Positions 1 to 64,000 of a stretch of 64,000 bases of DNA are shown piece after piece. The stretch covers positions 448,001 through 512,000 of the forward strand of contig CAWHHI010000006.1 in NCBI GenBank assembly GCA_963829055.1, in the 5' to 3' direction. The notes beneath the pieces were generated by a model that saw only the letters and a program-made list of their open reading frames with translations, made no database searches and was not told where the DNA came from. The position numbers and the translations under genes were made by a program. Each line of letters opens with the position of its first letter. Position 1 is the stretch's first letter. Source of the stretch: an uncultured Gemmatimonadaceae bacterium. Its GTDB lineage: Bacteria > Gemmatimonadota > Gemmatimonadetes > Gemmatimonadales > Gemmatimonadaceae.

Positions 1-2081
1 TGCACGAGATCCGGACGGCCGCGCGGCTCACGCACCCGCACGTGCTCGGCGTCCACGACTCCGGTGAAGCCGACGGGCTGCTGTACTACGTGATGCCGTA
101 CGTCGAGGGCGAAACCCTCCGCGCGCGTCTGACGCGCGAGGGCGCGCTTGCCGCTTGCCGGACGCGATGCGCCTGATGCGCGAGCTCGCCGACGCGCTCG
201 CCTACGCGCACGGCCACGGCGTGATGCACCGCGACTTGAAGCCCGAGAACGTGCTGCTCTCGGGCGGGCACGCCGTCGTCGCCGACTTCGGCATCGCCAA
301 GGCGCTCGCCGCCGCCACCGGAGGGACTGCCGAGCGCGGCGCGGGGACGTCTCGCCGCGTCGCGGCTCACGGCGACGGGCGTGGCGTTAGGCACGCCCGC
401 CTACATGGCTCCCGAGCAGGCGGTCGGCGACCTGGCCACCGACCACCGGGCCGACCTCTACGCGCTAGGCGTGGTGGCCTACGAGGCGCTGGCCGGCGCG
501 CACCCGTTCGGCGCGCGGCTCAGCGCAGGCACTCGTTGCGCGCGCATCTCACGGAGCCGCCCGCCCCGCTCGGCGACCGGCGCACGGACGCGTCGCCGGC
601 GCTGGCCGCGCTTGTCATGCGGCTGCTGGCCAAGGACCCGGCCGCGCGCCCGCAGAGCGCCGCGGCCGTGCTGCGCGCGCTCGACGACGCGCCGCCGCTG
701 GGCATGCCGGCGTCCGTCCGCTGCCCGCCCCTCGGCCGCGCTGGCCGAGACGGCGGCCGGTCGGCGGAGGCGCGTGGCGGTGCTCGCGGCCGCGGCGGCG
801 CTGGTGCTGGCCGCCGGCGTCGGCGGGTACGCCCTGTGGCGCCGGGCCCCGGCGTTAGGCGGGCGCGACGCGGCAGCGGCCGGCGTCGAACCGGCCGCGA
901 TCCGCGCGGTGGCGGTGCTGCCGTTCGAGAACACCGGGGGCGCGGCCGCCGACGACTACTTCAGCGACGGCATGACCGACGAGCTGGCCCACGCGCTCTC
1001 ACGTCTGCCGGGGCTGCGGCTCGCCGGCCGGACGTCGAGCTACGCGTTCAAGGGGAAGGCCGCCGCCGCCAGGAGATCGGCCGGGTGCTCGGCGTCGGCG
1101 CCTACGTCGGCGGCACGGTGCGGCGCGCGGGCGATCGGCTGCGGGTGACGACGCAGCTCGTGGGCACCGCCGACGGGAAGGTGCTCTGGGACAGCGTCTT
1201 CGAGAGCCGCTCGAGCGACGTCTTCGGCGTGCAGGACGAGTTCACGCGCGCGATCGTCGCCGCTCTGGCGGCGTCACTCGGCGGGCGCTGACGGCGCGCT
1301 TGTGCCGCGATGCGGCGCGCGGCACGACAAACCAGGAGGCGTACGACCTGTACCTGAAAGCGCGGTACTTCTGGCTCAATCGCAACGCAGCCAACATCGA
1401 CGCGCTCCGTCACGTACTACCGCGAAGCCATCGCGCGGGACCCGAACTTCGCGCGCGCGCACGCCGGGCTGGCGCTGGCCTACGCCATCCTGCCGGTCTA
1501 CATCCCCGACCCGAGCGACTCGACGACGGCGCTGAACGCGTCGAGCGCGCAACGCGCCATGCGCTCGACTCCACGCTCGCCGACGCGCAGATCGCGCTCG
1601 GCCTCGGGTTTGAGCGCCAACTGAGGTTCTGGCTATGCCCAGGCGCGCTGCCGCGCTGCGCTCAACATCGAACACGCCAGCGTCATCGCTGGATCACGTC
1701 CTCGGGTTTATTCTGCATGCGACAGGGCACCCTGACGAGGCGCTCGTCGAGCTGCGGCAGGCTACACAACTCGATCCACTGGCTAAGTCGGCCGCGAGCG
1801 CGTTCGCGGTCGCGCTCATTAGCGCGAGACGATTTCCCGAAGGCGAGGCTGCCTCGCGCCGTGTATTGACGATTGACTCCACGTTCTCGCTCGGCATCGG
1901 GAGCCTGGGGCTCGCGCAGGCGTTCAGCGGGCAGCCCGACAGCGCGGTGCGCACCCTCGAACGTGGCATGCGGTTGCACCCCGACGGTCCGGGGCAGCAC
2001 GCGCCCCTGCTGTTCGCCTACGCCGCCGCTGGGCGTTGGGCCGAGGCCGAGCGGATGCGCGTGGAGCTCCGCCGCCGGGTT
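1..2081 (+). CDS. Ser/Thr protein kinase with TM segment, TolB-N-like (AVLPF) domain and TPR repeats; 5' partial, frameshifted, C-terminus apparently truncated
   Basis: [34 protein letters not shown]...[21 protein letters not shown] spread over ORFs 155-1291, 381-1148, 1300-1869 and 1635-2378. Confidence 0.85.
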
Positions 2082-2085
2082 CCCC

Positions 2086-2394
2086 ATGCTCGAGTCGCTC
2101 GATATCACGACCTTCGCCGGACGCGTCGGAGAGGTCTTCCGGCTCGTGGTCGACGAGACGACCACCATCTCGAGCCGACTGATTGCCGTGACGCCGGCCA
2201 ACGGCGGATCGGCGAACCCAGCGCGCGCGGGCGGTCGCACGCCGTTCTCCCTCGTATTCCGCTCTCCGCCCGGCGCGCCGATGCCGCAGCGCATCTACCG
2301 CCTGCAGCACGAGGAGCTCGGCCAGCTCGAGCTCTTCCTCGTTCCGATAGGACCGGACGCGGATGGAATGTGCTATGAGGCGGTGTTCAGCTGA
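2086..2394 (+). CDS. DUF6916-like small protein
   Basis: MLESLDITTFAGRVGEVF...RTPFSLVFRSP...PQRIYRLQHEELGQLELFLVPIGPD...YEAVFS; family recognised from motif and context. Confidence 0.7.
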   Translation: MLESLDITTFAGRVGEVFRLVVDETTTISSRLIAVTPANGGSANPARAGGRTPFSLVFRSPPGAPMPQRIYRLQHEELGQLELFLVPIGPDADGMCYEAVFS

Positions 2395-2870
2395 CGCGGC
2401 GAGGCGGGCGAACGAGGTATGAGTAGACCCCGCGGTCCTGGCGCTCCTCGAAGCCGAGCCGAGTGTACAGTCGGCGGGCGGCGTTCTGCTTCTCGACGTG
2501 GATGCCAATCGGAGTCCCGATCGCGTCCGCCTCATCGCACAGCTCGCGCATAACGCGAGTGCCGATACCAGCGCCGCGGTACTCGGTCAGCAGCGCGATG
2601 TCCATGACCCGAATCTCGTCCGGCCAGCGCGCCACGAACAACCGCCCGACTGGCTGCCCGTCGGCGAGCACGATCTGGTACGTGGCGCCGTCGTAGTTCT
2701 CGCGGTAGTAGCGATACTGCGCGGCGAACTGGCTCGCGAGAAACGCGTGTCGCTGCTCGTCGGTCCACGGGACGTGGGCGAGCTCCTCCCTGCGCGAGTC
2801 GGCGTAGACACGGAAGAGAAAGGGCTCATCGTCGACTGTGGCTTCGCGTAGCGTGAGCTCGGCCGCGATG
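2387..2870 (-). CDS. GNAT family N-acetyltransferase (frameshifted, start approximate)
   Basis: LREATVDDEPFLFRVYA...QFAAQ, IRVMDIALLTEYRGAGIGT, HVEKQNAARRLYTRLGF. Confidence 0.85.
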
Positions 2871-2914
2871 ATTCTCGCTGTCCACGGTGATCGCCACCAG
2901 GTAGAGAGACGCGA

Positions 2915-3436
2915 TCAGGACCGCGGCGGAAAGACGCCCTGCAGCGCAATGCAGAAGGACATCGTTAGGCTCGGCATCATGTTGTTGTGCGGGGCCTGTC
3001 CGCCCGCGGATGCAAGCACCTGGCTTGCCATGGCCACGACGTTGGCTGATGCCGGTGCGAATGCCTGCCCTTTGTTCGCGCGAGCGAGCGAGTTCCCCGC
3101 GGGAGTCTTGCCGGTTGCGAGAGCGCTCTGCGCCATCATGGAGTGAGAGTGCGCGGGCATCTCGCTTTCCGAGAGCGTCGCGGTCTCGCTTCCCCCGGTC
3201 TCGCCGAGTACACGCGGCGAGAGCCCTTGCCCCTGTCCCGGGTGCATCGGCGCGCGGCCTCGCAAGTCGGGCAGCGCGAACGTGCTCTTTCCGTCACCCC
3301 CGTACGTCGTACCGACGAGAGAGAACAGCGCCGTGTTCTGCGAGAGTGGAAGCAACTGCCCATCACAGAACGCCCACCCTTTCGGGGCGAAGTTGAACGG
3401 GAAGATGCGGATCTCCGCGACGAAGGGATCGGCCAT
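2915..3436 (-). CDS. Phage tail collar domain (microcystin-dependent MdpB-like) protein, copy 3
   Basis: MADPFVAEIRIFPFNFAPKGWAFCDGQLL...YGGDGKSTFALPDLRGR...HNNMMPSLTMSFCIALQGVFP. Confidence 0.9.
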   Translation of the reverse strand: MADPFVAEIRIFPFNFAPKGWAFCDGQLLPLSQNTALFSLVGTTYGGDGKSTFALPDLRGRAPMHPGQGQGLSPRVLGETGGSETATLSESEMPAHSHSMMAQSALATGKTPAGNSLARANKGQAFAPASANVVAMASQVLASAGGQAPHNNMMPSLTMSFCIALQGVFPPRS

Positions 3437-3446
3437 GAGTACGCCC

Positions 3447-3950
3447 TCAGGGCGGTGACGGGAAAATGCCGAACAGAGAGATGATGAAGTCGATGCAGAG
3501 GTACGGCTGCATGTTGGTATGCGGCTGACTCCCACCGCGTTGCGCTACGGCCTGAGGCGCCATGGTGCTGTCCGGCGGCACGACGCTGTACAAGTTGCTC
3601 GCCCTGGGCTGGGCCAGCGTGCGCGCGGTGGGCGCGTTCCGCGTCGCGTCCCTCCCAGCGGCGATGAACGCATGAGCGTGCGGAGGCAGTTGCTGGACGG
3701 TGAGCGTGACCGTCTCGTCGCCACCGGTCTGCGCCAGGCTGAAGCCATTTCCTTGATGAACGGGGATTCGACCTCGCAGGTCGGGCAGCGCGAACGTGCT
3801 CTGCCCATCGCCACCATACGTGGTGCCGATGAGTTGAAAGAGCGTCTCGTTCTCGGAGATGGGCAGAAGTTGTCCCTCGCAGAACATCCAGCCGGCGGGA
3901 GCGAAGTTTCCGGCGAACATGCGGATCTCGCCGACATACGGTTGCGCCAT
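3447..3950 (-). CDS. Phage tail collar domain (MdpB-like) protein, copy 2
   Basis: MAQPYVGEIRMFAGNFAPAGWMFCEGQLL...FALPDLRGR...HTNMQPYLCIDFIISLFGIFP. Confidence 0.9.
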   Translation of the reverse strand: MAQPYVGEIRMFAGNFAPAGWMFCEGQLLPISENETLFQLIGTTYGGDGQSTFALPDLRGRIPVHQGNGFSLAQTGGDETVTLTVQQLPPHAHAFIAAGRDATRNAPTARTLAQPRASNLYSVVPPDSTMAPQAVAQRGGSQPHTNMQPYLCIDFIISLFGIFPSPP

Positions 3951-3957
3951 GTCAGCC

Positions 3958-4461
3958 TCAGTTGCGAGCCGGGAAAATTCCTTGCAGCGCGATGCAGAAG
4001 TTCAGCGTCAGAAACGGCTGCATGTTGGAATGCGCCTGGCCGCCCCCGACGCTCGCGATGGTTGCTGGCGACAGTGGAGTCGGGTTCGTCGCGCCAGTGT
4101 ACACGGCACCACCGTTCGCCGTCGCGAGCATGTTTGCGTTAGGCGCCGCTGTCGTCGCCTGGGTGGCGACAGCACGGACGGCGTGCGTGTGACTCGGCAT
4201 CTCGGCGGTCGATAGTGTGTGCGCCTGCTCGCCAGCTTTCCCGCCCAGCGCATGCCCATTGCCGACATGGATCGGCGTGCGCGCCCGAAGGTCAGGAAGT
4301 GCGAAGGTCACCCGGCCATCGCCCCCGAAGGTCGTCCCGAGCAGCGCGAAGAGCGCCTGGTTCTGGTTGATGGGCAGCAACTGCCCGTTGCAGAGCGCCC
4401 ACCCTTTCGGGGCGAACGCGAAGCTCATGATGCGAATCTCGCCGAGGAACGGCTCCGCCAT
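3958..4461 (-). CDS. Phage tail collar domain (MdpB-like) protein, copy 1
   Basis: MAEPFLGEIRIMSFAFAPKGWALCNGQLL...FALPDLRAR...HSNMQPFLTLNFCIALQGIFP. Confidence 0.9.
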   Translation of the reverse strand: MAEPFLGEIRIMSFAFAPKGWALCNGQLLPINQNQALFALLGTTFGGDGRVTFALPDLRARTPIHVGNGHALGGKAGEQAHTLSTAEMPSHTHAVRAVATQATTAAPNANMLATANGGAVYTGATNPTPLSPATIASVGGGQAHSNMQPFLTLNFCIALQGIFPARN

Positions 4462-4573
4462 GGCGGTACCTCATCGTCATTGTGCCTAACAGGGCAGGGT
4501 GGCCACTATGTGCCACTCACAGCTGAGGCGCAAGCAAGTTCATCCACCGGAGAGCTCTATCGGCGGTCGAACG

Positions 4574-5523
4574 TTAGGTGCGCGCTCTCCCCGCACTCGG
4601 CGGCTCGCCGTAACGCGCTGTCCACACGCGGCGCAATTGGCGGCCGTTCGCGAAGCCGCACGCCGCAGCCACCGCGTCCAGCGTCAGCGTCGGGTTCCGC
4701 ATCAGGTCTCGGGCGCGCTCGACCCGCAATCGCTCGCGAAAGTCGTGAATCGAGATGCCCGTCGCGCGCTTGAACACGCGCGTCAGGTTGCGTTCGCTCA
4801 TCCCCGCGATCTCCGCGAGCTCGTCGAGCGTCGCACGGGTGGCAGGATTTGCGACGAGGTGTTGCTGCACCTGGTGGATGCCCGGGCTCAGGTGCGTCTG
4901 ATAGTCGAGGTACACGCTGTCCTGCCGGTGGCGCACCATCGCGGCGCAGGTAGACCACCATCTCCCGCGCGACTTCCGCGGCGACGACCGGGCCCGCGTC
5001 GTGCTCGATGAGCGCGAGCGCCATGTCGATGCCGGCCGCGATGCCGGCGCTCGTGACGATGCCGTCATCCTCGACGAACAGCCGGTCTCCCACCACGCGC
5101 GCTCGTGGGAACCTCGCTTGCAGCTCGGCCACCCGCTTCCAGTGCGTCGTGCACGTCCGGCCGTCGAGCGCGCCCGCCTCACCTAACGCGAACGCGCCGG
5201 TGCAGACCGAGCACAGCTCGGCGCCCGCCCGCTGCGCCCGCCGGAGCCACGTGACGAGCTTGGGTGGCACGCGAAAGTCCGCTACGCGGAAATCCCGGGA
5301 CGATGACGCGTTCTCCGGGCCCAACATCCGGCAACGCTTCGAGCCCACCGAGCTCGAGGCCCTGTGCTGTCTGTACCGTGGGCGTCGCGGCGTGATACGA
5401 CAGCGCATAACGCGCCCCGAGCGCCGTCGCCTCGTGGAGGACCTGGACGGGGCCAGCCAGGTCCAGGATCTCGCAGCCAGGAAAGACGACGAAGATCGCG
5501 CGGCGCGGCGCCTGGCTGGTCAT
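4574..5523 (-). CDS. GlxA family transcriptional regulator (DJ-1/PfpI + AraC HTH), frameshifted
   Basis: EILDLAGPVQV, SVCTGAFALGEAGALDGRTCTTHW, TSAGIAAGIDMAL, MSERNLTRVFKRATG, VAAACGF. Confidence 0.88.
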
Positions 5524-5527
5524 TCGT

Positions 5528-6172
5528 TCACGACGCGAACGCGGGCTGCAATGCGGGCTGCAACGCCTGCTGCATGGCGGCCGACTCGATCAACGCCTCG
5601 ACTTCCGCAACGAGCGTCTTCGTCTGCACGATACGCGCGAACCGACGGCGAAGCGCGTACGCGGTGCGCTCCTCGATGGCGTCGACGCCGATCTCCTCGC
5701 CGGGCACGTCGTGGTTCGGAATCGGGAACGTCATCGTGCCGTCGATGACGAAATCGACGGCGTACCCGAGATCGGCGGCAACGCGCGTCGTCGTCTCGCA
5801 ACACTGTTCCATGGAGATCCCGGTGACGGCCAGCCGGCGAACGCCGAGCGCGAGCAGTTTCACCTGCAGCGTCGTACTGGTGAATGCGTTTCGGGTGTCC
5901 TTGAGCATTACAGGCTCGTCGGTCCGCGGCTGAATGAAGTCCATCAGTCGAAGATGAACGCTATCACGTTCGAAGCCCGGATCGCCATCGGTATGCAGGA
6001 AGAAGATGACCGGCAGGCCGGCGGCGCGATACGCGTCGATGAGCGCCGACACGTTGCGCTCGAACTGGCGGTTGTTGCGGCGTTCCCATCGGGGACCGAC
6101 CTTGAACGAGTCCTGCGCGTCGACTACGAGCAGCGCGGACTGAGACAGCGGGACTTCATCGGTCGTCAGCAT
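5528..6172 (-). CDS. Isochorismatase family cysteine hydrolase
   Basis: ALLVVDAQ, KDTRNAF, GISMEQCCETTTR (Asp-Lys-Cys triad pattern). Confidence 0.88.
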   Translation of the reverse strand: MLTTDEVPLSQSALLVVDAQDSFKVGPRWERRNNRQFERNVSALIDAYRAAGLPVIFFLHTDGDPGFERDSVHLRLMDFIQPRTDEPVMLKDTRNAFTSTTLQVKLLALGVRRLAVTGISMEQCCETTTRVAADLGYAVDFVIDGTMTFPIPNHDVPGEEIGVDAIEERTAYALRRRFARIVQTKTLVAEVEALIESAAMQQALQPALQPAFAS

Positions 6173-6271
6173 GGAGTGATCTCAGGGTGAAGGTGCCCTG
6201 AAGGTGCTGGATTCGGTCCGCCGCCGGAGGCCACCGCACGGGACGATCACCGGTCAGATCCGGCCATGTGT

Positions 6272-6336
6272 CGGGAATCGGGAATCGGGAATCGGGAATC
6301 GGGATCGGACGACTCGGGGACTGGGGACTGGGACTG
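6272..6336. repeat. Short tandem repeats (CGGGAAT)x4 then (GGGGACT)x~3
   Basis: Read directly from the sequence. Confidence 0.9.
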
Positions 6337-6431
6337 CGGAACCGGCGGTGGGTCGATTTACCCATGCGGCGCAGCGGCTCGAGCCCGCACGTTATGCTCT
6401 GCCGTCTTTATGCTCTATCGTCTGTGCTGTC

Positions 6432-6471
6432 AGCTGATAGCTGATAGCTGATAGCTGATAGCTGATAGCTG
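6432..6471. repeat. Short tandem repeat (AGCTGAT)x~5.7
   Basis: cagctgatagctgatagctgatagctgatagctgatagctg, just upstream of the RBS/ATG at 6489. Confidence 0.95.
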
Positions 6472-6488
6472 CATACGCGGAGTCCTCC

Positions 6489-7443
6489 ATGCGGTACGCC
6501 ACCATACCAATCGTCCTCGCGCTGCTCGCGCAGCCGGCCCTCGCTCAGAACGAGAGCGTGCTGCGCCAGGCGTTCGAGGGTAAGGTCGTCAGCCGTCAAG
6601 ATCGACATGCCCGCGACGAGCCGAGGCGTCGATGTGTACCCGCTCGATCCCATGGCCGTCGACTTCCGTGAGGTCGCGCAGCGGCTCAAGGACAACTCGA
6701 CGTCGCTCAGGATCGGCCAGCAGGTGATGGTCACCAAGGTCCTCGTGAAGAAGAACTCGCACATCGAGTTCCAGCTCGGCGGCGGCGGCTACGGGACGTT
6801 CGGCGACAACACGTCGGACGGATCGGGCCTGAACGCGGTCACCCAGGGCGAGACGAAAGCGGAGAAGGCGCTTCGCGACTCGATCAAGAAGGCGCAGGGT
6901 CCCACGAAGCGAAAGCAGTTCGAGAAGGAGCTCGCGAGCCTGCGCGCCGAGCGTGAGCGCGAGAACGCGCGGGCGGAGGCGGAGGCGAAGCAGGCGCAGT
7001 CGGTGATCGAAGCGAACCTGCGCGCGAAGCGGGCCGAGAGCGGCAGCCGCTTCAACGTGCGCTATCGGAACGGTATTCCGGCGGATGCCCTCACGCCCGA
7101 CGGTCTCATGCGCGCGCTATCGCCGTACGTGGACTTCGGCGCGGCCGGGGGTCGCTCGCGTCAGGCGGTACGACATCAGGCGGGGCGCGTCAGGCGGCGC
7201 GGTGTCAGGCACGGCGACCCAGGCCTCACGTCAGGCGGCATCTCGCCCGGCGACACCGAACTCGCTCCGAAAGGGCCTGCTGCTCGAGGACGTCGAGACG
7301 ATACTCGGCCCGCGGCAACCGCGTCGGAAACGAAGGAAGGCACGCTCACGGTCCTCAAGCGCACGTACCGCAAGGACGGCCAGAAGGTCTCGGCGAGCTT
7401 CGTGAATGGAGTGCTGATCGACTTCGCGATCACGCCGCAGTAG
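6489..7443 (+). CDS. Hypothetical secreted protein (frameshifted)
   Basis: Signal peptide MRYATIPIVLALLAQPALA; continues as IDMPATSRGVDVYP...HIEFQLGGGGYGTFGD...FVNGVLIDFAITPQ. Confidence 0.7.
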
Positions 7444-7504
7444 AGGAGGGCAGGCCTTAGGAAGCGGAACGGCGGAAGGCGTTGGCGGATGCGCGGAGGA
7501 CGCG

Positions 7505-7601
7505 GTCATCCCGAGCGGCAGCGAGGGATCTTCTCGAACGTCATCGTGGCCGGACTTGCCACGAGGACGTCACAGAAGGTCCCTCGCTCGCTCGGGATGA
7601 C
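7505..7601. repeat. Palindromic repeat family A, copy 1
   Basis: GTCATCCCGAGCG..GCGAGGGATCTTCT..CGTGGCCGGACTTGCCACG..AGAAGGTCCCTCGC..CGCTCGGGATGAC. Confidence 0.9.
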
Positions 7602-7719
7602 ACCGTCGTGTCGTCCGCTTTCCGCCCTCCGTCCTCCGCGCCTCCTTCCTCAGGCCTCCGTCCTAGGCCTCCTCGCTGTCCTGTCGGCTATCCGGTCTGT
7701 TGGCTGATAGCTTTGTCGC

Positions 7720-8915
7720 ATGCTGAAAACCACGCCGTTCCACGCACGCACGGCGCCGCTCGTCCGCGCGCAGACCTGGCGACGCTGGGCCGGCTACCAG
7801 GTCGCGAGCGCGTACGACCCGCATCCGGACCGCGAGTACGCCGCCGTGCGCAACGCCGCGGCGCTGTTCGACGTGTCGCCGCTCTACAAGTACCTCGATC
7901 CGCGGGCGCGACGCCGCGCGGCTGCTCGACCGCATGGTCACGCGTGACGTCACCAAATGCGCCGTCGGCCAGGTCCTGTACACGCCCTGGTGCGACGCGC
8001 ACGGCAAGGTCATCGACGACGGCACCATCAGCCGCCTGGACGACGAACACGTACCGGCTCACGAGCGCCGAGCCTAACGTGCGGTGGCTGACGATGAATG
8101 CCGTCGGCCTCGACGTGACCATCGAGGACGTCTCCGACGCGCACCGGCGCGCTCGCGCTCCAGGGCCCGCTGTCGCGCACCATTCTGCAGCACGCTGTCG
8201 CCGGCAGACCTCGCGACGCTCAAGCTACTTCCGGCTCGTGCACACGACCGTCCGCGACATCCCCGTCACCATCTCGCGCACGGGCTACACCGGCGACCTC
8301 GGCTACGAGCTCTGGGTGGACGCCGACCGCGCGGTCGCGCTGTGGGACGCGCTCATGGAGGGCGGGCAGGGCTACGGCATCACGCCCGCGGGCATCTGGG
8401 CGCTCGACATCGCGCGCATCGAGGCCGGTCTCGTCATGCTCGACGTCGACTACTACTCCGCGCATCACGCGCTGATCGAGGACCAGAAGTCGTTCCCCGA
8501 CGAGATCAACCTCGCGTGGACGGTGAATCTCGACAAAGGTCCGTACAACGGACGACGCGCGCTGCGGAAGGCGCGTGCGAAGAAGCAGGCGTGGGCGTTC
8601 GTCGGCATCGAGGTGCAGTGGGACTCGCTCGAGCGGCTCTACGCGAAGCGCGGGCTGCCGCCGCACCTGCCGAACGTCGCGTGGCGCACGAGCGCGCCGG
8701 TGCTATCGCGACGGCGAGCAGATCGGCTACGCGACGAGCGGCTGCTGGTCGCCGCTGCTCAAGCGATCGCTGGCGCTCGCGCACATTCAGGCGCCGCACT
8801 TCGCGCCCGGCACGCCCGTGCGAGATCGAGGTGACGGTGGAGCATCATCGCGAGCAGGCGAACGCGATCGTTCGCAAGCTGCCGTTCTATCGACCCCGAG
8901 CGGAAGCGCGCATGA
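7720..8915 (+). CDS. Aminomethyltransferase (GcvT-like folate-binding) family protein, frameshifted
   Basis: MLKTTPFH, AALFDVSPLYKY, ISRTGYTGDLGYELWV, ARIEAGL, GYATSGCWSPLLKRSLALA. Confidence 0.88.
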
Positions 8916-10533
8916 GCACTCCGCGCTACGACGCCATCATCATCGGCGGTGGACACAACGGACTCGTCGCCGCGGCCTACCTCGCGCGCGCGGGCCGGAA
9001 GGTCGTCGTGCTCGAGCGTCGCCCGCTCGTCGGCGGCGCGGCGGTCACCGAGGAGATCGTTCCCGGCTTCAAGTTCTCGGTGTTCTCGTACGTCGTGAGC
9101 CTGCTGCGACCCGAGATCATCCGCGACCTCGACCTGCCCGCGCACGGGCTGCAGATCCTTCCGCTCGAGAGCACCGTCACGCCGCTCGACAACGGCGACT
9201 ATCTCGCCGGCTGGGCCGACGCCGACGAGTCGCGCCGCGAGATCGCGCGCCATTCGCCGCGCGATGCCGAGGCCGCGTCGCAGTTCGGCCGCCTCATGCA
9301 CCACATGGCGATGGCGGTGAAGCCGATCCTCGGGATGGTGCCGCCGGACCCGGCATCGCTCGCGCCGTCCGACCTGCGCGGTCTGCTCAAGCTCGGCGGG
9401 CACTTCCGGTCGTTAGGCGCCGAGCGGTTCCATGCGCTGCTACAAGCTCATGACGATGAGCAGCGCCGACTACCTCGACGAGTGGTACGAGTTCGATCCG
9501 CTCAAGGCGACCAAGTCGGCCAGCGGCATCATCGGCACGTTCCTCGGACCACGCTCGCCCGGCTCGCGCGTACGTGCTGCTCCATCACTACATGGGCGAG
9601 ATCGACGGCGCCTTCCGCGCGTGGGGCTTCCAGAAGGGCGGCACCGGCGCGATCAGCGAATCGATCGCCAGCGCGGCGCGGTCGTTCGGCGCGGAGGTTC
9701 GAACCGACGCCGACGTGGCGCGCGTGCTCGTGAAGGACGGGCGCACCACTGGCGTCGCGCTCGCGAACGGCGACGAGATCGCGGCGCCGATCGTCGTGTC
9801 GGGTCTCGACCCGCGCCGCACGTTCATCGACCTCGTCGAGTCGAAGGAGCTGCCTGACGATCTCGTCGCGAGCATCGCGCAACTACCGGTTCCGCGGCTC
9901 GTCAGGCAAGGTGAACCTCGCGCTCGACGGGCTGCCCGACTTCACCTGTCCTCGAACGGCAACGGCGGCTATCGATCGCCGCTCCTGGCGACCGCGCTCC
10001 GCGGCGCGATCTCGATCAGCCCGAGCGTCGACTACCTCGAGCGCGCGTACGACGACGCCAAGTACGGCGAGTTCTCGCGCCATCCGTACATGGACATCGT
10101 CATTCCGTCGATGATCGATCCGGGGATGGCGCCGCCGGGCAAGCACGTCATGAGCATCTTCGTCCAGTACGCGCCGTACCATCTGAACGGCGGCTGGACG
10201 GACGCGAAGCGCGAGGCGTTCGGCGACGCGGTCATCGACACGCTCGAGCGCTATGCACCGAACATCCGTTCGATCATTCGCCACCGGCAGGTGCTGACGC
10301 CCGCCGACATCGAGCGCATCACCGGACTCTCCGAGGGCAACATCTTCCAGGGCGAGCTCGCGCTGCATCAGCTCTTCTTCCTCCGCCCGGCGCGCGCAGT
10401 GGGCGAAGTACCGCACGCCGGTGAAGGGCTACTGGCAGTGCGGCGCCGGCACGCATCCCGGCGGCGGCATCATGGGCGCGTCGGGCCGGCTCGCGGCGCT
10501 CGAGATCCTCGGCGCGAGGAGCCTGACGCATGA
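8912..10533 (+). CDS. Phytoene dehydrogenase-like FAD-dependent oxidoreductase 1, frameshifted
   Basis: YDAIIIGGGHNGLVAAAYLARAG, GGAAVTEE, DPGMAPPGKHVMS, GNIFQGEL, GAGTHPGGGIMGASG. Confidence 0.88.
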
Positions 10534-12151
10534 CGAAGACACTCGACGCGATCGTCATCGGCGCCGGCTCGAACGGCCTCGCCGCGGCCGCAACGTTAGG
10601 CAGGGCGGGGCGCCGTGTCCTCGTGCTCGACTCGAGCGGACCGGCTCGGAGGCGTCGTCACGCACCGTCGAGTTTGCGCCCGGCTTCCACGCGGCGCCGC
10701 TCGGACTCGACGCCGGGTGGCTCCCGCCCGCCGTCGCGCGTGGCATCGGCATGGGCATCGGCGACCTCGCCGACACGGAGCCGGCGATTGGCGCCACCGT
10801 GGCGAGCGCCAGCGGCGAGCTCATCGCGCTGCCGTGCGACGCCCGTCAGGCCGCGGATCGCATTCGCGGTCTCTCGTCGACGCGACGCCGGCCGCTGGCC
10901 GGACTTCGTCGCGCGACTCCGCGCACTCGCCGGCTTTCTCGAGGCGATGTACCAGCTACCGCCTCCGGACCTCGACGCCAGCCTGTCGTTCGGCGAGGTC
11001 GCTCCGCTGCTCGGGCTCGGCCGCAAGTTTCGCTCGTTAGGCCGCGACGACATGACGGAGCTGCTGCGCGTGCTGCCGATGTCGGTCCAGGACCTGGTCG
11101 ACGAGTGGTTCGAGCACGAGGCGCTCAAGGCGGCCATCGCCGCCGGCGGCGTGCGCGACATCCGGCAGGGACCGCGGTCGGGCGGAACGTCGTTCGTGCT
11201 GCTGCACCATCTCGTCGGCGCGCCGCCGGGCTCGGTGCGCGCGCGCGGCTGGTGGCGCGACGGCCCGGACGCGTTCACCGTGACCGCTGAGGCGCTGGCG
11301 CGAAAAGCGGGCGTGGCGATCCGAACCGGCGCCGACGTTCACGCGAATCGTCGTGAAGGACGATGCGGTCACCGGCGTCGTGCTCGCGAACGGCGACGAG
11401 ATCACCGCGCCGATCGTGATCTCGACCGCCGATCCGGCACGCACGCTGCTCGGTATGGTCGATCCCGGTGTGGCTCGACCCCGAGTTCCTGCACGCCGTG
11501 CGGCAGATCAAGATCCGCGGGTGCACGGCGTTCGTGATGTACGCGCTCGACGGCTTGCCGGATGTCGCCGGGCTGCCCGACCCGAAGGCGGCGCTCGCCA
11601 GCATGGTGAGCCTCACGCCCACGACCGAGGCGCTCGAGCGGAGCTACGACGCCGCGAAGTACGGACGCGTGTCGGAACACCCGCACGTCGAGTTCACCAT
11701 CCCGTCGCTTCGCTGGCCGCGCCTCGCGCCCGAGGGCAAGCACGTGCTCGTCGCGCGGGCCCAGTACGCGCCCTATCGCCTTCGCGACGGCGCAACCTGG
11801 GACGCCGCTCGCTCGTCTGCACTCGCCGACTGTGTGACATCCGATCATCTGCCGCGTCATGCCGAAGCTCGCGAATCACGTCGTTGCGCGATCGGTGCTC
11901 ACGCCGGTCGATCTCGAGCGAACGTTCGGGTTGACCGAGGGCGCGCGTACGCAGGGCGAGATCACGCTCGACCAGATCCTGTTCATGCGTCCCGTGCGCC
12001 GGCTGGGGCCGTCACGCGATGCCGATCGACGGCCTGTATCTCGGCGGCGCGGGTGCGCATCCCGGGCCCGGCATTCTCGGTGCGTCCGGGTGGCTGGCTG
12101 CGCGGGCCGAAATGGCACGCGCGAGCGAAGATCAGCGACAGCGTAGCATGA
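10530..12151 (+). CDS. Phytoene dehydrogenase-like FAD-dependent oxidoreductase 2, frameshifted
   Basis: DAIVIGAGSNGLAAAATL, RLAPEGKHVL, LTPVDLERTFGL, LYLGGAGAHPGPG; paralog of the upstream gene. Confidence 0.82.
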
Positions 12152-12155
12152 CACG

Positions 12156-13294
12156 ATGACCACGCTTCTCATCGCAACGGTCATCGACACCTACCAGCAG
12201 CGGCGCGCGGACGATGCCCGGCGAGTACTACACCTCGCCGGCCATCCTCGCCGAGGAGACCGAGCGCATCTTCGCCCGCTCGTGGCACTGCGTCGGTCGC
12301 GCGAGCGCGCTCGCCGACGCGGGCGACTACGTCCTGCGCACCGATCGCCGGCGAGTCGCTGATCATTCTGCGCGACCGGAGCGGCGAGCTGCGCGCGTTC
12401 TTCAACGTCTGCCGCCATCGCGGCACGCGACTCTGCGAGGCGGCGTCGGGGCACTTCTCCGAGACGATCCAGTGCCCGTACCACGCGTGGACGTACACGA
12501 CCGACGGACGCCTGATCGGCGCGCCGCAGATGCAGGACGTCGAAGGCTTCGACAAGCGCGACTACCCGCTGCACTCGGCCGCCGCTCGCCGAGTGGGAGG
12601 GGTTCGTGTTCGTGAACGTCGCCACCGATCCCGAGCCGTTCGACGAGGTGTTCGCGCCGATGATCGGCCGCCTAACGCGGTTCGGTCTCGAGCGCGCTCG
12701 ACGGTCGGCCACTCGCGTCACCTACGAGGTCGACGCGAACTGGAAGCTCGTGTTCCAGAACTACTCGGAGTGCCTGCACTGCCCGATGATCCATCCCGAG
12801 CTGACGGCGGTGCTGCCGTATCAGAGCGGCGCGAACGATCTCACCGAGGGCCCGTTCCTCGGCGGCTACATGGAGATCATGGCGCCGCACGAGAGCGCGA
12901 CGATGAGCGGGCGCGCGTGCGGACGGCTCGTCGACGCCGGACTGCCGGCGGATGACCGGCGACGCGCGTTCTACTACTCGCTGATGCCGAACATGCTGCT
13001 CAGCATCCATCCCGACTACGCGAACTACTACGTCGTGACGCCGCTCGCGGCGGACCGCACGCGCGTGGAGTCGGAGTGGATGTTCAATCCCGACAGCGCG
13101 TCCGATCCGACGTTCAATCCCGACGACGCGATTCGCTTCTGGGACGTGACCAACTCGCCAGGACTGGCACATCGTCGAACAGAGCCAGCTGGGTATCACG
13201 CTCGCGGCGTTATGCGCCCGGACCCTATTCGCCGCGCGAGTCGATCCCGGCCGCGTGGGATCGTGAGTACCTGCGGCAGATGGGTCGGTCGTGA
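12156..13294 (+). CDS. Rieske non-heme iron oxygenase alpha subunit (aromatic ring-hydroxylating / N-demethylase type), frameshifted
   Basis: Rieske ligands NVCRHRG...CPYHAWTY; mononuclear Fe site [22 protein letters not shown]. Confidence 0.9.
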
Positions 13295-14878
13295 TGAGCC
13301 GATTGTCAGAGGGCAACGGCGCGAGCAACGGCTCGAAGACGCCGCACGTCGTGATCATTGGCGCGGGCCCGGCTGGGCTCACGGCCGCGTACGAGTTGGT
13401 GGAGCGGTACGGCATCACGTCGACGATCCTCGAGTCGGACTCGGTCGTCGGTGGCATCAGTCGCACCGTCGAGCGGGACGGGTGGCGCTTCGACATTGGC
13501 GGCCACCGCTTCTTCACGAAGGTGAAGGAGGTCGGAGTCGCTCTGGCACGAGATCCTGCCTGACGAGGATTTCATGCTGCGTCCGCGCATGAGCCGCATC
13601 TACTACAACGGCAAGTACTACGACTACCCGCTCAAGGCGTCGAACGCGCTCAAGAATCTGGGCCTCTGGGAAGCCGACGCTGTGCGTGATGTCCTACGCG
13701 TGGGCGCGCGTGAACCCACCGAAGGATCAGATCGACGCTCGAAGGGTGGATCGTGTCGCGATTCGGCTGGCGCCTCTACAAGCACTTCTTCAAGACGTAC
13801 AACGAGAAGCTGTGGGGCGTCCCGGTCAACAAGCTTCCGGCGGACTTCGCGGCGCAGCGCATCAAGAATCTCTCGCTGTGGAACGCGGTCGTGAACTCGC
13901 TCCTGCCGAAGAAGAACCAGAAGGCGATCACGTCGCTCATCGAGGAGTTCCAGTATCCGAAGCACGGCCCGGGCATGATGTGGGAGCGCGCTCGCGACCT
14001 CGTCGAGGCCAAGGGCTGCAAGGTCGTGATGAACACGCGCGTCGTCGGCGTGCGGCGCGAGAACGGCAAGGCGGTCGCGGTCGTTGGCCAGACGAAAGAC
14101 GGCACGCGCACGGAGTACCCGTGCAGCCACGTCATCTCGTCCATGCCGTTGTCGCAGCTCGTGATGGCGATGCAACCGCCGGCGAGCGAGCCCGCCGCGA
14201 AGGCCGCGAGCGATCTTCGCTATCGCGACTTCCTCACCGTCGCGCTCGTGGTGCCGGAGCAGTACAGCTTCCCCGACAACTGGATCTACGTCCACTCGAA
14301 GGACGTGCAGGTCGGGACGCATCCAGAACTTCGGCTCGTGGTCACCCTATATGGTGAAGGAGGGGCGCACGTGTCTGGGCCTCGAGTTCTTCGTGTTCGA
14401 GGGCGACGAGACGTGGAACAAGCCTGACGCGGAGCTCATCGAGCAGGGCAAGCGCGAGCTCGGCATCCTCAACCTCGTAGACCCCTCGAAGGTCGAAGCG
14501 GGCTACGTGGTTCGCATGCCGAAGGCGTATCCGTTCTACGACGAGTTCTACAAGGCGAACGTCGCGCGGATCATGGAGTGGATGAAGCGCGACGCGTCGA
14601 ACGTGTTCCCGGTCGGGCGGAACGGCATGCACCGGTACAACAACCAGGATCACTCGATGTACACCGCGATGCTGACGGCCGAGAATATCGCGCTAGGCAC
14701 GCAGCACGACGTGTGGAGCGTGAACGTCGAGGAGGAGTACCACGAGGAAGCGGCGAAGACGGGTGACGACTCCCGCCGCGGCACGCGCGGGACGGGTCGT
14801 GACGCGCCGGTGATCCCGCGTGCGCACTACGGCCCGGATCATCCGGTCAACAAGCCGGCGAAAACGTCGAGGCCGTAG
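13294..14878 (+). CDS. NAD(P)/FAD-dependent oxidoreductase (protoporphyrinogen oxidase / UDP-galactopyranose mutase-like), frameshifted
   Basis: [53 protein letters not shown]. Confidence 0.85.
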
Positions 14879-14967
14879 GAAGGAGGCCTTGCGGGCAGGC
14901 CGTAGGAAGGAGGCCTGAGGAAGGAGGCGGAGGCGGAGGGCGGACGGCGGACGGCGGAAAAAAGCGG

Positions 14968-15078
14968 TGTCATCCCGAGCGGCAGCGAGGGATCTCCTGT
15001 GAAGTGCCATCGTGGCCAGACTTGCCACGATGCGACCACGAGAAGATCCCTCGTCGCTAGCGCTCGCTCGGGATGACA
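14968..15078. repeat. Palindromic repeat family A, copy 2
   Basis: TGTCATCCCGAGCG..CGAGGGATCT..CGTGGCCAGACTTGCCACG..AGATCCCTCG..CGCTCGGGATGACA between convergent genes. Confidence 0.9.
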
Positions 15079-15124
15079 ACATCCGCTCCTCCGCCATCCG
15101 GCCGTCCGCCCTCCGGCCTCCGCC

Positions 15125-17674
15125 TCACCAGAACTTTTTCGCCAGTCGGACCTTGTGCAGCTGCCAGCCGCCGGAGACCGGGACGCCGATGCCGACGAAG
15201 GTGCCCGACCGCACGCGGTCGAAGCCGGCGTCGCTGCTCCAGCGGAAGTCGATGCTCGCCGTGATCGTCGGCGGATTCGTTGACGCATCGACGCTCGTCG
15301 ACCTGACCACCGCGCGCGGATTGTAGTCGCGCACGAACACCAGGAAATCCTGCCATAGCGTGACCGCGGCGGCGTCCGTCGGCTGCGAGTAGGCGGCCGT
15401 GATGCGCGAGTACGTGCGGGCACTGATCGCGCCGGCGAACTCCTTGTACAGCCCCGCCGCGACTTCACGCGGCGCCGCAGGAATACGCTCGGCGCTGTCG
15501 CGCGCGGCCGCCGGCGGATTGGCTGGTGGTGGTGTGGTCGCCGTCGACGCCGTTGGCGCTGCCGCCGTGGCGCGCGACGCAGGATATCCGGCCGTGGAGT
15601 CGACCCGATTCGTCGTTAGGCGGACGGAGTCCGGCCGAAGGATGGGAACGGTCGGCGGAGTCGCCGGCGGCGTCGACGGCTGACCCGTTGACGCCGACGC
15701 ACTGGCGCCCGTGCCGGTTGCTGCTGGCGCTCGCACGACGGGAGTCGTCGGCCCACGCTGCACGGCGGCAGGCGCGGCTGGCTTGGGCGGAACAGGCCTG
15801 GGTGTGATGGCCGCGCCGGCCAGTGGCGCAGGCGAGACGTTCGTTCCGCTGCCGGCGGCTGGCGGGGTGATCGCCGTGCTGGTCGCCGGCGAACGTGGCG
15901 GTGCTGGCGCCGTTGCCGGTAGCGGCGCGGGCGATGGCGAGGGTGATTCAGTTGTCGGCGCGCCAGCATCGCGAACGTCGGTGACGCCACCACCCGATCG
16001 AGCGCCGCGGATGACCGCCGCGACGACGACGCCAGCCGCGAGCACACCCACCCACCACCGCGCTTGCGGACGTCGTGCGCTCGACCCCGCGGCCGGTTCG
16101 CGCGACACAATCGCTGGGCGCGGTGCTGGTGCTGGTTTGGCGGCGACAGGCTCCGTGACGGGATCGTCGTCCCGTACCCGGGTTCCCGTGGCCGGCGGCC
16201 CCGGCACCGGCGTACTCACCGCCGCGGCTGCCGCCGACACCTGTACGACGCACACCGCGCGTTTGCCACGCCACGCACACGCGATCTCGGCCAGCCCCGG
16301 CGCGACCGCGGTCACGAATCCGTCTCGCGACACCTTCGCCACCGCGGGATTGCTGCTCTGCCATTCGATCGACGCGATGTCGCTCGACCCGCCGTCGGCC
16401 TCGAGCTCCACGATCAGCTCTACAGAGTCGCCCGTCGCCAGCTCGATCCGCTGCTGCGAAAGCGTCAGCGGCGGGGCGGCGACCGGACCGACGTTAGGCG
16501 CGGCCGTGTGCGCATCCGACGGAGCGCTGACGTCACTCGTGGACACGGTCGCTCGCACCGGATCCGTCGTGGCGTCACCAGCCGCCGCTGGGCCTGGCCC
16601 GATCGGAACGGGACTCGCGGGAGTCGTTGGCAGCGTCTTGTCGCGCCGGCCGGGAGCCTCGCGCACGAGCGCGACGAGCGTCGCCCGCGCGGCGTTCGCG
16701 GTCGCCGGTTCGTCGGCCAGCGCGTGCGCCACGTCGTGCAGCGTCGGCCAGCGGTCTGCCGGCGCCTTCGCCATCATCCGCAACACCAGCGCGTCGAGCT
16801 CCGGCGGGCAGTCGGGACGCAACGTCCGGACGGACGGCGGGCCCGCCGTCGCGTGAGCCCACTGCATCTCCAGCGCCGACCCGCGGAACGGCGTCTTGCC
16901 CGTGAGGAGCTCATACGCGACGACGCCTAACGAATACTGATCCGAGGCCGGCGCCACGCCCTGCGCGAGACACTGCTCCGGGCTCATGTACGCCGGCGTG
17001 CCGATCACGAGACCGGTGCGCGTGAGGTTCGCGTCGTCCGCCGCCTTCGCGATGCCGAAGTCCATGACCACCACGTTGCCGCGGCGATCAACCATGATGT
17101 TCGCTGGCTTCACGTCCCGGTGAACCACGCCCTCGCCATGCGCGTACGACAGCGCCTCGGCCACGTAGCGCACGACGTAACGCACTACCGGGATCGACAG
17201 TGGCCCGGCGACCTTCGCGATGGAGCTCAGCGGCTCGCCTTCCACGAGCTTCATCACGATGTACAGGAGGTCGTTCGCCTCCCGCACGCTGTGAATCACC
17301 AGGATGTTCGGATGATCGAGCTTCGCCGCGATGCGCGCCTCGTGCTTGAAGCGCCGATCCATCCCTTCGGTGTACAGCAGCTCCGGCAGCAGCGCCTTGA
17401 TGGCGACCTTGCGGTTGAGCGACAGGTCGTGGGCGAGGAAGACGACCGCCATGCCGCCACGCCCGATCTCACCGGCGACGTCGTATTCGCCAATGGTGGC
17501 GGAGCGGAGCGCCGTCAGGATCCGATCGACGTGCGGCCGGTGCGATCCCGTCGTGTCCGCCGTCGGCGTGGCATTCTCCCCATCGAGTCGCGCACCACAG
17601 AAGCCGCAGAACCGATCGTCTGCGGTTGCGGGTCTTCCGCACGTGCTACAACGCATTTCAGTGGGAACTGCCAT
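15125..17674 (-). CDS. Ser/Thr protein kinase with N-terminal zinc ribbon, Ig-like (Big_2) domain, TM segment and Pro/Ala-rich tail
   Basis: CSTC...CGFC; GRGGMAVV, VAIK, HRDVKPAN, DFGIAK, GTPAYMSPEQ; WQSSNPAVAKVSRDGFVTAVAPG. Confidence 0.92.
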   Translation of the reverse strand: MAVPTEMRCSTCGRPATADDRFCGFCGARLDGENATPTADTTGSHRPHVDRILTALRSATIGEYDVAGEIGRGGMAVVFLAHDLSLNRKVAIKALLPELLYTEGMDRRFKHEARIAAKLDHPNILVIHSVREANDLLYIVMKLVEGEPLSSIAKVAGPLSIPVVRYVVRYVAEALSYAHGEGVVHRDVKPANIMVDRRGNVVVMDFGIAKAADDANLTRTGLVIGTPAYMSPEQCLAQGVAPASDQYSLGVVAYELLTGKTPFRGSALEMQWAHATAGPPSVRTLRPDCPPELDALVLRMMAKAPADRWPTLHDVAHALADEPATANAARATLVALVREAPGRRDKTLPTTPASPVPIGPGPAAAGDATTDPVRATVSTSDVSAPSDAHTAAPNVGPVAAPPLTLSQQRIELATGDSVELIVELEADGGSSDIASIEWQSSNPAVAKVSRDGFVTAVAPGLAEIACAWRGKRAVCVVQVSAAAAAVSTPVPGPPATGTRVRDDDPVTEPVAAKPAPAPRPAIVSREPAAGSSARRPQARWWVGVLAAGVVVAAVIRGARSGGGVTDVRDAGAPTTESPSPSPAPLPATAPAPPRSPATSTAITPPAAGSGTNVSPAPLAGAAITPRPVPPKPAAPAAVQRGPTTPVVRAPAATGTGASASASTGQPSTPPATPPTVPILRPDSVRLTTNRVDSTAGYPASRATAAAPTASTATTPPPANPPAAARDSAERIPAAPREVAAGLYKEFAGAISARTYSRITAAYSQPTDAAAVTLWQDFLVFVRDYNPRAVVRSTSVDASTNPPTITASIDFRWSSDAGFDRVRSGTFVGIGVPVSGGWQLHKVRLAKKFW

Positions 17675-17728
17675 CGTCGCGAGGCGCGGTGCTCGGGGAG
17701 CGGGTCGGGACCGACAAAGGTGTAGGAC

Positions 17729-18199
17729 TCAGTCCTTTCGCGCTACGACGCTGATCGCGCCGTTGTTCTCCAGGACTGCGTACTGCACGTCTTCGACGCA
17801 GCCACATCCGGCCTGGCGAAGGGCGGCGTTCAACTCGTGGTGCGTGACCTTGGCGCGACCCATCATCTGGTCGTACAGCTTGCCGTTGTGGATCAAGACC
17901 AGCGGATGCCCCTCGATGAACGCCTCGGCTCTCTTGCTCCGGGACGTCACCACGGAGACGATCGAGTTCAGGGCGACAAGCACCGTGGCCGAGAGCAGTC
18001 CCCCGAACACGGAGTTGTCGCCGCCGTTCAACGCGTTCTGCACCGCGTTGGAGAGCATCAGCAGCAGCACGAGATCGAACGGTGCCAGCTGCCCGATTTG
18101 CCGCTTGCCAGTGAATCGAAGCAACAGCAGGACGAGGGCGTAGACAACGATCGCCCGAACCACCAGCTGCTCGAGGACGAGAGGGCTCGGAAACCACAT
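17729..18199 (-). CDS. DUF421/YetF family membrane protein
   Basis: LLRFTGKRQIGQLAPFDLV, EGHPLVLIHNGK, AVLENNGAISV. Confidence 0.88.
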   Translation of the reverse strand: MWFPSPLVLEQLVVRAIVVYALVLLLLRFTGKRQIGQLAPFDLVLLLMLSNAVQNALNGGDNSVFGGLLSATVLVALNSIVSVVTSRSKRAEAFIEGHPLVLIHNGKLYDQMMGRAKVTHHELNAALRQAGCGCVEDVQYAVLENNGAISVVARKD

Positions 18200-18336
18200 A
18201 GTCGCACCTTCTTCCGGTAGGAGCGAGACTGCGATGCCAGTGAACATGTACTGGTATTTCAGGACGGCGGCGAATCGGTCACGGTGAATTTGGCACTCTT
18301 GCCGGCTCCGGCTCGCAGGTGGATAAATGCCGGGAG

Positions 18337-18372
18337 TTGACAATGAGTGTTAGAACAGCTAATGTCATAACA
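18337..18372 (+). promoter_or_regulatory. Sigma70-type promoter of marR (probably leaderless) overlapped by two putative MarR operators
   Basis: TTGACA (18337-42), 17-bp spacer, TAATGT (18360-65), ATG at 18372; operators TGTTAGAACA (18348) and TGTCATAACA (18363). Confidence 0.7.
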
Positions 18373-18836
18373 TGTCCAGTCGACTCCAGTCCGAGATCAA
18401 GCAGACCAAGCCGTTCGCCACGTTGGAGCATGAGGCGATGCTTGGGCTGATGCGGACAGCCGCCATTGTCGACCACGCTACGGACGAGATGCTTCGGCCG
18501 TACGGGCTCACCGGCACGCAGTTCAACGTGCTGCGCATCCTTCGGGGTGCTGGCCAGCAAGGGCTCTGCGGACGTGAGATCGGCGAACGCATGATCACCA
18601 AGGTACCGGATGTCCCGCGGTTGCTCGACCGGTTGGAGAAAGCCGAACTGATCACTCGCGAGCGGGATCCCAACGATCGGCGTCATGTGACGGCTCGTAT
18701 CACGGCGAAGGGTCGGCAGATTCTCGAGGACGTCGGGGCAGCGCCTTCCAATCCGATCGAGAAGCGGTTCAGTCAGCTCGGGCAGGAACAGTTGCAGGTG
18801 CTCATCGAAGCGTTGGATCTGATTCGACAGGGGTAA
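18372..18836 (+). CDS. MarR family transcriptional regulator
   Basis: LTGTQFNVLRILRGA, PDVPRLLDRLEKAELITRERDPNDRRHV. Confidence 0.92.
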   Translation: MSSRLQSEIKQTKPFATLEHEAMLGLMRTAAIVDHATDEMLRPYGLTGTQFNVLRILRGAGQQGLCGREIGERMITKVPDVPRLLDRLEKAELITRERDPNDRRHVTARITAKGRQILEDVGAAPSNPIEKRFSQLGQEQLQVLIEALDLIRQG

Positions 18837-18859
18837 GCCCCCTTTTTTACATATATAGA

Positions 18860-18884
18860 TGTTATAACGCTGGTTGTTATCACT
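18860..18884. promoter_or_regulatory. Second tandem pair of putative MarR operators upstream of doxX
   Basis: TGTTATAACG (18860) and TGTTATCACT (18875), same 15-bp spacing as at the marR promoter, in an AT-rich spacer. Confidence 0.6.
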
Positions 18885-18904
18885 TCTACTGGGAGACTAC
18901 GACC

Positions 18905-19449
18905 ATGTCGACTCACTTCAACTTCAACTCACGGCCTTCAGCGCTGGTCTGCTTGCGCTGCGGCTTGTCCTCGGTCTCGGGATGGCCGCGCACGGATCGC
19001 AGAAGCTCTTCGGCTGGTTCGGCGGACACGGTCTCGCCGGCACTGGCGGCTTCTTCGAGATGATCGGCTTTCGTCCTGGCCGATTGTTCGCCATGGCGGC
19101 GGGCGTAACGGAGATCGCCAGCGGGCTGCTCATCGCTCTCGGCTTCCTCGGCCCGATCGGCCCGGCGTTGATGCTGTCGGTCATGATCGTCGCCGCGATC
19201 ACGGTGCACTGGAAGAACGGCTACTTCGCGCAGGCCAACGGCATCGAGCTGACGGTGATGTTCGCGGTCGGTGCGGTGGCGCTCGCGTTCACGGGCTTCG
19301 GCGAGTTCTCGCTCGATGCAGTGACGGGTCTTGCCGGGTACTTCACGACAACCGAGACGATCGCGGCGTTGGTCCTTGGCGCGGCGGGCGCGGTCGGCAA
19401 CCTCGCGATGCGTCGCGGTCACGACACCGTGGTCAGCCCGCAGTCGTAA
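18905..19449 (+). CDS. DoxX family membrane protein (probable indel just after the ATG)
   Basis: LRLVLGLGMAAHGSQKLFGWFGG, AITVHWKNGYF, GFGEFSLD; RBS GGGAG upstream of ATG 18905. Confidence 0.88.
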
Positions 19450-19459
19450 TAGCTCGGCT

Positions 19460-19568
19460 GTCATCCCGAGGAGTGAAACGACGAGGGACCTTCTGTGAAT
19501 TCAGTGTGGCCGGACTGGCTACGATGATCTCACAGAAGGTCCCTCGTTGCTTCACTCGAGGCGATGAC
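19460..19568. repeat. Palindromic repeat family A, copy 3
   Basis: GTCATCCCGAG..CGAGGGACCTTCTGTGA..GTGGCCGGACTGGCTAC..TCACAGAAGGTCCCTCG..GATGAC. Confidence 0.85.
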
Positions 19569-19684
19569 TGCCTGACAAGAAGCCGAGGGAGCGGCATCTT
19601 CCCGCGCGAAGGTCCTGGATCGAGAATGCATTCGAGAATGTATTCTCCCTGTCTGCTGACCACGGCGGCCCTTCCCGTAACCCC

Positions 19685-21274
19685 ATGCCAATGACTCGTC
19701 GCGTACCGACGCCGGTGCTCACGCTGCTCCCCTTGCTCATCACACTCGCGCCTGCCAACCCGTTGCTCGCGCAGCGGGCGCCGCTCGCGAACCGCATCCA
19801 GCGCGTGATGGATCGTCCCGAGTTCGCGCATGCGATGTGGGGCATGCAGTTCGTCTCGCTCGACTCCGGCGGTCGCGTCGTCTACGCGCTCAACGAGAAC
19901 AAGCTGTTCACGCCCGGCTCGACCACGAAGCTCGTCACGGAAGGCACGGCCATGGGCGTCCTCGGTGCCGATCACCGTTTCACGACGCGCGTCTACCGGA
20001 CAGGTCCGGTGCGCGCCGGTGTCCTCGAGGGTGATCTCGTCCTGCTCGCGAGCGGCGATCCGAATCTCTCGGCGCGGCTCAAGCCGGATGGAACGCTCGC
20101 GTTCGAGAACGAGGACCACTCCTACGATGCGGATCCGAACACGCGGGCCGTTCCCGGCGACCCGCTTCAGGTGCTTCGCTCGCTCGCAAAGCAGGTTCGC
20201 GAGCACGGGCATCACCCGCGTGAGCGGTTCGGTGATCGTCGACGCGTCGCTCTTTGCCGAGGGTGAGCGCGAGTTAGGCACCGGCGTCGTGATCTCGCCG
20301 ATCGTCGTGAACGACAATCTCGTAGACGTCACCATCGGTCCGGCGGCAAACGGTGAGGGCGCGGCGTCGCTCGCGGTGTCGCCGAAGACGAGCTACGTCC
20401 GCTTCATCAATCAGGTGAAGACCGCGCCTGCCGGCACGCGCCCGTCCATTCGCTGGTCCTCCGATTCACTGCTCCCTGACGGCAGCCACATCGTCGTCGC
20501 GAGTGGCGTGTTTCCGAAGGGCACCGCACCGATCCTCTACAGCTATGCGGTCCCGCAGCCCAGTCGTTTCGCCGAGGTGACGCTGGCCGAGGTGCTGCGT
20601 GATGCGGGCGTGGCGGCGCAACCGCGGCGGTACGCAACGAAGCCTGCGTTCGTGCGGCTCCGGTCATCGTACGGACCGGCCAACACGATTGCGGAACACC
20701 AGTCGGCGACGTTCGGCAACGAGGTGCGGGTCACGCTCAAGGTGAGCCAGAACCTGCACGCGAGCATGACTCCGTTTCTCCTCGGCGCCCTGCGCGGAAA
20801 GGACAGCAGTACGACCGGCTTTGACGTCGAGCGCGATTTCCTCACGTCGCTCGGCCTCGACCTCTCGGGTGCGCAGCAGGCGGACGGCGCGGGAGGCGAC
20901 GCGCACTACACGCCGACGTTCATGACGAGCTATCTCAGCGGCGATGGCGAAGCGGCCGGACATGCCGACATTCCTCGCGGCGCTCCCGATCCTCGGACGC
21001 GACGGTACGCTGTTCGACATCCAGGACAGAATCGCCGGCTGCCGGGCACGTGTTCGCGAAGACCGGCACGTTCGCGGTGGACGACCCGCTCAACCGTCGT
21101 CTGCTGGTCACGGGGAAAGGGCTCGCCGGCTATATGACGACGGCGCAGGGCGAGCGGCTCGCGTTCGCGATCTACGTGAACAACGTGTCGGTGTCCACGG
21201 CGCCTGACGAGGTCAAGCGCGTGGTTGGCCAGGCGCTGGGTGAGATCGCGGCCCTCGCGTACGAGGGGCGTTAG
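19685..21274 (+). CDS. dacB: D-Ala-D-Ala carboxypeptidase/endopeptidase (PBP4/DacB, peptidase S13), frameshifted
   Basis: PGSTTKL (SxxK), KVSQNL (SxN), AKTGT (KTG). Confidence 0.85.
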
Positions 21275-21283
21275 GCGCGACGT

Positions 21284-21413
21284 GTCATTCCGAGCGGAGG
21301 CCGCAGGCCGCAGTCGAGGAATCGCGCGTACCGGCAGAGGGCCGTCGCCCGCCTCGCGACCCGACTCGTCGCTCGTGGCGGGCGGACTGCCTGCTCTGCG
21401 CGCTCGGAATGAC
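21284..21413. repeat. Palindromic repeat family B, copy 1 (degenerate)
   Basis: GTCATTCCGAGCG..GTCGAGGAATCGCG..CGCTCGGAATGAC. Confidence 0.8.
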
Positions 21414-23583
21414 TCGCCGCGGCACTCGCTCTCGCCGTCGCTATGCCCGCGCAACGTGCGCGCCCGTGTGTGCCGCGGGCGACGATCCTAACGCGAGCGT
21501 CGTTCTCAATTGCATGACGCTGGTGCCCGTCCCCGACTGTCCCGGACGGCGGCGGGCATCGTGCATCTGCGTCCCGTCCCCACGCCATTTGGCGTGGCCG
21601 TACACGCCGACGGGCGCCCTCGCTATCGACTGGTCGCCACCTTCGACGGATTGCCGGCTCCAGCCTCCCTCGGCGACTACAGCGTCTACGTCGCGTGGGT
21701 CTATACGGTGTCGCTGGACAGCGTGCGTGAAGCTCGGCCCGGTGCGGAACGGCGTCGTGGATCTGGGCGAGCTGTCCTATCCACAATTCCGGATTCTCGT
21801 GAGTGCGGAGCGGTCCGCGGACGTGCGCGAGCGCGGGCGGCAAGCTCGATTCTCCGCGGAACATCGCCCGAGCGCTCGGCTCCTGGCGCATCGTGACGTG
21901 GTGCAGCCGTCGGCGCCCGGTGCCCTCCGCGACGCCGGCCCCCCGCGCGACACCGGCATGGCGTCCATGCACGATGCGCCTAACGCTGGTCACGGTTCAT
22001 GGCCGATGCCGCCCATGCCTGCCAACATGCCGAGCGTCAGCATGATGGGCATGACCGACTTGGTGCCGCGCGTCGGTCCGTTCCTTCCTGGCGCCGGGGT
22101 CGATCCGGCAGTCCATTCCGCTCTCGCGGCCACGTGAGGTCGTCCGACTCTCCGACGGTGACACGCTTCGACTCGAGTCGGGCCTCGTCCGCCGCACGAT
22201 CGGCGGGAAGACGGTCGTGATGTACGGTTTCAACGGCCAACATCCCGGGCCGCTCATCGATGTGCGCGAAGGGTGCGACGCATCGTCGTTCGCTTCCGCA
22301 ACGGCATCGAGCAGCCGAGTGCGGTGCACTGGCACGGCGTGCGGCTCGACAATCGGTTCGATGGAGTTCGTCGGCGTCACGCAGGACGCTGTGCCCCCGG
22401 GCGGGACGTTCACGTACGTCGTGCGCTTTCCGGACGCCGGCATCTACTGGTATCACCCGCACGTGCGTGAGGACATCGCAGCAGGACCTCGGTCTTTACG
22501 GCAACATGCTCGTGCGTCCGGCGTCATCCGGATATTTCGCGCCGGTGAACCGCGAGCAGGTGCTGATGCTCGACGACCTGCTGGTGGGGGACGATGGCCT
22601 AACGCCGCACGGGGCGGAGTCGCCGACGCACGCGTTGATGGGGCGATTCGGCAACGTCATGCTCGTGAATGGCGAGCCGCGCTACGATCTCGTCCGTGCG
22701 GCGTGGTGAGATCGTGCGATTTTATCTGACGAACGCGTCGAACGCGCGGTTGTTCAACGTGTCGTTCGCTGGCGCGCGGATGAAGGTCGTCGCCAGCGAC
22801 GTCGGGCAAGTTCGAGCGCGAGGCGATGGGTGTCGAGCGTGGTGATCGCGCCGGCGGAGCGATACGTCATCGACGTCGAGTTCGCGCGCGCCGGGCGGGT
22901 GGCGCTGGTGAATCGCGTGCAGGCGCTCGATCACATGTTCGGACGTCTACTCGCCGGAGACGGATACGCTCGGCGTCGTGCAGGTCGGCGATGCGCCCGG
23001 CGGCGCCTCGTTACGCGGCGCAGTTCGCCGAGCTGCGTCGCAACGCCGATGTCGCGGCGGAGATCGCGCCGTTCCGTCGGCTGTTCGACGCGCCACCCGA
23101 CGCACTCGCTCGTGCTCACGATGCGCACGCAGGGTCTGCCGGCGGTCGTGTCGAACATGCTCATCGGCGATCAACGCGCCGGTCGAGTGGAACGACGGCA
23201 TGGCGATGATGAACTGGGTCGCGACGGCGAAGGAAGTGAGCTGGGTGCTTCGCGATCCGGACACGCGGCAAGGAGAACATGGACGATCGACTGGCGCTTC
23301 CGAGTCGGGCGACGTGGTGAAGCTCCGGGTGTTCAACGATCCGGCGTCGAGTCACGCGATGGATCACCCACTTCACCTGCACGGCCAGCGCTTTCTCGTG
23401 GTGAGTCGCGACGGCGTTCGGACGACGAATCTCGTATGGAAGGACACGGCGATCATCCCGGCGGGTGAGACGGTAGACCTGTTGGTCGACATGGCGAACC
23501 CAGGGCGCTGGATGATACACTGCCACATCGCCGAGCATCTCGGGGCGGGGATGATGGGCGTGTTCAGTGTCGATCCCGGTGAG
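21409..23583 (+). CDS. Multicopper oxidase (CueO/SufI-like) with N-terminal extension; many frameshifts, ends approximate
   Basis: VHWHG, YWYHPH, HPLHLHG, WMIHCHIAEHLGAGMM; Met-rich segment MPPMPANMPSVSMMGM. Confidence 0.85.
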
Positions 23584-23587
23584 CACA

Positions 23588-23892
23588 GACAGGACAACGG
23601 AAACTGCAGGACAGGACAACAGCAACGGCAACTGCAAGACAGGACGACAGACTGCAACAGCAGGACAGGATGGCCAGGATTGGCAGGATTGAAGAAGATG
23701 ACACGCCTCGGCGTCCGGGAGCGCGTCGCCGGGGCCTAACGAATGAAGGAACATGATGCGACACGGAGCCTCTGTTCAATCCTGTCCATCCTGCCAATCC
23801 TGTCATGCAGTTGCCGTTGCAGTTGCCGTCACCGGCCTCGCGTGTTGGGCAGCCGTCATCCTGCCAATGCTGGCCATCCTGTCTTGCAGTTC
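23588..23892. repeat. Intergenic long imperfect inverted repeat built of ~9-mer CAGGAT units
   Basis: GACAGGATGGCCAGGATTGGCAGGAT pairs with ATCCTGCCAATGCTGGCCATCCTGTC; AACTGCAAGACAGGA pairs with TCCTGTCTTGCAGTT. Confidence 0.8.
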
Positions 23893-23937
23893 TGGTAAGT
23901 GGCCGATGAAAACCTCTTCTCTCGAGGACTGGATACG

Positions 23938-25347
23938 ATGCTTCGAATGATTCGTGCTGTCGCAATAGGGCTACTGCTCGCTGGGCCGTTAGGCGCACAG
24001 GCGCGTGAGCTCGCCGCGCCGCTCAAGCCATACGTGACCGTGAACGATCCTGTCGTCGCGCTCACGAACGTGCGCGTCATCGACGGCACGGGCGCGCCCG
24101 TGAAGGAGGGGCAGACGATCGTCATTCGCGGCGAGAAGATCGCGGCCGTCGGGCCGGCGAGCTCGGTGACCGTGCCGGCTGGCGCGCGAACGATCGATCT
24201 CTCCGGGAAGACCGTGATCCCCGGGATCATCGGGCTGCACGACCACATGTACTACGGCGGCATGAAGTTCATGGGCGTGAGCTACCCGCGTCTCTTCCTC
24301 TCCGCCGGCGTGACGACCATCCGCACGACTGGCAGCGTCGACGCGTACCAGGAGCTCAACCTCAAGCGCCTCAGCGACTCGCTGCAGATCGTCGCGCCGA
24401 CGATCGTCGTGACCGGACCGTACCTGCAGGGCGCGGGTTCAGGCTTCGTCACGATGCCGGCGCTCTCCGGCCCGGAGAGCGCGCGCCGCATGGTGCGCTA
24501 CTGGGCCGAGGAAGGTGTCACGTGGTTCAAGGCGTACACGCAGATCTCGCGCGCGGAGCTCGGCGCCGCGATCGACGAGGCGCACAAGCACGGCGTGAAG
24601 GTCACGGCGCATCTGTGCTCCGTCGGCTTCCGCGAAGCCGTTGCGTTAGGCATCGACGCGCTCGAGCACGGGATGCTCACGAACACGGAATGGTATTCGG
24701 GCAAGAAGCCGGACCAGTGTCCGCAGGCGTCCACGGGCGACATGTACGGCGCGCTCGACATCAACAGCCCCGAGGTGCAGCGCACGATCCAGGAGATGGT
24801 GAAGAAGAAGGTGGCGATGACGTCGACGCTGGACGTGTTCGAGCTGTCGAGCCCGAGCCGAGTGCCGGTCGATCAGCGCGTGCTGGACGCGCTGTATCCG
24901 GACATGTCGAAGTCGGTGGCCAAGTACTACGAGGGCGGGAAGACGGCGAACGATTCAGTCGAGCGGGCGGCGTTCAAGAAGTCGATGGAATTCGAGCGCG
25001 CATTCGTGAAGGCCGGCGGTTTGTTAGGCGCCGGCTCCGACCCGTGCTGCCTCAGCTCCATCGCTGGCTATGGCGATCAGCGTAACTACGAGCTGCTCAT
25101 CGAGGCCGGCTTCACGCCGGAGCAGGCGGTGCAGATCATGACGTCGAACGGCGCGAAGATCCTCGGCTTCGACAAGACGGTCGGTACGATCGCACCGGGC
25201 ATGCAGGCGGATCTCGTGGTCATCGCGGGGAATCCGGTGCAGACCCCGGCCGACATTCGCAACGTCGAGACGGTGTTCCGCCGCGGCCTCGGCTACGACT
25301 CGGCGAAGCTCAAGGAGTCGATCAAGGGGCTCGTCGGGCTGCGCTGA
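23938..25347 (+). CDS. Secreted amidohydrolase family protein
   Basis: Signal peptide; VIPGIIGLHDH, VTAHLCS, LEHG, GSD, GTIAPGMQADLVV. Confidence 0.9.
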   Translation: MLRMIRAVAIGLLLAGPLGAQARELAAPLKPYVTVNDPVVALTNVRVIDGTGAPVKEGQTIVIRGEKIAAVGPASSVTVPAGARTIDLSGKTVIPGIIGLHDHMYYGGMKFMGVSYPRLFLSAGVTTIRTTGSVDAYQELNLKRLSDSLQIVAPTIVVTGPYLQGAGSGFVTMPALSGPESARRMVRYWAEEGVTWFKAYTQISRAELGAAIDEAHKHGVKVTAHLCSVGFREAVALGIDALEHGMLTNTEWYSGKKPDQCPQASTGDMYGALDINSPEVQRTIQEMVKKKVAMTSTLDVFELSSPSRVPVDQRVLDALYPDMSKSVAKYYEGGKTANDSVERAAFKKSMEFERAFVKAGGLLGAGSDPCCLSSIAGYGDQRNYELLIEAGFTPEQAVQIMTSNGAKILGFDKTVGTIAPGMQADLVVIAGNPVQTPADIRNVETVFRRGLGYDSAKLKESIKGLVGLR

Positions 25348-25406
25348 CGCGTACTCGGCGGTCTGTGGCCGCCGCGCCAACGTCGACGTGATCGCCGAGC
25401 TGAACG

Positions 25407-25441
25407 AGCGGCCCCGATCGTTCCGGGGCCGCTTTCGTTTT
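25407..25441 (+). terminator. Rho-independent terminator
   Basis: AGCGGCCCCG-loop-CGGGGCCGCT followed by TTCGTTTT. Confidence 0.75.
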
Positions 25442-25453
25442 GAGTTCCGGCCA

Positions 25454-25480
25454 TGTCGATTCCGCGGACCGTCGTTCGAC
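25454..25480 (+). promoter_or_regulatory. Putative ECF42-type sigma promoter
   Basis: TGTCGA-N17-CGAC upstream of DGPF genes, matching the reported ECF42 consensus (TGTCGA / CG(A/T)C). Confidence 0.65.
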
Positions 25481-25556
25481 GTGTCGGTAGAGGCGAGTAC
25501 GAAGCGCGCCCGGAACGACTGTCGCGTGACGCCCGAACTTCATAGGAGACAACGCA

Positions 25557-25976
25557 ATGCGATTCCTCATGATCATGTATCCCGATCGCGCGGCCGAGTC
25601 AGCTGCGGTGCCTGACTGGAAGGCGATGGAAGCCATGATGCAGTACAACGAAGAGCTCGCGAAGGCCGGTGTTCTGATTACTCTGGATGGATTGCACCCG
25701 AGCTCGAAGGGCGCTCGCGTCTACTTCCCCGATGGCAAACCCAAGGTACAGGACGGTCCATTCACTGAAGCGAAAGAGCTCGTCGGCGGGTTCTGGATGC
25801 TACAGGTGAAGTCGAAGGACGAAGCCGTGGAGTGGGCCAAGAAGGTCCCGACCACGGGCACGAACTTCGTCGAGCTCCGCCAGGTGTTCGAGATGAGTGA
25901 GTTCCCCGAGGACATTCGGAAGGCAACCGAGAACTCCGCAACCAGGGCGCAGGTCGAGAAGCACGCTCGCGCCTGA
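25557..25976 (+). CDS. YciI/DGPF domain protein 1
   Basis: GLHPSSKG...QDGPFTEAKELVGGFW. Confidence 0.92.
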   Translation: MRFLMIMYPDRAAESAAVPDWKAMEAMMQYNEELAKAGVLITLDGLHPSSKGARVYFPDGKPKVQDGPFTEAKELVGGFWMLQVKSKDEAVEWAKKVPTTGTNFVELRQVFEMSEFPEDIRKATENSATRAQVEKHARA

Positions 25977-26014
25977 CGAAGTCCCGATTACCGACACAGC
26001 ACGGAGATGCCACG

Positions 26015-26440
26015 ATGCGATTCATGATCATCCGCAGAGCGGACAAGGCCACCGAGGCGGGCGTGATGCCCAGCGAGCAGACGCTCACGTTGATGGGCAA
26101 CTACATGCAGGACATGGTGAACGCCGGCGTGCTCCTCGGCGGCGAAGGACTCAAGCCGACGTCCGCCGGCGCGCTCGTCAAGTTCACGAACGGAAAGCCG
26201 AAGGTGATCGACGGGCCGTTCACCGAAGCGAAGGAGCTGATCGCCGGCTACGCGCTGATCCAGGTCAACTCACGAGAGGAAGCGCTGGAGTGGGTGAAGC
26301 GATGGCCGGCGGTGGACATCGACGCCAACGTCGAGCTGGAGCTTCGCGAGATGTTCGAGGCGGATGACTTCGGCAAGGAGTTCACGCCCGAGCTCCGCGA
26401 GCAGGAAGAGCGCATGCGCGCACAGATCGGTACCAAATAG
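26015..26440 (+). CDS. YciI/DGPF domain protein 2
   Basis: GEGLKPTS...IDGPFTEAKELIAGY. Confidence 0.92.
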   Translation: MRFMIIRRADKATEAGVMPSEQTLTLMGNYMQDMVNAGVLLGGEGLKPTSAGALVKFTNGKPKVIDGPFTEAKELIAGYALIQVNSREEALEWVKRWPAVDIDANVELELREMFEADDFGKEFTPELREQEERMRAQIGTK

Positions 26441-26484
26441 CGCTCCGCAATTCCAACGACATCAACGACTCGAGAGGACGAACG

Positions 26485-26862
26485 ATGAAATACATGATGA
26501 TGCTGCGAACGGACGAGAATTTCACCGAGGCTGGCCCGCCGCCGAAGGAGCTGTTCGAGCGAATGGACAAGTTCATGGAGGAATCGACGAAGGCTGGATC
26601 GCTCGTCTGGGCGGGTGGCCTGATGCACACGTCGAAGGGCGCCAAGGTCAGCCTGTCGAAGAACGGAAAGATCTCGGTCGTCGACGGGCCGTTCACGGAG
26701 GCGAAGGAAGTCATCGGCGGGTTCGCGGTCATCGAGGCGAAATCAAAAGAAGAGGCGATCGAGCACGCGAAGCGGTTCATGGAGCTGCATCGCGACACGT
26801 GGAAGGGTTGGGAGGGCGTCTCGGAGATCCGCGAGATGCATGGCGAGCCGCCCCGGCCGTAG
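26485..26862 (+). CDS. YciI/DGPF domain protein 3
   Basis: VVDGPFTEAKEVIGGF. Confidence 0.92.
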   Translation: MKYMMMLRTDENFTEAGPPPKELFERMDKFMEESTKAGSLVWAGGLMHTSKGAKVSLSKNGKISVVDGPFTEAKEVIGGFAVIEAKSKEEAIEHAKRFMELHRDTWKGWEGVSEIREMHGEPPRP

Positions 26863-26956
26863 CCCGAGCCTAACGTGGGAATGCCGGGCTCCGGTTCAGC
26901 TTCTCGAACCGGAGCCCTCTTGCGAATTGGCCCTGGCGGGCGCAGCGTCCTGCCCG

Positions 26957-27601
26957 ATGAACGTCACCACGCTCTCGCCCGATAACGTCGTGGAGGTCGT
27001 GTCGGTGCTCACCGACGCGTTCCATGACTACCCGGTGATGCGCTTCGTGCTCGGCCCAGACGCAGCCGGTGTCGGCGCGCCGTACAACGTGCGCCTGCAC
27101 CGGCTGCTGCAGCTGTTCGTGAGCGCTCGCTCGTACCGCAACGAGCCGATGCTCGGAGTGCGCGACAGCGCAGGCGCGCTCATCGCCGCGGCGGTGATGT
27201 CGCTGCCCGACGCCCAGGACCCACCGCCAACGTTCATCGCGCTTCGCGAATCGATCTGGGCGGAGCTCGGCGCGGAGGCCCGCGCGCGTTACGACTCCTA
27301 CGTACTATCGGCCCGGTTCTTCGAGCAGACGCCGCGGCACCACCACCTCAACATGATCGGCGTGCGACGGTCGCAGCAGCGGAGCGGCCTCGCGCGCGTG
27401 CTGCTCGGCGCGGTGCACGATCTCGCGAGCCGAGATCCGGGCTCGGCCGGCGTGAGCCTAACGACAGAGCGGCCGGAGAACGTCGTGCTGTACGAGCACT
27501 TCGGTTACCACGTCGTCGGTCATGCGCGGGTCTCTTCGACGGAGGAGACGTGGGGGATGTTCCGACCGCGCGACGGAACCGCAGCCTCGTCGACATCGTA
27601 A
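26957..27601 (+). CDS. GNAT family N-acetyltransferase
   Basis: DAFHDYPVM, HLNMIGVRRSQQRSGLA, ENVVLYEHFGY. Confidence 0.85.
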   Translation: MNVTTLSPDNVVEVVSVLTDAFHDYPVMRFVLGPDAAGVGAPYNVRLHRLLQLFVSARSYRNEPMLGVRDSAGALIAAAVMSLPDAQDPPPTFIALRESIWAELGAEARARYDSYVLSARFFEQTPRHHHLNMIGVRRSQQRSGLARVLLGAVHDLASRDPGSAGVSLTTERPENVVLYEHFGYHVVGHARVSSTEETWGMFRPRDGTAASSTS

Positions 27602-27745
27602 CGTGGGGTCGTAGCGTCAGCGCCGACTCGATCACGCCTCGGCCCGCCATATCACTACTCGCAGTCGGCGCGTTGCCGCGTTGCAGGGCGCCCAGCATGG
27701 TTGCGCGCCCCGGACCACGATTTCTCCACGACGGCGCCCCTGATC

Positions 27746-28290
27746 ATGCGACGCATCACCCACGGGTCGGTTCTCGTTCTCCTTGTTGTCGCCAGCGCAT
27801 GTGCTGGCCGTGCCTCTGCTCCGTCGGCCCCGTCTGTCGATCCTGTCGCGCGTCTCACGGAGGGCTTCGACGCGAACGTCCGGCGAGACGTGGAGACGCT
27901 GCGCAGCGCGACGAGCAAGTTCCACGATCTCACCGCGGCCGAAACGGCGGGCTATCCGACGAAGATGCCCATGTGCGTTGCCGACTCCACGATGGGCGGC
28001 ATGGGACATCATCTCATCGACCGTCAACTGGTCGACGACAAGCTGGAGATCGAGCGGCCCGAGATGTTGATCTACGCGCCGTCGGGGAACGGGAAGGGGA
28101 GGTAGAGTTGGTCGGCGTCGAGTACATCGTGCCGTACCGGTTTCTGCCGTCAACGGAGAAGCCGCCGCGCCTGTTCGGGCAGGAGCTCAAGCGATACGAC
28201 CAGTACAACTACTGGGAGCTGCACGTGTGGGCGTGGCGTCATAACGCGGCCGGGTTGTTCGCGGACTGGAACCCAGCGGTGAAGTGTTGA
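27746..28290 (+). CDS. Hypothetical lipoprotein (frameshifted)
   Basis: Lipobox-like ASAC; GGMGHHL...PEMLIY, LVGVEYIVP, ELHVWAWRHNAAGLFADWNP. Confidence 0.7.
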
Positions 28291-28292
28291 TA

Positions 28293-28392
28293 TGTCATCC
28301 CGAGCGCCAGCGAGGGATCTCCTCTGATGTCATAGTAGGCAGTCCGGCCACGCTGACGTTCGAGAAGATCCCTCGCTTCGCTCGGGATGACA
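28293..28392. repeat. Palindromic repeat family A, copy 4 (reverse orientation)
   Basis: TGTCATCCCGAGCG..GCGAGGGATCT..CAGTCCGGCCACGCTGACGTTCGAGAAGATCCCTCGC..CTCGGGATGACA. Confidence 0.9.
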
Positions 28393-28408
28393 CCTTGGCA
28401 CCTTGGCG

Positions 28409-29398
28409 CTACGGCACCTTCTCCGCGAGAAAGCGCTCGACCTCCGGCCAGACGAGCTCCGGGCGCTCCGCATACGTGAAGTGAGCGGCCTTCGGAACGC
28501 GAATCAGGCGCGCGTGCGGCAGCGAAGTCACCCACTCCTCGACCAAGTCCATCGGAATGGATTCCTGTTCGCCATGTACGACGAGCGTCGGCACGTCGAG
28601 GCGCTTCAGCTGCTCGCGAAGATCCCAGTCGCCATAGGACCCCATCACGACGCGATTCGTGATCGTGAGTCCATAGCGAATGCCCGCCGGGTCCGACGCG
28701 CACAGATCGCTCTTGATCAGCGGCAGCGTACGATCCGGCTCGGCCAGACGAGGACGCATGCCGACCGCCCAGTAATCACGGCATGCCTGACGCGTGTCCG
28801 CGTTAGGGTCGGCGAGCCGGCGGCTCGCGTCAGCCGCACGGGCGCGGGCAGCTGGGTCCAGTCGCTGGTTCATGCTCGCGCCAAACCGCTTCCAGAAGTC
28901 GCCACGCCGAGGTGGAACCGGCCCGAAGAACACCATCCGTCGCACCGCCTCGGGGTGCGCGAGCGCGTACGATGCCGCGAGCAGCGGCCCGTATGAATGC
29001 GCCACGAGTGTGACATGCTGCACGCCGAAATGACGCCGCACCTCGTCGAGGTCGGCGATCTGACGTTTCACGAAGAGACGGGACGTGTCCTTCGGCAACT
29101 CGGACCGGCCGGCGCCTCGCTGGTCGTAGAAGATCACCACGTGGCGCCCCGCGAGCGGCGCGAAGTCACCGGCGATGCTCTCGAGATCCACGCCTGGCCC
29201 GCCGTGAATGGCGATGAGCGTGTCGCCACGCTGCCCCATCACGCGATAGAACAGGCGGGCCGAGTCGGAGGTGGTGACGTAGCCTTCACGGACGGTTGCG
29301 CGCACAGCTGGTTTGTTCTGGGCGGCTGCACACATCGGCGCGAACACGCGCATGGTCACAGCGGCAACAACGGCGCAGCGAAGTTTTCGGTTGCACAT
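28409..29398 (-). CDS. Alpha/beta hydrolase (proline iminopeptidase-like)
   Basis: IHGGPG, YDQRGAGRS, AHSYG nucleophile elbow, AAHF. Confidence 0.88.
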   Translation of the reverse strand: MCNRKLRCAVVAAVTMRVFAPMCAAAQNKPAVRATVREGYVTTSDSARLFYRVMGQRGDTLIAIHGGPGVDLESIAGDFAPLAGRHVVIFYDQRGAGRSELPKDTSRLFVKRQIADLDEVRRHFGVQHVTLVAHSYGPLLAASYALAHPEAVRRMVFFGPVPPRRGDFWKRFGASMNQRLDPAARARAADASRRLADPNADTRQACRDYWAVGMRPRLAEPDRTLPLIKSDLCASDPAGIRYGLTITNRVVMGSYGDWDLREQLKRLDVPTLVVHGEQESIPMDLVEEWVTSLPHARLIRVPKAAHFTYAERPELVWPEVERFLAEKVP

Positions 29399-29596
29399 GA
29401 GTCCAACCTATCCACCGTTCCAGTAGCCGGATACGGCCCGCTCACGACATTGCGCGAGTCGTTCAGGGGGCGGATTCTACACCGATGAGTGCGAATATGC
29501 ATCGTACGGAGACAGCCATGACGCAGGCGCATTGCTTTCTGACCGCGGAGCTGGCGCTCCTGGCTCAGTCACACGCGCGTATCATCGAGTAGCCCA

Positions 29597-30655
29597 ATGC
29601 ACATCGGTCGCGTCCGCCTAACGAACCAGCACATCGCCCGCCCGGTGCTCGACGATCCCGCCGCAGTCGTCGGGTGGTTCGGCGCCGTGCAGGCTCAGGA
29701 CTACCTCGGCGGACTGTGGGCGGTGGGCCTGCGGACGCGAGGCGCGACGGAGGCGAGCGTGGAGGAGGCCATCGCGCGCGGCGAATTCGTGCGCACGTGG
29801 CCCATGCGCGGGACGCTCCATTTCGTCGCGGCGGCGGACGTCCGCTGGATGCTGTCGCTGCTCGCGCCACGTGCTCGTACGGCGGCGTCCGCGCGGTGGC
29901 GACAGCTCGAGCTCGATCACGCGGTCATGGCGCGTAGTGCGAAGGTGGCCGAGAAGGCGCTCGTGGGCGGGAAGCGCGTGCGGCGTGATGCGTTGTACGC
30001 ACTATGGAACAAGGCCGGGATCGCCACGCACGACTCGCGTGGACTGCATATCCTCGGGCACCTGGCGCAGACGGGCCTCATCTGCTTCGGCCCGCGCGAC
30101 GGGAAGCAGCAGACGTTCACGCTCGTCGAGGAGTGGCTTCCGGCCGCGCGATCGCTCGAGCGCGACGTCGCGTTAGGTGAGCTCGCGCGTCGGTACTTCA
30201 CGAGCCACGGGCCGGCCACGGTGCACGACTTCGCGTGGTGGTCCGGCCTCACGGTCACGGATGCGCGTGCTGGCCTCGACGGAGTGAAATCGTCGTTCGA
30301 GAGTGAGATCGTCGATGGACGGACGTTCTGGTTCTCCTCAGCGACGGCGAGCGCGTCGACGGCCGCATACCTGCTCCCGGCGTGGGATGAGTTCACGGTG
30401 GCCTATCGGGACCGCAGCGACGTTCTCGATCCGCGTTTCACGGTCAAGGTGAACGCCGGCGGTGGCGTGCTGAAGCCGGTCATCGTTCTCGGCGGTGCCG
30501 TTGTCGGCACGTGGCAGCGGACCGTCGGGAAGGGGAAGGTAGTCGTTAGGCCGATCCTGTTCGAGCCGCTCTCGCCGGCAAGCACGGGCGCGCTGGAAGC
30601 CGCGACGCGCAAATACGGTCGGTTTCTGGGCGCCGCCGGCGAGGTCGCTGGATAA
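29597..30655 (+). CDS. Winged-helix DNA glycosylase AlkZ-like (HTH_42) protein
   Basis: AVQAQD (QxQ motif), RTWPMRGTLHFV, YFTSHGPATVHDFAWWSG, LLPAWDE. Confidence 0.88.
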   Translation: MHIGRVRLTNQHIARPVLDDPAAVVGWFGAVQAQDYLGGLWAVGLRTRGATEASVEEAIARGEFVRTWPMRGTLHFVAAADVRWMLSLLAPRARTAASARWRQLELDHAVMARSAKVAEKALVGGKRVRRDALYALWNKAGIATHDSRGLHILGHLAQTGLICFGPRDGKQQTFTLVEEWLPAARSLERDVALGELARRYFTSHGPATVHDFAWWSGLTVTDARAGLDGVKSSFESEIVDGRTFWFSSATASASTAAYLLPAWDEFTVAYRDRSDVLDPRFTVKVNAGGGVLKPVIVLGGAVVGTWQRTVGKGKVVVRPILFEPLSPASTGALEAATRKYGRFLGAAGEVAG

Positions 30656-30691
30656 TGAGGAAATCCGACCACGCCGACTGCTTCGACACGA

Positions 30692-30938
30692 CATCCAGAA
30701 CCCAGGGTGTGAACGGAAACGACCGGAAACAACTGGAACGGCCGGATCCCAGCGCGACCCGGACAGACCGTGGAACGGGGCCGTTGAAGGAGGGGAACGG
30801 CCTCGTGAGGCCGATGCGTCGCGAGGCCATCCCGCTTTCCATCACGGCTCGTTGCGGGCACCGACTCTCCCCGCATCAGGCCGATCCGCCTGATCCGATG
30901 TTTCCGGCTGTTTCCGTTCACACGCTCTGTTCTGGATG
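30692..30938. repeat. Intergenic long imperfect inverted repeat (~40-bp arms)
   Basis: CATCCAGAACCCAGGGTGTGAACGGAAACGACCGGAAACA pairs with TGTTTCCGGCTGTTTCCGTTCACACGCTCTGTTCTGGATG. Confidence 0.8.
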
Positions 30939-31041
30939 CTTGCTGAAGCCGTCCTCAGCGTCGATGTGCGGAATCTGCGTTCACGGTTGGATATCGAACC
31001 ACGCTATCTGATTTCGGGGGGCGGCCTGCTACTTTGTTCGT

Positions 31042-31716
31042 GTGAAGCCCCATGAACGCCTGGCCGAAGCGACGGCTCCCGATGGTACGCGCCTGACGCT
31101 GATCCGGCACGACGGCGCGTATCTCCTGCGTGCGAACGGTGCCGAGCTCATGTCCACTCGGCGATCGCATTCCGAGGTGGAACTGGCCGACGTCGCCTGT
31201 TCGCGCATCGCCGACCGCGGCGGCGCGCACGTGCTGATCGGCGGCCTGGGACTCGGCTTCACGCTCCGCGCCGCGCTACGGGTGCTCGGGCCGGACGCGC
31301 GGGTGACGGTCGCCGAGATCGTGCAGGCGGTGATCGACTGGAATCGCAACGCCGACTGGGGGCTGAGCGTCGACGCGTTAGGCGACCCACGCGTGACGGT
31401 GCGTCACGCGGACGTGCTGGACGTCCTGCGTGGCAGTGTCGCGGCGTTCGACGCGATCATGCTCGACGTGGACAATGGCGCCGAGGCGATGGTGACGGCG
31501 AAGAACAGCGCGCTGTACCGCGAGACGGGCATCCGCGCGGCGGTTGCCGCGTTGCGTCCAGGTGGGGTGCTCGCCTACTGGTCGGCCGTTGCGGATCCGC
31601 CGTTCGTGAAGGCGCTCAAAGGGTTCGGCCTAACGGTGACGACGCAGCGGAGTCGAGCGCATGGGTCGACCGGGCCCTACCATGAGATCATCGTCGCGAG
31701 GTTGTCGCGGGACTAG
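31042..31716 (+). CDS. Spermidine synthase-like SAM-binding protein
   Basis: ELMSTRRSHSE, VLIGGLGLGFTL, FDAIMLDVDNG. Confidence 0.85.
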   Translation: MKPHERLAEATAPDGTRLTLIRHDGAYLLRANGAELMSTRRSHSEVELADVACSRIADRGGAHVLIGGLGLGFTLRAALRVLGPDARVTVAEIVQAVIDWNRNADWGLSVDALGDPRVTVRHADVLDVLRGSVAAFDAIMLDVDNGAEAMVTAKNSALYRETGIRAAVAALRPGGVLAYWSAVADPPFVKALKGFGLTVTTQRSRAHGSTGPYHEIIVARLSRD

Positions 31717-31727
31717 GCATCCGGCGG

Positions 31728-31880
31728 GGCATGGCCAGTACCAAGTGCGTCAGCGACTGCTCAGTAGGAGGTGTCAGGCATCAGGTCCCGTATCCGCCGG
31801 CTTGGGTCGCCCTTACCCGCAGTGCCCTGATGCCTGACACCTCCTACTGACGCGACTCAGTGCTGAGTACTGGCCATGCC
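31728..31880. repeat. Nested perfect inverted repeats (14 bp + 25 bp) between convergent genes
   Basis: GGCATGGCCAGTAC/GTACTGGCCATGCC and TCAGTAGGAGGTGTCAGGCATCAGG/CCTGATGCCTGACACCTCCTACTGA. Confidence 0.9.
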
Positions 31881-31933
31881 GCCGCGGCGTGGCCGATCGC
31901 CATCGGTCGGCGACCACCGAGCTCAGTCGCTCG

Positions 31934-33904
31934 TCACCAGCCGATCCCGTAGTCCTCTCCGTGGTTGCTCGAGCCGCCCCACATCGTACGGTGCTTTCGA
32001 TCGAACATGATCGCGTTGATCGGGCCTGACGTCCGCTCCGCGACGTCCAGCTTGTAGCCCATCTGCCGAAGTGCCTGACGAGTCTCCTCTGGCAGCGACG
32101 ACGCGATCGTCATGTGGCCGGGCTTCATCTCGTGCGCGCCGAATGACGAGCGCATCTGGAAGCTGTTGATGTTTGGGGCTTCCACCGCCTGCTGCGGCGT
32201 CATGCCGAACTCCACGACGTTCAGGAAGAACTGCAACAGGTTCTGATCCTGCGAGTCGCCACCCTGGACCGCGAACGCGAGGAACGGCTCGCCGTCCTTG
32301 AGCGCGAGCGTTGGGGTCAGTGTCACACGTGGGTGCTTGCCCGGCTCGATGACGTTGAACGGACCGTCCTTCGCGTCGGTGACAAAACTCTGCGCCCGCT
32401 GACTGAGGCCGATGCCCGTGCGCCCAGCGATCACCGCCGGCACCCACCCGCCACTCGGCGTGACGGACACGACCCATCCCTCTTCGTCCGCGGCTTCGAT
32501 CGACGTCGTTCCGCTGTAGAACGATTCCTTGAACGCCGAGTCCGCGTCCATTGACTTCTTTCGGTGCGTTAGGCACGACACGGCGGTCCTGGCCGCCGCT
32601 CGCGGGCTGCGAATCCGGCAATACGAAGTCACTGTTCTTCCAGTCCGCCAGCAGCGACGCGAACGGGTTCGTTCCGCCCTGGAACGGATACGGATCGCCC
32701 GGCTTCGCGTTAGGATCGTTCTTGGTCCAGTCGATGGTGGCGAATCGCGCCTTCGCGTACTCCTTCGACAGCAGACCCTTCACCGGCTCTTCGGGCGGGA
32801 AGTACGGATCGCCGTAGTAGAAGTCACGATCGGCGAACGCGAGGTTCATCGCCTGGTAGACGCTATGGATGTACTTCGGCGAGTTGTACTCCATGCTCTT
32901 CACATCCGTGTTCTCGAGGATGTTGAGCGCCTGGAGCATCGCCGGCCCCTGTTGCCACATGGGCAGCTTGTACACCTCGATGCCCTTGTACGACGTGTGC
33001 AGCGGCTCCTCGATGCGGACCTTCCAGTTCGCGAGGTCCTCCATCGTGAACAATCCGCCGTCTTCCTTCGTGCCGCGCACGATCTCCTGCGCGATGTCGC
33101 CCTTGTAGAACCGGTCGTACGCGGCGTAGATCGCCTGCTTTCTGCGTCTTGCCTGACGCGAGCGCTTGCTTCTCCGCCGCGACGAGCTTGCGGAACGTCG
33201 CCGCGAGGTCCTTCTGGACGAAGATCTCTCCCGGCTCCGGCGCTTCGCGTGTCTCGCCGGGATGGGTCAACATGATCGACGGCGCGTACTTCCACTGCTT
33301 GATCCACGACTTGTTGCGCTCGATGGTATTCGTGAGCTGCGCCTCGATCGGGTAGCCGTCGGCCATCTCGAATCGCCGGCGCCAGCACGTCCGCGACCGA
33401 CAGCTTGCCATACTCGGCCAGCATGGTCAGCAGACCGCCCATGGTGCCCGGCGTGACCGCGGCGAGCGGGCCGTATTCCGGCGGCTCCTTGTAGCCCTTG
33501 CTCTTGTAGTAGGCCGCCGTGGCGCCCGTCGGCGCGACGCCTAACGCGTTGATCCCGATGACCTTCTTCGTCTTCGGGTTGTAGATGAGCGCCTGGGTCT
33601 CACCGCCGCAGGACAGCGTGTCCCACATCGTGCAGCCGGCGGCGAGCATCGCGGCCGTGGCGTCGACGGCGTTCCCACCCTTCTGGAACATCATCGCGCC
33701 CGCGGTAGCCGAGAGCGGCTTCCCGGTGATCGCGAGCCAGTGCCTGGCGTGAAGCGGTGGCTTCTCGGTGGCGAAGCGCCGCGGGTCGGCGGCCTGCATC
33801 GGCTGGCCGGGCCTGGTCGTGCGGCCCTGGGAGTGGAGCGGAAGTGCGACGAGTGCCGCGAGCGCGACACCCGCCTCGATCACGGAACGCAGGCGAACCG
33901 ACAT
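31934..33904 (-). CDS. ggt: Gamma-glutamyltransferase family protein, frameshifted
   Basis: GGNAVDA, AVTPGT, AFADRDFYYGDP, GTTSIEAAD (Thr nucleophile), PGKHPRVTLTP. Confidence 0.88.
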
Positions 33905-33957
33905 GAGCGCCTCGGCGAGAGGGATGATAACGGATTATCGTCAGGGGAACGCCGTGG

Positions 33958-34031
33958 GGGAACGGGGAACAGGGAACGGGGAACAGGGAACGGCGAGCTG
34001 GTCGCTGGTCGCTCGTGCTGGTCGCTGGTCG
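33958..34031. repeat. Short tandem repeats (GGGAACR)x5 and (GCTGGTC)x~4-5
   Basis: Read directly from the sequence; abuts family B copy 2. Confidence 0.85.
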
Positions 34032-34036
34032 CGGCC

Positions 34037-34180
34037 GTCATTCCGAGCGAGGCGCGAAGCGCGGAGTCGGGGAGAATCGCGATCATACGGGTAGAGGGCC
34101 CTCTACCGGGACAGGCACGATTCCTCGACTCCGCCGCTTTGCGGCTCCGCTCGGAATGACATCCCTCCGCTCGGAATGAC
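34037..34180. repeat. Palindromic repeat family B, copy 2 (duplicated right end)
   Basis: GTCATTCCGAGCG..GGTAGAGGGCCCTCTACC..GATTCCTCGAC..CGCTCGGAATGAC x2. Confidence 0.9.
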
Positions 34181-34283
34181 GGCCGCCGCGGTCGGGGGTT
34201 CGTCGTTTATTCTTCGGGCTGGCCGTGCGCGCAGCGAGCGCGGCGGCTTTCACGGACGAACTCACGGACGAACCGAGCCGACC

Positions 34284-35919
34284 TTGCAGGACCTGACCAC
34301 CAGCACGAAGAACACGACCGACGAGACCGCGGCGACCGAGCTGGCCGCCAAGGTCCAGCGTCGCAGGACCTTCGCCATCATCAGTCACCCCGACGCCGGG
34401 AAGACGACGCTGACGGAGAAGCTCCTGCTGTATGGCGGCGCCATCCATCTCGCCGGCGCCGTCAAGGCGCGACGAGCGCAGCGTCACGCCGCCAGCGACT
34501 GGATGAAGCTCGAGCAGGAGCGCGGCATCTCGGTCACGTCCAGCGTCATGCAGTTCGAGTACGAGGGGTATCAGATCAACCTGCTCGACACGCCGGGCCA
34601 CGAAGACTTCTCCGAGGACACGTATCGGACGCTCGTCGCTGCGGACAGCGCGGTGATGCTGCTCGACAACCGACGCGGCGTGGAAGAGCGGACGCGTCAG
34701 CTGTTCGAGGTCTGCAAACGGCGGCGCACGCCGATCTTCACGTTCGTCAACAAGTGCGACCGCGCCGGCGAGGATCCGCTCAAGCTCATCAGCGACGTCG
34801 AAGCCGATCTCGGGATCGCCTGTCATCCCATCACGTGGCCGATCTACCGCGACGGCGTCTTCGTCGGCGTGTACGACCGGCGCGTGAGCGAGATCCACCT
34901 GTTCGAGCGCGACGAGACCCACGGGGCACGCGCCGCGGCGACACACGTCGGCTCGCTCGAGAGCCCGGAGATCAAGGCGCTCCTCGGCGATGCGGCGCAC
35001 GAGCAGCTCGTGCACGACATCGACCTGCTCGACGAGGCCGGCCATCCGTTCGAGCGAGGAGGAAGTGCTGGCCGAGCGCCTAACGCCGGTGTTCTTCGGC
35101 AGCGCGCTGACGAACTTCGGCGTCGAGCCGTTCCTGCGCGAGTTCCTCGAGCTGGCGCCGGCGCCGACGTCGCGCGAGTCGAGCATCGGGCCGATCGAGT
35201 CGACGCGGAAGGAGTTCACCGGATTCGTCTTCAAGATCCAGGCGAACATGGACCCGAAGCATCGCGACCGCATCGCGTTCGTGCGCGTGTGCTCGGGGAA
35301 ATTCGAGGCCGGGATGCAGGTGCGCCACATCCGCACGGGCAAGATGATCCGACTGGCATCGCCGCAGCAGTTCATGGCGCGCGAGCGCAACGCCATCGAG
35401 GAAGCGTGGCCGGGCGACGTGATCGGCGTGATGGACCGCGGCAACCTGCGCATCGGCGACACGCTGGCCGAGAGCAGCGATCTCGAGTTCGCCGACATTC
35501 CGCGCTTCGCGCCGGAGCACTTCGCGCGAGCGATTCCGGCTGACCCACTGCGGCGGAAGCAGTTCGACACCGGGCTCCGCGAGCTGACGGAGGAGGGCGC
35601 GGCGCAGGTGTTCTACATGGACAGCGAGGTCGGACCGACGCCGATCGTCGGCGCCGTCGGCATGCTGCAGTTCGACGTCATGCAGTATCGGCTGGAGCAC
35701 GAGTACGGCGCGCCGATTCGGTTCGAGCGCATTCCGTACCGCCATCCGCGCTGGGTGACGGGGCCCGAGCGCGAGATCGACCGTGTGGCGAGTGGGCGTG
35801 GGCGGATGCGGATCTACGACTCGAAGGGCAAGCCGCTGATCCTGTTCGACGACGAGTGGAACCTGCGGTGGGCGCTACAGAACGAGACGTCACTCACGTT
35901 CCACGATGTAGCGCCGTAG
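34284..35919 (+). CDS. prfC: Peptide chain release factor 3 (one frameshift near 35055)
   Basis: [61 protein letters not shown]. Confidence 0.96.
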
Positions 35920-35921
35920 CC

Positions 35922-36060
35922 GTCATTCCGAGCGGGTGTCATTCCGAGCGAAGCGAGGCAGCAGTCGATGGAATCGAGACTGTCGGGGTAGAGAGCCCTC
36001 TACCGGGATGATCAAGGATTCCTCGACTGCGCGCCTCGCGGCGCTCCGCTCGGAATGACA
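35922..36060. repeat. Palindromic repeat family B, copy 3 (duplicated left end)
   Basis: GTCATTCCGAGCG x2..GGTAGAGAGCCCTCTACC..GATTCCTCGAC..CGCTCGGAATGACA. Confidence 0.9.
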
Positions 36061-36063
36061 ACC

Positions 36064-36417
36064 TCAGCCCGTGATCGGGCCGGACTGAATCCCGCTCGCG
36101 GCGGCGCTTCGACGCACGGCCGCGAGCACCTGGATCAGGTACTTCTCCACCCACTCCGTCCCCTCGTACTCTGCCAGCGGCGTCGCGCGAACGCTGACGG
36201 AGCTCGGGCCTCGTGACTGGCCGGTGACCACGCCTAACGGGTCGCCGCCGTTGCGGACGTGTGTGTTGAGGGAGAGCAGGGCGTCCGGGTCGCTTGCCCA
36301 GACGAATTCGGTGCGGTCGTCGAAGCCGACGACGAGCGCGGCGCGATCATTGGTTGCGGCCGTTTCATGCAGCTCGGCGACGAGGTCAGCCGTCGTGCGG
36401 CGCACGTAGTGTGACAT
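36064..36417 (-). CDS. Hypothetical protein
   Basis: 117-aa ORF with RBS-like AGGAG upstream and typical codon usage. Confidence 0.6.
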   Translation of the reverse strand: MSHYVRRTTADLVAELHETAATNDRAALVVGFDDRTEFVWASDPDALLSLNTHVRNGGDPLGVVTGQSRGPSSVSVRATPLAEYEGTEWVEKYLIQVLAAVRRSAAASGIQSGPITG

Positions 36418-36802
36418 GGGCGACTCCTGTCCCAGGAGAGGTAAGGGGTACCACCAACCGAGCGGTCACCGGGCCGCGCTTGCCCTTACCGAACCATGTC
36501 TCCGGTGCCACGCCGGTGCGGGTCACCGCGGCGCTTGCCGCCGCGACACTATGGTAGTGCTCGTAGGCCGTGGATGAAAGGCTGATCCGTTCGTCTTCCG
36601 TCACAGGCGCGCAACATGTTGAGGCTACGCGAGTTGCCTCTAGCTCCACGCACGCTCGAACGGTCCTTCTGCGCGATGATGCGGAGTCACGCGGTCCTTG
36701 TGTGACGCCTCGAGTTCTCGGAGGGCGTCGAGGACTGCTTCAACACGCATCTCAGACGAAGGACGAAAACGGATTCGTCTGATCTGGCGGATTGATTCCG
36801 TG

Positions 36803-36952
36803 GTCATCCCGAGGAGCGCCGCAGGTTGTCATCGCGCGCAGCGACAGCGAGGGACCTTCTGCGAACGTCATCGTGGCCAGACCGGCCACGATGCCATCAC
36901 ACAAGATCCCTCGCTGCTGCTCGGGATGACAATCGCTGCCGCTCGGGATGAC
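36803..36952. repeat. Palindromic repeat family A, copy 5 (duplicated ends)
   Basis: GTCATCCCGAG..GCGAGGGACCTTCT..CATCGTGGCCAGACCGGCCACGATG..AGATCCCTCGC..CTCGGGATGAC x2. Confidence 0.88.
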
Positions 36953-37010
36953 ACGCTTTTCCCTCCGTCCGCCGTCCGCCCTCCGAAGGCCGCTTTCTAC
37001 CGAGCAGCTG

Positions 37011-39600
37011 TTAGAAGCGCAGTCCTGTTCCAAGCACCACCCGCTTTTCGGGCGAGCTTGTGAATACGAGGTTCACGCCGGTCGCGTGGTCGATGACGCC
37101 GAGCCACACGCCTCCGCCAGTGACCCCGTGCCAACCGCCCGGCGAATCTCCATCCACGTAGACGCGGCCTGCATCCGCGAAAGCGAGGATCCCTAAGTCG
37201 ATCGGGATCACGCGCCGGAGCGACACGACCGGAACGCGAAGCTCCGAGTTACCGTAGATCGACGCGTCGCCCGCATAACGCTGCGGCTTCACGCCGGTCA
37301 GCGTATCGCCGCCGCCGAGGAATGCGGCCTCGTGGAATGGAGCGTCGCCCCAGACCTTGCGTCCACCGCCGCGAAGCGCGAGCACCGGACGATGCGGAAG
37401 TGGCAACTGGAGAAAGGTCTCGGCGCTTCCGGAGAGCTGCGAGAACGCGCTCGTGACATCCCACACCGCCGGGAACGCGCTGCTGCTCATGTCCACCATG
37501 AACCCGCGCGTGGCTCCCCGGACCATGTCACGCGTATCGTAGCGCAAGCCGAGTCGAGCGCCGACCTGGCCGAAGTTGCCGGAGCCGTACGGCTGTTCCT
37601 GAGCCAGTAGCTGGTCGGGGGGTCCGCCGGTGGTGGAATACTGGATCACCGGTCCCAGCGTGACGTCGCTCTCGCGGTTGCCTAACGACAACGCGACTGC
37701 CGGCCGCAGCTGCCACTGGCGTTGCTCGGCATGGAAGAAGTCATCGGAACCGACATCCGGCTCGGACTTCGTATCGTTGCCAAAGCCGTAGAAGTTGGTG
37801 ATCTCGAATCCCGACACGCGCGCCGTCGTCGTGAAGTGAACGGGCGAGCTCTCGAGCCGGCTGTCGTGGAACAACGTCACGCGGAAGCGGTTGGATCCCG
37901 TCGCATACTCCGCGTCCAGGTTGATGAGCGTCGCGTATGGCTCGCGGCGGAATCCATTCCGGACCCACTGCGCGCTCACGCGCGGCACCAGTCCGAGCCC
38001 TCCGGCACCGAACCCGACACTCGGCGTAAACCTGGTGCCGATATTCGGACTTGGCGGCGCGAGCGTGCCGGTGTCGTTCTTCACCCACGGACGCCGGCTG
38101 AACAGTGTGTCGCGGCTCGAGTCCGGACCGTAGTACATGCCGGTCACGTGGCCGCGGTCGTAGAGTCGTGGTGAGGCGCGGCGTCCGACGCGCGACGAGT
38201 CCACCAGCTCGTTCGTTCCGTTTCCGCCGATGACGCGCACGCGGATCTTCGAGGCCACGTTGCCCCTAACGAGTGCCGAGTCGTCGCCGTCGTGCAGGTA
38301 GACCTGAACCTCTGATGTCTCGCGTGGGTCGAATCGGCGGTGGTAATACCGTGCGCCCGCGGCCTGTAGCTCCACGTCGACCAGCCCGCCGGTCTCGTAT
38401 GTCACCGTCGCCTGGTCCGCGGCGTCTGTGGCGTGCACCTCCACCGCATCGGCGAGCACCTTGTAGAACTCGTTGGCGATCGCCGGCAGGCCATCGCGCC
38501 GCTGCTTGAGCTTCGCGGCAAAGGATGGTGCCACCGACTGGTATTCGTGGGGCAGTAGTCCCACTGCCGAATCGATCACGGCGTCGGTGATGCGACGCGT
38601 GAGTGCGGTCGCGATCGAGTCCCAGACTGGTTTTTCGAGATCCGACAGGAAGCGGCGGTCGAGCTGGCGCGAATTGTCGGAGAGCACGCGAATGCTCTGA
38701 TACTTGCCCTCGAACTTGGAGAGGAACGGTACCCAGTGCGACGCGAGCCGCGCGAGCCGACCGTCATAGTGGTTGAACGCGTGATCGCGATCGCGGGGAA
38801 TGGCCACCCACCGGGCCGCCTTGCCGGAACCGAACCGCGCCCACTTCCAGTTGCCGTGATGGCGGTCGGTGTCGTCGAGCACGAAATCGGTGAGGCGTGC
38901 GGTCAGGAACGAGCGCGCATCCACGCGCTGGGTGGGGACGCTGTCGAGCAGCGGCAGCAGGTCCGAGGTGTCGATGATGTCCGACCCGCCACCGAACCCG
39001 GGTCCTTCGTCCGGCTTGTTCGGGAAGTCCTCGATCGTGCCAAGCCGATCGATGAAGTCCTCGCGAAACTTCCCCAGCGATGAGTCGTTAGGCATGACCG
39101 TGAACGCGGGGGTCGCGTGCAGCACGCCCGCGGCGTCCGCGATCGGGGCGGCGATGATGCCGGCCGCGGGGAACAGGCCGCTCACCTGGTCGCGAAAGAT
39201 CTTGGCGACCGCCGTTCCGCGAAGACGCTCCGGCGGCGTGGCGTTCGCCTTGTCGACCGGTCGGAACACGTACTCGGTGCCATCCCTGGCGCCGAGCCGG
39301 AGGTTCTTCGTCTGATTGCCGCCGCCTTCCTTGAGTGGCTTGAGTCCGCCCGCGTAGCGCGTCGAGGTCGAGGACGGGAACGCGGATCGGCGTCGTCCAG
39401 AGGTCGCGGTACGTGTTGCCGAGGAAGAAACGGGAGAATCCGCTCGCTTCGTAGCGTTTGCCGGCGGCGATCGTGACGCTATCGCGATTCACCACGCGGG
39501 GAGGTGCGGGCTGCGCGGTCTGCGCGCCCAGGACGACAGGCGCGGCGAGTGCCGCCGCGGCCAGGAGCCTAACGATTCGATGGGCGACACGCGCAGTCAT
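37011..39600 (-). CDS. Omp85/BamA-TamA family outer-membrane protein with N-terminal atypical kinase-like domain (one frameshift near 39360)
   Basis: Signal peptide; C-terminal barrel with YDTRD, RYAGD, GGGVW and terminal GLRF; N-terminal GGGNQT, DTDRHHGNW, PRDRDHAF. Confidence 0.8.
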
Positions 39601-39601
39601 G

Positions 39602-40523
39602 TCACGGCCAGCGGTAGAGCGTGATGGCGGCAGGCTGCCGTGCGGCCTCGTCGCCGATGATCAGGATGCTGTCCCTGGTGATCGCCACTGCTTCCGCCTG
39701 ATCGTGCTCTCCCTGCAACTCGCGCGCGAACACCACCTGGCCCGCAGGCGTGATCGAGAGGATCGCCTTCTCGAGTGACGAGATGATGCATGTAGTTCCC
39801 GGTGAGTGGGTCGAGCGTGATATCCGATGGGTGGAACTCGCCCTTCTTCGACTTCACCGCCTTGGGGATACTCGAGAGCGGGACCGCGAGCTCTGACAGG
39901 ACGTGCTCGCCCTTGGTTACCGGCCAGCGGTAGATCAGGACGTCGTCCTTGAATTCCTTCTTGTGTACGTGCTTGCACGCGAGCAGCAGCGACGTGATGG
40001 TCGAGTCGTACGCCAGTCCTTCGAACTCGCACTCCTTGCCGAGTTTCGTGTCGTGCGTCGTGTAGTCGACGCGCTCGCCGTTCTTGCCTTCATGGAACTC
40101 GTACAGCGATCCGTTGCTGTCGAGCAGGTAGAGGCGGTCGCCCGCCGACGCGATCGCCTCGAAGTCGCCCTTGACCGCCGGCTTGCCTAACGCGAACTCC
40201 TTGAGCACGACGCCTCGGCGATAGTCGATCTCGTAGATCTTCGCGTGCTCGTCGCCGTGGGCGAGCAGGCGTCCATCGGGAAGCAGCGCGAGGCCCGACA
40301 GCTCCGCGAGGTCGATCGGCATGATCCAGCGCGCGAGTGGCTTCGTCGCGTCCTTGCCGGCGGCCGCCCCCGAGTCGCGCTTCGCGAGCGACTGCTCCAG
40401 GCGCGCGGCACGTTGCGCGAGCGCACTGCTGTCGCCGCGTCCCTTCTTCGCGTCCGCCGGGCGACAGGCGCTCGCGGCGACACAGGCGAGCAGCGCGATG
40501 CTGGCCGTGGAGCGGGCTCTCAT
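39602..40523 (-). CDS. SdiA-regulated (YjiK-like) beta-propeller lipoprotein, frameshifted
   Basis: Lipobox ASAC; ELSGLA, DFEAIA, EFEGLAYD, FHPSDI, QAEAVAI. Confidence 0.75.
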
Positions 40524-41632
40524 CACCCCGCTCCGCTCTGGGCCGCTTCGGCTTCCCGCTCCATCGCCTCGCTCAGCTCGAGGTCCGCCGAGATGAGCTT
40601 GTCGCCGGCGGCCGTCCGGACCTCGGTCAGAAGCTCGTCGCTCGACATCGACTTGCGGATCTTTACCAGGTACGCGAGCTCGCACGGCTTGCCTTCCGCT
40701 GTCACGACCTCATCGAGCTTCCAGCGCTTCGCCTGTTTCTCCAACACGCCTTCGACTATGCCCTGCACGCCGCTCGGATCCTCGGTCGTCAACGACAGCA
40801 GCGCGTTGAAGCGCGGCTTCTTGCTGGTGCCGACGATCTGCCTAACGCGATCGAAACGTTCCGCGAGCGCTTCGACTTTCTGCGGCGTCAGCGCGAGCAC
40901 GAGGTCGCGGTCGTGGACGCCGCCGTTCCCGTTGCCGTTCCCGTTCTTCTCCGCGAGGAGCTGGAGCGGCTCGGCCCATGTCTGCGAAGACGCCGTCGGC
41001 GCGAGCGGGTTGCGACCGAACTCGTACCGCCAGATGAACAGCAGCACGAAGTTGAAGACGACCGACGAGACGGCGGCGACGGTGATCACCTGCACGCCGG
41101 CGGCGAAGCCGACGCCGATGGCCAGGAAGATGAACACCGTGTCGCGCGTGTCGCGGAGCGTCGTGCGAAAGCGAACCGCGGCGACGACACCGGCGAGGCT
41201 GAACGCGAGCGCGAGGCTGTTCTGAACGACGAGGACCACGCCGGCGACGACGATCGGCAGGATGATCAGCGTCTCGACGACGGTCTGGTTGTGCCGCTTC
41301 GTGCGCCGCGCGGACATGTACACCCACGTCACCGGCAGCATCAGGAACAGCGTCGCCAGGAGGCTCATCGCCGTGCTGATCGCCAGCTCGACATTCGATG
41401 GCAGGCGGCTCAGAGAGGTTGCGACCACGCCGTTGGCCAGGCCGTCCTGGAGGACGCCGGTCCCTCCCGTCAGCTCGTCGAGGCGCTTACCCGAGAACAG
41501 TTCGCCGACGATCGGAAAGAAATAGACGAGGGTGGCGAAGATGCCGCCGATGAGGAGGTAGTACGCGACGAGTCGCCGGGTTGGCCGGTCGGAGCCGAGC
41601 GCGATCGTATCGATGAGACCCTTGAAGGACAT
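40523..41632 (-). CDS. DUF4956 domain membrane protein
   Basis: VVQNSLALAFSLAGVVAAVRFRTTLRDTRDTVFIFLAIGVGFAAG. Confidence 0.88.
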   Translation of the reverse strand: MSFKGLIDTIALGSDRPTRRLVAYYLLIGGIFATLVYFFPIVGELFSGKRLDELTGGTGVLQDGLANGVVATSLSRLPSNVELAISTAMSLLATLFLMLPVTWVYMSARRTKRHNQTVVETLIILPIVVAGVVLVVQNSLALAFSLAGVVAAVRFRTTLRDTRDTVFIFLAIGVGFAAGVQVITVAAVSSVVFNFVLLFIWRYEFGRNPLAPTASSQTWAEPLQLLAEKNGNGNGNGGVHDRDLVLALTPQKVEALAERFDRVRQIVGTSKKPRFNALLSLTTEDPSGVQGIVEGVLEKQAKRWKLDEVVTAEGKPCELAYLVKIRKSMSSDELLTEVRTAAGDKLISADLELSEAMEREAEAAQSGAG

Positions 41633-41924
41633 GGATCCGCCTTGCACGTGAGCCCCGCGGTCCGGGGCTGACGCCTAACGCGATGCGGCCGTTCGGCGAA
41701 TCGCCCGCGGGGCGGATCGTGGCCCAATGGGCACACGATCGCGGCAGGCGGCCCGGACTGCAGGCGGGCGCGTCGTACGTCGGTCGGGTTGACCGAACGC
41801 GTGCGCTCCGACTCGACAATATGGCAAGCGGTAGGCCAAGCGGACGGAACCGCCTGGTGAGGCGCGTCACACCGAGTGGTCGACGGGCGCGACCGTTGTC
41901 GCCCGTCGAGCCGCCAGAACCGGC

Positions 41925-43418
41925 TCAGGGCACGGCCTTCGACGACCGCTTCTTCATCAGTGCTTCGATCTCCTCGATCTCGCGCGGCGCGTTGGCGCTG
42001 ATGCGCTCGAGTCCCTTCTCGGTGATGATGTAGTTGTCCTCGATGCGGACGCCGGTGTTCTGGTAGCGCGCGCACCGCGTCCTTCACCTTCGCCATGAAC
42101 GCGCGGTTCTTCGGCGTGTCGGGAAGCGCGTCGAGCATCGCCTGGCTGACGTAGATGCCGGGCTCGATCGTGAACGCGTCGCCTTCCTTGAACGTGCGGT
42201 CGCCGAAGTAGAACTGCGCCGGGTCGTGCACGGCGAGGCCGATGCCGTGCGCCGATGCCGTGGATCATCCAGAAGTAGCGTCTGGCTTGCACGCGCACGG
42301 GCACGGCCGCGCAGTTGACCTTCCACGGCGGATCGAACGTGCGCGTCCTCGCTCTCGACCAGGCCTAACGCGACGAGCCCCTTCGCGCGCACGTCGATCG
42401 ACGAGTCCTGCGCCGCCTGCGCCGACATCCCCGGCTTCGAGTTCCGCTCGGCCGCCGCCTGCGCGTCGCGCACGAGCTGGTAGATGGCGCGCTGCTCGGG
42501 CGTGAACGTGCCGCTCACGGGAATCGTGCGCGTGACGTCGGCGGCGTAGCCCTCGTACTGCGGTGGCCGCGTCCATGACGACGACGTCGCCGGGCTTGGC
42601 ACGGCGCCGCGGTCCTTCATGTAGTGGAGCTGCGTGCCGTTCGCGCCCGGCGCCGACGATGGAGCCGTACGCGGGACGCTCGCCGCCGAGTCGCGTGAAC
42701 GTGTACTCGACGACGGCCTGGATCTCGTACTCGTGCGCCGGCTCGGGCGCGAGCATCGCGGCGCGATGGCCTTCGGCGCTGATCTCGCCGGCCTTGCGCA
42801 GCAGCGCCATCTCGGCCGGCGACTTCTTCGCGCGGAGCTCGTCGACGATCGTCGTGCGCGTCCTTGACGGTCGAGCCCGGCGCGTGCTCGCCGCGAGCGC
42901 CTTCATGAACGACCGGCCGCGCGTGAGCGAATCCTGCTGCGGCGAAGTCGGCGTCGGCGAAGTCGGCGAGCGTGTAGAACGGGGCGTCGGGCTGCGCCGG
43001 CGAGCGAGTCGACGAACGCGGCGAGCGCGGCGAACGACGCGCGCCTTGACGCCAACGTGCGCACGACGGACGCGGAGTCGGGGCGGCGGCCGTAGTAGAA
43101 CGCCGTGCGCGGGTCGATCGGGCGTGAGGAAGAGCGTGCTCGTCGCGCGTGCCGCCCTTGCGCGACCATCACGAACGCGGCGTCGGGCTCGTCGAAGTTC
43201 GTGAGGTAGTGGAAGGCGGGAAGCTGATAGAACGGGCCGAAGTCGCTGACGGGCGTCTGTCCACCGAAGGCGACGACGACGCCGTCGCCGATCCGCGCGG
43301 CGAGCGAATCGCGGCGCGCGGCGTATTCGGCGGTCGGGATCTGTGACTGCAGGCTCGTCGCAGCGGTCGGGGCGAGCGCGACGCAGGCGACGAGAGCCAG
43401 GGTGTGTCGATTGAGCAT
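41925..43418 (-). CDS. Xaa-Pro aminopeptidase (M24) family protein, frameshifted
   Basis: YAARR, FHYLTNFDEPDA, LRAKKSPAE, GYAADVTRTIP, FTIEPGIY, VRIED. Confidence 0.88.
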
Positions 43419-43530
43419 GGTGGTTGGACCGGGTTGCCGACAATTCGGAGACGAGTTCAACAGGTATACGCGGTACCCTGAGTCTGAACGGACACGTACC
43501 TGGAGTGCAATACCGATAGACGGGTAGGTC

Positions 43531-43554
43531 GGGGTCAGACTCGAGTCTGACCCC
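43531..43554. repeat. Perfect 24-bp palindrome (REP-like) followed by duplicated GACCCCAATTAC
   Basis: GGGGTCAGACTCGAGTCTGACCCC. Confidence 0.85.
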
Positions 43555-43588
43555 AATTACGACCCCAATTACGGGGACGGAAACGAGC

Positions 43589-43925
43589 CTAGTGCGGCTG
43601 CGCGGCGGTCCGGCGCCGCAGCTCGTCGAAGAAGTTGAACATCACCGTGACGTGATCCTTGCTCTGGGCCGGCACGGCGGTCGGTGCGGGCACCAGAGCG
43701 ATAATTCGCTCGCCATCAGGCGCGAGGTCGTAGTTAGGCATCACACCCGTGTCGGCGAGGCGCACTTGCGCCCAGGCGCGCGGCGGCTGAGCAACAAAGG
43801 AATCACCCTTCGTACTATACCGCACGGCCATCAGCCGCTGGTCATCGGTCGCGTAGAAGAGATCGTGACCGTTCCGGGACCAACGCGGAATGCGCCCGCC
43901 GCCGGTCGAAATCGGCACCCGGCCG
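43589..43925 (-). pseudogene. 3' fragment of a TolB/PD40-repeat protein of the kinase-associated type
   Basis: ISTGGGRIPRWSRNGHDLFY...YDLAPDGERII...VMFNFFDELRR; no upstream part of the gene. Confidence 0.7.
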
Positions 43926-44225
43926 GACGGCCTTTCACGCGTTTCGAGTCGTCAACCTGGCGACCGGGACGCAAACCGCCGAGATCACGCTGACGGCGGC
44001 CAATGGCGATCTGTTGCGTACGACCGACGTCAGTATGCGCACCGCGATTCCTGCCGACCAGTTTCCTCTTTACGGGCACGACGACGATCGTGAGTGGAAC
44101 CGGACGCTTCGCCAACGCCACGGGCGCGTTGCAGGCTGAAGGTGAGGTGGATCTGATTACCGGCGCCGCGTCGATTCGCGTACGACGGCTGGATCGCGTA
44201 CGACGCGTCAGACCGCTCCAACTGA
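43920..44225 (+). pseudogene. 3' fragment of a hypothetical secreted beta-rich protein
   Basis: ...VVNLATGTQTAEITLTAANGDLL...IVSGTGRFANATG...YDGWIAYDASDRSN*; no start codon. Confidence 0.55.
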
Positions 44226-44241
44226 CAGACGGGACGGAGCG

Positions 44242-45006
44242 ATGACCATCGCCCAGACGATTCCCGTTGCTCGGGCAGTGGAAGACACCGAGCGCTTCTA
44301 CGTGCGGATGGCGGCGACGTTCGTCGCCGTCGCGGTGATCGGGTTCGCTCCCACGTACTGGGTGCCGATGGCTCGCGGCACGCTCTCGGTTCCGCCGATC
44401 GTTCACATCCACGGGCTGCTGTTCTTCGGGTGGACGTTGCTGTTCTGGGCGCAGACGTCGCTCGCGGCTGGAGGCAGGTTGACGCGCCACCGCGAGCTCG
44501 GGGTCGTGGGCGTCTCGGTCGCGACGGCGATGTGCTTCGTCGGCATCGCGGTCACCATCAGCAGCCTCGAGCGCGGGAGCGCTGCCGGCTTCGGTCCGGC
44601 GGCTCGCGCGTTCTCGGTCGTATCGGTCACGGCGATCCTGCTGTTCGCGGTGCTGGTCGCCGTCGCGCTCGTGAACGTCACGAAGCCGGATGTGCACAAG
44701 CGACTCATGCTCATCGCGACGGCGTCGTTGCTTCAGGCGGGCATTGGCCGCTGGTTCGCTTTGTTCCTCAGGCCGCCCGGGGTCAATCCTCCGCCGCCCG
44801 TGGTGGTGACCGTGATGCCTGGGCTCCTGGCCGATCTCTTGTTCGTTCTCGGCATGATCCACGATCGGCGGACTCGGGGCCGAGTGCATCCGGTGTACTG
44901 GATAGCGGGAGCGGCGGTGGTCGGGGTGCAGGTACTCCGAGTGCCTCTGAGCACGACGAGTGCGTGGACGCGCGTGACCGACTGGCTGCTGGCGGTCGGT
45001 ATCTAA
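44242..45006 (+). CDS. Hypothetical polytopic membrane protein
   Basis: About 7 hydrophobic segments; VHIHGLLFFGW, HRELG, HKRLMLIAT, RVHPVYW. Confidence 0.8.
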   Translation: MTIAQTIPVARAVEDTERFYVRMAATFVAVAVIGFAPTYWVPMARGTLSVPPIVHIHGLLFFGWTLLFWAQTSLAAGGRLTRHRELGVVGVSVATAMCFVGIAVTISSLERGSAAGFGPAARAFSVVSVTAILLFAVLVAVALVNVTKPDVHKRLMLIATASLLQAGIGRWFALFLRPPGVNPPPPVVVTVMPGLLADLLFVLGMIHDRRTRGRVHPVYWIAGAAVVGVQVLRVPLSTTSAWTRVTDWLLAVGI

Positions 45007-45010
45007 GGAC

Positions 45011-45181
45011 GTCATTCCGAGCGGGTCGTCATTCCGAGCGAGCGCAGCGAGTCGAGGAATCGCGATGTCCCGGTAGAGGGGCAGCCGCTCAATCCCGGGA
45101 GCAAGGATTCCTCATGCGCCAGAGGGCACCCGCGCGCGTTCGGCGCTTCGCTCGGAATGACACAGCTCCGCTCGGAATGAC
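45011..45181. repeat. Palindromic repeat family B, copy 4 (both ends duplicated)
   Basis: GTCATTCCGAGCG x2..GTCGAGGAATCGCG..GGTAGAGGG..GATTCCTC..CGCTCGGAATGAC x2. Confidence 0.88.
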
Positions 45182-45201
45182 AACCGAGCTAGAATGGTGG
45201 T

Positions 45202-46753
45202 GTGAATTTCCACCATCTAGTGCTCACCTCGACCGCCGTCGCCACGACGAGCGGTCGCCTGGAGAAGATCGCGCTGCTCGCCGAGCTGCTGCGGGGGCTC
45301 GATCCAGCCGAGGTGACAACAGCCATCGGTTTTCTCACGGGCTGGCCTCGACAGGGAAAGCTCGGCATCGGGTGGGCGACGCTCGAGGCAGCGAAACCCG
45401 CGACCACGCCCGACGACGCCGTCGCTCTCGATCGCCGACGTGGACGCCGCGTTCACCGAGCTTCAGGCGGTGAAAGGGAAGGCGTCTACGGCGCAGCGTC
45501 GTCAGCTGCTCACCGATCTCATGTCGCGGGCGACCGCCGAGGAACAGCGATTCCTGTATGCGCTCGCCGTCGGCGAGGTGAGGCAGGGCGCGCTCGAAGG
45601 CGTGATGGCCGAAGCCGTCGCCCGCGCGGCCAACCTGCCCGCCGCCCGCGTTCGACGCGCCGCCATGCTCGCCGGCGACCTCGCCGCCGTCGCCGAAGCG
45701 GTGCTCGTCGAAGGGGAGGAAGGGCTGGCGCGCTGGTCACTGCAGCTCTTCCGACCCATCCAGCCCATGCTCGCCGACTCCGCGCCTAACGTGACGGAAG
45801 CGCTCGAGGAGTTGGGCGAGGGGCGGCGCTCGAGTGGAAGCTCGACGGCGCGCGCATCCAGGTGCACAAGCAGGACGACCGCATCGCCATCTACACGCGC
45901 AGCTTGAACGACGTCACGGCCGCGGTACCGGAAGTGGTCGATGCCGTCCGCGCGATGTCGGCGCGCGAGCTGATCCTCGACGGGGAAGTGATCGCGCTGG
46001 ATCGCGACGAGCGTCCGCTCCCGTTTCAGGTCACGATGCGCCGGTTCGGCCGGAAGCTCGACGTCGACGTCGCTGCAGGCGGAGCTGCCCGTCCTCCCGT
46101 TCTTCTTCGACATCCTGCGGCTCGACGGCGAAGATCTGCTCGACTGCCCACTGACCGAGCGCCTAACGCGCCTCGACGGCGTCGTGCCGGCGTCGATGCG
46201 CGTGCCGCGCATCATCACCGCCGACGTCGAGGAAGCGAAACGCTTCGAGGCGACTGCGCTCGACCGCGGTCACGAAGGACTCATGGCGAAGTCGCTCGCT
46301 GCCCCCTACGCGGCCGGACGCCGCGGCTCGGCATGGCTCAAGATCAAGACGGCGCGCACGCTCGACCTCGTGGTCCTCGCCGTGGAGTGGGGATCGGGCC
46401 GTCGCAAAGGGTGGCTCAGCAACATTCACCTTGGCGCGCGCGATCCGGCGACGGGCGGCTTCGTCATGCTCGGCAAGACGTTCAAGGGGATGACGGACGA
46501 GATCCTCGAGTGGCAGACGAAGGAGTTGCTGGCGCGCGAGACGCATCGCGACGGGCACATCGTGTACGTCCGGCCGGAGCTCGTCGTCGAGGTGGCGTTC
46601 AACGATGTGCAGCGCAGTCCGCACTACCCGGGCGGCGTCGCGCTGCGGTTCGCGCGGATCAAGGGCTACCGTCACGACAAGCGCGCCGAGGATGCGGACA
46701 CGATCGACGCCGTCATGCGGTTCGTCCCGCCCATTCCCTCAACACTTGATTGA
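45202..46753 (+). CDS. ATP-dependent DNA ligase, frameshifted
   Basis: [45 protein letters not shown]. Confidence 0.93.
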
Positions 46754-46780
46754 ATGAGCGCGCGGCGGTAGTGTGTGCCC

Positions 46781-49477
46781 ATGACGTTTCCAAGCGAGAC
46801 ACCGCGCTGGCGGCGCTACCTCCGATTCTGGCGCCGCGACGTCCCGGCTGACATCGAGGACGAGCTCGCCTTCCATTTCCAGATGCGCATCGGCGAGCTC
46901 ACGGAGCAGGGCCTTCCCCCGGACGCCGCGCGCCGGCAGGCGCTCGAAGAGTTCGGTGACGTGAACACCGTGCGCACGAGCCTCGAGGCGATCGACCAGC
47001 GCGTGGCACGCCGCGAGAGCCGCATGGAGTGGGTCGACAGTTGGCGGCAGGACATCGCGTATGCAGCGCGATCCCTCCGTCGCACGCCCGGCGTCACGCT
47101 CACGATCGTCGTGACGCTCGCCCTCGGACTTGGCGCCAACACCGCGATGTTCTCGCTGCTGAACGCGGTGTTCCTGCGGCCGCCTGCTGGTGTCGCGAAG
47201 CCTGATCAGGTCCGTCGCGTGTGGTCGGAGTTCATGTTCCGCACGGGACGGCAGTTCTGGCCCGGTTACGACTACGCGCAGTATGACGAGCTGCGGAAAG
47301 CCATCGCCGGACTCGGCGTGGCGACGATCTACCAGCAAGCCGAAGAAGTGAAGGTCAGTCGCGGTGCCTCGGCGCCGCGCGCGCTGATGGCCAGAGCACC
47401 GAGTGACTTTTTCTCGCTGGTCGGAGTGCGTCCCTCACTCGGGCGGTTTTTCACGGCCGAGGAAGACCGGTTAGGCAAGGGGCAACGCGTCGCGGTGGTG
47501 AGCCACGCCTTCTGGACCCGCGCGCTCGGCGCCGACACTGCCGCGTTAGGGCAGACGATCGTGCTCGGGGGCGAGCCCTACACACTCATCGGCGTGGCGG
47601 AGCGGCGATTCAACGGCGTCGATCTCAGTGCGACCGAGGTGTGGGTTCCGCTCGCCACCGTCGGGAACATCGACGAGAAGCCGTGGTGGACGGATTACCG
47701 TGTGAACGGGTTCCAGATTCTGATTCGGCTGGCCGACGGTGTGAGCGATGCGGCTGTCGACGCCCGGGCGACGCAGACGCTCCGCCGGCCCGACGTGCGG
47801 CGCACAGGGGTGGACTCGCTGTCGGTCACCCGCGTCGGCTCGATCATCGCGGACCGCGGACCGGGGAAGAAGACGCAGGAAGTGCAGGTCGCCACGCGCC
47901 TTGGCGGCGTCGCCCTGATCGTGCTCGTGATCGCCTGTGCGAACGTGGTGAATCTCCTGCTCGCCCGTGCCATGCGGCGGCGCCGCGAGATCGCCATGCG
48001 TCTCGCGCTGGGCATCTCCCGCGGCCGGCTCGCGCGGCTCATCCTGACGGAGAGCGTGCTGCTGGCCACCGCCGCTGGTGTGGCCGCCATCATCGCGGCG
48101 CATTGGGGCGGGTTGGCGTTGCGGGCGCTGCTCCTGCCTAACGTCCACTGGGCAGAAATGCCGGTCGACTGGCGCGTACTCGTCGGAGCGTTGGTCGCCG
48201 TGGTGCTCGCCGGTCTCGCCGCCGGCGTCGTTCCAGCGATTCAGTCGGGATCGACGAAGCTGACCGACGTCCTCAAGGCCGGGGCGCGCGAGGGATACGT
48301 TCGCCGCTCGCGCCTTCGCTCGCTGCTCGTCGTCGCCCAGGTCGCACTTTCGGTGATGCTGCTGACCGGCGCCGCGTTGTTCATGCGGAGTCTGTCCAAC
48401 GTCCGGTCGCTGGATCTCGGCTTCGACGCGAGCCGGCTCATCTTCGCGCGCGTGAGTTTCGACACGAAGGACGCACGTCGCGATTCGCTCGCGTCGGAGC
48501 GATTCGAAGAAGCAGCGCGACGCATGCGCGCGGCGCCCGGCGTACAGGCGGCCGCGCTCACGGCCATGCGACCAATGTACGGGTTCAGCTTCGTGTCGTA
48601 CTACCCGGACGCGGATACGGTCGCGCACGCGAAGCCTCTCGGGATGTACTGGGCTGTGTCGCCGGAGTACTTCGCCACGGCGGGAACGCGTATCATCGCC
48701 GGCAGTGGCTTTCCGGCGGGCAGCGCGGCAACGCCACCATCCGTCATCGTGAACACCGCCATGGCCGACGCTCTGTGGCCGGGCGAGAGCCCGTTGGGCC
48801 GCTGTGTGCGATTCGACAAAGCGGACGGGCGATGCAACACCATCATCGGAGTCGTGGAGACCGCGCGGTGGGGACAACTCATCGAGGAAGCCACTCCACA
48901 GTTCTACCTGCCGTTGGGCAACATGCCATTCCCTCAGGGCCCACGGACGATCGCCATTCGAACGGACGAGGCAATGGCGCCGGCGGTCGTGCGGCAACTG
49001 CGCAGTGTCATTGCGGAAGAATTTCCTGGCGGTGAGCCTCTCATCGAGCGGATGTCCACGGTGCTCGAGCCGCACTATCGACCGTGGCGGCTGGGCGCGA
49101 CGCTGTTCACGTTGTTCGGCGTGCTCGCCGGCATCGTCGCGGCGCTCGGCGTGTACAGCACGGTGTCGTACAGCGTGAGCCAGCGGACGCACGAGTTCGG
49201 GGTGCGTGTGGCGTTAGGCGCGCAGTTCGGCGACGTGATGCGCCACGTGCTCGGCGAGGGGCTCCGGGTCGTGTGGGGCGGCGTCGTGGTGGGCGTGGCG
49301 TTGTCGCTGCTTGCAGGCCGACTCGTTGCCGCACTCCTGTACGGTGTCACGCCGCGCGATCCGGCTGCGCTCTCGGTCGTGGTGGTGACGCTGCTTGCCG
49401 TTGCGACGGTAGCGGCGCTGGTGCCTGCCTGGCGCGCGTCACGCGTGGATCCGCTGACGGCGCTGCATAACGAGTAG
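46781..49477 (+). CDS. ADOP-type duplicated ABC transporter permease (MacB/FtsX domains)
   Basis: DIEDELAFH, TLALGLGANTAMFS, IACANVVNLLLARA, RTHEFGVRVALGA, PAWRASRVDP. Confidence 0.92.
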   Translation: MTFPSETPRWRRYLRFWRRDVPADIEDELAFHFQMRIGELTEQGLPPDAARRQALEEFGDVNTVRTSLEAIDQRVARRESRMEWVDSWRQDIAYAARSLRRTPGVTLTIVVTLALGLGANTAMFSLLNAVFLRPPAGVAKPDQVRRVWSEFMFRTGRQFWPGYDYAQYDELRKAIAGLGVATIYQQAEEVKVSRGASAPRALMARAPSDFFSLVGVRPSLGRFFTAEEDRLGKGQRVAVVSHAFWTRALGADTAALGQTIVLGGEPYTLIGVAERRFNGVDLSATEVWVPLATVGNIDEKPWWTDYRVNGFQILIRLADGVSDAAVDARATQTLRRPDVRRTGVDSLSVTRVGSIIADRGPGKKTQEVQVATRLGGVALIVLVIACANVVNLLLARAMRRRREIAMRLALGISRGRLARLILTESVLLATAAGVAAIIAAHWGGLALRALLLPNVHWAEMPVDWRVLVGALVAVVLAGLAAGVVPAIQSGSTKLTDVLKAGAREGYVRRSRLRSLLVVAQVALSVMLLTGAALFMRSLSNVRSLDLGFDASRLIFARVSFDTKDARRDSLASERFEEAARRMRAAPGVQAAALTAMRPMYGFSFVSYYPDADTVAHAKPLGMYWAVSPEYFATAGTRIIAGSGFPAGSAATPPSVIVNTAMADALWPGESPLGRCVRFDKADGRCNTIIGVVETARWGQLIEEATPQFYLPLGNMPFPQGPRTIAIRTDEAMAPAVVRQLRSVIAEEFPGGEPLIERMSTVLEPHYRPWRLGATLFTLFGVLAGIVAALGVYSTVSYSVSQRTHEFGVRVALGAQFGDVMRHVLGEGLRVVWGGVVVGVALSLLAGRLVAALLYGVTPRDPAALSVVVVTLLAVATVAALVPAWRASRVDPLTALHNE

Positions 49478-49628
49478 TCATTCCGAGCGAAGGCCGAAGG
49501 CCGAAGTCGAGGAATCGCGATTATGCAGGTAGAGGGCTCTCTACCCGGCAGAGTCTCGATTCCTCGACTCGCTGTCGCTCGCTCGGAATGACAACCCTCC
49601 GCGCCTACGGCGCTCCGCTCGGAATGAC
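49477..49628. repeat. Palindromic repeat family B, copy 5
   Basis: GTCATTCCGAGCG..GTCGAGGAATCGCG..GGTAGAGGGCTCTCTACC..GATTCCTCGAC..CGCTCGGAATGAC x2. Confidence 0.9.
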
Positions 49629-51658
49629 GGCTACGGGCACCTTCCGCGTCTCGAGCGCAGGCGCCGGCGGCAGCCCCGTCACCTGCAGGATCTCCTTCTC
49701 ATCCAGCGTCTCGCGCGCGAGCAGCGCTTCGGCGAGCGCATCGAGCTGTTGTCTGTGCTGGCCCAGGAGCAGCAGCGCCTGGTCGTGGCTCTCGGTGATG
49801 ATGCGCTGCACCTCGGAGTCGACCACGCGAGCCGTCTCCTCGCTGAACGACTTCGGACCCTCATAGCCGTCCAGGCTCGCGAGGTACGGGTTCTCGCGGG
49901 GCGCCAGCTGCACCATCCCGAGCCGCTCGCTCATGCCCCAGCGCGTGACCATGCTGCGGGCGAGCGTGGTTGCCTGCTCGATGTCGTTCTGCGCGCCCGT
50001 CGTCTTCGTGCCGTAGACGATCTCCTCGGCCGCACGTCCACCGAGCATCCCGACGATTCGCGCCTTGAGATACGCCTCTGGATAATTGTACCGATCGCTG
50101 TCGGGACGCTGGTACGTCACGCCTAACGCCTGACCGCGCGGCACGATCGTCACGCGGTTGACGGGATCCGCGCCCGGTACCACCAGGCCAAGGATGGCAT
50201 GGCCGCCCTCGTGGTACGCGATCCGTTCACGGTCCTGACGGGTCATGAGCAGCGGGCGCTCGGGACCGAGCACGATCTTCTCGAGCGCGTCCAGGAAATC
50301 CTTCTGGCGAACGTCGTTCTGGTCGCGACGCGCGGCGAGCAGTGCCGCTTCGTTCACGAGATTCCTGAGATCGGCGCCGGAGAGGCCAGGCGTTGCCGCC
50401 GCGATCTCCGCGATGCTCACGTCGGGCGCGAGCGGCACGCGGCGCGTGTGCACCTTGAGGATCGCCTCGCGTCCGTTCCGGTCGGGAAGATTGACGACCA
50501 CTCGCCGATCGAATCGGCCCGGCCGCAACAGCGCCTTGTCGAGAATGTCCGGCTGGTTCGTCGCGGCGAGTACGATGATCCCTTCGCGACTCGAGAAGCC
50601 GTCCATCTCCGTCAGGATCTGGTTCAGCGTCTGCTCCTGCTCGCTCGAGCCGCCGATCGCGGTCTGTCCGCGCGCGCGGCCGATCGAATCCAGCTCGTCG
50701 ATGAAGATGATGGCCGGTGCGTGCTCGCGGGCCTGCTTGAACAGGTCGCGCACGCGCGCTGCGCCGACGCCGACGATCATCTCCGACGAACTCCGAGGCG
50801 CTCATCGAGAAGAACGGCACGCCGGCTTCGCCAGCGACCGCCTTCGCGAGCAGCGTCTTGCCCGTCCCGGGTGCGCCGATGAGCAGCACGCCCTTCGGGG
50901 CAGCGCCGCCGAGTCGCGTGTACTTCGCCGGGTCTCTGAGGAAGTCCACGACCTCGACCAGCTCGTTCTCGGCTTCGTCGATGCCGGCGACGTCCTCGAA
51001 CGTGACCTTCGTCTCCTGCTCCTGGTCGAAGCGCCGCGCGCTGCTCTTGCCGAGCTCCAGTGAGCGCGCCGCCCATGCCGCCGCCTTGCTGCGCGCGCCG
51101 ATACATCCAGACGTAGAAGACGATGATGAGGATCGCCGGGCCGAAGCCGAACAGGAAGGTCGTGATCGGGTTGCCGCCTTCGTCGATCGGCTCGGCGTTG
51201 ATCTTCACGCCGTTGTCGATGAGGAGCGTCTCGAAGCCGGGGTCCACGAATGAAGGCAGGGTGGTCGAGAATATCGTCACCTGCCGCGGCTCGATGCGCG
51301 ACCCGCGAGACGTGCGCGACGTCGTATCGCCCGGTGGCGGGTACGTCACCGCTGTCCCGAAATGGCCGGTGATGCTTTCGCCGCGACTGTAGATGTCGCG
51401 GACGTTTCGCTTCGTGACTTCCTGCTTGAAGAGCGTGTACGGCACCTTCACCGGCGCGTCCGAGCGCGGGAAGACGTAGCGCACGAGCAGGAAGTTGATG
51501 GCGAGCACGACGAGGAACCACGTCCACGTGCGACTCGGAGGCATGGCCGGCCGCGGCGTGCCGGGTTTGGACTCGTTAGGTGCGCCGGGGGGGCGACCCT
51601 GCGGGGTCCTGACCGGGGGAGTATTTCGGCGACCCTGAGCCGCCGGCTGATTCGCCAT
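49605..51658 (-). CDS. ftsH: ATP-dependent zinc metalloprotease FtsH, frameshifted
   Basis: Two TM segments, [48 protein letters not shown]. Confidence 0.95.
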
Positions 51659-51850
51659 GCTGGATTGCCTCCGTTCGAGCGACCAGGCGATTCGTGGAAG
51701 ATACGCGTCCAGGCGCTTCGAATGGCTGAGTGCGGCGTCCGTACACTACTGTTCAGTTGTGGCGTCGTACGTGCAGACTGTCTCGGCCATAGCGGTTGCA
51801 GTGGACGAGCGCGTTGGCGCGGCATCACTCGAGTCTTCCGAGTTTCAGAC

Positions 51851-52933
51851 ATGACCCATGCGTTCGTTAGGCGTGTGCACCCGGGGCGCGCTGCCCACAT
51901 CGCTGTCGCCGCGACGCTCTGCGGGCTCCTCGGCCTGGGACATCCCGTGGAGGGGTCGGCGCAGGGGGTGAACCCGGCACTCGATCAATACCTGCAGCGC
52001 CTGGGGATCGACGCTCGCCAGCGGGCCACCGCTGCGCGCGGACGTGCGGTCGCGAAACTGTTGCCAGAGAAGGACAACCGGGACGTCACAGTCGTCGGGC
52101 TGATCGGTGTGAACGTGCCGCGCGACACCGTAGTTGCGCGAGCGTTCGACATCGAGCGGGCGCTCGCGGCGCGCGAGGGTCGCTATCACGTCTTCGGAAA
52201 TCCGCCTTCGGCAGCCGACGTTGGCGGCGTCGCGTTCGACGAGTCCGAGTACCGCGGCCTCCGCAACTGCAAATCCGGCGACTGTGACTTCAAGCTGCCC
52301 GCTGCCGACATGACGGGTTTCGTCCAGCAGGTGAACTGGTCTTCGCGCGGGGCGAAAGCGCAGGCTGATGAGCGACTGCGGGCGATGATGCTGCGGTTCG
52401 CGACGGAGTACTCGGCGCACGGCAACTCAGCGATGCCGGTGTACGAGGATGAGCGTGGCGTGAAGTCCGGTGATGTATTCGCCACCCTGCTCGCGCAAAT
52501 CACGGATCTCTACCCGGACGCGGCCGAGTTGACGCGCTATCTCGCGACGTATCCCGCTGGTCGCCCACACGGCGCGAGGGACGTCCTGTACTGGTCGGAA
52601 GACCGGCTGCCGCATCTGCGCCCGATGCTCACGCTCGACCACGTCGTGGTGTTCAAGCCGACGCGTGCGGACGCAGCCGCGCTCGTCGCTCGCAAACAGA
52701 TCTACGCCAACCACTACTTCGAGGGTGCGCTCGAGCTGCTCGCGATCGTCGAGGGCGGCGGCGGACCCGGGGAACCTGCAGCCTACATGCTGACGGTGCG
52801 ACGCTTCCGCTTCGACAACCTTCCTGGCGGTCTGCTGAACATTCGCGGCCGGGTGCGCCGCGGCCTGGCCGATGCCGCGCGAGATGATCTCGAACAGCAA
52901 CGAGCGTTGATGCAATCCGCGGCGAGCCCCTAG
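51851..52933 (+). CDS. Hypothetical secreted protein
   Basis: Signal-like N-terminus; CKSGDCDFKLP, LYWSE, KQIYANHYFEG. Confidence 0.7.
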   Translation: MTHAFVRRVHPGRAAHIAVAATLCGLLGLGHPVEGSAQGVNPALDQYLQRLGIDARQRATAARGRAVAKLLPEKDNRDVTVVGLIGVNVPRDTVVARAFDIERALAAREGRYHVFGNPPSAADVGGVAFDESEYRGLRNCKSGDCDFKLPAADMTGFVQQVNWSSRGAKAQADERLRAMMLRFATEYSAHGNSAMPVYEDERGVKSGDVFATLLAQITDLYPDAAELTRYLATYPAGRPHGARDVLYWSEDRLPHLRPMLTLDHVVVFKPTRADAAALVARKQIYANHYFEGALELLAIVEGGGGPGEPAAYMLTVRRFRFDNLPGGLLNIRGRVRRGLADAARDDLEQQRALMQSAASP

Positions 52934-52962
52934 CGAGCCCCTGATCTGAAGCCGAGCACGAC

Positions 52963-55753
52963 ATGACAGCGACGAGCGATGCCGCAGCCACCGTGTATCG
53001 ACAGCCTGTCGCTGACGTTGTGGAATCGCTTGGCTCGCATCTGCAACATGGTCTGACGGAAGCGGAGGCGAGGGCCAGGCTCGAGCGGGACGGGCCTAAC
53101 GAGCTCACGGGCGAACCGCCGGTACCGGCATGGCGACGCTTCCTCGCGCAGTTCCAGGACGTGCTGGTGATCCTCCTGCTCATAGCGACCGCGGTGTCGG
53201 CTGCGCTCTGGTTTTTCGAGCGCGACACCGCGCTGCCGTACGAGGCGCTCGCCATTCTCGCTGTCGTACTGCTCAACGCGACGATGGGCTACCTCCAGGA
53301 ATCGCGTGCCGAGGCCGCTGTTGCCGCCCTGCGCGCCATGTCGGCGGCCGAGGCGACGGTCATCAGGGACGGAGAACGACAGCGCGTGCCGAGCACGCAG
53401 ATCGTCGCTGGGGACCTCGTCATCATCGAGGAGGGCGACACCATACCGGCGGATGCGCGGGTCGTCGAATCGACGGCGCTCCAGACGGCCGAGGCAGCGC
53501 TCACCGGCGAGAGCTTGCCGGTGTCCAAGGACACCGCCACCATCGCCGACGAAGTCGCGCTCGGCGACCGGCACAACATGGTGTTCAGCGGCACGGCTGT
53601 GACGTATGGCCACGGCAACGCGATCGTGACCGCGACCGGAATGCGCACCGAGATGGGGCGCATCGCGGGCATGCTCGAGGAGTCGCCGGCCGAGTCGACG
53701 CCGTTGCAGCGTGAGCTCGACCGTACGGGCAAGGTGCTGGGCATCGTCGTCATCGTGATCGCGGTCGTCATGATCGGGACGATCGTGCTCGTCGAGCACG
53801 TGCGCGATTTCTCCACGTTCGTCGATGTGCTGATCCTGGGCGTCGCGCTGGCGGTCGCGGCGGTGCCGGAAGGGCTGCCGGCGGTGGTGACGGCCGTCCT
53901 GTCGATCGGCGTCCAACGTATGGCGCGCCGGCAGGCGATCGTTAGGCATCTCGCGGCCGTCGAGACGCTCGGCTCGGCGAGCGTCATCGCATCGGACAAG
54001 ACGGGCACGCTCACGAAGAACGAGATGACCGTGCGCATCGTCGTCACGGCGAGCGGTCGCGTCACGTTCGGTGGCTCGGGCTACGCGCCGGACGGTGAGG
54101 TTCGCCGCGAAGACGGTACCGCCATCGATCCCGGACTGCGCTTCGAGCTCGAGCGCGCGCTGGCCGCGGCCGACCGTGCGAACAATGCCGTCGTGGAAGA
54201 ACGCGACGGACGCTGGACCGTACAGGGCGATCCCACCGAGGGCGCGTTGCTCGTCGCCGCGCGTAAGGCGGGTTTGGACGCTGACGCCCTCGAGGCCCGA
54301 CTCCCGCGCGTCGCGGAGGTGCCGTTCTCGTCCGAGCGAAAGCTCATGAGCACCGTGCATCGCGACGCCGAGCAACACAAGCTGATCGTCTTCGCGAAAG
54401 GGGCGCCCGACGTGTTGCTCGGCCGCTGCTCACAGGAGATCGTCGGCGAGGATCGTCGCCCGCTCACCCCCGCGCGCCGGGCCGAGATTCTCCGCGCCAA
54501 CGATTCACTTGCCGATGAGGCGCTGCGGACGCTCGCCGTCGCAGCCCACTGGCTGCCTGACGACGCAGCTTCCGCCACGCTCGACGCGCCTGATCCGAAG
54601 CTGGAACAGGACCTCGTCTTCGCCGGGTTGATCGGGATGATCGACCCGCCGCGCGCCGAGGCGAAGGAGGGTGTGGCGCGCGCGAGGGCTGCCGGTATCC
54701 GGCCCATCATGATCACGGGCGACCACCCGAGAACGGCCGGGGTCATCGCCCGCGAGCTGGGCATCGCAGCCGACGAACGTGTGGTGACCGGGGCGGATCT
54801 CGATCGACTGGACGATGACGCGCTGGCCCGAACCGTCGGCGAGGTATCGGTGTACGCGCGCGTGAATCCGGAGCACAAGCTGCGTCTCGTGAAGGCGCTG
54901 CAGCGTGGCGGCGCGATCGTAGCCATGACCGGCGATGGCGTGAATGATGCGCCCGCCCTCAAGACCGCGGACATCGGCGTGGCGATGGGAATCACAGGGA
55001 CGGACGTGTCGAAGGAAGCCGCCGACATCGTGCTCGCCGATGACAACTTCGCGTCCATCGTGGCCGCGGTCGAGGAAGGTCGCGCGATCTTCGCCAACAT
55101 CAGGAAGTTCCTGCGCTATCTGCTGTCGTCGAACATCGGTGAGGTGATGACGATGTTCTTCGGCGTGGTGTTCGCCGACCGCATCGGACTGAGCCGATCG
55201 GGCAGTGCCGTGGTGCTGCCTCTCCTGGCGACGCAGATCCTGTGGATCAACCTGGTGACTGACGGTGCGCCGGCGCTGGCGTTAGGCGTCGATCCCGCGG
55301 ACGCTGGGCTCATGGAGCAGCCACCGCGGCCCCACGGTGAAGGCGTGATCACGCCGCGCATGTGGCGGGGGATCTTTTTCATCGGGGTCATCATGGCGGC
55401 CGGCACGCTGTTCGTGCTCGACGCCGCGATGCCGGGTGGGTTCTTCGAAGGGGCTGGGGACCTGCGATACGGTCAGTCCATGGCGTTCACGACCTTGATG
55501 ATGTTCCAGCTCTTCAACACACTGAACGCGCGATCCGATGAACGCAGCGCGTTCATCGGGCTGTTCACCAATCGCTGGCTGTGGGCGGCCCTCGGCGTCT
55601 CGATCGTCCTCCAGTTCGCTGTGCTCTACGTTCCGGTGCTGCAGCAGGCGTTCGGCACGACCGGCTTGAGCGCGAGCGACTGGCTGCGGTGCGTCGCGGT
55701 GGCGAGCTCGGTGCTCTGGCTCCGGGAAGTGACGAAGCTCCTCACGCGTAGGG
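52963..55753 (+). CDS. Cation-transporting P-type ATPase (type IIA, Ca2+-ATPase-like); end approximate, reads in frame into the next gene in this sequence
   Basis: TGES, VPEGL, DKTGTLT, KGAPD, TGD, GDGVNDAPALK, QILWINLVTDG. Confidence 0.93.
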
Positions 55754-55761
55754 CTCACAGA

Positions 55762-56578
55762 ATGACCGACAGGCCGAAGCACACCAATCGAGATCGAACC
55801 GAAACCGCCCGTCAGACGCTGATCGATGCGGCAATGGTGGCGTACGAGGATGCAGGCCTGAGTGGGCTTTGCGCCGAAGGCCGCTGGGACGCTGCCGTCG
55901 ACGCCATGCGAAGCGTCGACCTGGTTGAAGGGCCGCAGTCCGATTCCGTCGCTGAGCTCATCGCGAGTCTCTCTCGAGCCGTCGCGGTCATTGCGGATGC
56001 GTCGGCACCTCCGCCCAGCGGCGGCAGCGTCGCCGCGGCAGTCGGTGCACTCGCCGCGGCGCTGACGCAGATGGTCGCCGGCCTCACGGCCGGGCGACCC
56101 CGCTATGCGCACGTCGCGGAAGAGATGCGGAGCGCGGCAGAGCGCGCCGCCAGCCTCGCCGCGGATCTCACGGAGCTCGTTAGGCAGGATGCGGTTGCGG
56201 TGGAGGCCGTGACTGCCGCCTATCGACTGCCAAAGGGAACGGACGAGAACGTCGCCGCGCGGACCGCGGCGATCGAGCAGGCAATGCACTCCGCCACCGT
56301 AGCGCCGTTCGAGATCGCGCGTGCGGCCGCTGCCGTCGCCGAGCTCGCCGCAACGGTGGCGGAGCGAGGGAATACGAACGCGGTCGCGGATGCCGCAGTC
56401 GCCGCGGTCCTCGCCGAGGCGGTGTGTCGCGCTTCAGCGCTGACCGTTCGCGTGAACGTACCCGCACTCCGCGATACGCATGCTGGCGCGCGCCTCGACC
56501 ACCGAGGCGATGGCATTCGCTGCCGCCGCCGCGGCGGCGGCAGGACGCGCCGTGACCCGCGCTGGCGAGCCCGCCTGA
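55762..56578 (+). CDS. Cyclodeaminase/cyclohydrolase (FTCD_C) family protein with a small N-terminal domain
   Basis: PPPSGGSVAAAVGALAAALTQMVAGLT, AYRLPK, GNTNAVADAAVA, VRVN; N-terminal AYEDAGLSGLCAEGRWDAAV. Confidence 0.78.
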
Positions 56579-56687
56579 CGACGGCACCGCGAGTGCGGGG
56601 CCCTCACCTTGCTGGATGCTTCGGGCGTCAGGACCGCAATGCGCTCGTCTGAAGCGCACCCGCCGATCACCGCCTGCCCGAAATCTC

Positions 56688-57980
56688 ATGCGCGCTCCGC
56701 TTCCGTTCGACCCGCACGGACACGATCTCCCGCGCCTGTCCGATCTCGCTGACCGTCTCGCGGCAGACGACGCGAGTGCCCCGCGCGATCGCGATGGCGC
56801 CACGCGTCCAGTGCTCGTGCTCAGGCCGCCGATGTTAACGACGTCGCCTGACGACGACCTGGCTGTGAGCTCGCGTCGCGTGTTTCTCGCTCGGGCGTCG
56901 ACGCTCTCGCTCGCGCTGCCCGGAATCGGCGCGGCACTCGCGGCATGCTCGCCGAGCGGCGGTGCACGTGGCGACAGCGCGCGGTCACAGGGTGGAGGCA
57001 CGGCACAACGCGCCTCTGCGGACACGCAGGATGCGCTCCGGCATCACAACTCGGACAGCAAGCTGGATACAGCCGTCGTCAAAGGCGGCCGGCCCGGAAG
57101 CTCGGCGACGGCGGGCGGAACAGGCGCCGGCTCCACTGCCACGTACCACCGGTTCGACCCCACGCTGCCGCCGCTCGCCGCTGAGCGGACCATCCGTCTC
57201 AACTGGCGGTCCATGGAGGCGCCAGTGAGGATCCGCCCGGATACGGTGGTCGCAGCCTGGACGTTCGAGGGGGATATCCCCGGGCCCATCGTACACTGTC
57301 GAGTCGGCGACACTGTCGAGTTCACGCTCACGAACGAGAGCGCGGTCCCGCACTCGATGGACTTCCACGCCGCGCAGATCGATCCGAAAGTCGCGTTTCG
57401 CTCAGTGGTGAAGGGGCAATCCGTCAGCTACACGTTCAAGCCGCGCTGGGCGGGTGCCTTCATGTATCACTGCGGGACGGCGCCGGTCCTCATGCACATT
57501 GGATCTGGCATGTTCGGCGCGCTCGTCGTGTCGCCCCGCGAACCGCTCCCGCCCGCGAAGGAATTCGTGCTCGTGCAGAACGAGTTCTACCTCAGCGAAG
57601 CGGCGAACGGTGTGCGGCCGTTCGACTACAACAAGATGTTGACGACGTTGCCCGACTACATGGCCTTCAATGGGCGGCCGAATCAGTACATCGATCAGCC
57701 GATCCACGTGAAGGTCGGCGACCGCGTTCGCTTCTGGATCGTGAACTGCGGCCCGACGCATCCCTGTGCGTTTCACGTCGTCGGTGAGCAGTTCGAGACG
57801 ATGTATCTCGGCGCGCCGCCCGGGACGCCGATTCGCGGCGTGCAAACGTGGGACGTGCCCGCGGGCGGCGGGATGTGCTTCGAGCTCATGTGCGATATCC
57901 CGGGTGAGTTTCCGTTCGTCAACCACGGTTTCGGCCACGCGCAGAAGGGCGCTATCGGCTTTCTCGTCGTCGAAGCATGA
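56688..57980 (+). CDS. nirK: Copper-containing nitrite reductase (NirK-like two-domain copper protein) with Tat-lipoprotein-like leader; start uncertain
   Basis: SRRVFL...LAAC; PHSMDFHAA, MYHCGTAPVLMHIGSGMFG, FHVVG, FVNH. Confidence 0.75.
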   Translation: MRAPLPFDPHGHDLPRLSDLADRLAADDASAPRDRDGATRPVLVLRPPMLTTSPDDDLAVSSRRVFLARASTLSLALPGIGAALAACSPSGGARGDSARSQGGGTAQRASADTQDALRHHNSDSKLDTAVVKGGRPGSSATAGGTGAGSTATYHRFDPTLPPLAAERTIRLNWRSMEAPVRIRPDTVVAAWTFEGDIPGPIVHCRVGDTVEFTLTNESAVPHSMDFHAAQIDPKVAFRSVVKGQSVSYTFKPRWAGAFMYHCGTAPVLMHIGSGMFGALVVSPREPLPPAKEFVLVQNEFYLSEAANGVRPFDYNKMLTTLPDYMAFNGRPNQYIDQPIHVKVGDRVRFWIVNCGPTHPCAFHVVGEQFETMYLGAPPGTPIRGVQTWDVPAGGGMCFELMCDIPGEFPFVNHGFGHAQKGAIGFLVVEA

Positions 57981-57992
57981 ACGCGACGAGGC

Positions 57993-59384
57993 GTGTCCAA
58001 CACCGTTAGGCGGGAGGATGCCGGCGACGGATCAGGGGTTCCGCCGCCTCATGTGAGGCCCGTACGCCGAGCGGCGGCTCACCTGGGCGAGCTCGCGGAG
58101 CGCTATGGCGCTCGCGTCGTCCGCTGGCTGGTGATCGGAATCATCCTCATCTCCGCCATCATCGGGCTGTTGTTCATCACGCGTGGTACGGCCGTCCGCC
58201 GCGTCCGCGGGGTGGGAGGCGACGGCACGCCCATCGCGGCCACCGAACCCTCGTTTCCACTCGCTATCGCGTTGCTCACCGGCACGCCGCTCGTGATGGG
58301 CAATCGCGTCGAGCTCGCGCTCAACGGTGACGGTACCTACCCGCGCCTGTGGGCGGACCTGCGCGCCGCCCAGCGGACGATCACGGTCCAGATGTACTAC
58401 GCCGGGCCGGGCCGGGTCGCCGATTCGTTAGGCGCGGTGCTCGGCGAGCGGGCTCGTGCCGGCGTCGCCGTGTACCTGCTCTACGATGCGTTCGGCTCGA
58501 ACCTGTCCGACGCCTATCTCGAGCGACTCCGGCGTGCCGGCGTTCGCGTCGAGGCGTTCCGCCCGCTCCGCTTCGAGAATCTGTGGGTCGTCCAGAACCG
58601 CTCCCACGTGCGGGGCATCGTCATCGACGGGCAGGTCGGGTGGACTGGCGGCTTCGGCATCGATGACAAGTGGCTGGGTGGCGGGCATAAGCCGGACGAG
58701 TGGCGCGAGACGAACGTCCGGTTCGAGGGGCCTGCTGTGCTTCAGCTGCAGGCCGCATTCGTCGCCGCGTGGTCGGAGGCGACGGGCGTGCTCCTCGCCG
58801 GCCGCGCGGCAGTCAACACGCACGAGGGCGGAGTGGCGAGAGCCGGGCTGCTCTACACCGCGCCCACGCTCGGGAGCACCGCGGCCGAGCGCTATCTCGC
58901 GTTATCCATCGCGACCGCGCGGGAGCGTCTCTACGTCACGAACGCCTACTTCGCACCTGACGACAACTTCATGGCGCTGCTCATGCGGGCAGCGCGTCGT
59001 GGCGTGGACGTGCGTCTGCTCGTGGGTGGGCCGCTGACCGATGTGCGCACGGCGCAGCTCGCGGCACAGGCGCGCTACGACTCACTGCTGAGCGCCGGCG
59101 TTCACATCTACGAGTATCAGCCGAGTACGCTGCACGCGAAGACGTTCGTCATCGATGGCGTCTGGGCCTCGATCGGCACGATGAACTTCGACAACCGGTC
59201 GCTCGCGCTCAACGACGAGTCCACGCTCATGGTGCTCGACTCGGTAGCGGGCAAGCGGCTGGAGGCCGTGTTCCTGGACGACCTGCGCGACTCGAAGGAG
59301 ATCGACCTGCGCACGTTCCGGCGTCGCGGCTGGATTCAGCGCGTGAAGGAGTGGGCGGCGGATCAGATCACCCGAGTGCTCTAG
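57993..59384 (+). CDS. cls: Cardiolipin synthase / phospholipase D family protein
   Basis: GNRVELALNG, SHVRGIVIDG (variant HKD1), NAYFAP, LHAKTFVIDG...GTMNFDNRS. Confidence 0.87.
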   Translation: MSNTVRREDAGDGSGVPPPHVRPVRRAAAHLGELAERYGARVVRWLVIGIILISAIIGLLFITRGTAVRRVRGVGGDGTPIAATEPSFPLAIALLTGTPLVMGNRVELALNGDGTYPRLWADLRAAQRTITVQMYYAGPGRVADSLGAVLGERARAGVAVYLLYDAFGSNLSDAYLERLRRAGVRVEAFRPLRFENLWVVQNRSHVRGIVIDGQVGWTGGFGIDDKWLGGGHKPDEWRETNVRFEGPAVLQLQAAFVAAWSEATGVLLAGRAAVNTHEGGVARAGLLYTAPTLGSTAAERYLALSIATARERLYVTNAYFAPDDNFMALLMRAARRGVDVRLLVGGPLTDVRTAQLAAQARYDSLLSAGVHIYEYQPSTLHAKTFVIDGVWASIGTMNFDNRSLALNDESTLMVLDSVAGKRLEAVFLDDLRDSKEIDLRTFRRRGWIQRVKEWAADQITRVL

Positions 59385-59589
59385 CGCAGGTCGCCGTTAC
59401 GGACTCGGCAGGTATTCGGTATCCTGCTCATCCCGCTGGGAGCGCGTGCACGGCAGCCATGGCGCGGTGCAGCGCGCCTAACGACCATTGCCGGCGTTGC
59501 GACCGGCGTCCGCATGCTGACGGCACGGAGATCGCGTTAGGCCCGGTTATCGAGATGCGAGGCGGCCGGGTCCGCCAGAGGAGGATGTG

Positions 59590-60069
59590 ATGCGACTGAC
59601 CATGCTGACCGCGATGCTCGCCCTGGTGCTCGGTGGCGGTGCGTGCCGTTCAGCCAAAAAGCCGACCACGCAACTGAACCCGGCGGAGTCCGTCCGGCGC
59701 TACGAGTGGAGAGGCTCACTGTTCACGCCGTCAGAGCTCGCTGGTGCCATGCAGGTGCGCGGCACTGGCACGTGGGCTCGTGAAGGTGATAACGCGTCGC
59801 TCGTTACCGTGACGATCTCGAACGCGACGCCGGGCGGCATTCATCCGTGGCACGTGCATCGCGGTCGATGTGGCGACAACGGGCCCATCGTCGGAGACGC
59901 CGCGGCGTACAAGCCACTGGCCGTCGACGGCAACGGCAACGCGTCATCGACCGCACGGCTGAACGTGACCTTGCCCGACAGCGGCAATTACTACGTCAAC
60001 GTCCACGCGCTGGCGACGAACATGGGCACGATCATCTCGTGCGGAAATCTTGCCCCGCCCGTGAGCTGA
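59590..60069 (+). CDS. Lipoprotein with CHRD / Cu-Zn SOD-like His motifs
   Basis: Lipobox GGAC; HPWHVHRGRCG, YYVNVH, ISCGNL. Confidence 0.65.
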   Translation: MRLTMLTAMLALVLGGGACRSAKKPTTQLNPAESVRRYEWRGSLFTPSELAGAMQVRGTGTWAREGDNASLVTVTISNATPGGIHPWHVHRGRCGDNGPIVGDAAAYKPLAVDGNGNASSTARLNVTLPDSGNYYVNVHALATNMGTIISCGNLAPPVS

Positions 60070-60096
60070 ACGCCCGGGCGGGGTGTCCCCGCCGGC

Positions 60097-60561
60097 TCAT
60101 ATCGATTTCGGCGGGGTGATGTACTCGAGCGAGTGTTTGTTGAAGTACGTCATCGTGTGTGCGCCCTGCTCGCGCAGGATCTGCGTTGCGCGGTGCTTGC
60201 GTTCATCCGTCGGCGCCATAACGACGAGGACGAATCGGTTGTCGCGCATTGCGTGCTCGTAGCGATCCTTCGTCTCCATCTCCTCGTCCGTGACCCCGAT
60301 ACGCTCGGCCAGGCGAATCAGCATTCCCGCCAGTCCGCTACGCCCGGTTGACGCGTCGAGCTCATCGGCGTTTGCGGCTCCAGTGCCGAACTGAACCTCC
60401 GAATCCATGAAGCCACCGCTCGTGAGCGCGGCGACTGCGGCCAGCGCTTGCTCGCGCGTGTCGACGACGGCGAGAAGATGGTTCGTCGGGTAACGAATCG
60501 GCTCGTTGGCGTTCGCCCGTAACTCGTTCGTAGCGTCTCGGGGTTCCGGTGCTCCGGTCAT
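60097..60561 (-). CDS. Hypothetical protein
   Basis: MTGAPEP...YPTNHLLAVVD...ILREQGAH; coherent codon usage. Confidence 0.65.
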   Translation of the reverse strand: MTGAPEPRDATNELRANANEPIRYPTNHLLAVVDTREQALAAVAALTSGGFMDSEVQFGTGAANADELDASTGRSGLAGMLIRLAERIGVTDEEMETKDRYEHAMRDNRFVLVVMAPTDERKHRATQILREQGAHTMTYFNKHSLEYITPPKSI

Positions 60562-60736
60562 TGGCGTCTCCGTCGCTCGAGGAAAGTTGTCGAAACGCAA
60601 CATACCCCCATCGCGCACCGTGTCGCGATGGCTTGCCGATCCGGGTTCTTCGGGAGACACCTCGCAGGATGCGGTCTGATGACGCGCGCAATAGAATGGT
60701 GACAACGACTTCGCGGAAATCGCTACAATGACCGAC

Positions 60737-61108
60737 ATGGGAACATTTCGCACGACGATTCTCGTCGAGAGTACCGAGCGGCGCGGCGACACGCGCACTG
60801 TCGAGGACGCATTGGTCGACACCGGAAGCGAATACACGTGGGTGCCTCGCGATGTACTCGAGTCGCTCGGCATTGGTCCCGAGCGCACGCAGCGCTTCAT
60901 CGTTGCCGATGGTCGCACGCTCGAGCGCTACATAGGGTTCGCCATCGTGCACGCCGGCGGGACGAGTGCGCCCGACCTGGTGGTGTTTGCTGAGCAGGGC
61001 GACATGATCCTGCTCGGTGCACATTCGCTCGAAGGATTGAACCTGCGAGTCGACGCGCTGCGAAAACAGCTCGTGCCCGCCGGGCCAGTTCTCGCCGGCG
61101 CCGCCTGA
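60737..61108 (+). CDS. Clan AA (retropepsin-like) aspartic protease
   Basis: ALVDTGSEYTWVP, ADGR, LLGAHSLEGLNL; TACAAT at 60724 suggests a leaderless start at 60737 (alternative start 60728). Confidence 0.85.
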   Translation: MGTFRTTILVESTERRGDTRTVEDALVDTGSEYTWVPRDVLESLGIGPERTQRFIVADGRTLERYIGFAIVHAGGTSAPDLVVFAEQGDMILLGAHSLEGLNLRVDALRKQLVPAGPVLAGAA

Positions 61109-61330
61109 ATTCGCGGGCTCGGGCGGAGTTGGGTCGGACGTCGCGCGGGGAGGATCACAACAAAGACCGTCGTCACGATCTCGACCCTCGCGCTGATGAT
61201 CGCACCCAGGTGGAACGCCTGGGTTGGTGCTCAGCGTGCATGCCCGCAGCGGGCCTTGATGCGGTTTGCGGGGCATGCGAGGTTCACCGGCGGTATCACC
61301 TCCCATCGCCCCGTCCATCTGGAGAGCCTC

Positions 61331-64000
61331 ATGCGTGCGAGCTGCGCGCTCACCGTCGTTGTCGCCCTGGCCGTCAGCAGCCCCATGGCTGCCGTGTCGC
61401 AGCAGAACGCCCCCACCGACACCTCGAAGAAGACGGCTCCAAACACCGAGCTACCGCTCCTCCCCACGCGCCAGACCACCTTCAGCACCGACGAAGGCAC
61501 CTGGATGTCGCTCGACGTCTCGCCCGACGGACGCACGATCGTCTTCGACCTCGTGGGCGATCTGTACACGCTGCCGATAGCGGGCGGCAAAGCCACGCGT
61601 CTCACCAGTGGCATGGGGTTCGACGGTCAGCCGCGCTTCTCGCCCGACGGCAAAACAATCGTGTTCGTGAGCGACCGCAGCGGCTACGAGAATCTCTGGA
61701 TCGTAGACGTGGCCGGCGGAATGCCGCGGGCGATCACGAAGGACAAGGATGCACAGTACCTCTCGCCCGCCTGGACGCCCGACGGCAAGTACATCGTCGC
61801 GTCACGTACCAAGACGGGTATTCTCGGGCAGCGCGTACGACCTGGTGCTGGTCAACAAGGACGGAGGCACCGGGCTCGCGCTCACGGGGCCTGGCACCGG
61901 TGCCGCGCCAAGCGGGCCGCCGAACCCGCTCGTGCCGCCGCCATTCAACAACTACCTCGGTGCCGCGGTCTCCCCGGACGGACGGTACATCTACGCCAGC
62001 GTGAAGCGCGGCGGCTTCAAGTACGATCAGATGCTCACCGATCGCTGGCAGCTCGGGCGTCTACGATCGCAACACCGGCCAGACGTATCTTCGCACGAGC
62101 AGTCTCGGTGGCGGCATGCGCCCCGCGATCAGTCCCGACGGCAAGTGGCTCGCCTACGGCTCGCGTATCGATGCCGGAACCGGCCTGCGCCTCCGCGAGA
62201 TCGCCACCGGCGATGAAGTCTGGCTCGCGCGGGACATCCAGCGCGATGACTCCGAGTCGCGCTACACGCGCGACGTCCTGCCGGGTTACGCGTGGACGCC
62301 GGACTCGCGGGCCGTCGTCATCACCTACGGGGGCAAACTCTGGCGCCTGGCGCTGCCTAACGGCTCACCGTCCGCGATCCCCTTCTCAGCCGATGTCCAG
62401 ATCGACATGGGGCCGCTCGTGAAGTTCGAGTACCCGATGGACGACTCGGTTCTCACGGTCAAGCAGATTCGCAACGCGCGCCCGTCGCCCGATGGCAAGC
62501 GGCTCGTCTTCTCGGCCCTCGACAAGCTGTGGCTGATGGACCTGCCGAACGGACGTCCGCGCCGGCTCACCAGCGGCACCGCCGGCGAGCACTCGCCAGC
62601 CTGGTCGCCCGACGGGCGGTACGTCGCGTACGTCACGTGGACCGAGCAGGGGGGCGACATCTGGCGCATCGCCACGGCGACGCCTAACGCGCGGCCGGAG
62701 CGGCTCTCGCGGCAGACCGCGTTCTACGAGAACCTCAATTACGATCCCACCGGCCGGCGCATTGTCGTCATTCGCGGTCCGCGCGAGGAACGCATCGAGA
62801 AGACCGACGAGTTCTCGGGGCCGGGCGCGCAGGTGAAGGAGCTGGCCTGGCTACCGGCGGCGGCGGCGACGTCACGCAGATCGCGCCCGTCAACTTCTAC
62901 GGCCGGCCGCATTTCACGCGCGACACGATGCGCGTGTACATCTACGACCCGGTCGATGGCGTGGTCTCCATGCGCTGGGACGGCACCGACCGCCGCGCGC
63001 ACGTCAAAGTCACGGGCTACACAGATCCGCTCCAGGGTCCGACTGGCCCGGCCGGGCCCCGCGAACGAGGTGATCCTCAGCCCGGATGGCGATCAGGCGT
63101 TCGCTGACGTCGACAACAAGCTCTATCTGGTTTCCGTCCCCGTGGCCGGCGGCGCAACGCCGACGATCTCGATCTCCACTCCTGCCGCGGCGCCCGTGCC
63201 GGTCCGCAGGCTCTCACGCGTGGGCGGCGACTTCCTCGGCTGGACGAACGACGGCAAGTCCATCTACTGGTCGTTGGGTCACAGCTACTTCACGTACGAC
63301 CTCGCGACCGCCTCACGCGCGATCGCGGATTCGACGCGAAAAGCCGACAGCCTCACCCGCGCCGGCGCCAAGCCCGACACGTCGGCCGCGGCGAAGCGGC
63401 CCGCCTATGCGCCCGACGCGGCGTGACGTCTCGATCACGGTGCCGCGAGATCGACCCACCGGCGTGATCGCGCTCCGCGGCGCGCGCATCGTGACCATGA
63501 AGGGGAACGAGATCATCGAGCGCGGCGACATCGTCGTCACGAACAATCGCATCACCGCCGTCGGCGCGGCGGGAAGCGTCGCCATTCCCGCCGGCGCGCG
63601 CTCGTTCGACGTCAGCGGCACGACGATCGTACCGGGATGGGTCGACATCCACGCCCACATGTGGCCGTCGTGGGGGATCCACAAGACGCAGGTATACGAG
63701 TACCTCGCCAACCTCGCGTACGGCGTCACGACCACGCGCGATCCGCAGACGTCGAGCACCGACGTGCTGACGTACGGCGATCTCGTCGAGACGGGCGACA
63801 TGATCGGCCCACGCATTCTCACGACCGGCCCGGGCGTGTTCTGGACCGACGAGATCGCGAGCGCCGACGATGCGCGCGAGGTGCTCACGCGCTACTCGGA
63901 CTTCTATCAGACGCACACCCTCAAGCAGTACATGGCCGGCCAGCGCATGATCCGGCAGTGGATACTGATCGCCGCGAAGGAGCAGAACATCACGCCGACG
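61331..64000 (+). CDS. Secreted amidohydrolase with N-terminal PD40/TolB repeats; frameshifted, 3' partial
   Basis: TDEGTWMSLDVSPDG, repeated PxWSPDG, IVPGWVDIHAH, YGVTTTRDP. Confidence 0.9.

What the first reader, a model, noticed from the sequence alone, without database searches (positions are those of the whole stretch)
385..62689. Highly iterated non-palindromic octamer CGTTAGGC/GCCTAACG (~1 per kb) written into genes in all frames: candidate uptake- or protein-binding signal
Seen: a manual scan finds about 65 GTTAGG/CCTAAC cores. Examples start at 386, 854, 2964, 4138, 8073, 9412, 10595, 12671, 15615, 16926, 21270, 23988, 27457, 30545, 33540, 37681, 40841, 45785, 49213, 53941, 58427 and 62683. 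About 60 extend to CGTTAGG and about 51 are the exact octamer, whereas a simple base-composition model (~69% GC) predicts only 2-3. Orientation is balanced (about 34 + vs 31 -). The motif occurs inside conserved coding sequence in different frames using codons that are otherwise rare here: TTA-GGC (kinase ALGTPAY), GTT-AGG (P-ATPase AIVRHL), CCT-AAC (Pro-Asn), CTA-ACG (Leu-Thr) and CGT-TAG (dacB stop). No single substitution error preserves both the Leu-Gly and Val-Arg residues, which argues against a basecalling artefact. Established: a density near 1/kb with frame-independent embedding in genes is typical of Neisseria DUS, Pasteurellaceae USS and cyanobacterial HIP1, while Chi and KOPS are strand-polarised. 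Inference: this is a DNA-level signal, such as a DNA uptake sequence, a nucleoid or partition protein site, or a methyl-directed/repair motif. I know of no description of it in this lineage.
Basis: partly seen in the sequence, partly recalled or inferred. Interest (0 to 1): 0.9.

Follow-up and report, generated by a model that had tools for sequence, protein, structure and literature searches.

The report
Hyper-abundant genome word CGTTAGGC
This soil bacterium has written one eight-letter DNA word about 5,000 times, evenly spaced, into its genes and spacers against its own codon habits, much like the tags by which Neisseria and Haemophilus recognise their own DNA; the same word fills an unrelated soil phylum and equals the core site of integron gene cassettes, but what reads it is unknown.

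Summary
The window holds 51 exact CGTTAGGC (24 +, 27 -) against 1.04 expected, and the whole 7.78 Mb genome holds 5,004 (0.64 per kb). That is 22 times a codon-aware null. The word lies in all four open frames, in stop codons and in unassigned DNA. It shows no replichore polarity, and copies avoid lying close to one another.

It is not an assembly artefact. Fragmented assemblies of the genus carry it, contigs of four other studies reproduce copies, and motif codons encode the residues that orthologs encode with other codons.

Among 31 relatives, 8 genomes are rich and 2 intermediate, scattered on an RpoC tree beside poor sisters. The same word, as TCGTTAGGC, fills Chthoniobacterales (Verrucomicrobiota). 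It equals the R' core of the integron attC sites of these lineages.

The integron integrase, ComP, Vsr, RecC and alpha-type AddB do not track it. ComEC, ComEA and PilT are present but not distinctive.

Best reading (0.4): a tag read on incoming DNA, uptake-sequence-like, kept up by molecular drive.

This scan found the same word earlier in other genomes. My literature searches found no description.

The parts
385..392 (+). CGTTAGGC copy, unassigned DNA
853..860 (+). copy in gene 774-1148(+), GCG-TTA-GGC (A-L-G)
2963..2970 (+). copy in phage-tail-collar-domain gene 2915-3436(-), AGC-CTA-ACG (S-L-T)
4137..4144 (+). copy in tail-collar gene 3958-4461(-), G-CCT-AAC-G (P-N)
8072..8079 (-). copy, unassigned DNA
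9411..9418 (+). copy, unassigned DNA
10594..10601 (+). copy, unassigned DNA
11035..11042 (+). copy, unassigned DNA
12670..12677 (-). copy, unassigned DNA
15614..15621 (+). copy in Ser/Thr kinase gene 15125-17674(-), CGC-CTA-ACG (R-L-T)
16492..16499 (+). copy in kinase gene, G-CCT-AAC-G (P-N)
16925..16932 (-). copy in kinase gene, TCG-TTA-GGC = S-L-G of the conserved DQYSLGV stretch
21269..21276 (+). copy holding the stop codon (CGT-TAG-GC) of the last piece of the S13 peptidase gene
21978..21985 (-). copy, unassigned DNA
22597..22604 (-). copy in gene 22467-22709(+), GGC-CTA-ACG (G-L-T)
23734..23741 (-). copy, unassigned DNA
23987..23994 (+). copy in amidohydrolase gene 23899-25347(+), CCG-TTA-GGC (P-L-G)
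24644..24651 (+). copy in amidohydrolase gene, GCG-TTA-GGC (A-L-G)
26868..26875 (-). copy, unassigned DNA just after gene 26485-26862
27456..27463 (-). copy in GNAT gene 26927-27601(+), AGC-CTA-ACG (S-L-T)
29616..29623 (-). copy in AlkZ-like gene 29597-30655(+), CGC-CTA-ACG (R-L-T)
30544..30551 (+). copy in AlkZ-like gene, C-GTT-AGG-C (V-R)
31376..31383 (+). copy in gene 31042-31716(+), GCG-TTA-GGC (A-L-G)
31628..31635 (-). copy in gene 31042-31716(+), GGC-CTA-ACG (G-L-T)
32567..32574 (+). copy in GGT fragment 31934-32581(-), TGC-CTA-ACG (C-L-T)
33539..33546 (-). copy, unassigned DNA
35078..35085 (-). copy in RF3 fragment 35065-35919(+), CGC-CTA-ACG (R-L-T)
36232..36239 (-). copy in gene 36064-36417(-), CCG-TTA-GGC (P-L-G)
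37680..37687 (-). copy in Omp85-type gene 37011-39269(-), TCG-TTA-GGC (S-L-G)
39086..39093 (+). copy in Omp85-type gene, G-CCT-AAC-G (P-N)
39567..39574 (-). copy, unassigned DNA
40185..40192 (-). copy in gene 39597-40526(-), GCG-TTA-GGC (A-L-G)
40840..40847 (-). copy in gene 40523-41647(-), C-GTT-AGG-C (V-R)
41673..41680 (-). copy, unassigned DNA
42363..42370 (-). copy, unassigned DNA
45784..45791 (-). copy, unassigned DNA
46161..46168 (-). copy, unassigned DNA (ligase fragment region)
48136..48143 (-). copy in MacB/FtsX permease gene 46775-49477(+), G-CCT-AAC-G (P-N)
49212..49219 (+). copy in permease gene, GCG-TTA-GGC (A-L-G)
50121..50128 (-). copy in FtsH gene 49605-50780(-), GCG-TTA-GGC (A-L-G); lies in a contig of run X1 with 0 differences
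51865..51872 (+). copy in gene 51851-52933(+), C-GTT-AGG-C (V-R)
53094..53101 (-). copy in P-type ATPase gene 52963-56652(+), G-CCT-AAC-G (GPNE); the rare CCT codon is kept in 5 of 5 motif-bearing orthologs
53940..53947 (+). copy in ATPase gene, C-GTT-AGG-C (AIVRHL); orthologs use GTC-CGC, GTG-CGC or GTG-CGT
55280..55287 (+). copy in ATPase gene, GCG-TTA-GGC (LALGVD); orthologs use CTC-GGC or CTT-GGC
56178..56185 (+). copy in the FTCD_C-like tail of the ATPase reading frame, C-GTT-AGG-C (V-R)
58004..58011 (+). copy in PLD-like gene 57993-59384(+), C-GTT-AGG-C (V-R)
58426..58433 (+). copy in PLD-like gene, TCG-TTA-GGC (S-L-G); lies in a contig of run X11 with 0 differences
59476..59483 (-). copy, unassigned DNA
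59535..59542 (+). copy, unassigned DNA
62355..62362 (-). copy in PD40/beta-propeller gene 62116-63426(+), G-CCT-AAC-G (P-N)
62682..62689 (-). copy in the same gene, G-CCT-AAC-G (P-N)
4484..4491 (-). near-copy TGTTAGGC (tolerated outer-position variant)
4572..4579 (+). near-copy CGTTAGGT
5181..5188 (-). near-copy CGTTAGGT
20272..20279 (+). near-copy AGTTAGGC
21486..21493 (-). near-copy CGTTAGGA
25022..25029 (+). near-copy TGTTAGGC
28801..28808 (+). near-copy CGTTAGGG
30171..30178 (+). near-copy CGTTAGGT
32708..32715 (+). near-copy CGTTAGGA
38264..38271 (-). near-copy CGTTAGGG
43732..43739 (+). near-copy AGTTAGGC
47469..47476 (+). near-copy GGTTAGGC
47544..47551 (+). near-copy CGTTAGGG
51574..51581 (+). 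near-copy CGTTAGGT

Best explanation
CGTTAGGC is a lineage-specific tag on double-stranded DNA, read by a sequence-specific protein that is not yet identified. The tag acts per DNA fragment, not per gene.

The most likely mechanism is the one known for DNA uptake sequences. Incoming DNA that carries the word is taken up, or recombined after entry, more often than DNA that lacks it. Any mutation that creates or restores the word is then over-transmitted within the population (molecular drive). The word accumulates wherever protein sequence allows, on both strands and in all frames. It keeps accumulating until about one copy per kilobase makes further nearby copies useless.

Shown here:
- the anatomy of the word's distribution;
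- the strength of the drive;
- that copies arise by point substitution;
- the short-range repulsion between copies;
- the patchy, cross-phylum distribution with a dialect;
- the presence of DNA-import genes.

Inferred, not shown:
- that reading happens on incoming DNA;
For: Genome-wide and extreme.
- There are 5,004 copies, at 0.48-0.80 per kb in each of the 20 contigs.
- It is the top 8-mer under order-2 and order-3 Markov models (5,004 against 102 and 257 expected).
- It ranks 32nd of 65,536 8-mers by raw count.

Written against codon use.
- Genes hold 3,059 copies, against 136 after synonymous shuffling.
- 49% of all TTA codons lie in the word.
- The word occupies 23% of [SPTA]LG sites, 20% of [SCRG]LT, 46% of PN[VADEG] and 10% of VR[LPHQR].
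- 345 stop codons sit in it: 157 of 1,537 TAG and 188 of 742 TAA.
- Unassigned DNA, 32% of the genome, holds 1,633 of the 5,004 copies.
- Even the ribosomal-protein and rpoBC region holds 17 copies in 37 kb.

Made by substitution, lineage by lineage. Orthologs encode the same residues with other codons: GTT-AGG against GTC-CGC, and TTA-GGC against CTC-GGC. Sites differ between species, and some changes are non-synonymous, such as PD to PN and FS to LG.

Fragment-level logic.
- I permuted occupancy among 14,073 potential sites. Gaps under 100 bp number 22 against 161 +/- 11. Gaps under 200 bp number 84 against 305 +/- 14. Gaps under 400 bp number 319 against 564 +/- 16. None of 200 permutations is as low.
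- A purely local mutational or repair bias would not make copies repel each other.
- There is no replichore polarity: 900 forward and 840 reverse where GC skew is positive, 1,332 and 1,332 where it is negative, p = 0.28.
- Neighbouring copies are oriented almost at random, 2,589 same and 2,395 opposite.

Graded specificity, as for a protein reader. The core GTTAGG is strict: changes at positions 2 and 7, and G-to-A at position 6, leave 0-23 copies each in genes (0.0-0.33 of the shuffle null, itself inflated by the word's own rare codons). The outer positions tolerate T: TGTTAGGC is 9.9 times and CGTTAGGT 13.6 times the codon-aware null.

A dialect. In Verrucomicrobiota the base before the word is T in 61 of 68 copies (G031) and 151 of 157 (G033). 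In G014 it is G 22, T 22, C 17, A 4.

Import hardware exists. ComEC is found in 31 of 31 relatives. PilT-family ATPases and ComEA are found in G000, G014, G007, G031 and G033, with comEA next to pilB and pilT.

Foreign-looking DNA lacks the word. Three blocks of 31-50 kb at contig ends have no copy.
Against: - No uptake experiment exists, and natural competence is not known for these lineages. My searches found nothing on it.
- No receptor candidate emerged. ComP_DUS matched in 0 of 8 rich genomes.
- Pilin-like genes of G000 have orthologs in motif-poor G007. None resembles a Verrucomicrobial pilin. My pilin detection was incomplete for Verrucomicrobiota: I recovered 9 of the 30 family hits.
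- The competence genes I found are equally present in motif-poor relatives, so they do not discriminate.
- Uptake sequences are normally confined to one family. Here an identical word occurs in two phyla, and there are several rich lineages with poor sisters. That requires a mobile reader or repeated convergence.
- The exact match to the integron attC R' core is not explained by a plain uptake model.
- Close inverted pairs in terminators, typical of the Neisseria DUS, are not seen.
Confidence: 0.4

Rival explanations
1. Integron-linked site. The word is the double-stranded R box (GTTRRRY core) read by an integron integrase or a related tyrosine recombinase. The genome-wide copies would then be docking or insertion sites for cassettes (attG-like), or sites that titrate the recombinase. 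The cross-phylum identity would follow from the universality of integron cores.
For: In motif-poor relatives, the few copies lie in one-directional arrays every 500-650 bp inside a conserved repeat of about 40 nt that ends in CGTTAGGC-R-GC. These are attC arrays (G021:C95, C80 and C43; G019:C3).

G000 has an integrase over the family cut-off at C20:208041-208958. Next to it are attC-like sites ending in GCGTTAGGC.

The Verrucomicrobial integrons of G031 and G032 have attC sites ending in TCGTTAGGC. That is the same 9-mer as their genome-wide dialect.

Cassette boundaries are defined by GTTRRRY, with RYYYAAC as the inverse core (PMC3053210, passages read). Integrases also insert cassettes at genomic attG sites (bioRxiv 10.1101/2022.09.11.507474, passages read).

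The preference at the last position, C then T, fits the Y of the consensus.
Against: The integrase does not track the word. It is over the cut-off in 4 of 8 rich genomes, in 1 of 3 intermediate or marginal ones, and in 13 of 20 poor ones.

G014, the densest Gemmatimonadaceae genome, has only an integrase broken into three frames. G002, G004, G010 and G033 show none, though these assemblies are incomplete.

The flanks carry no L box or hairpin. Information is at most 0.13 bit per flanking position, and no attC-like words are enriched.

The published attG sites need only GWT.

No known integrase reaction converts neighbouring bases, so it gives no route for writing the word by point substitution. 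Insertion at copies inside genes would be harmful.
Confidence: 0.17
2. HIP1-like word. The word is produced and maintained by a DNA modification or repair system, such as an orphan or restriction-linked methyltransferase with a mismatch-specific nickase. Such a system would resolve heteroduplexes in favour of the cognate sequence.
For: Cyanobacterial HIP1 reaches similar densities and is also written into genes. Its link to methyltransferases is recalled from the literature, not read here.

One-step neighbours that lie on synonymous paths are below the codon-aware null: CGTTGGGC 0.48, CGCTAGGC 0.60, CGTTTGGC 0.49. This is what conversion of near-cognate sites would give.

A patchy distribution with poor sister taxa is typical of mobile modification systems.
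Against: Vsr was found in 0 of 8 rich genomes and only in 3 poor ones.

A very-short-patch type bias acts on one position. It can at most convert the pool of single-mismatch neighbours, which number tens to hundreds, not 5,000. It also does not explain multi-step changes such as CGC to AGG.

A local repair bias does not predict repulsion between copies.

The word is not palindromic. C-to-T variants are enriched only at the two outer positions, not opposite the core G positions, which speaks against simple 5mC decay.

The shuffle null for neighbours is inflated by the word's own rare codons, so the 'depletion' is uncertain.
Confidence: 0.15
3. Chi-like self tag. The word is recognised by a helicase-nuclease or another DNA-degrading defence, which it switches from degradation to recombination or protection. 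DNA with frequent copies would survive and foreign DNA would not.
For: It is an octamer, as Chi is. It is over-represented throughout the genome and absent from three large foreign-looking blocks. Both orientations would be needed to protect the two ends of any fragment, which would fit the balanced orientation and the even spacing.
Against: RecC was found in 0 of 31 relatives. Alpha-type AddB was found in 0 of 8 rich genomes. Other AddB types and AdnAB were not searched.

There is no replichore polarity, which known Chi sites show.

The saturation, 20-46% of usable sites, is far beyond that of known Chi sequences (the comparison figure is recalled, not computed).
Confidence: 0.1
4. Binding site of a nucleoid-structuring or segregation protein, selected for regular spacing along the chromosome.
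For: The spacing is even, about one copy per 1.5 kb, with short-range repulsion and no orientation rule.
Against: Selection per site would be very weak compared with the codon cost paid 5,000 times.

Close relatives live without the word, and G007 has no substitute word in 200 kb.

No known nucleoid protein uses an exact 8-mer at this density (recalled).
Confidence: 0.05
5. Assembly or basecalling artefact of an error-prone long-read assembly.
For: The assembly has many frameshifts. The S13 peptidase gene is in three frames. The FtsH, RF3, GGT, GcvT and ligase genes are truncated. Contigs of four other runs carry indels relative to the assembly at 49574-49575 and 50757-50785.
Against: Same-genus genomes with 300-1,170 contigs carry the word at 0.35-0.68 per kb.

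Many hits of the collection scan lie in assemblies whose contig names are of the short-read assembler type, k141_ or NODE_.

Contigs of four runs from four studies cover the stretch. Copies at 50121 and 58426 lie in contigs with 0 differences. None of the 40 differences shown, of 516, falls in a copy.

Motif codons encode the conserved residues.

No single-substitution source word is frequent enough; the commonest neighbour has 1,763 copies.
Confidence: 0.01

Closest known systems
Uptake signal sequence (USS) of Pasteurellaceae
   Same: - A short non-palindromic word at roughly one per kb, with equal numbers on both strands.
- Embedded in genes in the frames that allow it, with effects on codons and sometimes on residues.
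- More evenly spaced than chance.
- Shared by related species, with dialects.
   Different: - It occurs in other phyla, and the same word is found in two unrelated phyla.
- It has no AT-rich flanking tracts; flank information is at most 0.13 bit.
- Uptake bias is untested.
- The distribution within the family is patchy, with poor sister taxa.
DNA uptake sequence (DUS) of Neisseriaceae with its receptor ComP
   Same: The density, strand balance, presence inside genes, family-level dialects and type IV pilus machinery in the genome are all alike.
   Different: - No ComP_DUS homolog was found in 0 of 8 rich genomes.
- There is no excess of close inverted pairs (terminator-like): 41 gaps under 64 bp in all, and 30 gaps under 50 bp against about 160 expected.
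- The word is 8-9 bases long, not 10-12.
Integron attC R' core site (GTTRRRY) and genomic attG sites
   Same: The letters are identical. GTTAGGC fits GTTRRRY. The attC sites of integrons in these same lineages end in (Y/G)CGTTAGGC, and in TCGTTAGGC in Verrucomicrobiota.
   Different: - The genome-wide copies have no inverse core, no L boxes and no hairpin.
- They lie inside conserved genes without any insertion.
- They do not co-occur with the integrase.
- The attG sites described need only GWT.
HIP1 (highly iterated palindrome GCGATCGC) of cyanobacteria
   Same: It is an octamer at up to about one per kb. It spreads by nucleotide substitution, lies inside genes, and is lineage-specific. Its function is unresolved (recalled).
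   Different: The word here is not a palindrome. It occurs in other phyla. A link to a methyltransferase was not testable here.
Chi (crossover hotspot instigator) and polar words such as KOPS
   Same: All are octamers over-represented across the core genome.
   Different: There is no replichore polarity. RecC and alpha-type AddB were not found. The over-representation is far stronger.

Membership tests
DNA uptake sequences (USS/DUS) | Short word hundreds to thousands of times over-represented, about one per kb | tested here: met
   5,004 copies in 7.78 Mb, against 102 (order 2) or 257 (order 3) expected. That is 22 times a codon-aware null.
DNA uptake sequences (USS/DUS) | Both orientations equally frequent, no link to the direction of replication | tested here: met
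   2,547 forward and 2,457 reverse. The GC-skew test gives p = 0.28.
DNA uptake sequences (USS/DUS) | More even spacing than chance (USS) | tested here: met
   Permutation among 14,073 potential sites: 84 gaps under 200 bp against 305 +/- 14; 0 of 200 permutations are as low.
DNA uptake sequences (USS/DUS) | Close inverted pairs at terminators (DUS) | tested here: not met
   Gaps under 20 bp: 10. Gaps of 20-50 bp: 20. Both are below expectation. Convergent and divergent neighbours show no excess.
DNA uptake sequences (USS/DUS) | Preferential uptake of DNA carrying the word by competent cells | not testable with these tools
   Needs transformation or uptake assays.
DNA uptake sequences (USS/DUS) | A dedicated receptor (ComP in Neisseriaceae) | tested here: not met
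   PF16732 matched in 0 of 8 rich genomes. It was over the cut-off only in motif-poor G016. The pilin comparison found no candidate.
DNA uptake sequences (USS/DUS) | DNA import machinery encoded | tested here: met
   ComEC in 31 of 31 relatives. PilT family and ComEA in G000, G014, G031, G033, and also in motif-poor G007.
Integron attC site | GTTRRRY core at the 3' end | tested here: met
   GTTAGGC fits the consensus. It is identical to the R' cores of local attC arrays (consensus from PMC3053210).
Integron attC site | Inverse core RYYYAAC and an imperfect palindrome 57-141 bp upstream, forming a hairpin | tested here: not met
   No information in the flanks. No enriched flank words. GCCTAAC-N35-130-GTTAGGC occurs 76 times, against 52 for the opposite arrangement, out of 5,004 copies.
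Integron attC site | One-directional arrays next to an integrase gene | tested here: not met
   Orientation is mixed. The integrase does not co-occur with richness. A small true array does exist at G000:C20, about 200-208 kb.
HIP1-type iterated palindromes | Palindromic word | tested here: not met
   The reverse complement of CGTTAGGC is GCCTAACG.
HIP1-type iterated palindromes | Cognate methyltransferase in the genome | not tested
   Family-level presence of methyltransferases would not discriminate. No methylome data were at hand; only assembled contigs of the runs were served.
Chi sites | Orientation bias with replication | tested here: not met
Chi sites | RecBCD or AddAB present | tested here: not met
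   RecC in 0 of 31 relatives. Alpha-type AddB in 0 of 8 rich genomes. Other AddB types and AdnAB were not searched.
Very-short-patch repair footprint (Vsr/Dcm type) | Vsr endonuclease present | tested here: not met
   PF03852 in 0 of 8 rich genomes, found only in G007, G012 and G028.

The most novel reading that the evidence does not exclude
The word is a DNA-uptake or recombination tag whose specificity was set on the R' core of integron attC sites.

It would have been gained several times within Gemmatimonadales and once or more in Chthoniobacterales. Each gain would start a molecular drive that rewrites thousands of codons.
Probability: 0.15. Interest if true: 0.95.

Novelty: new variant of a known kind. 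Interest (0 to 1): 0.8.

Why it matters
Sequence-tagged self-recognition of DNA is known in detail only from two proteobacterial families. A tag of the same anatomy in Gemmatimonadota and Verrucomicrobiota would matter in several ways.

- It would show that this strategy is widespread in soil, where gene exchange is hard to measure. The tag is strong enough to own half of all TTA codons.
- Its identity with the integron cassette core would link two gene-exchange systems that have been studied separately.
Rich and poor sister genomes can be compared directly.
- On the practical side, the word is a simple marker. It flags foreign or mis-binned DNA in these genomes, and it identifies the host lineage of contigs in soil metagenomes.

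Tried and rejected
- **Maximal-order Markov ranking.** Uninformative, because the sub-words are themselves dominated by the word. Lower orders were used instead.

- **Gene finders.** Two simple gene finders covered only 65-75% of the genome. The third covered 68% and was used. 'Unassigned' therefore mixes spacers with missed or frameshifted genes, and I make no claim about true intergenic density.

- **Depletion of core single-mismatch neighbours.** Not used as evidence, because the shuffle null is inflated by the word's own rare codons.

- **Integrase as reader.** It does not co-occur with richness.

- **ComP, Vsr, RecC and alpha-type AddB.** None was found in rich genomes.

- **Pilin screen.** There were 66 family hits in five genomes. 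My motif-based ORF picker recovered 38 pilin-like ORFs, only 9 of them from the two Verrucomicrobia. There was no cross-phylum similarity in the C-terminal parts, and no pilin was confined to rich genomes. The result is inconclusive.

- **Search for transferred genes.** I compared 5,801 predicted G000 proteins with 138 kb of Verrucomicrobial DNA. Only housekeeping genes matched: ribosomal protein S12 at 76%, a tRNA synthetase, and similar. The sample is far too small to exclude a shared reader.

- **Synteny around comEA-pilB-pilT.** Abandoned, because the G000 locus is broken by frameshifts.

- **A different word in poor relatives.** G007 has none in 200 kb. The apparent poly-A word there is probably masked sequence read as A. 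G010 has the same word at low density.

- **Modification signal in raw reads.** Only assembled contigs of the runs were served, so this was not possible.

- **Two Acidobacteria hits of the collection scan (G034, G035).** These are not enriched, with 76 copies each, below their controls.

- **Careful tree.** It did not finish within the time limit, so the quick tree is reported.

Full report
**1. Observation**

The window is G000:C6:448001-512000, in a 7.78 Mb genome of 20 contigs with 66-67% G+C.

- It holds 51 exact CGTTAGGC, against 1.04 expected from 100 dinucleotide-preserving shuffles. None of the 100 shuffles reaches 51.
- It holds 65 GTTAGG cores, against 5.7 expected.
- The octamer is 24 + and 27 -. 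With 14 near-copies, the cores are 34 + and 31 -, and 60 of 65 extend to CGTTAGG.
The kinase copy at 16925 lies in the conserved DQYSLGV stretch, not in 'ALGTPAY'. The CGT-TAG stop of the S13 peptidase piece is real.

**2. Genome-wide picture**

- Every contig carries the word at 0.48-0.80 per kb. The total is 5,004 copies: 2,547 forward and 2,457 reverse.
- It is the most over-represented 8-mer under order-2 and order-3 Markov models (102 and 257 expected). It ranks 32nd of 65,536 by raw count.
- Under order 4 the excess shrinks to 1.7-fold, because the sub-words consist mostly of the word itself.
- The flanks carry at most 0.13 bit per position.

I predicted 5,801 genes covering 68% of the genome. 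This set is crude, because the assembly has many frameshifts.

| Location of the 5,004 copies | Copies |
|---|---|
| Wholly inside a predicted gene | 3,041 |
| — frame xCG-TTA-GGC | 1,243 |
| — frame xxG-CCT-AAC-G | 834 |
| — frame xGC-CTA-ACG | 568 |
| — frame xxC-GTT-AGG-C | 396 |
| — either of the two stop-containing frames | 0 |
| Straddling a gene end | 330 |
| Remaining 32% of the genome | 1,633 |

- Within-gene synonymous shuffling gives 136 copies, against 3,059 observed.
- The word owns 49% of TTA codons, 17% of CTA, 11% of CCT and 8% of AGG.
- It occupies 23% of [SPTA]LG sites, 20% of [SCRG]LT, 46% of PN[VADEG] and 10% of VR[LPHQR].
- 345 predicted stop codons lie in it.
- The ribosomal-protein and rpoBC region has 17 copies in 37 kb.

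**3. Not an artefact**

The assembly is error-prone. Genes are split or truncated, and contigs of other runs carry indels relative to it. Even so, four lines of evidence show the word is real.

- Same-genus genomes of 260-1,170 contigs and G014 (300 contigs) carry the word.
- Many collection hits lie in assemblies with short-read-type contig names.
- Twenty runs of 15 studies hold about half of the 31-mers of window 46001-56000. Contigs of four of these runs, from four studies, cover all 30 bins of 46001-60000. The copies at 50121 and 58426 lie in contigs with no difference. None of the 40 differences shown, of 516, hits a copy.
- In the P-type ATPase, the motif codons encode the residues that orthologs encode otherwise. 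AIVRHL is GTT-AGG here and GTC-CGC, GTG-CGC or GTG-CGT elsewhere. LALGVD and ETLGSA are TTA-GGC here and CTC-GGC, CTG-GGC or CTT-GGC elsewhere.

**4. How it arises and is kept**

- Sites differ between species. Each species has copies at places where the others have ordinary codons, and several changes need two or three substitutions.
- Some changes alter residues at variable positions, such as PD, PE or PQ to PN, and FS to LG.
- In slowly evolving genes, copies are often shared. G000 has six sites in rpoC-rpoB. Of 11 comparisons with motif-rich genomes, 8 are identical and 1 is the tolerated variant CGTTAGGT. In motif-poor G008, 0 of 5 are identical. With 20-46% saturation of usable sites, this could reflect descent or convergence.
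- At ATPase column 36, the rare CCT codon is kept in 5 of 5 motif-bearing genomes.
- The specificity is graded. The outer positions tolerate T and, less well, G. The core is strict.

**5. Fragment-level logic**

- There is no replichore polarity.
- Neighbouring copies are oriented nearly at random.
- Copies repel each other. Compared with random occupancy of the 14,073 usable sites, gaps under 100, 200 and 400 bp number 22, 84 and 319, against 161, 305 and 564. No permutation of 200 is as low.
- Three blocks at contig ends have no copy: C6:5440-55037, C11:0-46789 and C6:591808-623330. They hold ordinary metabolic genes and one primase-like gene. They may be foreign DNA, recent islands or chimeric joins.

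**6. Distribution**

Among G000 and its 30 relatives:

| Group | Genomes | Copies |
|---|---|---|
| Rich | genus g1 (7 genomes) and G014 | 2,501-6,360 |
| Intermediate | G010, G030 | 605, 345 (2.3-2.6 times their reversed-word control) |
| Marginal | G018 | 194 (below its control) |
| Poor | 20 genomes | 6-65, all below control |

- G013, one of the poor genomes, is unpublished.
- In G010 the same word is the top 8-mer (25 against 1.8 expected in 200 kb). G007 has no copy and no substitute word.
- I built a quick RpoC tree of 23 genomes. Seven had no hit at the threshold, G013 was dropped, and the careful search did not finish. On it, rich lineages sit next to poor sisters: G014 with G012, G010 with G008, and G030 at the base of an otherwise poor family. 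So the word was gained or lost several times.
Of the 80 rows shown, 32 are Gemmatimonadaceae or Gemmatimonadota. Another 29 are Chthoniobacterales, Spartobacteria or Verrucomicrobiae. The remaining 19 are scattered singletons.
- Three Verrucomicrobial genomes hold 5,186, 3,272 and 4,562 copies in 4.3, 3.8 and 3.2 Mb. Two Acidobacteria hold 76 each.
- In the Verrucomicrobia the base before the word is T in 61 of 68 and 151 of 157 copies, so their word is TCGTTAGGC. Gemmatimonadaceae show no such rule.

**7. The integron coincidence**

- In poor relatives, the few copies form one-directional arrays every 500-650 bp, inside a conserved repeat ending in CGTTAGGC-R-GC. These are cassette arrays.
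- GTTAGGC fits the GTTRRRY core that bounds cassettes (PMC3053210, passages read).
- G000 has an integrase and a short array with sites ending in GCGTTAGGC.
- The Verrucomicrobial integrons have sites ending in TCGTTAGGC, the same as their genomic dialect.
- Yet the integrase is over its cut-off in 18 of 31 relatives irrespective of richness. G014 has only a broken copy, and G033 has none.
- The genomic copies lack every other attC feature.
- Published genomic insertion sites need only GWT (bioRxiv 10.1101/2022.09.11.507474, passages read).
- A paper linking natural transformation to cassette shuffling was seen only in a search listing (PMC12614218).

**8. Candidate readers**

| Candidate | Result |
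|---|---|
| ComP_DUS | 0 of 8 rich genomes |
| Vsr | 0 of 8 rich, 3 of 20 poor |
| RecC | 0 of 31 |
| Alpha-type AddB | 0 of 8 rich |
| ComEC | 31 of 31 |
| PilT family and ComEA | present in two rich Gemmatimonadaceae, two rich Verrucomicrobia and one poor genome |

The pilin comparison and a small cross-phylum protein screen gave no candidate.

**9. Reading**

- The anatomy matches uptake sequences in most features that I could test. Copies that repel each other argue for a function or drive that counts copies per DNA fragment.
- I therefore favour a tag read on incoming DNA, at uptake or at recombination, kept up by molecular drive (0.4).
- The cross-phylum identity and the match to the cassette core are not explained by the plain model. 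They keep an integron-linked reading alive (0.17), along with the bolder reading that the tag was set on the cassette core.
- A modification or repair drive (0.15), a Chi-like self tag (0.1) and a structural site (0.05) remain possible.

**10. Prior knowledge**

- Word searches returned only primers and unrelated constructs in the 20 of 478 papers listed.
- Searches for uptake sequences or competence together with these phyla found nothing relevant.
- This scan had already noted the same word in other genomes, with the same closest-known families, the integron match and the cross-phylum sharing. I saw the integron match before I read those notes. I took the cross-phylum lead from them and tested it.

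Noticed in passing
window 21284/21413, 34037-34180, 35922-36059, 45011-45181, 49477-49628: A second repeat family with the conserved core TGTCATTCCGAGCG has 685 copies in the genome. It occurs mostly as inverted pairs 120-150 bp apart in spacers, like a REP or MITE element. Its core words are also among the top 8-mers of motif-poor G007. Depth of foreign contigs peaks at these places.
   Followed up: partly
window 19685-21274; 49605-50785; 35065-35919; 31934-32581; 8238-8834; 46184-46753: Many genes are split or truncated. The S13 peptidase is in three frames. FtsH lacks its N-terminus, and RF3 lacks its GTPase domain. GGT, GcvT and the ATP-dependent ligase are fragments. Contigs of four other runs show single-base indels at 49574-49575 and 50757-50785, so at least some of the breaks are assembly errors.
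   Followed up: partly
G000:C6:5440-55037, G000:C11:1-46789, G000:C6:591808-623330 (outside the window): Three blocks of 31-50 kb at contig ends have no copy of the word, with G+C of 0.70, 0.66 and 0.73. They hold ordinary metabolic genes, a large PAS/GAF histidine kinase and a D5_N primase-like gene. They may be recent islands, foreign DNA or chimeric joins.
   Followed up: partly
G000:C20:200001-216000 (L037): The genome's own integron. The integrase lies at C20:208041-208958 (-), just over the family cut-off (265.7 bits). About eight attC-like sites ending in GCGTTAGGC lie downstream on the same strand, an 'inverted integrase' layout.
   Followed up: partly
L001-L005 (G021:C95, C80, C43; G019:C3); G035:C26: Long one-directional cassette arrays occur in motif-poor Gemmatimonadales and in an Acidobacteria genome. 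G021:C95 has up to 26 attC sites in 24 kb. Nearly every attC ends in the exact octamer.
   Followed up: partly
window 2915-4461: Three tandem genes for proteins of 167-173 aa with phage tail collar domains. One also weakly matches the baseplate Gp10 C-terminal domain. All lie within normal word density.
   Followed up: no
window 52963-56652: The P-type ATPase reading frame runs on into a formiminotransferase-cyclodeaminase C-terminal (FTCD_C) domain, giving 1,229 aa. Orthologs align only to about residue 950, so this may be a fusion or a read-through caused by an assembly error.
   Followed up: no
G000:C12:489-495 kb and G007:C6, G014:C266: comEA lies next to pilB- and pilT-type ATPase genes in three Gemmatimonadaceae genomes. 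This is a conserved small competence and pilus cluster.
   Followed up: partly
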